Origin: Candidatus Heimdallarchaeota archaeon B3_Heim
GTDB taxonomy: Archaea; Asgardarchaeota; Heimdallarchaeia; Hodarchaeales; Hodarchaeaceae
Length of the DNA stretch: 32,000 nt
Direction of reading: 5' to 3'
Assembly (NCBI GenBank): GCA_003144275.1
Contig: NJBF01000002.1
Location: forward strand, 60,001-92,000
This document shows, piece after piece, positions 1 through 32,000 of the stretch. The position numbers were made by a program, and so were the translations under genes. Within the stretch, counting starts at the first letter, position 1; each line of letters starts with the position of its first letter. Below the pieces are notes generated by a model that was not told the origin of the DNA, did not search any database, and was given only the letters and a program-made list of their open reading frames with translations.

Positions 1-588
1 TTTGTCATCTACCTTGAAGATGAATGAAATCTCTGGATGTGCAACTGCATATTGAGCAACAATGTCATAAATGTATCCTTGTTCGATATATGATTTTTTT
101 AAGAACTTTCTTCTTACAATGAAGTTGAAAAAGAGATCTTTTACCCGAATGATGGTTCCTGAAACTGCAAGAATGTCTTCAGATATGGATATATTATCAA
201 CATCTCCAGAAACTTTCAATTTTGTAGCAATTTCTTCTTCGGCCTTTCGACTAATAATCGTAAATCGGCACACCGAAGCAATAGAATACAGCGCCTCACC
301 TCGGAATCCCATGGTATTTATTCTAGCTAAGTCTGCTTCAGATTCAATTTTGCTTGTAGAATGACGTTTTATTGCTAAAGGTAATTCATTTGCTGCAATG
401 CCTTTTCCATTATCCCTGATCTCAATTAGATCTTTACCCCCTTCTACAATAATTATTGTAATTTCAGTAGCTTCTGCATCAATTGCATTTTCTATTAATT
501 CTTTGACAACAGATACTGGACGTTCAATTACTTCACCCGCAGCGATTTTACTTATGACCAATGGCTCAAGGAGTTGTATCTTTGGCAA
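1..588 (-). CDS. mutL: DNA mismatch repair protein MutL, N-terminal GHKL ATPase part (gene continues beyond window start)
   Basis: Not in the ORF track; translated by hand from TTG at 588: MPKIQLLEPLVISKIAAGEVIERPVSVVKELIENAIDA...IRDNGKG...RHSTSKI...MGFRGEALYSIAS...GTIIRVKDLFFN...RRKFLK. These are the MutL GHKL motifs. Starts 4 nt after the mutS stop. Confidence 0.96.
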   Translation of the reverse strand, partial: MPKIQLLEPLVISKIAAGEVIERPVSVVKELIENAIDAEATEITIIIVEGGKDLIEIRDNGKGIAANELPLAIKRHSTSKIESEADLARINTMGFRGEALYSIASVCRFTIISRKAEEEIATKLKVSGDVDNISISEDILAVSGTIIRVKDLFFNFIVRRKFLKKSYIEQGYIYDIVAQYAVAHPEISFIFKVDDK

Positions 589-592
589 TTTC

Positions 593-3373
593 TTATTTCT
601 CCTCGATTTTGTGTTCTAGCTTCTTTAATTCTTCGATGAGTTCCTCAAGCTGTTTTAATGCTTCTATCGGAGTTTTATAATTAACATCGATACCTGTATA
701 ACTCTTAAGAAAAGCTAATATCGTAAATTTCAGACTTTTCAGCTCTTCTTCATATTTGTCCTTACTAATATTTTGAGAGAAAGCTTCAGCAAGTGATAAT
801 TGTCGTGGTTGTCCTGTTTTCTCTCCTACCCCTTTTGTCATGGGTTTATGGCTGGAAGTTGACTCTAGTTCTAGAAGTTTCTTTTGGGCATTATAAATGA
901 CACTTTGAGGAACTCCAGCCATTTTAGCCACACTAATACCAAAAGAATGGTCGGTAGCACCCTGATGTAATTTATATAACAACATTAGCTCACCATTACG
1001 TTCTTTGGCTGTAAGGTGGAAATTTTTAACTCTGGATGAACGTTCTACCAGTTCACTTAATTGATGGTAGTGGGTAGCAAACAATGTTTTACATTTGATA
1101 TTAACTACAATATGTTCAGCTATTGCCCAAGCCAGAGATAAACCATCGAATGTACTTGTTCCTCGACCCACCTCATCTAAGATAACTAAGGAATTTTCCG
1201 TTGCATTATGTAATATATGAGATGTTTCAAGCATTTCTAGCATGAAAGTTGATTGCCCAAACGCTAAACGATCAAATGCACCAACTCTTGTGAATATTTT
1301 ATCAACAATCCCAAATTCAAACGATTTAGCTGGTACCCAAGATCCTGTTTGAGCCATTAGTATCATTAAAGCCACTTGACGAATCAAAGTTGATTTACCA
1401 GACATATTAGGGCCTGTAACTATGTGGAGCTCACCTTCTTCTAGGAGAATAGAATTGGGTACAAATCCAGTATCGTGTTGTAGATGTTCCACAACAGCAT
1501 GTCGTCCCTCACGAATCTTAATTTTTGACCCCTCAATAATAAGAGGACGACAATAGTTATTCTTAAGAGCAGTAGATGCAAAGCAGGTCAAAACGTCTAC
1601 TTCTGCTAATAAATCTGAAAACGATTTAACTTGAGTGAGGTTCTCTGATATCTTATCACGAACTTCACAAAAAAGATTATATTCAAGATCCATTATCTTT
1701 TCGTCTAAATTCAATATTTTTTCTTCAATTTCTTTCAATCTAGGAGTAATGAAGCGCTCGGCGTTAACTAGCGTTTGACGGCGAGTATAATCAGAAGGAA
1801 TTGCATCTTCCCCAGCATCCCTTAATTGAGCCTTAGTGGCTTCTATATAATAACCATGAACAGAATTATACCCAAGTTTAATGTTAAAAGATGTCCGGTT
1901 CTGTTCATGAACTTCAACCTCAGTAAGGATAGCTTTCTGATTTATTTTTAACTCGTAGAGTTCAAATAATTCCTCATGAAATTCTGGTTTAATGATGCCT
2001 CCCTCAGTTATTTTTATAGGAGGGTCATCTTGAATAGCCTGTATAATCAGATCTCTAATATCAACAAGATCCGTAGACTTAAAAGAAATAATTTTATGAG
2101 TAATTTCACATTCCAATGGACTCTGGGAGAGGAAGTGTTGTATCTCAAGACTAGCATTTATTGAATTCATTAGTGAAGAAAGATCTCGTCCATTTGCTGA
2201 ATGATACTTGATTTTAGAGATGAGTCTCTGGAAATCAGCTATTGAGGCAATTAAATGGTTAATATGGTCACAGACTTCGGGATTCGAGTAAAAAGCGTGT
2301 ACCGCGTCCAAACGGGCATTAATGGAAAGGTTATCTCGCAGGGGTTGTAACAACCACCTTCTTAATAATCGAGCTCCTGTACTGGAGTGAATATCAGAAA
2401 AAACGGATAAAAGACTGCCTGCAACTCGTCCATCAAATGCATTGCCAATTATTTCCAGATTACGTTGAGTGTTTGAATCCAAAATTAGAGAAGAACTATC
2501 GTCCAACAGTTTCATACTAGTCAGATTTGACGGATAATCTGGTTTTAACATAGCTAAATGGGATATTACTGCGCCAGTAGCTCTAATTCCCTCTTCCATC
2601 AATTCACATCCGAATCCTGAAAGAGATTTAACTTGAAAATGATCAAGAAGAGTTTCTCTAGCAGTTTGAAGATTGAACAGTGTTTCATTAACAGGAGAGA
2701 CCATAGTATTGGACGAAAGGTTAATGACATCTTCTATTAAAAGTTGTAGATCCCCTCTCTGATTAGTTTCCGGTATAATGATTTCTTTGGGATGGAATCG
2801 AGTAAATTCGTCTTTGAATCGTTCAATAACATTTTTATTAATTTCTGATATCAACAATTCACCTGTTGAAATGTCAACGAGTGATAAACCAATATTTTTT
2901 TTACGTTCATTAATAACTAAACTTAACATAAAATTATTTATTGTATCATCTAAAATTGAGGATTCAAAGACTGTCCCTGGAGTTACTACCCGTGTAACTC
3001 CTCTTTTAACAATTTTCCCAGACGGAAGCTTTTTTGCATCCTCTAATTGGTCAACTATTGCCACTTTATCTCCATTATCAACTAATTTCTTCAGATATGA
3101 ATCGATCGCCTTTACTGGCACTCCTGCTAACGGTATTCTCGCGTTTCCACCCCCCATACTCCTAGAAGTAAGAGTAATATTCAATACTTTAGAAATACGC
3201 TTTGCGTCTTCATTGAAAGCCTCGTAAAAATCACCTAGCTGAAAAAATACGATAGTATCCGGAAAATCTTTCTTGATGTCCGCATATTGTGTCATTGCAG
3301 TAGTTTTTCTGCGGGGTTTAGAGCGCATAGAATTCAATTCACGTATCTTTCTGATATACGAAGCTTTAACCAA
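593..3373 (-). CDS. mutS: DNA mismatch repair protein MutS (MutS1 type)
   Basis: FQLGDFYE mismatch-binding motif, GPNMSGKST Walker A, DEVGRGT Walker B, FATHY and SFGISVAKMAG motifs. The real start may be the ATG at 3328 (MRSKPRRK). Confidence 0.98.
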   Translation of the reverse strand: MVKASYIRKIRELNSMRSKPRRKTTAMTQYADIKKDFPDTIVFFQLGDFYEAFNEDAKRISKVLNITLTSRSMGGGNARIPLAGVPVKAIDSYLKKLVDNGDKVAIVDQLEDAKKLPSGKIVKRGVTRVVTPGTVFESSILDDTINNFMLSLVINERKKNIGLSLVDISTGELLISEINKNVIERFKDEFTRFHPKEIIIPETNQRGDLQLLIEDVINLSSNTMVSPVNETLFNLQTARETLLDHFQVKSLSGFGCELMEEGIRATGAVISHLAMLKPDYPSNLTSMKLLDDSSSLILDSNTQRNLEIIGNAFDGRVAGSLLSVFSDIHSSTGARLLRRWLLQPLRDNLSINARLDAVHAFYSNPEVCDHINHLIASIADFQRLISKIKYHSANGRDLSSLMNSINASLEIQHFLSQSPLECEITHKIISFKSTDLVDIRDLIIQAIQDDPPIKITEGGIIKPEFHEELFELYELKINQKAILTEVEVHEQNRTSFNIKLGYNSVHGYYIEATKAQLRDAGEDAIPSDYTRRQTLVNAERFITPRLKEIEEKILNLDEKIMDLEYNLFCEVRDKISENLTQVKSFSDLLAEVDVLTCFASTALKNNYCRPLIIEGSKIKIREGRHAVVEHLQHDTGFVPNSILLEEGELHIVTGPNMSGKSTLIRQVALMILMAQTGSWVPAKSFEFGIVDKIFTRVGAFDRLAFGQSTFMLEMLETSHILHNATENSLVILDEVGRGTSTFDGLSLAWAIAEHIVVNIKCKTLFATHYHQLSELVERSSRVKNFHLTAKERNGELMLLYKLHQGATDHSFGISVAKMAGVPQSVIYNAQKKLLELESTSSHKPMTKGVGEKTGQPRQLSLAEAFSQNISKDKYEEELKSLKFTILAFLKSYTGIDVNYKTPIEALKQLEELIEELKKLEHKIEEK

Positions 3374-3512
3374 ATGGAAAATATTTAATCATAATTATTA
3401 AATCTTGCGTCTGATAAAGGGAAAATTACTCTTGCCCTTGAATATTTCCTTAGGAATAAGTAAGGAACATAAGAGATAGAAAAGATTTCATATACTTAGA
3501 AAAAAAATCCTT

Positions 3513-3597
3513 GCGGGGATTTCCCAGCCTGGTCAAAGGAGCTAGGTTCAGGTCCTAGTCGTGTAGACGTTCGTGAGTTCAAATCTCACTCCCCGCA
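3513..3597 (+). tRNA. tRNA-Leu (anticodon CAG), intronless
   Basis: Acceptor stem GCGGGGA/TCCCCGC, anticodon stem CTAGG/CCTAG with loop TTCAGGT, long variable arm, T-arm GTGAG-TTCAAAT-CTCAC, discriminator A; CCA not encoded. Confidence 0.97.
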
Positions 3598-3614
3598 TTC
3601 TTAACACATGATAA

Positions 3615-3631
3615 AGCCGAGGTAGCCAAGC
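3615..3631 (+). repeat. 17-bp direct repeat AGCCGAGGTAGCCAAGC, copy of the tRNA-Ser 5' end (att-like); second copy at 5430-5446
   Basis: Exact match read directly from the sequence; the copies diverge on both sides. It starts 17 nt after the tRNA-Leu end. Confidence 0.9.
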
Positions 3632-3693
3632 GGGAACATTACGAAAATGAATAGCATCTTTTTCCAGGAAAAGATTAAGCAAAAAATTCCTTC

Positions 3694-5274
3694 CTATTGC
3701 AATAATGATAAGATTTTTATGAGAGCCAGATAAATAAATTGACGTTCTTGCATTCCCTTCATATAAATCGCGTAAATGTCTGCAATTATTTCCTCATCTG
3801 TTTCAAGGAGCTTTCTTCCAGACAACATTTCATCACCTGACTTAAGCTTCATTCGTACAAATTTCAACAAGTCTTCTTTCTTTGTCTGGTCATAATTATA
3901 GAAACCCAGTCGGATTGCATTGTAAATTTCTCCAAGTCGCTGATATTTCGGATTTACGTTTCCCCAGTAATGGATTATAACTGTATGATATCTAGTTGGG
4001 ATACTTCCAAAAGATGGCACGTAAGCCCGTATAGGGATATATTCTATCCTAAATGATTTTAAACCAGTATTGGTAACTGGATCGTGACAGCTAATACTCT
4101 TTATGTAATCACTAAGTATTTCTTCATATCTATACTGTAAGTATTTTGTTGGAGAATGAGGGATAACTTTTACTTGTATTTTTTCTTCTGCTATGAGTGT
4201 CATTTTGTTGTAAGTAACAATATCAGGAAAATCGATTGAACTTCGTTGATTTGTGACTACTCTTCCCCATTTATCTTCCGAGAATACAGAATTTGACAAA
4301 TCAAGGGGGTTTACGAGTGCATGATCCGTTGTCAGTTGCGTGATCTCTAATCTCAAAGTTTTATTATGAATTATTGATGCTAATGCTCTTGTTATTCCCT
4401 CTTTGTTTGATTCCCTTATAAAATCTGAATATGTATCTGTAATCCCTCCTAATCCCGTTTCCTTAGAAAAAGAACAGATTTCTTGATATGTGAATGATGT
4501 ATTTAGATGTATAATTGATCTGTGATTAATCTGTTGAAATCGTCGATAGAATTGAAGAAAATTATTCTTATTGTACTTTTCTAATTTACTATTTTTTATC
4601 TCAGTTTTCAGTTGTTGAATCTTACTAGATTGATCATTTATGTAGAAGTTGAATCTAGTATCACATAAACCTGAAGTATTAGAAGCTAGATCATTAATTC
4701 GAGATTTATTCCTAAAATATTTATAAACTCGTTTTAGAACGGGATTTCTGTCGTGTTCCCAGTGTGTTTTCCATCTAGCTTTTTTTATTTCAAAGTAATG
4801 CCAGAATAATTTTTCCATTAAATAATCAATCAAAATTTTAGGATACTTCAGCTTGTAAACGTGTAATAGCTGAACATTTATTTTTCCATTAATTACTAGA
4901 GCTCTTCTCAAACCCTCTTCAAGACTATCTTTAATTTTTACATTTGAATCTTTTACAGGAATTTGAATTTTCTCCATCAAGGTATCAAACATAAATCTTC
5001 GAATACCACCAGGCTTAAACCCAGCTGGAGACAATCCTTTATCGTTGAAGGAATATTGTTTATTATTACAAATATATAATTCGGTTAGGATGCCAGTAGA
5101 CGGATTTATCATGTTAAAGGTAATGATTGGACTAATACCTTGGAGTTTCCCTCGGAATATTAGCCATCCTTCTATCAATTCTGTAGGAAATTTTTTAGTA
5201 GTCTCAAAAAAATATTTTAAATCCGATTCTAATTCTTCCTCGGAATCACTCTGAAGCAGTAATTCAGGCATCAT
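3694..5274 (-). CDS. Hypothetical protein, 526 aa (possible PD-(D/E)xK-like motif)
   Basis: Long open frame filling the island; no family recognised. FPDIVTYNKMTLIAEEK loosely fits PD...ExK. Confidence 0.8.
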   Translation of the reverse strand: MMPELLLQSDSEEELESDLKYFFETTKKFPTELIEGWLIFRGKLQGISPIITFNMINPSTGILTELYICNNKQYSFNDKGLSPAGFKPGGIRRFMFDTLMEKIQIPVKDSNVKIKDSLEEGLRRALVINGKINVQLLHVYKLKYPKILIDYLMEKLFWHYFEIKKARWKTHWEHDRNPVLKRVYKYFRNKSRINDLASNTSGLCDTRFNFYINDQSSKIQQLKTEIKNSKLEKYNKNNFLQFYRRFQQINHRSIIHLNTSFTYQEICSFSKETGLGGITDTYSDFIRESNKEGITRALASIIHNKTLRLEITQLTTDHALVNPLDLSNSVFSEDKWGRVVTNQRSSIDFPDIVTYNKMTLIAEEKIQVKVIPHSPTKYLQYRYEEILSDYIKSISCHDPVTNTGLKSFRIEYIPIRAYVPSFGSIPTRYHTVIIHYWGNVNPKYQRLGEIYNAIRLGFYNYDQTKKEDLLKFVRMKLKSGDEMLSGRKLLETDEEIIADIYAIYMKGMQERQFIYLALIKILSLLQ

Positions 5275-5470
5275 TCTCTCAAAGCTTGATATTCGTTTAC
5301 TATAATAAAAACCTAAAAAAACTGGGAGAATTATTCAATAAAATGCTCCTTAGATAATCTTAGGATTCTATATAATGTGAGGTAAAACAGATTCATCAAA
5401 GTCATCAAGACAACAGACTTGCAATATGTAGCCGAGGTAGCCAAGCCCGGATTACGGCGCCAGACTCGAG

Positions 5471-5490
5471 CTATTATAATAGAGCGAGAG
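5471..5490 (+). other. tRNA intron at canonical position 37/38 (20 nt)
   Basis: Central 4-bp helix CTCG/CGAG, 3-nt bulges AG|C and AG|A, internal hairpin CTAT-TATA-ATAG; a relaxed BHB motif. Confidence 0.88.
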
Positions 5491-5521
5491 ATCTGGTGTG
5501 CTCTGCACACGTGGGTTCAAG

Positions 5522-5552
5522 TTAAAGTATCAACATTGATACTTCATGAAAT
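5522..5552 (+). other. tRNA intron at non-canonical position 59/60 in the T-loop (31 nt)
   Basis: BHB geometry: outer helix GTGGG/CCCAC, central helix TTCA/TGAA (5516-5519 with 5547-5550), bulges AG|T and AT|T, inner hairpin AAGTATCA-ACAT-TGATACTT. Confidence 0.85.
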
Positions 5553-5577
5553 TCCCACCCTCGGCGCTCCCTAGTCA

Positions 5578-5616
5578 TTCGAGATACGATACTCGAAAAA
5601 CAAACTTTGTTTTCTT
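5578..5616 (+). terminator. Possible terminator or processing hairpin after tRNA-Ser
   Basis: TTCGAG-N8-CTCGAA stem followed by a T-rich tract (CTTTGTTTTCTT). Confidence 0.3.
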
Positions 5617-5762
5617 GCCGTAAGGTAACACACTTAAGAGGCTTACAGAGACACCTTCTTTTGCATATATAAAGAAAAATCTTGGGTGAGCAGAAAAAAC
5701 TCGGAAAAATTTCCCTGTAAAAATAACTAGGAGAAAATCCGAATAATCCAGATTAAAATATC

Positions 5763-5770
5763 TTTATAAG
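5763..5770 (+). promoter_or_regulatory. TATA box for the moxR/VWA unit
   Basis: TTTATAAG ends 27 nt before the TTG start at 5798, with an A-rich segment upstream; consistent with a near-leaderless archaeal transcript. Confidence 0.4.
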
Positions 5771-5797
5771 AGAATTATTTAATTTATTACTACTACA

Positions 5798-6679
5798 TTG
5801 GTGATTGTTTTGGATATCGAAAATGCGATTTCAGAGATACAGGAGAAGTTTGGGGTAGTTGGACGAGTACGTACTCTTCGAAAACTCATCCTTGGCAAAA
5901 TGGCAGGCAAGCATATCATAATAGAGGGACCAGTTGGGGTTGGAAAAACCACATTGGCTCACGCGGTGGCAGCCTACTTTGATCAAGGATTTATTCGTAT
6001 CGATGGGGATGAAAGATATACCGAAAGTAAGCTTGTCGGATATTTTGAACCCCCCCTCGTTGTAGAAAAAGGGTGGATTTGGGATGCGTTTGTACCGGGA
6101 CCCCTAACATTAGCAATGAAAAATGGTTCAATATTGTTTATTAATGAAGCAAATAGGCTAATCGAAGGAACACAAAATGTCCTATTACCGACCATGGATG
6201 AGGGAATACTCATTATACCTAAACTGGGATCAATAAAAGCTATTGAAGGATTTTTAGTTGTAGCTACACAAAACCCTGAATCTTATATAGGAACAACAGT
6301 TCTTTCAGAGGCTTTAAAAGATCGATTTGTATGGATAAAACTAGAACATCAAGGATATGAGCAGGAACTTGACATTGTTAAACAACAATCTGGACTGGAT
6401 GAAAAGGATCTTTTGATCGGTGAAACTGCAACAAAAATAACTCGTGCAACTCGTAACCACACAGATATTCGAAGAGGTTCCTCCATTCGAGGTGCAATTG
6501 ATTTAGCAAAAATTTTGAGTTTAGTTCAGAGCTTAACTCTTGAAACGGTTTCAGAATTATCTATCATGACACTAGCAACAAAAATCGAACTGGAAGATGG
6601 TGTAGAGAGACCCATCGAAGAAATAATTCATGAAATCGTAGAAGCGATACTCTCTGGGGACGAAGATCGTTTTTTATAA
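5798..6679 (+). CDS. moxR: MoxR-family AAA+ ATPase
   Basis: Walker A GPVGVGKT, Walker B variant FINEANR, QNVLLPTMDEG, VVATQNP sensor 1, EALKDRF arginine finger, SSIRGAI sensor 2. Confidence 0.92.
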   Translation: MVIVLDIENAISEIQEKFGVVGRVRTLRKLILGKMAGKHIIIEGPVGVGKTTLAHAVAAYFDQGFIRIDGDERYTESKLVGYFEPPLVVEKGWIWDAFVPGPLTLAMKNGSILFINEANRLIEGTQNVLLPTMDEGILIIPKLGSIKAIEGFLVVATQNPESYIGTTVLSEALKDRFVWIKLEHQGYEQELDIVKQQSGLDEKDLLIGETATKITRATRNHTDIRRGSSIRGAIDLAKILSLVQSLTLETVSELSIMTLATKIELEDGVERPIEEIIHEIVEAILSGDEDRFL

Positions 6680-6704
6680 AAAAATCCCGAGTAGCCGCTC
6701 GGGA
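6670..6704 (+). other. Putative -1 programmed ribosomal frameshift signal linking moxR to the VWA frame
   Basis: T_TTT_TTA heptamer (6670-6676) in the moxR frame directly before the stop, 8-nt spacer, stem TCCCGAG/CTCGGGA (6685-6704). The -1 frame is open into the ATG at 6742. Confidence 0.6.
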
Positions 6705-6741
6705 ATATAAAAAGAACATTCGCCTCTTCGGTAGACTCAAT

Positions 6742-7746
6742 ATGGAGGATCTAGCTGATGCAGCTATTGCTGCTGGAGATGCATTACCAAAGTTGGATAA
6801 TTTAGATATTGCCAGTTTAGAGCGCTTAACTGAGTCAGCTATTGAACATGAAAATTTGCCAGCCCTGATGTCTCTCGCAAAAATCAATAAATACGCAGTC
6901 TCTAATAGTTTAAATCCAGATCGTCTGGTTTCACTAGGTCGAGTAGCTGGATCAGGAGGGGTGTATACTCCGAGATTATTCTTTGTGATGCGGGGTGTCC
7001 TAGATAAGAAGCGTCGTAAGATCTTAAAACGCTTAACCCGTACATCAATCCTCAAATTATCTTTGAGAATAGCCTCTGAAGGCCTCAGGGGAGATCTGCC
7101 AGTCAGGGGAGAATTTAAACCTGACTCCGACTTCGATTTAGAGGCAACATTGGAGCAAATATTGGAAAAATATCCCGCTGGTATCCCTAGACTCGTTAAT
7201 AAGGATATTATCGGAATAGAACGGCGTGAAAGAAAGAAAAACGGGGTATTGATCTTAGATGCTAGTGGATCGATGATGGGAGAACGCAATATCAATGCAG
7301 CATTATCAGCGGCAGTCATGGCTTTTTCTATGCGTAAAGATCAGTTCGGAGTGGTAGCATTCAACACCAAAGGGTTTCTTATAAAAGGAATCAAAGATGA
7401 ACTTAAGATCGAAGAAATTATGGATAAAATCCTTGATTTAGAAGCAGTAGGATATACTAATATCGAAGACGGACTACGACATGGTGCTATGCAGATCAAG
7501 ACCATGAAAAGCCGTTATAAATGGGCAATATTACTAACTGATGGTGCCTATAACAAAGGAGATGACCCCCGATACTTATGTCGGCAATTTGAAAAACTCC
7601 ATGTCATTAATTTACCAGGAGGCAAAAAATGGGGTGAGAAAGTGTGTCAAGATCTAGCTCGCTTGGGTGGGGGCCGTTATGTAGTGGTCCGCAATTATCA
7701 TGAGGTACCACGAGCTTTGATGAAAATTCTCAGAAGTCCCTGGTAA
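6742..7746 (+). CDS. von Willebrand factor A (VWA) domain protein, MoxR partner
   Basis: MIDAS motif ILDASGSM, GYTNI and LLTDG. The frame is open upstream to 6634. Confidence 0.92.
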   Translation: MEDLADAAIAAGDALPKLDNLDIASLERLTESAIEHENLPALMSLAKINKYAVSNSLNPDRLVSLGRVAGSGGVYTPRLFFVMRGVLDKKRRKILKRLTRTSILKLSLRIASEGLRGDLPVRGEFKPDSDFDLEATLEQILEKYPAGIPRLVNKDIIGIERRERKKNGVLILDASGSMMGERNINAALSAAVMAFSMRKDQFGVVAFNTKGFLIKGIKDELKIEEIMDKILDLEAVGYTNIEDGLRHGAMQIKTMKSRYKWAILLTDGAYNKGDDPRYLCRQFEKLHVINLPGGKKWGEKVCQDLARLGGGRYVVVRNYHEVPRALMKILRSPW

Positions 7747-7756
7747 GGACTTCAAC

Positions 7757-8494
7757 TCATTCTTTTTCCTTTAGAAGATTTTTCAAACGATCGGGAAAGT
7801 TCGTTAGAATACCATCGACCCCTAATGATATAGCATGGTGCATATCAGGTGGCTGATCAGCATAAAAATAGAACACTTGAATCCCTTGATCGTGACAACG
7901 TTGGATAAAGGAAGAATCTAAAGCAGTGTCACGAATCTGAGCGGTACGCAACTGGAGATCTAGTAACAAGTCGAAGTAAATATCGTTTTTTCGTTCTTTT
8001 TGTAATAATGCACAATTTAGAGAATTATCAAGTTTTTGAATTCGTTGGATGTTTTCAACATGTCTAGCAGTAATAATCGTTCGTTTATCTAAGCTGTGTT
8101 TGTGTATCAGCGCAACAATTGATTGTTCAAACCAATCAGAGTTAACATCATAATATTTTAATTCAATGTTAAGTTGGATAGAGGGTAGAATAATAAGTAA
8201 CACTTCTGATAGAGTAGGGATTTGTTCTCCTCGAAAACGGGAATGAAACCAACTTCCAGTATCTAAAGATCTTAAATATTTGAAAGGTAACTCAGAAATA
8301 CGCCCATGTCCATTGGTTGTCCTTTCAATACCTTGACGGTCATGAAAAACCATGAGATGATGATCAGAAGATGGCTGCACATCAAATTCAATCATATCGG
8401 CATATTTCACTCCCTCATTAAAACAAGAGACAGTATTTTCTGGAGCTAAACCTGCTCCTCCACGGTGAGCGATATTTAAAACCATATTTTTCAC
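7757..8494 (-). CDS. ugpQ: Glycerophosphodiester phosphodiesterase (GDPD family, cytoplasmic type)
   Basis: IAHRGG...PENT, EFDVQ, VFHD, NIELK and GVDGILTNFP motifs; no signal peptide. Confidence 0.93.
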   Translation of the reverse strand: MKNMVLNIAHRGGAGLAPENTVSCFNEGVKYADMIEFDVQPSSDHHLMVFHDRQGIERTTNGHGRISELPFKYLRSLDTGSWFHSRFRGEQIPTLSEVLLIILPSIQLNIELKYYDVNSDWFEQSIVALIHKHSLDKRTIITARHVENIQRIQKLDNSLNCALLQKERKNDIYFDLLLDLQLRTAQIRDTALDSSFIQRCHDQGIQVFYFYADQPPDMHHAISLGVDGILTNFPDRLKNLLKEKE

Positions 8495-8561
8495 CTGAAT
8501 TCTACTGAATTATTAATCTACTCATATGGTAAGATTCAACTGTGAGTTTCCTGATATTTGA

Positions 8562-9467
8562 TTATAGATGAAAAATTCCTTCTACCACTGTTTTAACTTG
8601 ACCAGTAACTTGGACACCTTTTATTCCCTCAGAATCATATTGACATTTAACTAAGAGCTTACTAGGTCTGTTTATTTCATACCCCTGTTCCAAAGTAAGA
8701 GTTTCTCCATTAGAATGATCTCTTATTACTGATTTTAATTCAATATATGCACCCATTGGACCTGCGGCACTCCCGGTTGCTGGGTCTTCCATTACGCCGA
8801 GAGTGGGAGCAAACATTCGAATATGCAAACTCGAATCGGTATGATGCGTCTCAGTGCTGAAAGCAACAATCTTTTGTGATGGAAAAGAATTTAATGTGTT
8901 GATTAAGTTGTCTGTATTAATAATCACGCTTTGTAAAGCTGTTAAGGTTTTTATCGGGACAATAAGAAATGGAGCTCCAGTAGAAACAAAACTCATTGGA
9001 AACCGAGAGTCAATTTCTTCAGGAGATATAGTTAAAATACGGCCCATATTTTCTTTGTCTGTATATTCTTCTATTATTGTAGGTTTGGGCTGATACATAC
9101 AAACTGAGTTTTCATGTAAATACTCAGCCTTAATTGGACCAATACCCAGCTCTAGATTTACTGAAGAAACGGAAGGTTCAATTAAACCCTCTTTTTTGAG
9201 TACATACGCAGTTCCTAAGGTTGGATGCCCAGCGAATGGAAGTTCAGCTCTTGGAGTAAATATTCGCACCTTATAAGCACACTCTTCGATCTCGCTGGGT
9301 AAAACAAAAGTTGTTTCGGAAAAATTCATTTCTCGAGCAATACCTTGCATCTCACGACTAGATAAAGAATCAAGCTGGAGGTTCCAGAATGTGGCTAATT
9401 GATTCCCTGAAAATTTATATCTATCATCGGTAAATACGCTTGTTTGCACAAATTCTAGTTCAGACAT
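8562..9467 (-). CDS. phzF: PhzF/diaminopimelate-epimerase-like family protein
   Basis: GNQLATF, EMNFSETTFV, RIFTPRAELPFAGHPTLG and EDPATGSA motifs. Confidence 0.95.
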   Translation of the reverse strand: MSELEFVQTSVFTDDRYKFSGNQLATFWNLQLDSLSSREMQGIAREMNFSETTFVLPSEIEECAYKVRIFTPRAELPFAGHPTLGTAYVLKKEGLIEPSVSSVNLELGIGPIKAEYLHENSVCMYQPKPTIIEEYTDKENMGRILTISPEEIDSRFPMSFVSTGAPFLIVPIKTLTALQSVIINTDNLINTLNSFPSQKIVAFSTETHHTDSSLHIRMFAPTLGVMEDPATGSAAGPMGAYIELKSVIRDHSNGETLTLEQGYEINRPSKLLVKCQYDSEGIKGVQVTGQVKTVVEGIFHL

Positions 9468-9766
9468 TTTACTTTCACTATAAAGAATCCCTAATCAAAC
9501 GTTTGTTTGCTAGTTTTTTCTAGATATAAACACTTACCTATATGGTAAGATTATAATAGAAAATCATTTCAGATTCTTGTTTCTCTTGGGGAGGAAAACC
9601 TAACCCATAGAGTTCCGTTCCATTGTAGCATTGTATATTGGATAATATTCTAAATGCTCAATATTATTATAGGGGGTTGAAACCGAGACATTATGCATAT
9701 ACATTTGGTAACTACCGTATTGATCTCAACATATTATTATTTATTAGACCACTACAAAAGGTTTTT

Positions 9767-10585
9767 TCAAGAATGCTCATCAATGATGACACTAACGTCT
9801 GAAAACCCTAATTCCTTTTCTAAATAGTCAAAAACATAATTTTGAGGAAAACCAATTATCTCACATAAATCTTCGAGTTTTTTACTCATAGCCGCTGCTG
9901 CTTTTTTATTATCCGCCATGCTATTTAAAATTCTCGCCTGTCTATAATTCTCAATGGCCATAATTAGATCCTTCTTGGATTTTTCAATCTGATTTCCCCT
10001 TTTGGTAAAATTATTGGCAGCTTCTTTATACATCTCATTAACTAATTTCCTATTGTCTCCTTTATTATATTTCTTAACCGCTTGAAGATACAAGTCCAAT
10101 GCTTGCCGAGGATTGGATATTTTAGTTGCTTTCTCTCGAAATTTATCACCTAGATCCACCCAGCACGCATTTCTCAACGAATGATCAGCAGCAGCTTTGG
10201 CATATGCTGCTGCTAGTGTTAATCTTTTTTCTGAAGAATAAGGATCGTCTAACCCTTTAACTTCGGATCTAATACTTTTAACCAAGTCAATGAACTTTTT
10301 ATGAACGATTTTCATCAATTTCTCTGATTCTGATGGTTTTCCAATCTGATGATAAATTTCGGAAACACTAGTATACTTTTCCAACGTCTGGAAGATATCT
10401 TCCGTGCTTGTGTCTATCTTTTGAATGATTTTTACAGCTTTTTCGAGACATTTCCCGCTACTTTTTTCATCATTAATGTTACCAAAACATTTTGCGGCTC
10501 TTTTGTACAATTCAAAAGCAGAGATTGGATTTTCCACTTCTAAGGCTGCAGCATTTTCTTCTTGTGTTTTACATCTGCTAGACAT
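9767..10585 (-). CDS. Alpha-helical repeat protein, TPR / alpha-SNAP-like
   Basis: Repeats such as AFELYKRAAKCF...GKCLEKAVKI, ALDLYLQAVKKY and AIENYRQARIL follow a TPR/SNAP pattern. The ORF is solid; the SNAP assignment is tentative. Confidence 0.6.
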   Translation of the reverse strand: MSSRCKTQEENAAALEVENPISAFELYKRAAKCFGNINDEKSSGKCLEKAVKIIQKIDTSTEDIFQTLEKYTSVSEIYHQIGKPSESEKLMKIVHKKFIDLVKSIRSEVKGLDDPYSSEKRLTLAAAYAKAAADHSLRNACWVDLGDKFREKATKISNPRQALDLYLQAVKKYNKGDNRKLVNEMYKEAANNFTKRGNQIEKSKKDLIMAIENYRQARILNSMADNKKAAAAMSKKLEDLCEIIGFPQNYVFDYLEKELGFSDVSVIIDEHS

Positions 10586-11496
10586 CGTATAGTCTCCAAG
10601 GGAGTTATGGATTTATGATGTAAAAAACCTATTCTGACAGAAACCCAATATCAGAATGCTTGGATATAAAATATTCAGAACAAAATCTAGAAAATAATGT
10701 GAATATCAGTTAAGAATATTGGAAAATAGGTAAAAGATTATTTGCAGGTAGATAAAAAAAGCCAGAGAATGGAGGAAAGAGTATATTCATATGGTAAGAA
10801 ATGAAAAATATTTCGTTCAATGAAATATTTTTCAAACCACCACCCCCACATTTCCGATGGAATATCTACGGCTAGCTATGCGAAAAGCGAAACCTGTCTA
10901 TTAAGCATTTTCCAACGACTAAAAATTATGGGAGTGGAAAAAAGGCCTGAGAGGTGTTATCTACCAAGTAGTACCCCGAAGAAGTGAAATTTCGTGAATT
11001 GTGTATATATAAAAAGAGGTACTATCATGATATGATGGTATATATAATATGGTAAGAAATAGAATATATATATATAGAATCGGGCTGGACAGGCAGCCAG
11101 AGCGGGTGTGGGAAAATGTCATAACATGCTCCTTTTCCTGTACCCTTTTAAGGGATCTTACCATATGTGTAATGTTCTATTTTCCACTCCATCTTACCAT
11201 ATCATTCCCCCTGATTATGCCATATCTAGCTCATCTGGTGATATTCTATCTTCTTCATCTTGAGTGCATAATTGGGGATCCAAGCGAGTAGAAGATGACC
11301 TCTCCCCTAAATTTGAACTTAGAAAAATTAAAAACCAATTTATAGGGACCTTTTATGATGACCTGGAGACAAAAAAATATTATTTTTCGTCCAGGCTTCT
11401 TTTTATTCCATCCAAGGTGTGATAAAATAGTCTATCAGAGTTGTTTCGTTAAATAACCCGAAATGATGAATATATTAATTAGACGTTAAAAAGAGT

Positions 11497-11814
11497 TTAT
11501 TCTGAGATGGTCCGATAAAATACCTTGGGTCTACCTTTTTTATTTACAGGGGGCGAATATTTTGTCACGACTTTCAAGACCATAAGTCTTGTTAAGGCAT
11601 CATAAATTGTCGTTCGAGCTATTCCTGTTTTATCGCACAGTTCCATCCGTGTTGCCGGTTGGTGTTCTTTTAATGCGGTAAACACTTTTAAGTCGGTTTG
11701 ATTTGTAAAACTAGAGATTATCCCTTGAGGATGACTTTCAGTTGTCATTTCCTCTTCTACTTCGATTACTAGCATTTCATCCATATATCGGCCCATTTCT
11801 CTTCGCCAGAACAT
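11497..11814 (-). CDS. Winged helix-turn-helix regulator (TrmB-like N-terminal domain)
   Basis: LKVFTALKEHQPATRMELCDKTGIARTTIYDALTRLMVLKVV...GRPKVFY is a wHTH with wing. The start may be a downstream Met. Confidence 0.85.
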   Translation of the reverse strand: MFWRREMGRYMDEMLVIEVEEEMTTESHPQGIISSFTNQTDLKVFTALKEHQPATRMELCDKTGIARTTIYDALTRLMVLKVVTKYSPPVNKKGRPKVFYRTISE

Positions 11815-11835
11815 TTTGAAACTGAATTGTTTAAT

Positions 11836-12051
11836 TTAGGTTGTCATGTTTTTTAAGATTTTCAGTATGAGGTCAATAAGATCTTTTGTATTCTTGAACA
11901 TCCTAGTGGTGAGATAAAGAATTTCATCCTTTGAACGGTTTTGACGGTACGAGACTCTTGGGAAAGTTCGTTTCACATATATTGGGAATAATTTTTTCGC
12001 TAAGATTTTTCCTTTCACAAATTTGTGCCTTTTTCCACGCATTTGTTTCAC
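11836..12051 (-). CDS. Small basic hypothetical protein
   Basis: 71-aa Lys/Arg-rich ORF directly upstream of, and co-oriented with, the wHTH gene. Confidence 0.5.
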   Translation of the reverse strand: MKQMRGKRHKFVKGKILAKKLFPIYVKRTFPRVSYRQNRSKDEILYLTTRMFKNTKDLIDLILKILKNMTT

Positions 12052-12195
12052 TGGAAATCTAGGTCTAAAATGTTTTTCTTAGCGTAAAATGATCTTTATT
12101 AGAAAGATAGTTTACTATTAATCATTTATTTAATTAATATTGAATTATTACTTGATTAAATGAGTATATTTTCTTAAATTTTTCTTTCTTGCTTA

Positions 12196-12561
12196 TTCAC
12201 ATTGATTAACACTACCCCCCTTATTTCCATTGGAACTTAGTAGAATTTCCTTGCGAAGTTTATTTTCAACATTCACATCGGATTGATCATCTGTCAGATA
12301 AAATTTAGGAAATCTATGATAATTTTAAAATTAAAGACATTTTTGGCCTATTTTTACCTTTTAAAGACAGGATAATTCTCTGTTTTAGCATTTCGTCAAT
12401 TTCTATCTATTCACTCTAATTTATGTGAAATCATCTTCACAGGTGAAATTGGATTTACATGTGAACGTTTTATTTTAATTTTGTCGGTAGCAATCGTTTT
12501 TTGTAATATTTGGGTATTGATTAATCTTTATTAGGGTGAATCTCCTCGTAATAGTTGTGAA
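12196..12561. promoter_or_regulatory. AT-rich divergent promoter region with clustered TTCACA/TGTGAA half-sites
   Basis: Hexamer at 12196, 12272, 12424, 12436, 12460 and 12556; includes the inverted pair TGTGAA-N6-TTCACA (12424-12441). Confidence 0.45.
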
Positions 12562-12628
12562 AGATAAGTATGAATGAATATATTTACTCTGAATTACTTA
12601 ACAATCAATCAAGTGACGTGTAGAAAAT

Positions 12629-13111
12629 ATGCGTGAAACTGGTTCTAAAATAACTGCGAATAATGGTAAGATTACTGTTGCGTTTGATCGCAAGATACGT
12701 CTTGGACCGCTCCATACTTTAGTTGAAGGATATTTAGAATTATCTAGAAGTCAACAGAAGCAAATTGATGATCTTATCGAATCCTTGCTTATGCAAAACG
12801 AAACTCATGAAGAAACCATTTTTGATTCCTCTTCCTTACCCAAGGTAGTTTCGTTATCTGATCTTGACACCAAGAAAGAGCGCATTCTATCTATTGTCTC
12901 CAACCGTGCAAATCCAAATTTCCTTACTGCTCGTGAAATCCAGGAGCTTTATACCCATTATTTGAAAGAAGAGATTGGTATTTCAACGATCCAAACGAAT
13001 TTGAATCGTCTTGTTGATTCAGGTTTTGTAGAACGTCAAGAAGGTGTCAATCCTTTAGAATATCGTATTAATGGTAAAAAAGTTAATCAATTGCCGAAAA
13101 TTCTAATGTAA
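12629..13111 (+). CDS. Transcription regulator with C-terminal wHTH (BlaI/MarR-like fold)
   Basis: FLTAREIQELY...IGISTIQTNLNRLVDSGFVER...PLEYRIN. Confidence 0.82.
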   Translation: MRETGSKITANNGKITVAFDRKIRLGPLHTLVEGYLELSRSQQKQIDDLIESLLMQNETHEETIFDSSSLPKVVSLSDLDTKKERILSIVSNRANPNFLTAREIQELYTHYLKEEIGISTIQTNLNRLVDSGFVERQEGVNPLEYRINGKKVNQLPKILM

Positions 13112-13324
13112 TTTTCCTTTCTTCTCATATTTCAGTGAGAAGTGCTATTTCTGTTTTTTCTTGATTCATCCTTTAGAATTTTGTTTATTTTGCGGTTGTT
13201 TCTGTACTTCTGAATATTTTTTCCCGACGTAATGTCTACATATTATTTGGTGGATATTTAAGGAAGAGACAAGAAAACACCTCCTTAATACCGAGTATTA
13301 CTACTCATTCGTGGGAGGGTTATT

Positions 13325-15688
13325 TTGACCGAGGCTATAGACGATATGCCTTCTCCTCGGGAATTGGGAGAAATGATTGTTAATGGGTTATATAACCCAG
13401 AAACAAACAATATAGAGAGCTGTATAGATGAGTTACTCGCTTACATGCCTGAAAGTTTTCCTCGTAAAACAGCTGAGCTCCAGATTCAGGCCATAATATC
13501 CTATCGAAATAATAAATCCGAACCTAAGAAGAAGAAAAAGCGTAAAAGGAAAATTGGACTGAGGGAATTTCCTTCCAAGGAACCTACTGACGATGAGACC
13601 CGAAAAAGCGCTCTTCGTTTTGCTTTGAATTGGTTTGGAAGGAACGATCAGAGATATTTTGTCAGATTAATTAATGAGATTACTAATAATTTTCCTAAAG
13701 CAAATTATACTCAAGCGGAATCTCGTTGGATTGCTACTCAAGCTTTACATAAATACCAACGAGCTATCGACGCTATTCCTACTTTTAAGACTGCTCAAGA
13801 TCGCTTACAAGAAAAGAGGAGTTTTTTCTCGTTAAAGTCCGCTAGTACACCTCGGGTTATACCTGAAATCGGAAAAAGAATAGATTCTAGCGAAAGTAGA
13901 GACAAGATTGAGACTGATAGTCTCAAAAATCTCAAAAATGAGACTGAGTATAGACAAGATTCAACCTCCAAAGTGAGACTTTCTCGAGGAGGACATCCAA
14001 AGTATAGACAAGATTTACTCCCCAAGAAGAAAAAACTTGATCCTAAACATATTACTATATTAAAGAGATTATTGACGAATAATTATCCTTGTCTCTTCCG
14101 TGAAGAAACTGGTATATCTAAAGCTACCTTTTATCGAAAGCTCAAGCAGTTGGAGAAATGGGAGTTAATCCTCAAGGTCAATAATGGAACTCCAGCTCAA
14201 TATGAAATCAATCCCAGGTTGAAAAATTCGAGTCTCAAATTCCTGGTGGAGGGTATCCCGTCGAGTCTCATTTCTGGATCCACGAGCAAATCTTCCCCGA
14301 TTGCCGAAAAACCCAATTTTGTGCAAGATTCTGAGTCTCACTCTCAGTCTCATTTTTCGGAAATTTCCTCCAATGTACAAACCAATGGATCTAACTGTGA
14401 GACCCGATATGAGTCAACGAGCAAAACTGCCCCGATTGGAAAACCTGACGATCTGATCCAAAATGCTCATGATGCTCAGTCTCATTCTGAGTCTTACTCA
14501 GTCTCAATTCCTTCCGATTCTGAAAAACCACGAGAAAATTTTGAGACTACCCATGAAACCACGAGCAAAAAACCGTCTTTTGAGGAATTGATTGCTAAAT
14601 TTGATCCTCATCACATTCGCAGCCATGATTATCTATATCTCTGTAAAATTCAAAGGCATTCCAAAGATTTTTTCCAACAGCTAGAAAAAACCAACTGGTT
14701 AGAATCCAAGGAGGGAATGAGGAACTGGAAATGGTATAGAGGGTCCTTGAAACTCCATAATATTGAATGTCATTTTCATATTTACACTAAAAAAGTCACT
14801 ATTCAAATTTTAGAAGTAACCAGTCCAGATCCATTCAGTAATAATGCCATTGCTGACGATTTAGCGGTCCAAGTGACTGCATTTCTGGAGGATAAATATC
14901 CTGGGTTAGCGTTGTATGACCTGAAACGTCGTTCTCGCTTAGAAATCAAGAAAACCCATCACGCAATCCCCAACCATCCCATAGCAATTCGAGCGTTTGA
15001 ACTTCAATACAATTCTCATGGAGAACGCTTTGGTATTGATAATTCGGACGACAAGAAAGAACTCGAATCTCACGCCCCAAAGTATTCGACAGAGGATATT
15101 GATAATTACGTTGAAGACTGCGATTTTAAAGCCAAAAACGAGTATTGGTTCCGAGACTCAGCAAAGGACATTGTTCGCAATGGAAAAACTATAGACAAGA
15201 CAGTCGAGGTTCTGAATAAAGTTGACGAAAATCAACTTAAAACTGCTGAATGTCTCAAAGAAAATTCTGAGAATAGTCATCAATTAGCTGCTGGACTTAG
15301 ATCTCATAGCGAACTTATTGACTCCATGTCCAAACGGGAAGATGAACTTATAAGACGAAATTTTTCTTTACAGCAGACCGTCTTCACTTTAGAATCTCGG
15401 ATTACTGAAATTGTTAATTCTGGACCACATTTCACTCGAGATCCTGGAAAAGCACGGGTGAGTAGAGACAAGATTGAAGTTGTTCTCCCAAGACTTCAAG
15501 CTCTCATTTTGAGATCGATCCAGGATCATCCTGGACAAACCCGAAAGGACCTAGCGAAAAATTGCCAAGTCTCTCCAGGTTCCGTCAATGGGACGATTCC
15601 TCGGTTAAAGCGGAAGGGATTCATTTACGAGCATCAATCTAAACTGTTTTTCAAAAATAAACCACATAGAGGAAAAAAATATGTATGA
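13325..15688 (+). CDS. Multi-wHTH protein, probable replication initiator
   Basis: Internal wHTH (FREETGISKATFYRKLKQLEKWELI) and C-terminal wHTH (ILRSIQDHPGQTRKDLAKNCQVSPGSVNGTIPRLKRKGFI). Also an N-terminal helical unit resembling PriCT-1, a Ser-rich repetitive linker and a coiled coil. The function is inferred. Confidence 0.6.
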   Translation: MTEAIDDMPSPRELGEMIVNGLYNPETNNIESCIDELLAYMPESFPRKTAELQIQAIISYRNNKSEPKKKKKRKRKIGLREFPSKEPTDDETRKSALRFALNWFGRNDQRYFVRLINEITNNFPKANYTQAESRWIATQALHKYQRAIDAIPTFKTAQDRLQEKRSFFSLKSASTPRVIPEIGKRIDSSESRDKIETDSLKNLKNETEYRQDSTSKVRLSRGGHPKYRQDLLPKKKKLDPKHITILKRLLTNNYPCLFREETGISKATFYRKLKQLEKWELILKVNNGTPAQYEINPRLKNSSLKFLVEGIPSSLISGSTSKSSPIAEKPNFVQDSESHSQSHFSEISSNVQTNGSNCETRYESTSKTAPIGKPDDLIQNAHDAQSHSESYSVSIPSDSEKPRENFETTHETTSKKPSFEELIAKFDPHHIRSHDYLYLCKIQRHSKDFFQQLEKTNWLESKEGMRNWKWYRGSLKLHNIECHFHIYTKKVTIQILEVTSPDPFSNNAIADDLAVQVTAFLEDKYPGLALYDLKRRSRLEIKKTHHAIPNHPIAIRAFELQYNSHGERFGIDNSDDKKELESHAPKYSTEDIDNYVEDCDFKAKNEYWFRDSAKDIVRNGKTIDKTVEVLNKVDENQLKTAECLKENSENSHQLAAGLRSHSELIDSMSKREDELIRRNFSLQQTVFTLESRITEIVNSGPHFTRDPGKARVSRDKIEVVLPRLQALILRSIQDHPGQTRKDLAKNCQVSPGSVNGTIPRLKRKGFIYEHQSKLFFKNKPHRGKKYV
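13895..14570. repeat. Iteron-like array inside the Rep-like gene (candidate replication origin)
   Basis: Eleven exact AGTCTCA/TGAGACT heptamers, three 15-bp AGTA(G/T)AGACAAGATT repeats (13895, 13947, 14001), two hairpins, and three ACGAGCAAA repeats spaced 135 and 144 bp apart. Confidence 0.75.
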
Positions 15689-16172
15689 AACCAAACCCCA
15701 AAATTTAGCTCTCTATCTGCCTACCACTGGAGCAATTGGAACCCTTTTTCTCTACACTATTGGGTATTCAATTCGTTCGTTTAAGACAGTGGTTAATATG
15801 TTATTGAAACACGAAATCGAGAAAGTCATCGATATTCGTTTCTCTCGCTACAGTCGGAATTCCGATTTTAACGGACAAGACCAGAACCTAGCGATGAAAT
15901 TCCTTGGCTATGGAATCGACTACGAACATAGACGAGAATTCGGGAATCCTAATTCTCTTTGGAAGCTTTTCAAAGACAATCGAAGAGCTTGGCGCTTAAA
16001 ATTCTTTTCCCACTTTACGACAGGCGAACTCCTTCTCTATCAAAGTCTCTTTACTCGTCAGAAAACGGTCCTAATGTGCTCTGAGAAAAAAATTCGTCAT
16101 TGTCATCGCTTAGAAGTTGCGAATTGGCTTTCTCAAGGTGCTAATCCTGAGATCCGGGTGATTCATCTATGA
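15681..16172 (+). CDS. DUF488 family protein
   Basis: YTIGYS, VIDIR...YS and LMCSE...CHR motifs typical of DUF488; overlaps the upstream stop. Confidence 0.88.
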   Translation: MYETKPQNLALYLPTTGAIGTLFLYTIGYSIRSFKTVVNMLLKHEIEKVIDIRFSRYSRNSDFNGQDQNLAMKFLGYGIDYEHRREFGNPNSLWKLFKDNRRAWRLKFFSHFTTGELLLYQSLFTRQKTVLMCSEKKIRHCHRLEVANWLSQGANPEIRVIHL

Positions 16173-16669
16173 AAAATAAAAGATTGAAAGCGTTGATTGG
16201 CTTTCTACTGATCCTTTTGGTGATCGAACTCCTCTGTTTTGCCTATGAAGGTAATGAACTTCTGAAAACCAATTATCTCATTGAGATCGAATCAGAAATC
16301 CTTGACGACCCTCCATTAGCAAATTTCTTCTTCACGAATGTAACAATTCTAGTTCATACTGATGATGAGATAATTTTTGAAGTATTAGCAGACAGGTTTA
16401 GTGATTTCTTTAGCATTAAATATTGGACTGTAGATGTAGAATTCGAATTCACTGAATTTAAAGGATCGCTTACATTTAATATCAGTATTATTAGTTACCA
16501 ATCGGGACATTTCTATCTAACCTATAACCACACCCGTATTCCTTTCCTAATAAGCTGGACTGTAGGTGTTTTTCTTGATTCAGTATGTCAATCTATAGAT
16601 TTTGGAACACTCATTGAGACGAAGACTCTAGCGAAAATCTATGGAGTTCCTCAATTCTTTATTAAGTAA
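16169..16669 (+). CDS. Membrane-anchored hypothetical protein
   Basis: Basic N-terminus followed by hydrophobic helix LIGFLLILLVIELLCFAY; ATGA overlap with DUF488. Confidence 0.78.
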   Translation: MKNKRLKALIGFLLILLVIELLCFAYEGNELLKTNYLIEIESEILDDPPLANFFFTNVTILVHTDDEIIFEVLADRFSDFFSIKYWTVDVEFEFTEFKGSLTFNISIISYQSGHFYLTYNHTRIPFLISWTVGVFLDSVCQSIDFGTLIETKTLAKIYGVPQFFIK

Positions 16670-16681
16670 AGGGGTGATGCT

Positions 16682-17146
16682 ATGACAATCGATCCATCCT
16701 ACCAAGAACAACTTGACATTCAGAAATATGCGGACCAACGGCGACAGGAGATCCATGATTTTCTAGCGAGACACAAGACACGACTTATGACGTTGACTGA
16801 AGTGAGTAAGGCCTTTGAATCCCAAGATCCTTATTATCACGGCAGAATCTTTGCTGTGTTGGATCCTCAAGTGGTCGCTAGTCTTTCTTACAATCCGATT
16901 CGACAGGTCCACTCCACCAGTAAAATTACCAACAATAGGAAACAATGGTTTATTGATTATTGGGAAAAGAAGTATGAGATTGATATTTCCCCCGACTCCG
17001 TAGATTTTGACGAATGGACTTATCAGGTCTGTCTCGTCTTCGAGAACTACTCTTATTACAACGGCGACTACTACATTTCTGTCTATGATTATCCTAGCTG
17101 TTTAATTGCCACATTTCTTTTAGCCAAGGAGGGAAACGATAGGTGA
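16682..17146 (+). CDS. Hypothetical protein
   Basis: 154-aa ORF preceded by an RBS-like GGGGTGA; no family recognised. Confidence 0.8.
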   Translation: MTIDPSYQEQLDIQKYADQRRQEIHDFLARHKTRLMTLTEVSKAFESQDPYYHGRIFAVLDPQVVASLSYNPIRQVHSTSKITNNRKQWFIDYWEKKYEIDISPDSVDFDEWTYQVCLVFENYSYYNGDYYISVYDYPSCLIATFLLAKEGNDR

Positions 17147-17270
17147 GCCTTTCTCCATTTAAGAAAATTCCTGCAAACGTTGATGCAACATTAAAATTTT
17201 TTGCATTGATTAGATCAAAAAAGTTTCAGATCATCCTTTTTTTTTTCATCCATATTTTCCACTAAATACT

Positions 17271-17306
17271 AAGACAAGACAAGATAAAAAAGACAAGACA
17301 ACAAGA
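17271..17306 (+). repeat. Tandem AAGAC pentamer tract upstream of a TATA-like element
   Basis: AAGACAAGACAAGATAAAAAAGACAAGACAACAAGA followed by TTTATATTAATT. Confidence 0.7.
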
Positions 17307-17368
17307 ATATTTATATTAATTAATAATAAAATTCTTTTTTTATTTCTTTAGAACGTGAGGCAATAGAC

Positions 17369-17488
17369 ATGATTTTAACTCTACTTAGACAATTATTTGG
17401 ATTTTCTATTGACAAATTACCTAAAGAACAGCAATTAGCATTAATTAAAGAGATTGTAAAAGACTGCAAAGAATATTTAGAAACATGA
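17369..17488 (+). CDS. Small hypothetical protein, 39 aa (MILTLLRQLFGFSIDKLPKEQQLALIKEIVKDCKEYLET)
   Basis: Below the ORF-track cutoff; GTGAGG RBS-like sequence and an upstream TATA-like element; amphipathic helical pattern. Confidence 0.55.
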   Translation: MILTLLRQLFGFSIDKLPKEQQLALIKEIVKDCKEYLET

Positions 17489-17607
17489 TCTTTTTATTGA
17501 GATTTGATATTTCGAGTATTTAAATTAGGGAAGGAATAGATATTGAATATATCTAAAAGGAGAGAATATTTTTTAAACTTCAAAGTTAATGACTAATAGG
17601 ATGTAGG

Positions 17608-17802
17608 ATGTCCGATCAGGTAAAATTTCTACTTCGAATATTACTCTTAGGTTTTATTCTCATTGTTACTATTGTGAGTATAGTTATGCCAGAAACTTCC
17701 CAAATAACAATTATAAGGGGTGCCTCAATGCTATTACTCATATTAGGGGGAATCTACACGATAATCAATTATAATAAAAGATTTTCATTTGCGCCCGAGT
17801 AA
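17608..17802 (+). CDS. Small two-TM membrane protein
   Basis: Two hydrophobic stretches (FLLRILLLGFILIVTIVSIVM; GASMLLLILGGIYTII); AGGA upstream. Confidence 0.75.
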   Translation: MSDQVKFLLRILLLGFILIVTIVSIVMPETSQITIIRGASMLLLILGGIYTIINYNKRFSFAPE

Positions 17803-17806
17803 CCTA

Positions 17807-17989
17807 ATGAATCAATTCTCATTCGATCTAGATGACTCTAATGTGATCACATTTCAGTAGTATGAACTGAAAAGACTGGAAACGAGTTATTGTAGACATT
17901 ATCAAGAGGAAATTTCCAATTGTCCGATTAAATGTCCTTATTTCTCAAATAAAACCGATACTACCACAGTGATTCTGGTTGAAGAATAA
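17807..17989 (+). pseudogene. Small Cys-containing ORF interrupted by an in-frame TAG
   Basis: MNQFSFDLDDSNVITFQ-TAG(17858-17860)-YELKRLETSYCRHYQEEISNCPIKCPYFSNKTDTTTVILVEE; starts 4 nt after the previous stop. Confidence 0.35.
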
Positions 17990-18163
17990 ACTCTGTTCTA
18001 CTGATCTGGATTGCACAATGCTTAAAAAAAGGCGGCTTTTTAGGGTATTTGGGGCATTTTTTGAATGTCGGAGCATGTTTAACCTATATATCAGAATTTT
18101 TTAGAGTTCTCCCCTAACGGATGGGAAAAACTTCATTGCGGATATTTTAGATTTAAAGAAAAA

Positions 18164-18616
18164 ATGTTTAGTCTCAATTTCACTATTATAATCTATCCAA
18201 ATGACACAGTTCAGGTTTCAACAAAGAATAAAAAGCAGCCATTCTATACAAAGGGTGATCTTGATTCTTTTTTTAGTATTATTAGAATTCTACTCAAAGA
18301 TTATGTTAAAGAAAAGAATTTTGTTGAAAAATTTAAAATTAAACAATGGTCAAAGACAGGAACTTATCCTGGTAAACTCTCAATTCTTACATGTAATTAT
18401 TGCGGATCAAAAGACTTATGGTTGAATATTCAAGATAAGAATCAATATTGTCTCGACTGTGGTAATAGGAAGCCAGTAAAACTTTCAGCACTATGTCCTC
18501 TTTGTGAAAATGAATTAATATATTTAGAATATGCTGCTTTATATTGCGGAAGATGTAATAAAAGTTATTATCTCAGGAAAGATAAGATTATTCTCAGATT
18601 TTCTCCTATTGAGTGA
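18164..18616 (+). CDS. Double zinc-ribbon protein
   Basis: Four CxxC pairs: CNYC, CLDC, CPLC, CGRC. Confidence 0.85.
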   Translation: MFSLNFTIIIYPNDTVQVSTKNKKQPFYTKGDLDSFFSIIRILLKDYVKEKNFVEKFKIKQWSKTGTYPGKLSILTCNYCGSKDLWLNIQDKNQYCLDCGNRKPVKLSALCPLCENELIYLEYAALYCGRCNKSYYLRKDKIILRFSPIE

Positions 18617-18619
18617 AAT

Positions 18620-18739
18620 TTGATAAAAAAACAAAACATCATTGAGATTATTGGGTTGTCTCTGGCAATTTTCTTTATTATACTTACTAGTGCCTACGTG
18701 CAAATTTTGTGGGGAAGAAATTGTTTGGAGAAAAGTTGA
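18620..18739 (+). CDS. Possible 39-aa single-TM peptide (MIKKQNIIEIIGLSLAIFFIILTSAYVQILWGRNCLEKS)
   Basis: TTG start 3 nt after the upstream stop; one hydrophobic helix. Confidence 0.3.
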   Translation: MIKKQNIIEIIGLSLAIFFIILTSAYVQILWGRNCLEKS

Positions 18740-18841
18740 GGGAAAGTCAGTTCCTCATAATCCAGATCTATGATTATATCCAAGCTGCCTCATTGCGACG
18801 TTCCTTTTAGTGAAAGGCGAGCTCTCTTGAGTCATAAATGA

Positions 18842-19099
18842 TTATTTCCTCCCACCTGCAAATAGGATCCCCCCGAGTGTAAACAAAAGAATCACGCCAA
18901 CTAGGGGAATCTCAAGTGTACCTATTGTGATCTGAGATGCAATTATTTTTCCCAATAAGACCCCAATATCATCTATTGGAGAAGAAGTTCCCTTGGCTTG
19001 ATTTTCCAAGATATTCCAAAGGAGAACTACAACTATACCCAGAGCTATTAATAAAATTATTTTTCCCAATCCAGATTTACTTGTTGATCCGCGATTCAA
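18842..19099 (-). CDS. Small two-TM protein (about 85 aa), candidate virion membrane/capsid protein
   Basis: The track starts this ORF at 19195, but a GGAGGT RBS (19109-19114) lies 9 nt before an in-frame TTG at 19099. Two hydrophobic helices with a short polar loop and basic termini. Confidence 0.7.
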   Translation of the reverse strand: MNRGSTSKSGLGKIILLIALGIVVVLLWNILENQAKGTSSPIDDIGVLLGKIIASQITIGTLEIPLVGVILLFTLGGILFAGGRK

Positions 19100-19122
19100 A
19101 GAATTGTGACCTCCATACTCAT

Positions 19123-19272
19123 CTAAAACGCTTGGTAGTCTTCCCCGAGTTCTTCTCGTAATTTTTTTCGTAAAAATGCAGACAAATTCAGGCACTTCTC
19201 CCGGGCTTTTTGGAGTAACTCCTTCTCGAGATAGAGATGAACTCCAACTTTTTCATCAATTTCTGAGCTCAT
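19123..19272 (-). CDS. Ribbon-helix-helix DNA-binding protein (CopG/CcdA-like)
   Basis: From ATG 19272: KVGVHLYLEKELLQKAREKCLNLSAFLRKKLREEL, an alternating beta strand followed by two helices. Confidence 0.82.
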   Translation of the reverse strand: MSSEIDEKVGVHLYLEKELLQKAREKCLNLSAFLRKKLREELGEDYQAF

Positions 19273-19359
19273 GACTATACCTGTCCATATATATCCAGAT
19301 ATACGCGGGATTTTATAAATAGTTTGTCTTTCAGGGGAATTTCTGCGAGTTGACTTTTC

Positions 19360-19584
19360 ATGACTGAACAATTGAGTAACCACTTGATCCTAGAAAAAAT
19401 TGGTTCATCAAAACTCATCAAGGTAATCGTTCCCCCGAAACGAGCGATCTTGATTTCTGACGAAAATTCCCTGTTATTAGAACAATACAAAGACGACGTG
19501 GACTATACAATCTCTATGGCTTTGAATCGGGCGTTAGATGAATTGCGTGAATTGAAAACCAATCAGCGAGGACATAGCAAATGA
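19360..19584 (+). CDS. Small protein with RHH-like C-terminal half
   Basis: RAILISDENSLLLEQYKDDVDYTISMALNRALDEL fits the RHH pattern; first gene of the coupled operon. Confidence 0.65.
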   Translation: MTEQLSNHLILEKIGSSKLIKVIVPPKRAILISDENSLLLEQYKDDVDYTISMALNRALDELRELKTNQRGHSK

Positions 19585-19898
19585 TTTCAAAACATAAAGT
19601 AACATTGTTTGTATTAAACCATGGCTCATTGCTTCTAAAATGCATTTTAACTTTCTTTGTCATTTATGCAGGGATTCTTCTAGTCTTTATTTTGACTGAC
19701 TCTGTTCCTCCTGACCCCTTCCTAAAAATTATAGGAATATTTATTGTTATTTTCACTATTCTATTCAGTTTTGTTATGTATACCATAGAAAACAACACCT
19801 ATCAATGGCACGAATATTATCGAAGATTTTTCACTAGTTTAGAGGAAAAATACCCCCAAATTCTTGAAGAATTATCAAAAGAAAGAGAGAGGAAGTGA
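19581..19898 (+). CDS. Two-TM membrane protein
   Basis: Two long hydrophobic segments; ATGA overlap upstream and GTGA overlap downstream. Confidence 0.85.
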   Translation: MISKHKVTLFVLNHGSLLLKCILTFFVIYAGILLVFILTDSVPPDPFLKIIGIFIVIFTILFSFVMYTIENNTYQWHEYYRRFFTSLEEKYPQILEELSKERERK

Positions 19899-22800
19899 CT
19901 CCTGTGAGAACTAAAATGCGAAAAAAAGTAATTCCACCACTAGTATTATCGATAATAACGTTTTCATTCCTCGGGATGATGGTCCAGAAATCGATTGACT
20001 CGAATGAAGTGTCAGTTCGAGACCCAATTTTTGTTGAGGTTTCGCCTCTTAGGGGTGAAAATCAGACTTATTCTCGTCACACAAATTATAATAATAAATA
20101 CTATTATGACAAAATAGAGCAAAATACTCAAGTTGCAGGTTTTGGATCTAGCATAATAGATTCCAAGGTCTCGTCCGATATAACTGTTGATTCGGAGGGT
20201 AATGATACTCGTATTTGGATTGTTGATCCGACAGGGCAGATTGATGGGTATTATATTGATATTAATAGTAGCTATCAAGAATTAAACGCATCAAGAGGGC
20301 AGACTTACCAACATTATTATAATACTTCAAGTAACGAGTATTCTGTTTATTCTTCATCATTAGTTAATAAAACAGGTATTATTGATAATACTGATTGGGT
20401 TACAGCAGAAGAATACCCTACTCAGTTTATTATTCGATTAACAGACGGCTCTATTATTACTTCTAGCAATTTAACACAAATTTCTAATTATCTTTCGTCA
20501 TTAGATAATACAACGATCTGGGCAGTAGGGATCGAAGGAATTGCTGGTGTTATGGCTTTCTATCTAAATTTTGCCGATTTTGACTGGGGACATGGGCAAT
20601 ATCTTTATTACCCACGATTATTGAATGGACAATTGCCTAATTTTAACCAGCCACTTTATGCGATCTACCCACATCTCTTTGCCAAACTGACTGGAACGTG
20701 GTATGATAAGATTTTAAATGATCGTTCTCTTTATCAGGGAGTTGTAGATCCTCGAAATACTTTACATACTAGTATAACGGATGATACATTTGAATTATAC
20801 TATACTACATATGGGATAACGATTATGGGAAGAATTTGGGACTTTAAACACGGTTTCAAATTTAACCTTACTGATCAGTTGTTCCACCAGATTACTGAAT
20901 TTAGGTGTAGGAATCAGGACTTCGAGGACGTCGGGATGGGATATGAAATAACCAGTAGTCCGCAGAGCGATGGAACTCCTTATCAGCCAGATCATTTTCT
21001 TTTAAGTAATGAAACTGACGAGTTGTCGATAGGTATTGCACAAGCATGGCAAGCTGGAATCTATTTGGAAGATTTTTATTCAAGAATAGAAATAATTTCC
21101 GAAAATAATGAAACTATGGTATTTACGTTCTCTGATATGGAGGACGCAGGGTTTACCCAAAAATATCTAGAACTTCATGATCAACTAATGCCTGATGGCT
21201 CGACCCGAAAGACCTTATTAGCAGGGATGTATGGCTTTGGTGCTTACTCTGTCAATACTATTATTGAAATAGATCCTGTCACAGGGACAAAATATTCAAC
21301 GGACGATTCAGATCTCTATATAGACGGATCCACGTGGAGAAATGTAGATAATTTTATATTCAATGGATATTACAACGATGCGGATGAGATGCGTTCTTTC
21401 ATTGCATTCAATACAGGCATAACTACCGTGGTATTAACAACATCTGACGAAGTAATTCAGTGGAGGTTCGGATTGGAAACCATGGAGGCAACGGAAGCAG
21501 TATGGGCGAAAGCCTACAATATTCGTGGGAATTACGATTCCAATACTGCTAAAGAGTCCTCAAATAGTTACTCCGATACAGCGTATTATGGCCCAAATAG
21601 ACAGATATGGCTAGATGGAGATGATGCTTCTGGCTATTCGATTTGGCGTAATGACGATTCTATTATCGATGACTGGATGGATAATCGAGAAGCAGCAGAT
21701 AATTATATTTCAATTCGTATGTGGCCAATTGGTGCTGATCCAGGAGAAAACGATCGGATTGGAGTATATGACCAAAGTTTTGCTGGCAATGCTTACGCTC
21801 CGAAGATGTCGTTTACGTATACTGTGCCTAATACTAGTCCAGTATGCACAATAGATGCCTATCCATCGGGTGATCAATATGCAGGTATTGCATTCTCCGC
21901 AACAATGACAGGTACCGATGCTGACGGGCAGGCGGACTTGAATATTTTTTATATGGTATTTGGGGATACGGCTGGAGGCACTAATAGTTTTCGATTATAT
22001 TATGATTCCGACAATTTTGTAGATGACACGCAATTTACGGCATTAATAACAGTGAATACTGCCAGTCCATATAAATATTCAGCTACAGGTATACCTAATT
22101 CTATTACTAATGGTTGGCAGGTCGTTTGGACGTTGGTTGTTAAATTTGGGTATGCTTATTACGATGATGGTGGAGCAGGGTATAATTTAATGGATGTATG
22201 GGCTCTCGTAAGTGATGATTCAGCTGCCAGTTCTAGTTGGAAGGATGAGCAATCAGCAGCGGATATTGAAGATGATTTAGAGGCTGTATCTTTAACTGTT
22301 TCCTATCCTGATGCGTATGAATATGGAGGAACAGCAAGTCAGATAGATGATAGTGATTGGTTTGCTGGTGGTCATACAGCCACGGCATCTGGATCTATAG
22401 AATACGAAGGTTTTAGTCAAACATTTGATTCAGATTATGACGCAGGAGATGGCCAAACTGTTCAGTTGTGGTTTAATGCAGGAGATCTAGGTGATGTATA
22501 TGATGATGCTGATATTGACGCTGGAGCATACTCTATTGCCTTTACACCGACTGCAGGGACGGATTATACTGATGATACGATTGACGCAGACTGTGATTGG
22601 GATGTGACGATTCAAGGATCTACTGGGTCTGATGTTACAGCAGCTGGAATAGCAATAGAATCTAGTAGGGATAATGAGTATCCAGATACTACATTTTCGT
22701 CTATTACTGAAAATGCACCGCACACGTATATCTATTATCCTGGAAGTGGTCAAACAGTCTATTTTAGTGATCTTATGGGTGCTACAGATCAGTTATTTAC

Positions 22801-25030
22801 TGTTGTAGTTACTGCATCGGATGGATCTGGTTCTGATATATATGCAGTCTCATTTTCTGCTTGGGATGATGAGGTCTTATGGGATGATACAACGGATCCT
22901 TATTCAAGACAATACTCAACGGACTCTACAGAATCAGTTGGTTCAATAAATATTTATGCTAAGGATAATGTTGGTAATGCTGATGCATCAGCAGTCACTA
23001 TAACGATGACGGAAGATCTAGTAGACCCAACTTTAACTGATGCTATGTCTGGATATTCTGAAGGAGGAGATGTTGATGAGATATTTGGAGTAATAGCAGA
23101 CAACGAGGCATTCTTCTCTGATTCTTTTGACACTGACGGAACGATGACTTTTACTGCCACTGGGACAGACGGAGGAGCAGGAGTAAGAGGAATAGATTTT
23201 GGGAGTTTTGGAGCGGACAATCCTGCTGAAGACACAGAATCACCTTACACTGGTCTTTATACGATCAATGATGATGACAGCACAGGATCAATTACTGTTG
23301 TAATTTATGATAATGTGGGAAATGATGCTAGTGGTTCTATTACGATGACGGAAGATGCAGTAGCACCAACAGTTACTATAACATGGAATTTTAACGATAA
23401 CGATTGGGCTATCATGTCTGGATCGGACTATGGCTGGACTAATATCGACTACACTGTTGTTCAAGATACCGCAAGTGGGCTACAAACAGTTTATCTAAAT
23501 AGTTATGACCATTCTGCTAGTGCTTGGAAAACTGCTAGAACAATTGCTTCAGGACTAAATGGTGATACCTCGTCTAAATCTTATTTAGATCAATATAGAT
23601 ATCATACGGATACTGGTGAAACGACAGGAACATACGTCGATGACGAATATGATAATACACAAGATAAATATTATGCTTTTGCAGATGATATGGTCGGAAA
23701 TAGAGGAGGAACAGAACAATATATTAGATTGGATCGGACAGCTCCCACTGGACACTCAGTTGTTATGGAATCAGGAACTTTTTATGCAGATATAACTAAT
23801 GATAACACTCCATTATTGACTGGATCCGATGCTAGTGATTCAGGATCTGGTTTATCTGCTACTCCTTACTACTTTGCTTGGAGAGTGAATGGAGGAGGGT
23901 GGTCTAATTCAGGTTATCAAGCTGGTAACACTTGGAGTCCAACAGTTACTGTTTCATCTATAGATTACGATTTTACCCTTCAAATTCAGGATGTGGTAGG
24001 AAACACAGGAGTTTATGCTAATGATTATGAAAATACTGTAGACCTAATAGACCCTGCTTTTACCAATATTGGAGGCTCTGAATCTTCTGGTTATCTCTAT
24101 GCAGTTGGAGCAACTATAGATAATGGTTATTACTCAGATAATATGGGAGCTACTCCTACAAACTTTTTAGTGATCGGTGATGTGACTGATAATTTTGGTC
24201 TAGAAAAGGCAAATGGGTCGTTAGCTTTTAGTGATACTCCTGATGATACTAGCATTACTGGCACTTCTGATAGTTTTAGTCTTACTTATACAATAACAAG
24301 TGGGTATTCTGGTGCCAAGGTAGTTACTCTAACTCTTTATGATCAGGCAGGAAATTCAGTACAAGCCACCTATACTTTCTATGAGGACAACATACCACCA
24401 GAATCTAATGTCATTTATACTAATGAATTATATAATTCTGGGATTCCAATAACCGTATCCAATCTAGCCACTGATTCTGGAAGTGGTATAAGAACCACGG
24501 ATGGGTACGAATGGTGGGTAAACCAAACAAGAATATATGGAACACAATTTACAACAAGTAATTATTACACTTGGAATATCTACAACTTAACGAATTTAGT
24601 ATTTTATGGTGCTGTTTATGATAACGTAATGAATTTTAGTAATGCTACTACTAAAACAGTAATTTATATTTTTATTTTGATTATAACATCTCCACAACCA
24701 GAGATCGAAGAAATAGAGACGACCGAATACTATAATGACGAAGATGTCTACTTGGATGATACCACCACAATATATAAGATAATTAACGTGGATTATAACG
24801 ATTTTACATCTGTAGAAGAATATGATCTAGAACTAGAAGAGAATATTATTATGAACGAAGAAATTAACGTAACAGAAAAACCAGATGAGATAAAAACAGT
24901 TGGAGTAATCAAAGTAGAAAAAATAGAATCGATTACGAACATTAGATATACAATTGGGACTATTTGCTACTTTGTTATGGTTTCTATCAATATTATGTAT
25001 AACAGTAACAAGAAAAGAAGGAGAAGATGA
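19895..25030 (+). CDS. Giant acidic surface protein/adhesin with Ig-like repeats, 1711 aa
   Basis: N-terminal signal/TM, Asp/Thr/Gly/Tyr-rich beta composition, recurring D-x-x-x-P boundaries (EDLVDPT, EDAVAPT, LDRTAPT, DLIDPAF, EDNIPPE), C-terminal TM followed by KKRRRR. Confidence 0.88.
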   Translation: MTPVRTKMRKKVIPPLVLSIITFSFLGMMVQKSIDSNEVSVRDPIFVEVSPLRGENQTYSRHTNYNNKYYYDKIEQNTQVAGFGSSIIDSKVSSDITVDSEGNDTRIWIVDPTGQIDGYYIDINSSYQELNASRGQTYQHYYNTSSNEYSVYSSSLVNKTGIIDNTDWVTAEEYPTQFIIRLTDGSIITSSNLTQISNYLSSLDNTTIWAVGIEGIAGVMAFYLNFADFDWGHGQYLYYPRLLNGQLPNFNQPLYAIYPHLFAKLTGTWYDKILNDRSLYQGVVDPRNTLHTSITDDTFELYYTTYGITIMGRIWDFKHGFKFNLTDQLFHQITEFRCRNQDFEDVGMGYEITSSPQSDGTPYQPDHFLLSNETDELSIGIAQAWQAGIYLEDFYSRIEIISENNETMVFTFSDMEDAGFTQKYLELHDQLMPDGSTRKTLLAGMYGFGAYSVNTIIEIDPVTGTKYSTDDSDLYIDGSTWRNVDNFIFNGYYNDADEMRSFIAFNTGITTVVLTTSDEVIQWRFGLETMEATEAVWAKAYNIRGNYDSNTAKESSNSYSDTAYYGPNRQIWLDGDDASGYSIWRNDDSIIDDWMDNREAADNYISIRMWPIGADPGENDRIGVYDQSFAGNAYAPKMSFTYTVPNTSPVCTIDAYPSGDQYAGIAFSATMTGTDADGQADLNIFYMVFGDTAGGTNSFRLYYDSDNFVDDTQFTALITVNTASPYKYSATGIPNSITNGWQVVWTLVVKFGYAYYDDGGAGYNLMDVWALVSDDSAASSSWKDEQSAADIEDDLEAVSLTVSYPDAYEYGGTASQIDDSDWFAGGHTATASGSIEYEGFSQTFDSDYDAGDGQTVQLWFNAGDLGDVYDDADIDAGAYSIAFTPTAGTDYTDDTIDADCDWDVTIQGSTGSDVTAAGIAIESSRDNEYPDTTFSSITENAPHTYIYYPGSGQTVYFSDLMGATDQLFTVVVTASDGSGSDIYAVSFSAWDDEVLWDDTTDPYSRQYSTDSTESVGSINIYAKDNVGNADASAVTITMTEDLVDPTLTDAMSGYSEGGDVDEIFGVIADNEAFFSDSFDTDGTMTFTATGTDGGAGVRGIDFGSFGADNPAEDTESPYTGLYTINDDDSTGSITVVIYDNVGNDASGSITMTEDAVAPTVTITWNFNDNDWAIMSGSDYGWTNIDYTVVQDTASGLQTVYLNSYDHSASAWKTARTIASGLNGDTSSKSYLDQYRYHTDTGETTGTYVDDEYDNTQDKYYAFADDMVGNRGGTEQYIRLDRTAPTGHSVVMESGTFYADITNDNTPLLTGSDASDSGSGLSATPYYFAWRVNGGGWSNSGYQAGNTWSPTVTVSSIDYDFTLQIQDVVGNTGVYANDYENTVDLIDPAFTNIGGSESSGYLYAVGATIDNGYYSDNMGATPTNFLVIGDVTDNFGLEKANGSLAFSDTPDDTSITGTSDSFSLTYTITSGYSGAKVVTLTLYDQAGNSVQATYTFYEDNIPPESNVIYTNELYNSGIPITVSNLATDSGSGIRTTDGYEWWVNQTRIYGTQFTTSNYYTWNIYNLTNLVFYGAVYDNVMNFSNATTKTVIYIFILIITSPQPEIEEIETTEYYNDEDVYLDDTTTIYKIINVDYNDFTSVEEYDLELEENIIMNEEINVTEKPDEIKTVGVIKVEKIESITNIRYTIGTICYFVMVSINIMYNSNKKRRRR

Positions 25031-28000
25031 TAATGAAGTTAAGTAAGACATTCGCTCTAATGCTATCATTAATCGTTATATTTTCATTTTTGAACAGCTT
25101 TAATTTACTTGAAAATGAAAATATTGTTGAAACAACAACTATAGACAAATTGACAGCAGAAGAAAACACTAACTCCGATTTAAACACAGAAACACCAGAA
25201 ATAAATAACTTTGAGAATAATTTTTTAGAGGAAAATGATCCAATTTCTGCCTCTGTTCAAGAAGTGGCTTGGAAGACTGCAGAGACAATAAAGACTGATC
25301 ACTACTTTAATAACCAAACTCCAGAAATCTTGAGTGTTTGGGCTGGTTATTCAGAAGATACATATAAAGATTCGGAACTTATATGGGAAACAGAAGTTGA
25401 TGATGTTAATTGGGATGAAATATTTAAACTAGATATAGATAATAGGTCCATATTTTGGGATAATAGTCTTACATTTATACGTCAGAATGATACCTATGCG
25501 TATAATATGTCCATGCTAGCAAGTAACTTACCACTTGGGTCAGTACCACTTCCGAGCAGAGCTACATTCTTTGAATTTAACCTTAGAGTGTTAGCACGGC
25601 ACGCAGGAACTTTCTATGTAAATACTTTCTATACGACAACAGACGAAGATGGTACTGCGCCAGCAGAATACGTAGAAATTTACTCAGACATTGCCTTCCC
25701 AGTTGATGAAAATTATATGGATGCTGAAGGGTATCTATATTACCGTTACCAAGTAAAAACTGTAGGTGTAAACACTGCAGGTTATGGGTTTACTGGTGTA
25801 AATATAACGAATAAGGTATTCAACGTCAATTCACAACTCTATGAGACAATAGACATTGATACAATTGGATTAGTTGAAGAAGCATGGTTGACAGATCGTA
25901 TAGAAATAGTAGGATTACAATATACTGTTTTCGTCCCTGACGTTGTAGAATCATATCCAAGAGCTGAGAGACTACAAACTAGCTCCGAAACCTACAATTT
26001 GAAATTAAAAGTAGATAGTTTTGACTATGGTACTCAAATTAAGATATACACTCCTACCAGCATTGCTGGCGAGTTTTATGAGTATGTTATTGATCCAGTA
26101 CCCTCTAGTTTCGGATATGATGCTTCTAACAATCTTTGGATTAACAATACCGTTCCTACAATATATCAAATCACGTTTCAGATAACAACAGAGAATAATT
26201 ATTATGCTGTTTACGAAACAACACCTCGGTATTTATATGATCCGAATTTTGAAGGCACGTGGCAATACGATTGGGCAAATACGTCAAGTGATGAATGGAC
26301 TGTTGATTTAACGTCAAGTATCATTTTTGATGGTTCACTTGCTCTCAATTTAACTTCTGACAACGATATAAGCACCTACTGCTCACTCGACTCCTATGTC
26401 TATCCTGCGGAATATACATTCACCTTCGCCTACTACAGGACAACTAGCAGTCCTATCTATTTCTATTGGTGGGAGAACGATGGTTGGCAATACGAAGTAC
26501 TAGAAACAATTACAGACAGGTGGATTAAACATATAGAACGATATAATATCACTGGTGATACTGGTGGCTACAATATTGCCTTTGTTACCTCATCTACCAA
26601 TCAAGAAATCTTTATAGATGATTTTAAGACTTGGGAAGCAAATGGTCAGGTCAGAACTACTGGTTATGCCAATAATCTCATGGAGACTGGTATGTTCGCT
26701 ACTATTCGTAATATTGATTTATACAATAATCCTGCCGTACCATACCATCCAGTAAATATTAAACTACGAGACAGATCATCAGATTCAACCATGCTTTCAT
26801 ACAATACTATTACAGATGCTAATGGTCGAATACACGTCTCGTTCACACTACCATCCTCTAATCAAATGGAAGAAATGGAGTACACATACAGAATCACTTC
26901 ATTAATCACCAATGAATATACTGATTCACATTTCACTCCTATACAAGTAGAGTATTACGACTACTTCATGACAGAGAATTATACCAATTTTGGTATCGGA
27001 GGCATTGATTTTACCGAGAACTGGGATGACGGAGCCACCTACACCAATGCTAATGATAATCAAACACTAGGAGTAAATATGATTAGTCCTATGGGTACGG
27101 TTACCGATTTTAGAATTAAATTTCATGACCTAGATGACATTGATGCCGATTATTACGAATTTGTTAGTATAAGATTGAGGACAAATGTCAGCGATTTGTC
27201 AGTATCTCTCTATAACCAAACTGATCAATATATTGGTACTTTAACGAATTTACCATTAAGCACTGGTGAATTAGATTGGGTTACGGTTACGTGGAATCTT
27301 ACTGAGGTTTCCTCTTGGTTTGGAATACAGGGAGGATTTGAACTCAGATTTGATGAAGTCGGAGGTGACGGTCAACCAGAAGCGGATAATTTCGTTTGGA
27401 CAGACCAAATTCGTCTTTATTATATTGATGAACCTTTACTCATTGATACTGCCACATACGGGTATTTGAGTACTGTGTATAACCAATTTGTGTATTATGT
27501 AGTGATTGACGGCACCGCTCAACAATATGTGTTTGATTTAGATCCATTTTTATACGATTTAACAGTAGATAGTCATGAAATAACCATTATTCCATTCCTC
27601 GATTTAAGCAGGAGACATTTATGTTATATTCACGGTGAAACCATAACCTTAGAGTATGATGTGGCCGAACCAGGACTCATGAAAATTATCTACCATGACC
27701 AAAGTGGGTATATTCTTGATTTTGATATGTTTAAGACCTATATTGATGATGTTCGACTGTATGAGCAGTATGTCTATTTCCTAAATACATCCATGGTCTT
27801 TAATTTGACGGTAACTGATATCTTTGATAATATCGTTTACCAGAATACTACTGCGACCTTTGAATACTTCAGGGAGATCCAAATTACTCTGTATTCCATA
27901 AAAATTCAAAACCAACAGGAATATCCAATCTGGATTCAGTTGAAACGAGGCACTAAGACCTTTTCTGAGGCTGTATTCCCATTTGAAATTGTAGAATTCC

Positions 28001-30372
28001 GTTTAGAGACGGATACCTATGATGTGCGTGTTAATTATACTACTGTAAATGCAAACAAGGAAGTTGTCTACAATGGCACCTACGTTACCTACCAATATAC
28101 GGTCACCAAGGATACTGCCATTTTTATCACTGGAACCAGTATTCAGGATGTGTTCAACAACGTAGTGCAGGTAGCACAAGATATAGATAATGTGAACGCC
28201 TCATTATCCTCTCAAATAATCGATGTAGATATCCATATCAGCAACGTAAATACCAGCATTACTGATCAAGTGGTAAGTGTTGAAATATATCTCGATAACG
28301 TAAATACCACCATAGGAAGTCAACTGGTAAGTTTAAGTAGTGAAATTAGTAATTTACAAACAAATGTTACTTTACAATTTGTAGATATTAATAGCACCAT
28401 ACTCAATGTCAATAGTTCAATCTTTGCCCAGACTGTATCAATATTATCTGATTTGGATAATGTAAATAGCACTATTTATGCTCAAACACTTACACTCCTC
28501 TCAGATATTTCCAACACCAACTCTACACTCTATACTCAGACTGTCACTATTTTGAGCGATATAACCAACATGAACAGTACCATTTACTCGCAAACAGTCA
28601 CCATCTTGTCCAATATACAAAATATGAATTCCACTATTTATGATCAGACAGTAAACATAATTAGTAATATCGAAAATATCAATTCTACTCTATACACCCA
28701 AACAGTTACAATCCTCTCCCAGTTGACCAATAATATGTCAACCATTTATAGCCAAACTGTTTCTATCCTTTCTGACATATCCAACACTAATTCAACAATA
28801 TATGCACAAACTATCTCTATAATTTCGCAATTAACGAACAATATGACTACTATTTACGATCAAACACTGTCCATCATATCAAACGTTTCCAATACCAATA
28901 GCACTATATATTCGCAAACATTAACCATTCTTTCGCAATTGACAAACAATATGTCCACTATCTATACCCAGACCGTTACAATCTTATCAGACATATACAA
29001 TATGAATACAACTTTGTATAGTCAAACAGTGACTGTACTCTCAGATATTCAAAATATCAACTCTACTCTCTATACACAAACCATCTCAATTCTATCTAAT
29101 ATAGAGAATGTGAATTCGACCATTTTTAATCAGACAGTAACTATCTTAAGTAACATTTCGAACGTGAATTCTACGATTTATACTCAAACACTAAGCATTT
29201 TATCAACTATTCAGAATACCAATTCTACTCTCTATAGTCAAACAGTTTCGATCCTGTCTGATATTTCTAATATGAATTCCACGATTTACACTCAAACGAT
29301 TAGTATTCTGTCAGATATTCAAAACATAAATTCCACGATTTACACTCAAACAATCGAAATTCTCTCGGAAATCCAGAATACCAATACCACCATCTTTAAT
29401 CAAACAATTGAGATTCTTAGTAACATCGAGAATACCAATACCACGCTCTTTAATCAAAACATTCAGATTCTATCCGAATTACAAAATGTCAATTCGACTA
29501 TCTATCATGCCACTTTAGAGATCATTACTCTCATTGGTGAAATGTATGGCATTTTTCGCGTTCATTTCTCCATTATCGATTCTCTCGGGATTGGATTACC
29601 CTGGGAAACTGTTTTACTTATGGTGAATAATTCTCGACACTTCGATCAAGAACTTTATATTTCTAATAATACATTCTTGCAATTAGCGGCTTTTGATTGG
29701 TTTAATATTCAGCTCTGGGAGGAGAATTATACCATTAGAGAACGAACTGAGGTCAATATTACCATTAAGTTGTACTTACTCATTCTCAAAAATAATGGGA
29801 ATTATACTGCTTATGTCAAGATTTATCGCGCTGGGCAGTTAGGGTTGAATGTCACTGTATCGCCAGGGAATTCAATCGGGGTTAGAATGACGGAAGAAGT
29901 CTATTCGTATAAAGTCTATTATTTCAAAGCAGAACATCAAAACGTGACCACTCGTGCGGATGAAGCGAGCGAGATCACGAATTGGGGCAAGACCCTCTAT
30001 AATGTAGGGAGTTTTCGAGTTAGTGCTCAGTTACCGCGTGTCTTAGATGTCTCAACTCCAACACTTACCCCTCCCGCGTTAGAAGGCTGGGCGAAATTCT
30101 GGGATGGATTTCTGTCAGGCATGACGATTGCGGCGATAGGAGCGGCTATTGCTTCGTTCTTTGTTTTTACGTTTCTGAAAGAAAGTTGGTATGGAACCAA
30201 AGCGGTTGTTTTGGATAAAGCCGCGGATGATTCTCTCTTTAAACCCCAAAGTTTGGAAAGACATGAGGATAGGTTGCAATCGCGATACTATCGCAACCAA
30301 CAAAGTTACCAGAAAAAACGCACTTGGTTACAGAAAATTAAACGAATATTAGGATTTACTGATCATGAATAA
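25027..30372 (+). CDS. Giant surface spike/stalk protein with 25 x 18-aa repeats, 1781 aa
   Basis: Signal peptide, beta-sandwich-like regions (YDPNFEG...EIFIDDFK resembles CBM4/9), repeat stalk, C-terminal TM (FLSGMTIAAIGAAIASFFVFTFL) and basic cytoplasmic tail. Confidence 0.9.
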   Translation: MIMKLSKTFALMLSLIVIFSFLNSFNLLENENIVETTTIDKLTAEENTNSDLNTETPEINNFENNFLEENDPISASVQEVAWKTAETIKTDHYFNNQTPEILSVWAGYSEDTYKDSELIWETEVDDVNWDEIFKLDIDNRSIFWDNSLTFIRQNDTYAYNMSMLASNLPLGSVPLPSRATFFEFNLRVLARHAGTFYVNTFYTTTDEDGTAPAEYVEIYSDIAFPVDENYMDAEGYLYYRYQVKTVGVNTAGYGFTGVNITNKVFNVNSQLYETIDIDTIGLVEEAWLTDRIEIVGLQYTVFVPDVVESYPRAERLQTSSETYNLKLKVDSFDYGTQIKIYTPTSIAGEFYEYVIDPVPSSFGYDASNNLWINNTVPTIYQITFQITTENNYYAVYETTPRYLYDPNFEGTWQYDWANTSSDEWTVDLTSSIIFDGSLALNLTSDNDISTYCSLDSYVYPAEYTFTFAYYRTTSSPIYFYWWENDGWQYEVLETITDRWIKHIERYNITGDTGGYNIAFVTSSTNQEIFIDDFKTWEANGQVRTTGYANNLMETGMFATIRNIDLYNNPAVPYHPVNIKLRDRSSDSTMLSYNTITDANGRIHVSFTLPSSNQMEEMEYTYRITSLITNEYTDSHFTPIQVEYYDYFMTENYTNFGIGGIDFTENWDDGATYTNANDNQTLGVNMISPMGTVTDFRIKFHDLDDIDADYYEFVSIRLRTNVSDLSVSLYNQTDQYIGTLTNLPLSTGELDWVTVTWNLTEVSSWFGIQGGFELRFDEVGGDGQPEADNFVWTDQIRLYYIDEPLLIDTATYGYLSTVYNQFVYYVVIDGTAQQYVFDLDPFLYDLTVDSHEITIIPFLDLSRRHLCYIHGETITLEYDVAEPGLMKIIYHDQSGYILDFDMFKTYIDDVRLYEQYVYFLNTSMVFNLTVTDIFDNIVYQNTTATFEYFREIQITLYSIKIQNQQEYPIWIQLKRGTKTFSEAVFPFEIVEFRLETDTYDVRVNYTTVNANKEVVYNGTYVTYQYTVTKDTAIFITGTSIQDVFNNVVQVAQDIDNVNASLSSQIIDVDIHISNVNTSITDQVVSVEIYLDNVNTTIGSQLVSLSSEISNLQTNVTLQFVDINSTILNVNSSIFAQTVSILSDLDNVNSTIYAQTLTLLSDISNTNSTLYTQTVTILSDITNMNSTIYSQTVTILSNIQNMNSTIYDQTVNIISNIENINSTLYTQTVTILSQLTNNMSTIYSQTVSILSDISNTNSTIYAQTISIISQLTNNMTTIYDQTLSIISNVSNTNSTIYSQTLTILSQLTNNMSTIYTQTVTILSDIYNMNTTLYSQTVTVLSDIQNINSTLYTQTISILSNIENVNSTIFNQTVTILSNISNVNSTIYTQTLSILSTIQNTNSTLYSQTVSILSDISNMNSTIYTQTISILSDIQNINSTIYTQTIEILSEIQNTNTTIFNQTIEILSNIENTNTTLFNQNIQILSELQNVNSTIYHATLEIITLIGEMYGIFRVHFSIIDSLGIGLPWETVLLMVNNSRHFDQELYISNNTFLQLAAFDWFNIQLWEENYTIRERTEVNITIKLYLLILKNNGNYTAYVKIYRAGQLGLNVTVSPGNSIGVRMTEEVYSYKVYYFKAEHQNVTTRADEASEITNWGKTLYNVGSFRVSAQLPRVLDVSTPTLTPPALEGWAKFWDGFLSGMTIAAIGAAIASFFVFTFLKESWYGTKAVVLDKAADDSLFKPQSLERHEDRLQSRYYRNQQSYQKKRTWLQKIKRILGFTDHE
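28189..29538 (+). repeat. Coding tandem repeat, 25 units of 54 nt; consensus N-x-N-S-T-I-Y-x-Q-T-[VIL]-x-I-L-S-x-I-x
   Basis: Units counted by hand from NVNASLSSQIIDVDIHIS to NVNSTIYHATLEIITLIG, all exactly 18 aa. Confidence 0.95.
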
Positions 30373-30592
30373 AGAGAATTTCACTTCTGCTGGGGCGCTT
30401 ACCAGCGCTATTATTGGCTCTACCCTCTTAGGAGTGTTTTTGGGGTCCCGCTCTGGTGGGATTTATGAATTCGAGATTGGGAACAATTTGCTAACCCTGC
30501 TTCAGCTGGTTTCAATGATATTCGCTTTAGCGTTCTGTGGTTATTTTTGGCTGGAAAACAAGAAAATATCAAAAGAGATGAAAACAAAATGA
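30365..30592 (+). CDS. Small two-TM protein, 75 aa
   Basis: Hydrophobic helices ALTSAIIGSTLLGVFLG and LLTLLQLVSMIFALAFCGYFWL, basic tail; overlaps both neighbours. Confidence 0.85.
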   Translation: MNKENFTSAGALTSAIIGSTLLGVFLGSRSGGIYEFEIGNNLLTLLQLVSMIFALAFCGYFWLENKKISKEMKTK

Positions 30593-32000
30593 TGCAACAA
30601 GAACTATTTACGGACTTAGAGACCTTTTATTATTCTCTTATTGCCATGATCCAGGAAAATGCGGTTCCGTTGATCATTGGATTCGCATTTCTCTGTTATT
30701 TTGGGGCCAATCAATGGCGGAAATCACGTGATTCGCAGCTCAGAAATGTGCGTGAGCATTGGAAAGCGATTACCTCCAAAGCAACAAAGATTTCCTCAGC
30801 ATTTAAAGGCAGGATTGGACTCGTTGAAACGGCTGGCACCATGGAGCTGGAAGGTGATATCTATCTAATTGATTCCGTGACGAATGATGAGTTAATCGAT
30901 TCTGAACGGGTGACAGCGTTACGATTAGAGCTTACACAAGAACAAATTCTCCCCAATCTAGCTGAGAATGAAATTTGTTTTGAGAAATATGAGTTTCGTG
31001 CGCGAAAAGAAAACAAGGACGGCCTTCGGATTGACATCACTAAGGGATCCCTCCAAGAACAACTACAACTACGCTTTAAGGATGAGAAGGAGGAGAAATT
31101 CCGTAAACCTGGTAATTGGGAGTTGAAGGATCGCTGGATTGTCAAAAAATTCACCCGCGTGTTGCCGACCAAAAATGATACGTATGTGTCATTAAGAAAG
31201 ACTCCAAAAGGAGGAGAAATAATTGCATTTCGGCGGCAGGGGATTCAGGAACATGAAACAATTCTCTCTGAAGCGACTCCTCTACCATTAATCGATCTCG
31301 ATCCGAATGTCACCAAGGGGCATCTTCAATTAGCTATGTTTGGATTAATCATCTATGAATTCCTGTTGATGTATACTATTTTTGCGGAACTGGATCCTAC
31401 TTTTCTGCTAGATCGAGCCACCATCCCTTGGTATTTTGTACTAGTGGTCGCGTTTGTAGGAAAATATTGGGTAGACAAAACAAAAATAGCTTATTTTGCG
31501 TATTACCGTGCGTATAGTGGTGCAGAAGAGACCTTCAAGTTGCGTGGTGTCGCAGGCGAGATTTCAACCTACACCACCAAGGTATTTGAAATTGAGTTAC
31601 ATGCCCACCCCGCCATCCCCCTAGCGAATTTACTGAAGTTTAACCCTGAAGATATCAAAGATGAGCGAATATCAGGGTTAGAACAGCGTGTCACCAATCT
31701 TAGTGCCAAGCTTGCCTCTGCCAAGTCGAAACATGATCAGTTATTATCAATTTTACAACATAAGGATCAACAATTAGATCAGTCACGAGAAAAGCATATC
31801 GAAGCATTTGATGATGGAGCCATTTTCGCGTTAACTACTTACCGAGTCAAACAACTAGAGGATGATGGAAAAACTCCGCAAGAATACGTGCAAAAACAAC
31901 AAGGGACTGATACTCTCACGTGGTTCAAAGAAATTAAACCCTTGCTTTTTCTCATTGTCATCGGGGTAGGGGCATTTTTTCTGATTACTAACTTTCTCCA
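30589..32000 (+). CDS. Multi-pass membrane protein with coiled coil (>470 aa, runs off the window; absent from the ORF track)
   Basis: Hand translation is open from ATG 30589 to the window end: MMQQELFTDLETFYYSLIAMIQENAVPLIIGFAFLCYFG... with about four hydrophobic segments and the coiled coil LEQRVTNLSAKLASAKSKHDQLLSILQHKDQQL. Confidence 0.9.
   Translation, partial: MMQQELFTDLETFYYSLIAMIQENAVPLIIGFAFLCYFGANQWRKSRDSQLRNVREHWKAITSKATKISSAFKGRIGLVETAGTMELEGDIYLIDSVTNDELIDSERVTALRLELTQEQILPNLAENEICFEKYEFRARKENKDGLRIDITKGSLQEQLQLRFKDEKEEKFRKPGNWELKDRWIVKKFTRVLPTKNDTYVSLRKTPKGGEIIAFRRQGIQEHETILSEATPLPLIDLDPNVTKGHLQLAMFGLIIYEFLLMYTIFAELDPTFLLDRATIPWYFVLVVAFVGKYWVDKTKIAYFAYYRAYSGAEETFKLRGVAGEISTYTTKVFEIELHAHPAIPLANLLKFNPEDIKDERISGLEQRVTNLSAKLASAKSKHDQLLSILQHKDQQLDQSREKHIEAFDDGAIFALTTYRVKQLEDDGKTPQEYVQKQQGTDTLTWFKEIKPLLFLIVIGVGAFFLITNFL

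Follow-up and report, generated by a model that had tools for sequence, protein, structure and literature searches.

Programmed frameshifting that yields a short and a long product is known for the fs-chlD genes of Mg/Co chelatases (Antonov et al. 2013, PMC3711429; PMC9227772, citing Antonov 2020). A single gene encodes two AAA+ subunits, one short and one long (AAA+-linker-VWA), the long one arising from a -1 shift located between AAA module and linker; these genes are annotated as two genes, have in-frame fused relatives and include archaeal cases (Methanocaldococcus, Methanococcus). In the CbbQ-CbbO and NorQ-NorD systems, the known AAA+ hexamers work with about one VWA protein (PMC4660213, PMC9976466, PMC13036017). 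The stoichiometry of the former is CbbQ6:CbbO1 (PMC4660213), and in the latter a single VWA finger enters the hexamer pore (PMC13036017). In midasin/Rea1, each chain comprises six AAA modules (AAA_5) and ends, after a long linker, in a single C-terminal MIDAS/VWA domain, which docks on the ring. Classical sites of -1 programmed ribosomal frameshifting (PRF) are U_UUU_UUA with a stem-loop in HIV-1 gag-pol, A_AAA_AAG in E. coli dnaX and A_AAA_AAT in Sulfolobus fucA; recoding in archaea is the subject of a review cited in PMC3711429. To our knowledge, there are few conserved programmed frameshifts in prokaryotic cellular (non-mobile) genes, and very few in archaea.

The window analyzed here, i.e., 32,000 nucleotides of contig NJBF01000002.1 from Candidatus Heimdallarchaeota archaeon B3_Heim, carries on its plus strand an ORF for a MoxR-class AAA+ ATPase (5798-6679) and, in the -1 frame relative to it, a VWA module (6742-7746). 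The initial annotation had proposed a -1 programmed frameshift that yields both the ATPase and an ATPase-VWA fusion, with chlD as the precedent. The precedent held, and the frameshift interpretation was supported, since all refutation tests that were run favored recoding. The AAA ORF and the VWA frame up to 7746 are likely to be one gene recoded via a -1 ribosomal frameshift (probability about 0.75), a reading for which no protein-level data exist.

According to the proposed mechanism, most ribosomes would read CGU UUU UUA and terminate at UAA 6677, which would release a 293-aa MoxR-class AAA+ ATPase. On U_UUU_UUA (6670-6676), tRNA-Phe and tRNA-Leu of some ribosomes would slip back in tandem by one base and re-pair with UUU UUU, and a GC-rich hairpin of 7-8 bp (6685-6704), 8 nt downstream, would probably stimulate the slippage. 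Translation by the shifted ribosomes would then proceed in the -1 frame, first over a 22-residue linker and next over the VWA/MIDAS module, yielding an AAA-linker-VWA protein of 649 aa (293 + 22 + 334). Comparison showed the signal, its phase, the open frame and the selection on the linker; it also showed that no VWA start is conserved and that in-frame fused relatives exist. A ribosomal instead of a transcriptional origin of the shift, the efficiency of the shift and its purpose are inferences; neither product has been observed, as proteomic, ribosome-profiling and reporter data are lacking.

The AAA ORF (293 aa, zero frame) was delimited by ORF analysis and profile matches (AAA_5/AAA_3), its start being ambiguous among TTG 5798, GTG 5801 and TTG 5810. 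It contains Walker A (GPVGVGKT, 5927-5950) and a Walker B region (ILFINE, 6131-6148), and matched Pfam AAA_5 with 66 bits and AAA_3 with 52 bits, both above the cut-off. The best NCBIfam match was GvpN, with 86 bits against a cut-off of 267; equivalog-level membership (GvpN, NorQ, CbbQ, RavA) was not reached in NCBIfam, and no named subfamily was assigned. The VWA module, identified by profile matches and motifs, comprises an N-terminal helical part and the VWA domain (334 aa from ATG 6742). Its MIDAS is intact, with DASGS at 7258-7272, the T in GYTNI at 7450-7464 and the D in LTDGA at 7534-7548. In a Foldseek search with the AlphaFold model of an in-frame fused orthologue (P0002), the top matches of the AAA part were NorQ and CbbQ (TM 0.82-0.86), and the VWA part matched the VWA domain of NorD (TM about 0.6). 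The linker and VWA part had no match by sequence in the PDB, and the link to NorD rests on the fold search only. With the fold basis thus being the model of a fused orthologue, the pair represents a MoxR-class AAA+ ATPase with a VWA partner, and NorQ/CbbQ are its closest folds.

Two more specific assignments were rejected. The best PDB sequence match of the AAA part was midasin (E 1.8e-30). A specifically midasin-like AAA part was dropped, since this score sums three matched modules, which per module are no closer than NorQ, and NorQ/CbbQ rank first by fold. The likeness to midasin lies in the AAA_5 module and the linked C-terminal MIDAS/VWA domain, whereas the Asgard protein has one AAA module instead of six, and orthology is not claimed. 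Identity with chlD was rejected because the Asgard AAA domain is AAA_5/NorQ-CbbQ-like and far below the ChlD/cobaltochelatase cut-offs. The AAA ORF scored 17.6 bits with PF01078 (cut-off 20.3), 28.7 with TIGR02442 (cut-off 779) and 26.7 with TIGR02031 (cut-off 500), and the fused relatives scored 29-62 bits with the chelatase profiles. The chelatase subunit CobN/ChlH (PF02514) was not found in the source genome, which is 94% complete, while a control search was positive in 5 of 14 reference genomes. A nor, cbb or rubisco context was absent from the window. With CbbQ-CbbO and NorQ-NorD the Asgard pair shares the fold and the intact MIDAS. However, their VWA protein is encoded by a separate gene with its own start, whereas the Asgard VWA has no conserved start and would be joined by recoding; no report of a frameshift in either system was found in the literature searched.

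The slippery heptamer T_TTT_TTA (6670-6676) lies in the zero-frame phase of an X_XXY_YYZ site at the end of the AAA ORF, whose last sense codons are CGT TTT TTA. The stop TAA follows immediately (6677-6679) and ends the short product. The heptamer and stop had been annotated in this way, and all coordinates were verified. The two frames overlap at 6634-6679, from the opening of the -1 frame past TGA 6631-6633 to the end of the AAA frame, and a shift must fall within this stretch. In some orthologues, the overlap spans only 10-16 nt and contains little besides the slippery site and the stop. None of the 20 genus loci, and neither of the two loci from the sister family, departed from T_TTT_TTA, while the stop varied (TAA/TAG/TGA; one codon later in loci L017 and L018), as did adjacent synonymous sites. 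Zero-frame X_XXY_YYZ sequences occupied just 0.5% of codon positions in the same AAA genes. Against this background, and given its invariance among variable neighbors, the heptamer exceeds chance expectation.

A stem-loop follows at 6685-6704 (arms TCCCGAG, 6685-6691, and CTCGGGA, 6698-6704; loop TAGCCG), for which folding and conservation suggest a role as putative frameshift stimulator. The annotated GC-rich stem of 7 bp held, ViennaRNA adding one G.U pair (8 bp). The annotated spacer of 8 nt held only in part: TAAAAAAA (6677-6684) is 8 nt long when counted from the end of the heptamer with the stop included, and merely 5 nt separate the stop from the stem. The 55-nt fold had an MFE of -13.4 kcal/mol (z -3.2 versus shuffles), and the hairpin was more stable than every other 32-nt window of the same AAA gene. 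Within the genus, 5 of 8 pairs were invariant and one was G-C instead of A-U in two sequences, with G-U as the intermediate, i.e., it changed in a compensatory manner. Covariation was weak, the observed score being reached by 12 of 500 shuffles; therefore, the argument relies on codon-choice invariance and on the differing hairpins of other families. In the arms, the codons TCC (Ser) and CGG (Arg) never varied, even though CGG accounts for just 9% of Arg codons in these genes. Since the arms encode a conserved Ser-Arg ... Arg-Glu/Asp, it is possible that part of this conservation acts at the protein level. Other families have different hairpins at a spacing of 5-10 nt. A compact hairpin ranked among the top 5% of windows of its own gene in 13 of 32 genera, with about 1.6 expected, and was undetectable in about half of the -1 genera. 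Compact hairpins are thus enriched, not universal, and a downstream structure 5-9 nt from the heptamer was confirmed for the genus of the window only. A scan of the whole window with Rfam at gathering cut-offs returned no family, and no upstream SD-like stimulator was seen, for which no dedicated search was made.

As in classical -1 PRF, the locus combines a zero-phase X_XXY_YYZ heptamer, a GC-rich stem 5-9 nt downstream and two predicted products with a common N-terminus; it differs in being a cellular gene conserved across a whole archaeal phylum. As in dnaX, one product would end at the shift site. In dnaX this is the shifted product, which is short, whereas the Asgard stop lies directly after the heptamer, so that the non-shifted product ends there. 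The layout resembles fs-chlD in that a C-terminal VWA domain with MIDAS follows a -1 shift between AAA module and linker, the shift itself being inferred here. Two differences remain: the shift sites of the three validated chlD cassettes are poly-A runs (A7-A11) in place of a U-rich heptamer at the stop with a hairpin, and the Asgard recoding spans a phylum in -1, +1 and in-frame variants.

Orthologous loci were compared across the Asgard phylum (79 loci, including 75 split loci from 35 genera, of which 68 loci from 32 genera are in the -1 phase). Loci L045 and L050-L052, where the stretch was too short for a VWA match, and L022 and L107, on truncated contigs, were omitted from the counts. The VWA frame was in -1 phase in 68 loci, in +1 phase in 7 and fused in frame in 4; none of the 79 had a VWA gene standing alone behind a closed frame. 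An alignment of orthologues and a search for fused ones had been suggested as checks. Both were met: 68 of 79 loci combined the heptamer or another slippery U_UUY/X_XXY_YYZ site with -1 phase and an open shifted frame, and fused orthologues were found. The VWA frame was uninterrupted by stops between the AAA stop and the first conserved motif in all 75 split loci (35 of 35 genera), compared to 7 of 75 for the third frame, which served as control (summed shuffle log10 P -17.5). An in-frame U_UUY was present inside the overlap in 67 of the 68 -1 loci (31 of 32 genera), the sole exception having A_AAC_CCU, and a full X_XXY_YYZ heptamer in 52 of 68. In a tree of the AAA part, the -1 state spanned deep branches, and 6 state changes sufficed for the whole tree. 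The AAA and VWA halves are each under strong purifying selection. Some lineages do without the short product, as is evident from the in-frame fused relatives.

The linker IKKSRVAAREYKKNIRLFGRLN (6676-6741, plus strand) is encoded in the -1 frame only, which continues through its 22 codons into ATG 6742 without a stop. The stop-free -1 frame and the 649-aa product of the initial annotation held as a conceptual reading. The pN/pS ratio of the linker was 0.26 in the -1 frame as compared to 1.4 and 3.5 in the other two frames. The frame under selection changes at the heptamer, with pN/pS of 0.10 upstream in the AAA frame and 0.26 downstream in the -1 frame, all other frames exceeding 1. Comparison thus showed that the 22 codons are under purifying selection as protein in the -1 frame. 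The linker carries the conserved motif KNIRLFGR, and RLFGR is also kept by the in-frame fused orthologues. In the AlphaFold model of P0002 (pLDDT 92), it aligns with the disordered linker and with helix 1 of the VWA module; the junction lies within the only part of the model that is disordered, which separates two well-folded modules.

A start codon at 6742 is not conserved in the genus. Among 17 sequences of the genus, the codon was ATG in 5, TTG in 3 and CTG, CTA, TTA or ATA in 9, i.e., a start codon in 8 and a non-start codon in 9. In five loci, the VWA frame contained no ATG, GTG or TTG ahead of the first residue that aligns, which is residue 16 of the VWA protein of the window. No GGAGG-type motif was visible upstream of 6742 in proximity to the ATG upon inspection, in line with the annotated absence of an obvious ribosome binding site. 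Some free VWA protein may possibly arise in addition by internal initiation, because ATG 6742 is found in the source species and five of its closest relatives (L002-L004, L012, L021), and because in several other families an RG[RK] linker motif is followed by a conserved ATG that a purine-rich AGAGGA-like stretch precedes.

A second AAA_5/VWA pair, a paralogue in the same genome, has A_AAA_AAC and a GCGGGAC...GTCCCGC hairpin at its junction. The pair was in -1 phase in 23 of 23 loci, and the A-runs of this family ranged from A6 to A13.

A check for an indel in the T6 or A7 run had been recommended and was carried out on contigs of public runs. Contigs of three DNA runs from three studies and one metatranscriptome contig (6614-6809) crossed the junction, and no indel was observed. 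The same layout occurred in about 70-75 related, independently assembled genomes. The junction is not an assembly error. Minority U7 transcripts and expression were beyond the reach of this approach, and runs with a small share were not interpreted.

The strongest competing explanation is transcriptional slippage, in which RNA polymerase would add one U on T6 in some transcripts and thereby create an in-frame fusion without a ribosomal shift. In its favor, the site is a homopolymer, the +1-phase families likewise have T6/T8 runs, the paralogous A-runs reach 13, and the efficiency of fs-chlD increases with poly-A length (PMC3711429). However, in many -1 families the run is just T3-T5, or the site is A_AAC_CCU, and a phased X_XXY_YYZ or U_UUY site is still kept. 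Moreover, T6 runs were always phased T_TTT_TTN in -1 loci and TTT_TTT_CGR in +1 loci, which is relevant to a ribosome and irrelevant to a polymerase, and the hairpins at 5-10 nt spacing also speak against slippage of the polymerase. For the +1 sites, an argument from rare codons is only moderate, since CGG accounts for 8% of Arg codons and CGA, used in L060, for 20%. The one RNA contig across the site has T6, which is weak evidence since contigs hide minority forms. Transcriptional slippage is considered unlikely.

Less credible still are two ordinary adjacent genes, with the VWA translated from ATG 6742 or coupled to AAA termination, and with a U-run and hairpin that are incidental or otherwise used. 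In one variant, the oligo-T tract would be a terminator or attenuator that reduces VWA mRNA relative to AAA mRNA; oligo-T tracts act in archaeal transcription termination. The ATG at 6742 in the source species and the five relatives supports this explanation, as does the purine-preceded conserved ATG of several other families. Against it stand the non-start codons at 6742 in 9 of 17 genus sequences, the five loci without a start upstream of residue 16, and the purifying selection in the VWA frame upstream of 6742. Furthermore, the VWA frame is open back across the AAA stop in every split locus, the phase is non-random, the linker motif recurs inside fused orthologues, and T6 is read through by the metatranscriptome contig. 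This explanation is very unlikely.

A homopolymer sequencing or assembly indel, or a recent pseudogenizing frameshift of a plain fused gene, would fit the in-frame fused relatives and error-prone homopolymers but is all but excluded by independent contigs from four runs without an indel, the identical T_TTT_TTA-stop layout in 20 genomes of the genus with analogous layouts in 35 genera, the strong purifying selection on both halves, and the deep -1 branches with 6 state changes in the AAA tree.

Under -1 ribosomal frameshifting, the preferred reading, the purpose of the shift may be to set how many free ATPase subunits are made per VWA-bearing subunit, which would leave an AAA+ hexamer with few (about one) tethered VWA adaptors. 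This role is inferred by analogy with CbbQ6:CbbO1, NorQ6-NorD and single-chain midasin. That a MoxR/VWA chaperone sets its subunit stoichiometry in this way had already been inferred in the initial annotation; it remains an inference, which has gained plausibility because of the CbbQ6:CbbO1 ratio and the docking of a single VWA on the NorQ ring (PMC4660213, PMC13036017). The statement that such frameshifting had not been described for MoxR in archaea held within the open-access literature searched. No report of frameshifting in the MoxR/VWA family or in the Asgard phylum was found there, most subscription journals being outside the search.

A bolder reading can be put forward as a joint claim, which is slightly more likely to fail than to hold. 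In this reading, -1 recoding of an AAA_5-MIDAS gene would be ancestral and phylum-wide in Asgard archaea, and heptamers (U_UUU_UUA/C/U, A_AAU_UUY, G_GGU_UUU, A_AAC_CCU) would have been swapped later. Some lineages would have moved to +1 (UUU_UUU_CGR) and several back to in-frame fusion, while the paralogous family would have arrived independently at recoding on an A-run with a hairpin. Frameshift efficiency would set a few-to-six VWA:AAA+ ring ratio in MoxR-type remodellers.

The candidate covers at least 35 Asgard genera, three interchangeable states (-1, +1 and fused) and a paralogous second case. It therefore offers a natural system for studying the evolution of frameshift signals and the response of archaeal ribosomes to heptamers, stops and hairpins. 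With regard to annotation, the VWA 'gene' has no conserved start, and in most of these genomes it probably does not stand as a gene of its own. Recoding would extend the chlD principle to a second AAA+ family, and it offers a testable explanation for the asymmetric ring-to-adaptor ratio of MoxR/VWA machines. If the bolder reading is true, the archaea most closely related to eukaryotes would use recoding to make a 'midasin-like' machine of six ATPases and one MIDAS.

The AAA ORF (5798–6679, plus strand, zero frame, 293 aa) ends with CGT TTT TTA TAA and carries the slippery heptamer T_TTT_TTA at 6670–6676 in X_XXY_YYZ phase, with the stop TAA (6677–6679) directly 3' of it. A stem-loop with arms TCCCGAG (6685–6691) and CTCGGGA (6698–6704) and the loop TAGCCG follows on the same strand. 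The VWA ORF (6742–7746, plus strand, 334 aa) lies in the -1 frame relative to the AAA ORF; this frame is open from 6634 onward, its translation running ...FFIKKSRVAAREYKKNIRLFGRLN-M(6742). Thus, the heptamer, stop, stem and -1 frame open into Met 6742 reported in the initial annotation were confirmed, and its 8-nt spacer holds if measured from the heptamer, with the stop counted within those 8 nt. The 55 nt downstream folded with -13.4 kcal/mol (z -3.2; ViennaRNA), and no 32-nt window elsewhere in the AAA gene equaled the junction hairpin in stability; the GC content of the whole window is 36%. The junction is a real, strongly conserved recoding signal, for which comparative support is unusually broad and experimental proof is lacking. 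Most likely (probability about 0.75), it is a -1 programmed ribosomal frameshift yielding both the AAA+ ATPase by itself and its fusion to the VWA module, as inferred from comparison without direct experiment.

The AAA ORF matched Pfam AAA_5 at 66 bits and AAA_3 at 52 bits, placing it among the MoxR-class ATPases. Its top NCBIfam match was GvpN-like, well under every equivalog cut-off, and ChlD and cobaltochelatase models reached only 27–29 bits against cut-offs of 500–779. The second ORF encodes a VWA domain (VWA_2, VWA, VWA_CoxE) whose MIDAS motif (DASGS...T...D) is intact. The AlphaFold model of the in-frame fused orthologue P0002 (pLDDT 92.3) showed two well-folded modules, and its sole disordered stretch (residues 292–309) coincides with the joining point of the split genes. 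By fold, the AAA module resembled NorQ and CbbQ (TM 0.82–0.86) and the C-terminal module the NorD VWA domain. For the AAA part (5798–6676), eukaryotic midasin/Rea1 was the top PDB hit by sequence (E 1.8e-30, a score summed over three AAA modules), with NorQ at 1.8e-12; NorQ and CbbQ outrank midasin by fold, and a specific kinship of the Asgard AAA_5-MIDAS proteins with midasin is unresolved. The Walker B region (6131–6148) reads ILFINE, with Asn in place of the Asp of canonical hhhhDE; the family consensus there retains Glu alone (ExNR).

Within the genus, CGT TTT TTA was kept in all 20 loci, while synonymous sites near the heptamer vary and the stop codon varies between TAA, TAG and TGA, being shifted one codon later in L017 and L018. 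Over the 22 codons of the linker (6676–6741), pN/pS was 0.26 in the -1 frame vs 1.4 and 3.5 in the other two frames, and over the 22 codons preceding the heptamer it was 0.10 in the AAA frame; therefore, selection switches frame at the heptamer. KNIRLFGR in the linker was invariant despite many synonymous changes. The codon homologous to ATG 6742 was ATG in 5, TTG in 3 and CTG, CTA, TTA or ATA in 9 of 17 distinct sequences, and 5 loci lack any ATG, GTG or TTG in the VWA frame ahead of the position where the alignment begins, at residue 16 of the window's VWA protein. Where an ATG exists, internal initiation could possibly supply some free VWA protein. The hairpin was almost invariant, with one pair changed from A-U to G-C in two sequences and G-U intermediates in two others; this covariation is weak, its level being reached by 12 of 500 shuffles. 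The Ser TCC and Arg CGG codons within the hairpin were invariant, though just 9% of the Arg codons of these genes are CGG. A 251-aa antisense ORF (minus strand, 6564–7319) crosses the junction and is probably spurious, since selection patterns match the plus-strand frames. A near-identical copy of the genus-g1 locus L014 was found as L033 on contig C119 of genome G092 (assigned to family f20, contamination about 11%), and is likely a mis-binned contig.

Searches recovered the VWA orthologue from 39 of 41 close relatives; among sampled genomes of the phylum as a whole, 178 of 301 have it. Its open frame is almost always about 360–400 aa, and the gene is therefore split. Among 79 loci with both halves, the VWA frame was in -1 phase in 68 (32 genera), in +1 phase in 7 (3 genera) and in frame in 4 (family f24 and one NCBI 'Promethearchaeota' MAG). 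No stop interrupted the VWA frame between the AAA stop and the first conserved motif in any of the 75 split loci (35/35 genera), whereas the third, control frame was stop-free in 7 of 75 (summed log10 P = -17.5 for the open VWA frame; shuffles, genus representatives). An in-frame U_UUY occurred within the overlap in 67 of 68 -1 loci, the lone exception carrying A_AAC_CCU. A full X_XXY_YYZ heptamer was found in 52 of 68, compared with a background frequency of 0.5% across the codons of these genes, and in several species the frames overlap by just 10–16 nt, leaving space for little besides the heptamer. The heptamers are lineage-specific (U_UUU_UUA, U_UUU_UUC/U, A_AAU_UUU/C, G_GGU_UUU); other lineages have GAU_UUU followed by a stop directly or after one extra codon. 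Many lineages (L046–L049, L058, L059, L063 and others; families f14, f20, f27) carry GAU_UUU with an immediate stop (U_UUU_UAG/UAA) and no compact hairpin, a layout from which slippage of a single tRNA in the P site, while the stop codon imposes a pause, may tentatively be inferred.

The orthologue comparison proposed in the initial annotation thus supported recoding as to slippery site, -1 phase and open frame. Its expectation of a conserved hairpin held within the genus; outside it, many families have different hairpins at similar spacing from the heptamer (e.g., a 9-bp stem, CGCACGGCC/GGCCGUGCG, 8 nt 3' of the heptamer in L020), and no compact hairpin was detected in about half of the -1 genera. 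In 13 of 32 -1 genera, the downstream window was among the most stable 5% of windows from its own gene (about 1.6 expected).

Polymerase stuttering, i.e., transcriptional slippage on the run, could also yield the products and remains possible as a contributor on longer runs. It is unlikely as the explanation, and a ribosomal shift is favored, because the heptamers are phased, structures are spaced 5–10 nt away, some loci have only T3–T5 or A_AAC_CCU, and site phase differs between -1 (U_UUU_UUN) and +1 loci (UUU_UUU_CGR). An assembly error, for which a homopolymer indel had been the suggested sign, was effectively ruled out, as Logan contigs from DNA runs of three separate studies, one run each, crossed the junction with substitutions and zero indels, and one metatranscriptome contig (6614–6809) crossed it without an inserted or deleted letter.

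All +1 loci read UUU_UUU_CGR, and no downstream structure was found there. They comprise L026, L027, L029 and L075–L077 (family f4) and L060 (family f22), with junctions AAG/AAA_TTT_TTT_CGG or CTT_TTT_TTT_CGA. This layout suggests a +1 P-site slip ahead of a slowly decoded Arg codon, for which it is the arrangement to be expected; codon rarity was mixed, CGG being minor (8% of Arg codons) and CGA not. The search for in-frame fused orthologues, also proposed earlier, did find such proteins (P0002–P0005, 647–655 aa; P0027, f24, 711–732 aa), which contain the RLFGR linker motif without the U-run. The fused loci (P0002–P0005, P0027; L031, L032, L083, L084) are nested among frameshifted ones; L083 and L084 retain an NFF/FF remnant at the junction, and P0002 has a new acidic linker without U-run. 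In the AAA-half tree (IQ-TREE, rooted at midpoint only), the -1 state spans deep branches, with the fused state nested in at least 4–5 places and +1 in 2; 6 state changes suffice overall. More distant fused AAA_5-VWA proteins exist beyond the orthologue group.

The window's genome encodes a paralogous AAA_5 and VWA pair, L085, on another contig (C34:36500–40000, minus strand; AAA ORF 1440–2297, VWA frame 409–1449). Its AAA ORF ends ...CCA AAA AAC TAG. The VWA frame, in -1 phase, overlaps this ORF by 13 nt, counted to the last base of the stop, and has no possible start until 59 codons downstream. A hairpin (GCGGGAC-loop-GxCCCGC) follows 7 nt after the heptamer; it was kept, with variable loop, in most loci of the genus. 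The -1 phase and an A-run of 6–13 were present in 23/23 orthologous loci, while the stop position wanders, occasionally into the hairpin loop. A further AAA_5 match in this genome (contig C11:4798–5286) lies inside a 696-aa open frame, possibly an in-frame AAA-VWA paralogue.

Frameshifted chlD chelatase genes, known from bacteria and Methanocaldococcus/Methanococcus (PMC3711429; PMC9227772), undergo -1 shifts on poly-A runs, with 10–63% shifting in E. coli reporters (PMC3711429). The chlD parallel drawn in the initial annotation rests on a real precedent, and the likeness in working held, the shift here being inferred; the signals differ from those poly-A runs. Membership was rejected, with the ChlD and cobaltochelatase models far below cut-off and no CobN/ChlH gene found in the window's genome (94% complete). 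Searches of the open-access literature turned up nothing on frameshifting in AAA-VWA genes of the MoxR/NorQ type, nor on frameshifting in Asgard archaea.

A functional rationale, the ratio of VWA to ring, can be inferred by analogy with relatives. The complex of CbbQ with CbbO has Q6O1 composition, from which its authors proposed 'one VWA per AAA+ hexamer' as a general theme, likened to Rea1/midasin (PMC4660213), and the NorQD hexamer accommodates a single VWA finger in its pore (PMC13036017). By this analogy, a shift efficiency of about one in six would give rings with about one tethered VWA arm.

Follow-up and report, generated by a model that had tools for sequence, protein, structure and literature searches.

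An integrated 59-kb element of a Hodarchaeales archaeon with an operon for giant surface proteins, membrane proteins and a P-loop ATPase

Almost nothing is known of the mobile elements of Hodarchaeales, the known archaea most closely related to eukaryotes. We analyzed a stretch of 32,000 nucleotides from Candidatus Heimdallarchaeota archaeon B3_Heim (contig NJBF01000002.1, positions 60,001 to 92,000; hereafter the window, whose numbering is continued past its end), which carries a long operon for membrane and surface proteins and raises the question of what kind of entity encodes it – a virus, a plasmid-like element or the host itself. A first-pass annotation had proposed either a provirus of a new enveloped virus group or a mobile element with a DNA-transfer apparatus. 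The best explanation overall, to which we assign a probability of about 0.6, is a 59-kb integrated element of the HeimV1 family whose operon is read as the module of a non-lytic virus.

Borders, host flank and integration site

The borders were defined by comparison with the sister species G063, in which an empty site (on contig C204) consists of host-left, core and host-right sequence, with position 13244 joined directly to 72312; the flanks are arranged as at this site also in G060, G061 and G066. The left attachment site, attL, is the 12-bp core TGTCTACATATT at 13233-13244 on the plus strand, and attR, recognized by its core match and the same comparison, lies at 72317-72328 (L022:4317-4328). 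The core occurs exactly twice between the window start and the contig end, and around it 16 bases of the two att repeats align with one mismatch. Insertion via the core was intergenic, and a check of both element ends revealed no tRNA. A direct-repeat search from the tRNA-Leu region to the contig end had returned only chance 14-16-mers. At the right end of the element a tyrosine integrase is encoded (L022:3238-4263, window 71.2-72.3 kb; PF00589, E 1e-29), so that both the integrase and the attR that were to be sought downstream are present. The first-pass view of an integrated mobile element of an Asgard archaeon is thus borne out by this integrase, the att sites, a downstream P-loop ATPase and the lack of synteny in the host lineage: positions ~13,245-72,316 (59 kb) are an integrated mobile element in the chromosome of a Hodarchaeales (Heimdall-group Asgard) archaeon, extending 40 kb beyond the window, up to 72316.

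The DNA to the left of attL belongs to the host. Pfam matches and synteny across the genus identify a TrmB-type wHTH gene (11497-11814, minus strand) and the gene of a 160-aa wHTH protein (12629-13111, plus strand) as host genes; a GDPD gene precedes the two, in unchanged order, in several congeneric species (G058, G066 and others). A 71-aa ORF (11836-12051, minus strand) also lies in this host stretch, over which G063 is 88-90% identical up to 13244. The element start, previously placed at 11300, therefore moves to 13,245, and the part of the supposed regulatory block at 11.5-13.1 kb is host DNA.

We also looked for traces of the element elsewhere. A k-mer scan found no CRISPR array in the source MAG, and a class-wide DNA search gave two matches of 27-28 nt (E ~4e-4 to 9e-4) that we treat as chance. 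The public runs found were two from marine sediment, with small shares and no RNA data set among them; their contigs cover the host flank and a 124-bp repeat and not the element, and are therefore silent on excision.

Gene content and the surface-protein operon

The left part of the element begins with the gene of a 787-aa protein (13325-15688, plus strand; Pfam MarR/HTH_24, E 6e-9) that contains two wHTH domains, one at about residues 240-300 and a C-terminal one of MarR type at 721-771. Eleven 7-bp iterons (TGAGACT/AGTCTCA) lie within this gene, at 13909-14548, compared to three in the other 31 kb of the window, and we infer that the product is a replication initiator or regulator. It has just three homologues among 5.8 billion proteins, and a PDB sequence search gave no result. 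A 163-aa DUF488 protein follows (15681-16172, plus strand; PF04343, E 4e-13); DUF488 genes are also found just past the HeimV1 integrase in G016 and after the Rep-like gene on contig L047. The ORF list then shows a block of small accessory genes (products of 166, 154, 64, 150 and 117 aa; 16169-19195) with weak Pfam zinc-ribbon matches only; some products have TM helices and one a zinc ribbon, and none of the genes was shared with HeimV1 or L004 when compared with both. An intergenic gap holds the 124-bp dispersed repeat (17360-17483), 88% identical to G000:C93:13370-13493 and present as partial copies in G068, G063 and marine-sediment contigs; Rfam gave no family match in 79 kb, the repeat included.

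The operon starts at 19360. Six ORFs (19360-19584, 19581-19898, 19895-25030, 25027-30372, 30365-30592 and 30547-32115) overlap by 4, 4, 4, 8 and 46 nt, as had been reported of every gene, but the next two, 32141-32668 and 32686-34554, follow after gaps of 25 and 17 nt. Likewise, hydropathy revealed hydrophobic segments in all products from 19581 to 32115, in line with the statement that every product after the first has TM helices, which does not extend to the last two, a 175-aa protein and a 622-aa ATPase. The first gene encodes a soluble 74-aa protein (19360-19584, plus strand; from ORF calling) that has no Pfam or PHROG match. It had been called RHH-like, yet no Pfam RHH family matches it, and the ribbon-helix-helix gene is the one on the opposite strand (19123-19272, minus), which is transcribed away from the operon and encodes a 49-aa protein matching Pfam CcdA (PF07362, E 1.7e-5; 25.5 bits against a cut-off of 22.4). 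From its position, this protein is a candidate repressor of the operon.

Two of the operon products exceed 1700 aa, as described in the first pass, and both are anchored at the C-terminus and begin with a signal or anchor. Giant protein 1 (1711 aa, pI 4.1; 19895-25030, plus strand) consists of an N-terminal anchor, repeated Ig-like modules and a hydrophobic C-terminus; the C-terminal part has a homologue in the first ORF of L004 (E 1e-39), a copy of the module from an unrelated sample, and the repeat modules are 65-76% identical at the nucleotide level to repeats in same-genus genomes. Giant protein 2 (1781 aa; 25027-30372, plus strand) is the homologue of the ‘tail fibre’ or spike that marks the HeimV1 family, 26% identical over 1505 aa to the 1822-aa protein of HeimV1 (E 2e-92). 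It comprises a signal peptide, an ectodomain, a stalk, a membrane-proximal domain, a TM helix (1699-1717) and a short basic tail, and contains 56 N-x-S/T sequons, or 3.14 per 100 aa compared to 0.72 genome-wide. Residues 1051-1500 (28177-29526, plus strand) form 25 tandem 18-residue repeats, nearly all with an N-x-S/T motif, which may fold into a helical stalk of ~67 nm. The protein occurs in 6 of 82 other Heimdallarchaeia genomes and in none of the 21 in the genus.

The smaller products were compared with known virion proteins. The 105-aa protein (19581-19898, plus strand; 2-3 TM helices by hydropathy) is a candidate internal membrane or structural protein; its sole family match was a weak one to 8xMP, under the cut-off, and it showed no similarity to HRPV-1 VP3, His1 VP21 or SSV1 VP3. 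The 75-aa protein (30365-30592, plus strand) is arranged as TM helix, loop, TM helix and basic tail. It resembles the His1 capsid protein VP21 in size and layout but not in sequence, its sole PHROG match is to a family of unknown function (E 0.009), and tblastn against GenBank phages returned nothing meaningful. Both small proteins have the size and topology of the His1/SSV1-type capsid protein (about 80 aa, two hydrophobic segments). PHROG, BLAST and phmmer searches connected neither of them to His1 VP21 or SSV1 VP3, whereas published detection of such capsid proteins took profile methods, and the small TM proteins matched no annotated PHROG and not HRPV-1 VP3. The 522-aa protein (30547-32115, the end being L002:2115; plus strand, true start probably 30589) has ~5 TM helices, is 87% identical to a 513-aa protein of L004 and related to a 427-aa protein of L005, and multi-TM proteins of 480-540 aa occupy the matching position in HeimV1, G054 and L035; the ESM Atlas offered no usable match (Atlas model pLDDT 0.39). 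The 175-aa protein (L002:2141-2668, window 32141-32668) is helical without a TM helix, and its AlphaFold model (pLDDT 41) was unusable for the idea of an Adnaviria-type helical capsid. Against the L004 module, dN/dS was 0.07-0.11, with giant protein 2 evolving fastest; the core operon is under strong purifying selection.

The last operon gene encodes the 622-aa ATPase (L002:2686-4554, window 32686-34554), which has PD-(D/E)xK nuclease motifs and no TM helix. The gene was found in none of the 21 genus genomes and, among 399 other Asgard genomes, in 6 with the protein and 17 with a profile as query; just four close homologues exist among 5.8 billion proteins. In the AlphaFold model (pLDDT 72) the fold is nearest to Zot/pI-like viral ATPases: the nearest viral models in the fold search were an Inoviridae Zot, ATV ORF286 and an APBV1 protein, and the nearest ESM Atlas clusters were mostly viral, several with Pfam Zot and one ‘DnaA-like’ as are SSV1 B251 and His1 ORF16, with TM scores of 0.53-0.60 by matched model for these Zot-bearing and ‘DnaA-like’ clusters. 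At the level of sequence profiles, His1 ORF16 scored 29 bits compared to up to 30 bits for host AAA+ proteins; the family HMM and hhalign placed none of His1 ORF16, SSV1 B251, M13 pI and HRPV-1 VP8 above the host AAA+ controls, the profile matched neither M13 pI nor HRPV-1 VP8, and a PDB sequence search found nothing. Scans of IMG/VR with the ATPase, its alignment and the ATPase of locus G227 did not find relatives, tblastn of GenBank phage records with both ATPases gave nothing meaningful, and a metagenome scan added two short contigs. The profile does match the Loki-type locus G227 (E 2e-30), where gene order and gene count are those of published wyrdviruses. At every ATPase locus found with enough flanking DNA, the order of giant protein, membrane proteins and ATPase recurs, and L004, HeimV1, G023, G054, G227, G324, G314 and G141 show the order seen here. 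The order of giant type-I surface protein, membrane proteins and P-loop ATPase thus recurs in mobile-looking loci of several Asgard lineages.

The right part, beyond the window, carries cargo. A HEC-01-like defence pair (L002:5899-7723, minus strand) is followed by a PIN_8 protein, a 508-aa anchored protein, a block of basic N-terminally anchored proteins, a DUF3560 protein and a ParB-DUF488 fusion (L003:4250-5488; ParB_N, HTH_ParB and DUF488), after which come a 1008-aa acidic surface protein (minus strand), a radical-SAM-like protein and an N6/N4 methylase (L003:18600-19367), and then the integrase and attR.

Relationship to HeimV1 and to other archaeal elements

HeimV1 is a 30-kb integrative putative virus of Ca. 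Heimdallarchaeum endolithica PR6 that was shown to excise, circularize and replicate bidirectionally and is targeted by CRISPR; relatives in Hodarchaeota MAGs have already been pointed out (Wu et al., 2022; PMC8813620). We located it through exact matches of both published PCR primers (PMC8813620) in G016:C1, at 927 and 29,323. Six genes are collinear between the two elements, namely those for the giant protein (2e-92), ATPase (4e-15), ParB (1e-18, to an 809-aa HeimV1 protein), methylase (3e-21), integrase (7e-7) and the 508/524-aa protein (4e-5; all E values). A tyrosine integrase is encoded at one end of each element, and both contain ParB-like and N6/N4 methylase genes and a tightly polycistronic operon with a giant gene, a ~520-aa multi-TM protein, a small helical protein and a homologous P-loop ATPase. 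By these similarities, the 59-kb element is a distant member of the HeimV1-like family, and the virus group proposed as new joins elements that are already published (Wu et al., 2022; PMC8813620).

The differences are also considerable. The present element is about twice as large, and the detectably shared genes are ~6 of ~75. It is integrated at an intergenic 12-bp core, whereas HeimV1 uses tRNA-Gly; it has two giants in tandem, whereas HeimV1 has one, preceded by two 500-aa anchored paralogues; and its ATPase bears a C-terminal PD-(D/E)xK nuclease that the 653-aa protein of HeimV1 lacks. It furthermore has another initiator-like gene and a large cargo of defence and basic proteins, and it is known from integrated sequence, in contrast to the demonstrated episomal form of HeimV1. 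The Aloposons and HeimV2 (Wu et al., 2022) are likewise integrated Heimdall-group elements with tandem giant genes, and one domain of giant protein 2 recurs (E 8e-8) in a tandem pair of 2412 aa and ~5600 aa in G050. Aloposon giants, however, measure 3-6 kaa compared to ~1.7 kaa here (1711 and 1781 aa), Aloposons carry a MinD/ParA gene upstream of the giants where Pfam found no such family upstream of ours, and they integrate at a tRNA downstream of the giants, which neither end of the present element has; in these three respects the element differs from the Aloposons.

Among known viruses, the pleomorphic and spindle-shaped groups invoked by the first-pass annotation agree with the operon in gene architecture and ATPase fold, but its small membrane proteins match no known structural protein of spindle viruses or pleolipoviruses. 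The wyrdvirus module begins with the genes of a 2-TM capsid protein and an adhesin, which are followed by five genes and then by a pI-like ATPase that lacks a TM helix (Medvedeva et al., 10.1101/2021.07.29.453957), and imaging of a Heimdall-group culture has shown spindle virions that carry such genes. Wyrdviruses and spindle viruses (His1, SSV1, NMV3; 10.1101/2021.07.29.453957 and 10.64898/2026.08.12.739948) share with the element the order of a small 2-TM protein, a large anchored adhesin, several small or membrane proteins and a soluble ATPase without TM helix; they are also temperate, with an integrase, and non-lytic egress would apply. Unlike them, the element shows no detectable sequence similarity to the His1-type capsid proteins, is about four times their genome size, has adhesins roughly twice as long as the SSV1 end-filament protein (792 aa) and fuses its ATPase to a nuclease. 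HRPV-1 of the Pleolipoviridae, in which no capsid gene is expected, has a similar layout of replication gene, small membrane protein VP3, type-I spike VP4 (signal peptide, C-terminal anchor), small or membrane ORF5-7 and P-loop NTPase VP8. Similarity ends with this layout: VP8 scored E 0.44 against the family HMM and 15% hhalign probability, VP3 had no match, no PHROG matched, and the present genome is eight times larger with spikes three times longer; VP3-, VP4- and VP8-like core proteins were not recognized.

Virus, plasmid or island

We read the operon as the morphogenesis and egress module of a temperate, non-lytic virus, a reading whose chances we put slightly below even. Under this proposal, the host membrane would take up the small hydrophobic proteins together with the giant spikes in glycosylated form. 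After replication, the circular genome would be processed by the Zot/pI-like ATPase and its PD-(D/E)xK nuclease and driven into a particle, derived from membrane or built of hydrophobic protein, that would exit without lysing the cell. Control of the switch and of replication would fall to the divergent RHH gene and the wHTH/iteron protein, while maintenance and defence would be the task of ParB, the methylase and the HEC-01-like pair. Pfam and PHROGs detected no terminase, portal, HK97, jelly-roll, tail or lysis family in the scanned proteins of the 59 kb (several small ORFs were left out of the scan), in keeping with what had been noted for the window, and no tailed-virus module appeared in the scanned downstream proteins.

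Several observations speak against a virus. Neither a capsid or nucleocapsid protein nor any known virion protein was identified in the element, and the small TM proteins resemble none of the virion proteins and annotated PHROGs compared. The ATPase profile is no closer to His1 ORF16 or SSV1 B251 than to host AAA+ proteins, and its relatives are absent from the IMG/VR and GenBank phage scans. At 59 kb, the element far exceeds the genomes known from spindle or pleomorphic viruses; cargo such as ParB, DUF3560, a methylase and defence genes is just as typical of plasmids; and HeimV1 itself was called viral from machine-learning tail-fibre calls and viral-database homologues, without hallmark virus genes (PMC8813620).

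An integrative plasmid or ICE-like element without virions, in which adhesins and membrane proteins would build cell contacts while the ATPase-nuclease nicks or processes DNA and pumps it to a recipient, is the strongest competitor, although we hold it to be unlikely. The ParB-DUF488 fusion, DUF3560, methylase, HEC-01-like pair, PIN and radical-SAM-like genes are typical plasmid or island cargo, the size of 59 kb is compatible with a plasmid, the iteron-bearing initiator-like gene is plasmid-like, and PHROG and similarity searches recognized no virion protein; similar orphan Asgard elements were moreover judged ‘perhaps more likely plasmids’ (Medvedeva et al., 10.1101/2021.07.29.453957). However, the scanned proteins contained no VirB4/TrbE, TraG/VirD4, relaxase or HerA/FtsK Pfam family. 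The structural neighbours of the ATPase are mostly viral clusters, several with Zot, the operon layout copies virus morphogenesis modules, and no archaeal conjugation system of such design is known.

That the element is instead a decaying or domesticated island, integrated once, now immobile and lending its surface proteins to the host, for example as adhesins or S-layer-like components, appears improbable. The single att mismatch, the repeat modules that giant protein 1 has in common with same-genus genomes and the lack of excised-circle reads from the public runs, which cover the host flank and the repeat and not the element, are consistent with it. Against this, none of the long ORFs is disrupted, be it the integrase or the ORFs of 1711, 1781 and 1008 aa, the absence from all 21 other species of the genus argues for recent gain, and the low dN/dS relative to the 87%-identical copy in an unrelated sample indicates that the module circulates. 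An ordinary, non-mobile cell-surface or S-layer locus of the host, which the many giant surface proteins of Asgard genomes (Wu et al., PMC8813620) might have suggested, is refuted by the precise empty site in the sister species, the flanking direct repeats with integrase and the absence of the genes throughout the genus (ATPase and giant protein 2 in 0/21 genomes).

The locus provides a HeimV1-type element whose borders are resolved to the base pair, for which an empty site serves as control and of which all genes are mapped. It also shows the neighbourhood of the HeimV1 ‘tail fibre’ to be a conserved module of giant glycoprotein, membrane proteins and ATPase that is patchy across Asgard lineages. 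The large, Pfam-less ATPase-nuclease family could be a search handle for further such elements. A tentative and rather doubtful extension is that a single large assemblage of non-lytic Asgard and archaeal viruses, as yet undescribed, comprises the HeimV1-like elements, the proviruses of wyrdvirus type and hundreds of metagenomic contigs that carry no annotation, all united by this ATPase family (at least 843 clusters, most with the C-terminal PD-(D/E)xK nuclease) and by the module of giant spike, membrane proteins and ATPase. Were it true, the 59-kb member would have by far the largest genome of any capsid-less or hydrophobic-capsid archaeal virus, and glycosylated spikes with ~67 nm stalks would exist in the archaeal lineage closest to eukaryotes. 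Should the module build particles, it would define a membrane-based Asgard virus lineage with very long glycosylated spikes, and would bear on ideas about membrane remodelling and virus-host exchange before the origin of eukaryotes.

Borders, integration and gene content of the element

The window corresponds to 60001-92000 of contig C80 in the source MAG (G000; 3.95 Mb in 103 contigs, 94% complete). In a genome search, this MAG and its closest relatives behaved as one genus of 22 species. We set the borders of the element by searching this genus at the DNA level and by BLAST of the contigs of four relatives against contig C80, along which coordinates beyond 32,000 continue. In the sister species G063 (~90% identical in this region), position 13244 directly abuts position 72312, and both flanks likewise lie close together in G060, G061, and G066. 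The core TGTCTACATATT was found only at 13233-13244 and 72317-72328, and as a single copy between the same flanks in the G063 empty site. Just inside attR lies the gene for a 341-aa tyrosine recombinase (PF00589, E 1e-29), the kind of downstream integrase that the first-pass annotation had suggested looking for. Thus, the G063 junction, the two core copies, and the recombinase inside attR place the element at 13,245-72,316 (about 59.07 kb), and comparison of these sequences demonstrates site-specific integration. The start of the "regulatory block" had previously been put further left, but the DNA at 11.5-13.1 kb belongs to the host and keeps its position throughout the genus; the genes for a TrmB-type wHTH protein and a 160-aa wHTH protein located there are host genes with genus-wide synteny.

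Only in G000 and its nearest relatives (G063, and partly G060) are PhzF and SNAP-like genes (window 8562-10585) placed between GDPD and the TrmB-type gene. PhzF-like sequence in other species of the genus matched on other contigs or far off; this pattern points to a local rearrangement beside the integration site. Immediately 3' of tRNA-Leu(CAG) (3512-3598), a 1.8-kb insertion (3634-5429) holds one 526-aa ORF (3694-5274, minus strand, GC 0.31) without a Pfam match. It is missing from G063, G061, and G062, in which 3633 and 5430 are directly linked with a short overlap, and occurs in parts in G071, G060, and G058. The insertion has the appearance of an independent small mobile element that targets tRNA genes.

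The leftmost gene of the element contains 11 copies of a 7-bp iteron and codes for a likely initiator of 787 aa, in which two wHTH domains are present. It is followed by a DUF488 gene, small orphan genes, an RHH gene divergent from the operon, and the membrane-protein operon, which ends with the ATPase gene. A minus-strand block then carries an HEC-01-like pair (35899-37723, L002:5899-7723), composed of an ABC-type ATPase (AAA_21/AAA_15, E 3e-49) and a 186-aa partner, which matches HEC-01, a candidate defence system in PADLOC, as well as PARIS AriA models. Beyond it follow genes for a PIN_8 protein, for an anchored protein of 508 aa whose relative in the integrative putative virus HeimV1 has 524 aa, and for a series of basic proteins with N-terminal anchors. 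Next come genes for a DUF3560 protein, a fusion of ParB with DUF488, and an acidic surface protein of 1008 aa, then ASCH, radical-SAM-like, and N6/N4 methylase genes, and the integrase as last gene at the right end. A 124-bp dispersed repeat at 17360-17483 is 88% identical to G000:C93:13370-13493, has shorter copies in G068, G063, and marine-sediment contigs, and had no match in Rfam; it could represent either a small RNA or an element of the MITE type. On the 25.1-kb Logan contig L047, an integrase-bearing element encodes a protein of 908 aa that matches the 787-aa protein over a short stretch, together with methylase, PCNA, DUF488, HNH, and a DUF87 (HerA/VirB4-type) ATPase; because an initiator-like gene and DUF488 are linked there as well, the two appear to move as a module between different Asgard elements.

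A conserved operon of membrane proteins, a giant surface protein and an ATPase

The co-directional operon extends from 19360 to 34554. It had been described as a series in which every gene overlaps the next, which holds for the first five junctions (4, 4, 4, 8, and 46 nt on the ORF map) but not for the last two genes, which are set off by gaps of 25 and 17 nt. Similarly, TM helices had been predicted for all products after the first. By hydropathy analysis, the 105-aa protein has 2-3 helices, the 1711-aa giant protein 1 (19895-25030) is anchored at its N-terminus (its hydrophobic C-terminus was read from the translation), and the 1781-aa giant protein 2 (25027-30372) is anchored at both ends. 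The 75-aa protein has two helices and the 522-aa protein about five, but the 175- and 622-aa products have none, nor has the 74-aa product. In agreement with the first-pass annotation, none of the scanned proteins of the element was assigned by Pfam or PHROGs to a family of terminase, portal, capsid, tail, or lysis proteins.

Giant protein 2 contains 25 tandem 18-residue repeats in register and 56 N-x-S/T sequons, i.e. 3.14 per 100 aa compared to 0.72 genome-wide. The repeat modules of giant protein 1 (20360-24400) have 65-76% nucleotide identity with multi-copy repeats of genus genomes, such as those at G075:C193 and G066:C1:4.188 Mb, a hint that host and element have swapped adhesin domains. 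At G050:C129:1536-25588 (L031/L032), two giant ORFs in tandem (2412 aa and about 5600 aa) have a domain in common with giant protein 2 (E 8e-8) and are reminiscent in size of 'Otus and Ephialtes', the aloposon pair of Wu et al.

A profile of the N-terminal ATPase domain of the 622-aa protein retrieved at least 843 cluster representatives (50% identity, E <= 0.001) among 1.84 billion proteins, mostly of 500-650 aa and with no Pfam domain common to the members. A C-terminal PD...(S/E)xK motif (PD-(D/E)xK type) is nearly invariant in the family and reads GHLVED...PDL...EVK in the element's ATPase; among proteins P0008-P0155 of the family, an intein is present in one member and C2H2 zinc fingers in a few. 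Wherever a locus had sufficient flanking sequence (the element, the Logan contig L004, HeimV1, G023:C67, G054:C184, G227:C1, G324:C119, G314:C27, and G141:C265), one gene series stood ahead of the ATPase: first a protein of 976-2533 aa that has a signal or anchor and, at its C-terminus, a TM helix, then small 2-TM and multi-TM proteins together with one or two soluble proteins of small size. L004, which derives from another sample, has the same six genes with their order unchanged; they are 87-90% identical, with giant protein 2 at 65%. The dN/dS values between the two copies were 0.07-0.11, and the spike-like giant protein 2 evolved fastest. These alignments show a conserved, selected operon encoding membrane proteins, a predicted giant glycoprotein, and an ATPase, and mark the module as functional and circulating.

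The ATPase had four close homologues among 5.8 billion proteins and was found in 6/399 other Asgard genomes by protein query and 17/399 by profile; giant protein 2 was present in 6/82 other Heimdallarchaeia. Both were found in 0/21 of the other genus genomes, a distribution opposite to that of syntenic core genes of the host lineage, which the first-pass annotation had named as refuting its reading, and by this measure the element is not a host core locus.

The AlphaFold model of the ATPase (pLDDT 72) has a predicted ASCE/RecA-type N-terminal domain. Named matches near the top among viral models were inovirus Zot, ATV ORF286, and an APBV1 protein, and the nearest ESM Atlas clusters were 67-100% viral, several with Pfam Zot and one labelled 'DnaA-like replication initiation protein', GenBank's label for SSV1 B251 and His1 ORF16. 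The ATPase profile scored His1 ORF16 at 29 bits, B251 at 17 bits, and the host's own AAA+ proteins at up to 30 bits; hhalign gave similar probabilities for these virus ATPases and the host AAA+ proteins, and neither sequence profiles nor hhalign matched M13 pI or HRPV-1 VP8. Since sequence profiles score virus and host AAA+ proteins alike, we take 'Zot/pI/B251-like' as a lead from structure and do not claim membership.

Kinship with HeimV1 and the nature of the element

One distant match was located at the very start of the single-contig genome G016. The Ca. Heimdallarchaeum endolithica genome was rotated by Wu et al. (2022, PMC8813620) to end where HeimV1 is integrated, and both published HeimV1 primers match G016:C1 exactly (927-954 and 29,323-29,351); thus G016:C1:1 to about 30.3 kb is HeimV1. 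The two elements have six genes in common with their order kept: those for the giant protein (E 2e-92), the ATPase (E 4e-15), the 508/524-aa anchored protein (E 4e-5), ParB (E 1e-18), the methylase (E 3e-21), and the integrase (E 7e-7). Furthermore, a chain of weak matches ties the 175-aa protein to a HeimV1 156-aa protein at the same position. Kinship with HeimV1 is established at the sequence level, and we put the probability that the element is an integrated HeimV1-like mobile element at about 0.9. For HeimV1, excision, circularisation, bidirectional replication, and targeting by CRISPR spacers were demonstrated, and it was called viral from PhANNs 'tail fibre' predictions and viral-database homologues (PMC8813620); we found no later analysis of it in the literature searched.

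Among described viruses, the wyrdvirus morphogenetic module comprises a His1-like capsid protein (~80 aa, 2-TM), an adhesin, a set of five conserved genes, and an AAA+ ATPase that is pI-like and has no TM domain (Medvedeva et al., 10.1101/2021.07.29.453957). The ATPase profile reached (E 2e-30) a locus of another Asgard family, G227:C1:463.4-472.2 kb (L037/L038) on a 998-kb contig, which consists of genes for a 2-TM protein of 71 aa and an anchored protein of 976 aa, then five small genes and the ATPase gene. Because order and gene count equal those of the wyrdvirus module as published, this locus is probably an integrated wyrdvirus-type provirus. HRPV-1 follows the same logic with VP3, the VP4 spike, ORF5-7, and the VP8 ATPase. 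In its size and its TM-loop-TM-basic-tail layout, the element's 75-aa protein is like His1 VP21, to which it has no sequence similarity. A 2026 preprint (10.64898/2026.08.12.739948) reports that spindle virions occur on a Heimdall-group culture, and that they have an ATPase of this kind and a His1-like capsid protein.

Within the HeimV1-like mobile element reading, we tentatively favour a non-lytic virus with a membrane-associated particle, at slightly below even odds. The operon would build this particle and release it without lysis, giant protein 2 would serve as a long glycosylated spike, and the ATPase-nuclease would process or translocate the genome; the main gap is that no capsid protein was recognised among the scanned proteins. 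A plasmid- or ICE-like element using the same proteins for cell contact is less likely, and is kept alive by the size, ParB, DUF3560, and defence cargo. An immobile island is improbable.

The first-pass annotation had proposed, as one of two readings, a new enveloped virus group, but the family was already published as HeimV1, whose authors also mentioned related proviruses in Gerd- and Hodarchaeota MAGs (PMC8813620). With six genes common to HeimV1 and relatives already mentioned, the element is thus a new, much larger member of a published, barely characterised family.

Follow-up and report, generated by a model that had tools for sequence, protein, structure and literature searches.

Tetrabrachion of Staphylothermus marinus and SlaB of the Sulfolobales are archaeal N-glycosylated proteins with a C-terminal transmembrane (TM) anchor, and their stalk is a long, hendecad-based parallel coiled coil of tens of nanometers that carries globular domains. 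The protein described here, from Candidatus Heimdallarchaeota archaeon B3_Heim, shares with them a signal peptide, a long stalk, and a C-terminal TM anchor. It differs from both in its exact 18-residue repeats, each with a sequon and an invariant N-x-N...Q signature, and in the beta-sandwich that lies between stalk and membrane; it also has no known lattice partner, and its helical fold is putative. The search for homology to either protein gave no Pfam match and no significant PDB sequence match, and SlaB appeared only as a weak Foldseek match (TM 0.08) to the C-terminal part.

The stalks of trimeric autotransporter adhesins and the reovirus sigma-1 tail follow the same head-stalk-anchor logic as the B3_Heim protein. 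The likeness would extend to N/T/S/I-rich, non-heptad coiled coils with polar core layers and to a stalk length that changes by repeat gain and loss. Periodicities of trimeric autotransporter-type coiled coils include 18/5 and 19/5 (PMC4786415). For sigma-1, the profile match is weak (E > 0.01), so we treat the resemblance as analogy, not homology. No Pfam match to a YadA-type beta-barrel anchor, head, or neck motif was found in the B3_Heim protein, which, unlike the trimeric autotransporters, is archaeal and ends in a single TM helix and a basic tail.

Parts and topology of the B3_Heim protein

The gene lies in the window, by which we mean the whole 32,000-nt stretch of DNA that was analyzed, and its start overlaps by 4 nt the stop of an upstream gene for a 1711-aa protein. 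Its parts are listed in Table 1. The preliminary description had placed the repeats outside the cell, and the topology agrees: the protein begins with a signal peptide, is anchored by one C-terminal TM helix, and ends in a positively charged tail, and the tails of family members are nearly free of sequons (0.15 per 100 aa, vs 6.6 in their arrays). A comparable signal-peptide feature was found in 53 of 84 family proteins, and 73 of the 84 have a TM segment after the array, at a median of 204 aa downstream.

Table 1. Features of the array gene and its protein, in window coordinates
Feature	Residues	Coordinates	Strand	Basis
Whole gene, type-I membrane surface protein	1781 aa	25027..30372	+	16 close and 207 distant homologue clusters
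Sec-type signal peptide, two Lys then a hydrophobic run	1-27	25027..25107	+	Sequence, hydropathy
Variable N-terminal ectodomain ("head")	28-845	25108..27561	+	BLAST vs P0001, P0004
Conserved beta-rich pre-array domain	846-1036	27562..28134	+	46% identity to P0004 aa 1247-1451
"Unit 0", TSIQDVFNNVVQVAQDID	1037-1054	28135..28188	+	DVFxN motif, conserved among homologues
Array, 25 x 18 aa, consensus N-[VTMI]-N-S-T-[IL]-Y-x-Q-T-[VIL]-[ST]-I-L-S-x-[IL]-x, one sequon per unit	1055-1504	28189..29538	+	
Post-array beta-sandwich domain	1505-1640	29539..29946	+	AlphaFold2 (AF2) pLDDT 72-89 over most, all strands
Membrane-proximal linker, low model confidence	1641-1694	29947..30108	+	AF2
Single TM helix	1695-1717	30109..30177	+	Hydropathy, AF2 helix
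Cytoplasmic basic tail, net charge +5, no sequon	1718-1781	30178..30369	+	

The first ~300 aa of the head are hypervariable relative to the closest orthologue, and the head gave no Pfam match, no PDB match, and no assignable family. The earlier label "lectin-like" therefore finds no support from Pfam or PDB in the B3_Heim protein and is a lead only; a ConA-like domain occurs in just one homologue, and language-model leads to CBM and Ig-like clusters are weak. The pre-array domain is common to family members with different heads. Unit 0 keeps the hydrophobic register of the array, lacks its N/Q signature, and is helical in the AF2 model at low confidence. The weak Foldseek matches of the post-array domain are Ig-like and pilin domains and SlaB. 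Public sequencing runs are silent on expression, with one DNA-type run containing 5% of the words and no RNA run listed.

A family of 18-residue repeats with one sequon per unit

The array consists of 25 units of 18 residues with zero indels, exactly in the frame and at the coordinates first proposed. Asn occupies position 1 in all 25 units and position 3 in 21, and Gln occupies position 9 in 24, as good as the near-invariance claimed for it. Positions 6, 11, 13, and 17 are I, L, or V in every unit, position 7 is Y or F in 21 of 25, position 14 is L or I in equally many, and positions 8, 12, 16, and 18 are polar and variable, with D or N common at 16. The hydrophobic positions named in the preliminary description (2, 6, 13, and 17) hold, but that list was incomplete, as 7, 11, and 14 are hydrophobic too. 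On a helical wheel, the array forms two adjacent hydrophobic stripes. Its composition is 46% S+T+N, 44% T+I+V+Y, and 38% I/L/V/Y/M/F; K and R are absent, and Gly and Pro together make up 0.4% (2 Gly in 450 residues, zero Pro), compared with mostly 0-4% in the family.

Two units are on average identical at 51% of residues (12% expected from composition) and 54% of bases, identical residues share a codon between units in only 40% of cases, and Tandem Repeats Finder detected only two short 54-nt stretches at the DNA level. Therefore, the pattern is held at the protein level, as had been suggested.

Each of the 25 units carries at least one N-x-S/T sequon, in agreement with the preliminary description. 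The sequon Asn is N3 in 21 units and N2 (NNMST or NNMTT) in the three units with Met3; unit 4 (NLQTNV...) lacks both and has sequons at positions 5 and 14 instead. The array holds 30 sequons in total, or 6.7 per 100 aa, compared with 1.95 per 100 aa elsewhere in the protein. Across 920 family units, 94.2% have at least one sequon, vs 75.8 ± 0.9% in column shuffles, and 175 of the 228 units without the N3 sequon have one elsewhere. The strongest covariation pairs other than those at lag 18, (3,5) and (5,7), represent the sequon moving between positions, and the alternative positions 2, 5, 16, and 18 are concentrated in the unit's polar half. Selection thus acts on one sequon per unit as such, given the excess over shuffles and the compensatory shifts in position. 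The B3_Heim genome also encodes an STT3/AglB oligosaccharyltransferase (contig C88), so that both marks of an archaeal N-glycoprotein, extracellular sequons beyond chance and an oligosaccharyltransferase gene, are present. N-X-S/T glycosylation has been demonstrated experimentally in one Asgard archaeon (PMC11284389), and we infer that the array is glycosylated.

The repeat defines a family of at least 207 clusters (50% identity), whose arrays number 4-54 units and whose giant members reach 3772 aa. It is patchy across Asgard archaea, occurring in 12 of 301 genomes and 8 of 70 genera, and in none of the 20 other genomes of the same genus. Our searches found no Pfam family, solved relative, or paper for the 18-residue repeat, nothing relevant in the literature on an Asgard 18-residue repeat or glycosylated stalk, and neither a usable match nor a stored model in the protein atlas for the array and homologue P0030. 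The repeat marks out a large undescribed protein family.

Array length varies by whole units. The closest orthologue, at 67% identity, has 19 units rather than 25. The two arrays run collinear through units 1-8 and 18-25, with a difference of six whole units between these blocks. The idea that the repeat number acts as a length ruler is contradicted by this whole-unit gain and loss, and comparing the counts among homologues, the check proposed for it, gave no fixed number. Departures from 18 residues occur at ~0.5% of ~950 unit junctions. They comprise only five phase shifts (−1, +1, +1, +3, and one 11-residue unit), too few to discriminate between folds. Apparent unit spacings of 7 and 11 were false anchors within units.

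Helix or solenoid

We give the array about an even chance of being an 18/5 helical rod, with sequence-based periodicity weighed against the strands modeled by AF2. In binary hydrophobicity, 65 of 69 family arrays have the 3.6-residue harmonic as the dominant one, and in 68 of 69 it is stronger than the 2.25-residue harmonic. Power at period 2 is near 0, and the arrays agree in phase (R = 0.98). Family-wide, three positions (6, 13, and 17) are hydrophobic without fail, and their spacing is 7-4-7. A hydrophobic seam of the 18/5 type, with five positions per 18 residues at 3-4-residue spacing, can be traced through positions 2, 6, 9/10, 13, and 17 and runs on through unit 0. Covariation links positions 3, 7, 10, 14, and 18 at spacings of i+3, i+4, and i+7, hydrophobicity switches between 7/14 and 10 across subtypes, and divergent relatives contain coiled-coil-like units such as NLQTNITLQINDISSEIN. 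The 18/5 repeat is an accepted coiled-coil periodicity (PMC4786415). The preliminary description had proposed a straight helical rod of ~67 nm; its 18/5 hendecad-heptad reading fits the hydrophobic pattern of the family, and the helical fold and the length are putative.

The sub-threshold Pfam matches of 47 arrays are all helical or coiled-coil, with Baculo_PEP_C (31/47), SF-assemblin (30/47), and DUF1664 (24/47) the commonest (best E = 1.6 × 10−7). Baculo_PEP_C and SF-assemblin stay under their gathering cut-offs (31.9 bits vs 38 and 20.6 vs 30.6, respectively). SF-assemblin has a 29-residue repeat with roughly 3.6 residues per turn, and the likeness to these three families probably reflects periodicity and composition rather than descent. 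Weak PDB profile matches of the array are HA2, the reovirus sigma-1 tail, cavin, and FliD; neither these PDB sequence matches nor the weak Pfam matches include any beta-helix family.

Other measures are neutral or point away from a helix. With sequon pairs removed, covariation is barely higher at i+4 (0.017) than at i+1 (0.015) or i+2 (0.011), which is not decisive, and the strong lag-18 covariation is confounded by duplication history. The composition favors strands (mean Chou-Fasman P(beta) 1.14 vs P(alpha) 0.94), and on the Kyte-Doolittle scale the 3.6- and 2.25-residue harmonics of the B3_Heim array are equal. Three copies of a 10-unit segment, modeled with a 47-row alignment, scored 0.03 against a mark of 0.42, a result that is silent either way on oligomerization.

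At single positions, the invariant Asn residues N1 and N3 speak against a helix, being of the kind classically found in turns or ladders; N1 would there occupy a solvent-exposed "c" position without explanation, and N3 and T10 fall in the middle of the wide hydrophobic arc of the B3_Heim array.

The strongest competing explanation, which we consider quite possible though below even odds, is a parallel beta-solenoid in which each 18-residue unit makes one coil. The protein, its topology, and its glycosylation would be unchanged, N1, N3, and Q9 would form ladders, and the array would be a rigid rod of ~12 nm (25 x 0.48 nm) with a sequon at every rung corner. Both AF2 runs gave strands. For the native context, these span 9 and 2-4 residues per unit at pLDDT 55-68. 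For 10 units, the alignment had 47 rows in register, one window per protein, in place of overlapping in-register windows, whose rows MAFFT slid by whole units; here, one of five models reached pLDDT 95.9, and the others had 55, 50, 38, and 35. The preliminary description had named a modeled beta-solenoid as the outcome that would tell against its rod, and this is what both runs returned, at low confidence in one and unstably in the other. AF2 bias on repeats is documented (PMC11795689).

The confident model superposes on known beta-solenoids in VIA-align, namely CsgA (Z 10.5), UpaB (Z 8.3), and SufB/SufD-type beta-helices (Z ~9, rmsd 2.6-3.2 Å over 143-151 residues). Foldseek against the PDB gave TM of only 0.1-0.2 for the AF2 array model, and an ESM Atlas shape search gave only unnamed predicted repeat proteins. 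With CsgA/FapC, SufB/SufD, and autotransporter solenoids (Z 8-10.5), the array has in common short repeats with conserved Asn and Gln. Asn/Gln ladders, which the invariant N-x-N and Q resemble, are established for pectate lyases, LRRs, and curli, and a coil length as strict as that of the array is a usual trait of small solenoids, the ice-nucleation and antifreeze repeats among them. The array is rich in beta-branched residues, and its alternative sequons fall in the polar half, where the arcs of a solenoid would lie.

Against these points, the family shows almost no period-2 hydrophobicity, and the 7-4-7 spacing misfits coils with two or three sides. The strand face that would be buried also depends on the subtype, being odd here (Y7/Q9/V11/I13) and even (I6/L10) in the NtNtnIttQlN subtype. 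Unlike the CsgA- and SufD-type solenoids, the array has no Gly turns in its putative arcs, its hydrophobicity follows 3.6 residues instead of alternating, and it has no sequence similarity to them. Nor are those proteins known to carry a glycan on every rung, which a solenoid array would; N-glycans 0.48 nm apart on one edge would presumably be very crowded.

Genomic setting and proposed architecture

A separate question is whose protein this is. Instead of a cellular adhesin or envelope component, it may be a glycoprotein that an integrated virus or other mobile element uses for its envelope or for attachment, with the stalk presenting a host-recognition head from the virion or from a structure that the element encodes, although we regard this as unlikely. 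The patchy distribution of the family would fit such an origin. On contig L008, which is orthologous, identity is 87-91% for the downstream genes, 64% for the array protein, and ~45% for the upstream giant; thus, the surface genes diverge faster. Homologue P0003 lies amid many small co-directional ORFs, a Dam-type methyltransferase, and a DUF488 gene, and a DUF488 gene is also found upstream of the B3_Heim array gene. However, no capsid, integrase, or terminase was recognized within the window, the contig has no tRNA-derived att repeat (tRNA-Leu, none of at least 16 nt), and neither a phage collection (tblastn) nor IMG/VR (single-protein scan) yielded relatives with the queries used. The neighbors of P0003 and P0004 also differ, which argues against a fixed element.

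A mucin-like, mostly unstructured glycosylated spacer, whose periodicity would reflect only duplication history and sequon spacing, would suit the S+T+N content, the dense sequons, and the low AF2 confidence in native context, but it is very improbable given the hydrophobic fraction, fixed positions that stay hydrophobic without exception in more than 60 divergent arrays, the rarity of off-length junctions, a protein pattern kept at such low DNA identity between units, and the absence of Pro, unlike mucin-type linkers.

Our preferred reading, to which we assign a probability of about 0.5, is a type-I membrane-anchored, N-glycosylated surface protein with an oligomeric 18/5 helical stalk. From the outside in, it comprises the fast-evolving ectodomain, the beta-rich domain, the 25-unit stalk, the beta-sandwich, the TM helix, and the basic cytoplasmic tail. 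The stalk would be an oligomer of alpha-helices bundled almost without supercoiling, at 18 residues per five turns, in which a hendecad (a=6, d=Q9, e=10, h=13) may alternate with a heptad (a=17, d=2). Gln9 would then form a repeated polar layer flanking the core, and the sequon at Asn3, on an "e"-like flank, would place a glycan every 2.7 nm on each chain. Such a glycan-coated rod of ~67 nm would keep the variable head off the membrane, its length may be tuned by whole-unit gain and loss, and the protein may act as a spacer or adhesin.

To our knowledge, almost nothing is known about Asgard cell coverings. Cultured Lokiarchaeia seemingly lack an S-layer, and just one glycoprotein has been characterized (PMC11284389). 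The repeat family provides a sequence-defined candidate for long Asgard surface structures, whose predicted length depends on the fold: ~67 nm for the B3_Heim stalk as a helical rod and ~12 nm as a beta-solenoid. For structure predictors, the array is a clean test case provided by nature, as the family periodicity indicates a helix and AF2 a beta-solenoid. More tentatively, the family may represent a phylum-wide class of Asgard surface fibers, that is, straight, polar-layered 18/5 rods of 10-150 nm that change in length by whole units, bear one N-glycan per five-turn unit at a fixed azimuth, and carry hypervariable heads, which mobile elements or viruses may encode. Such fibers would serve cell-cell or virus-cell contact; we hold this reading to be doubtful. 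Contact with partner cells is central in models of eukaryogenesis. If the fiber reading is true, these proteins would be contact structures in the archaeal lineage closest to eukaryotes.

The array and its protein

The array lies in frame within a single ORF whose ATG overlaps the stop of the 1711-aa ORF upstream by 4 nt. As the preliminary description stated, it divides exactly into 25 units of 18 residues, with the consensus N-[VTMI]-N-S-T-[IL]-Y-x-Q-T-[VIL]-[ST]-I-L-S-x-[IL]-x. Asn at position 1 (N1) is present in 25/25 units and Gln at position 9 (Q9), rightly described as nearly invariant, in 24/25. Positions 6, 11, 13, and 17 are aliphatic in every unit, while the positions that are variable and polar are 8, 12, 16, and 18. 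Residue identity between units is 51%, where composition alone would give 12%, and base identity is 54%; residues that agree between units share a codon in only 40% of cases, and Tandem Repeats Finder detected only two short 54-nt stretches. It follows that the array is old and, as had been proposed, maintained at the protein level. Units 10 to 15 form a 36-residue super-repeat of three consecutive two-unit blocks (N-x-N-S-T...SQLT, then N-N-M-[ST]-T...) and correspond largely to the units that the 19-unit orthologue, P0001, lacks.

Features of the array locus and related loci
Feature	Coordinates	Strand	Remarks
DUF488 gene	window 15681-16172		few kb upstream of array gene
DUF488 gene, contig of homologue P0003	L009 4353-4796
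Small two-TM protein	window 19581-19898	+	directly upstream of the two giant genes; stop overlaps the first
Second giant surface protein	window 19895-25030	+	1711 aa; overlaps array gene by 4 nt
Array-protein ORF	window 25027-30372	+	1781 aa; single ORF
Hypervariable N-terminal region	window 25027-25930		first ~300 residues
Array	window 28189-29538	+	aa 1055-1504
Super-repeat, units 10-15	window 28801-29124
Three downstream genes	window 30547-32000 and contig C80 90589-94554		508, 175, and 622 aa; conserved in the orthologous locus L008

The protein has a Sec-type signal peptide, one hydrophobic helix (aa 1695-1717), and a C-terminal tail of 64 residues with a net charge of +5. AlphaFold2 applied to aa 1001-1781 predicted a beta-sandwich at about aa 1510-1635 (pLDDT 72-89) and also a long TM helix; for the C-terminal part, all Foldseek matches were weak, to Ig-like/pilin domains and SlaB. 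By BLAST, the homologue P0004 shares a conserved module that runs from aa 846-1054 (46% identity) through the array and the post-array domain to the TM helix, and the N-terminal 845 residues are not common to the two. In its head-stalk-anchor plan this surface protein resembles tetrabrachion/SlaB and trimeric autotransporters. A Pfam search found no family matching the array or the whole protein.

Sequon selection and family distribution

Every one of the 25 units carries at least one N-x-S/T sequon, as first reported. Where N3 is replaced by Met, in three units, position 2 is Asn and N-M-S/T restores the sequon; unit 4 has its sequons at positions 5 and 14 instead. Across the family, at least one sequon occurs in 94.2% of 920 units, compared with 75.8 ± 0.9% after within-column shuffling, and 175 of the 228 units without the N3 sequon have another, mostly at position 5, 16, 18, or 2. 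The top covariation pairs at lags other than 18, (3,5) and (5,7), are two alternative sequon registers, and family arrays contain 6.6 sequons per 100 aa versus 0.15 in cytoplasmic tails. There is good support for selection acting on the sequon as such. An STT3/AglB homologue is present in the genome, and an Asgard archaeon has been shown to glycosylate N-X-S/T sites (PMC11284389). The sequons here are presumably occupied by glycan. N1, invariant here and 91% conserved family-wide, nevertheless lies outside the canonical sequon (N-x-N); possible roles are those of a ladder or turn residue, an extended OST recognition element, and a non-canonical glycosite.

A word-indexed search recovered 16 homologues of 1023-2478 aa, one annotated Heimdallarchaeaceae, and exhaustive phmmer with the array as query matched 207 cluster representatives at E <= 1e-3, of which 106 reached E <= 1e-10. 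In a set of 155 proteins (150 among the phmmer matches listed, plus the earlier homologues), 138 had a best self-periodicity of 18 or 36 residues and 143 contained a lag-18 array; 36, not 18, was best in many members. We located 1126 units across 84 core members, with 914 consecutive spacings of exactly 18 and just 5 genuine phase shifts. In complete proteins the array has 4-49 units (widest estimate 54) and is preceded by 601-2789 residues; the TM segment lies a median of 204 residues beyond it, and the tail is basic.

The homologue P0017 (3305 aa, ~50 units, array region aa 2192-3084) has, on either side of its main array, a second 18-mer type that is more helix-like (N-S-T-x-I-S-I-Q-N-K-I-S-F-x-D-S-L-L-like), with, by our reading of the sequence, a 14-residue (two-heptad) unit at one junction between the types. 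Two strongly diverged arrays in same-class genomes (L003, G030:C101; L004, G038:C1) retain the 18-residue period and a pre-array DxF motif; in one, the super-repeat spans 36 residues (DLNLINSSMVSNFIQVMG / DLVQIDSNLASNFTKVFG) and includes a conserved Gly, and the other is Q/N/E-rich (NLQTNITLQINDISSEIN). P0006 (NCBI MEW5821822.1), which clearly belongs to the family and has 17 units together with a signal peptide and a TM helix, bears the source label 'Cyanobacteriota bacterium' and is probably a mis-binned Asgard contig, though it may instead reflect horizontal transfer. Among species-representative genomes, the profile matched 12 of 301 Asgard genomes (8 of 70 genera), and it matched 0 of 20 further genomes from the same genus; the distribution across Asgard is therefore patchy.

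Fold of the array

We favor an 18/5 helical rod, at a probability of about 0.5. Among recognised coiled-coil periodicities is 18/5 = 3.6 (7+7+4), which lies very near the 3.63 of a straight helix (PMC4786415). Using binary hydrophobicity, the fifth harmonic (3.6 residues) was dominant in 65 of 69 family arrays and exceeded the 2.25-residue harmonic in 68; the phase was coherent, and power at period 2 was about zero. Positions 6, 13, and 17 (spacing 7-4-7) are hydrophobic in essentially every family array, positions 2 and 10/11 fill the remaining seam slots, and the seam corresponds to a hendecad (a=6, d=Q9, e=10, h=13) together with a heptad (a=17, d=2). Hydrophobicity shifts across subtypes between positions 7/14 and 10, which lie side by side on a helix (i, i+3, i+7) but face opposite ways in a strand, and positions 7, 10, and 14 covary with 3 and 18. 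Gly and Pro are nearly absent here and in family arrays, and the distant arrays of related genomes resemble ordinary polar coiled coils, NLQTNITLQINDISSEIN being one such unit. Sub-threshold Pfam matches of 47 arrays were helical/coiled-coil only (Baculo_PEP_C 31/47, SF-assemblin 30/47, DUF1664 24/47); weak profile matches were to HA2, the reovirus sigma-1 tail, cavin-1, and FliD in PDB and to a tape-measure protein in PHROG. Glycans would be comfortably spaced, at one per 2.7 nm per helix.

The alternative is a beta-solenoid, to which we assign clearly less than an even chance. AlphaFold2 gave strands in both runs. The native C-terminal half had 9-residue and 2-4-residue strands per unit (pLDDT 55-68), and 10 units run with A3, an in-register alignment of 47 family arrays, yielded one all-strand model at pLDDT 95.9. 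VIA-align found a genuine beta-solenoid shape in this model (CsgA, Z 10.5; UpaB, Z 8.3), and SufB/SufD-type beta-helices compared at Z about 9 and rmsd 2.6-3.2 Å. However, the other four models of that run scored 55, 50, 38, and 35, so the five networks disagree. The composition is strand-prone (T+I+V+Y 44%, Lys/Arg absent), the 3.6- and 2.25-residue harmonics of the array here are equal on the Kyte-Doolittle scale, the invariant N1-x-N3 and Q9 are reminiscent of Asn/Gln ladders, and N1 has no obvious role on an exposed helix face. On the other side, a solenoid is hard to reconcile with the family pattern, since the buried face of the long strand would fall on odd positions in the subtype here but on even positions in another; and if every 0.48-nm rung carried a glycan, the glycans would be packed very tightly along one edge. 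By the criterion set in the preliminary description, its helical rod is challenged, not refuted; the small remaining probability goes to a disordered chain or another fold.

Divergence, origin, and significance

Compared with P0001, the closest orthologue (64-67% identity), units 1-8 and 18-25 are collinear, and six whole units are present only here. Stalk length therefore changes in one-unit quanta, and the repeat number is not the conserved length ruler once suggested. Identity to P0001 is 67% over aa 302-1054, versus 31% over aa 9-100 followed by unaligned sequence to aa 300, making aa 1-300 a candidate recognition tip. A lectin-like head found no support: this protein had no match in Pfam or PDB searches, a ConA-like Laminin_G_3 domain occurs only in P0004, and language-model leads (Big_1 and CBM clusters) fell below a reliable score.

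At the syntenic locus L008, identity is 87-91% for the three downstream genes, 64% for the array protein, and about 45% for the upstream giant protein, a pattern consistent with diversifying pressure on exposed proteins of recognition or adhesion. The 1711-aa protein is signal-like at its N-terminus, carries a hydrophobic segment in its C-terminal part, and ends in RRRR, with no 18-residue array or Pfam match; its partial L008 orthologue is only 43-47% identical over aligned segments. The two-TM protein matched the octameric membrane protein family 8xMP below threshold (PF24838; 23.1 bits, cut-off 30).

The array protein may be of virus or mobile-element origin. Its patchy distribution and the fast-evolving surface genes allow for this, as does the P0003 contig, crowded with small co-directional ORFs and carrying a Dam-type methyltransferase and DUF488; a DUF488 gene within a few kb upstream of the array gene at both loci hints at a shared mobile backbone. 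Against such an origin, no hallmark viral gene was recognised in the window, no att repeat was found on the contig, no relatives were found in a phage collection or IMG/VR for the queries run, and neighboring genes differ between homologues, the 508-, 175-, and 622-aa genes being absent beside P0003 and P0004.

Pfam, PDB, and literature searches found no model, solved relative, or paper describing the repeat. What is new is a strict 18-residue unit with an invariant N-x-N...Q and a selected sequon per unit, spread through Asgard archaea. Asgard surface biology is nearly blank, and the helix and the solenoid predict sharply different, testable stalk lengths.
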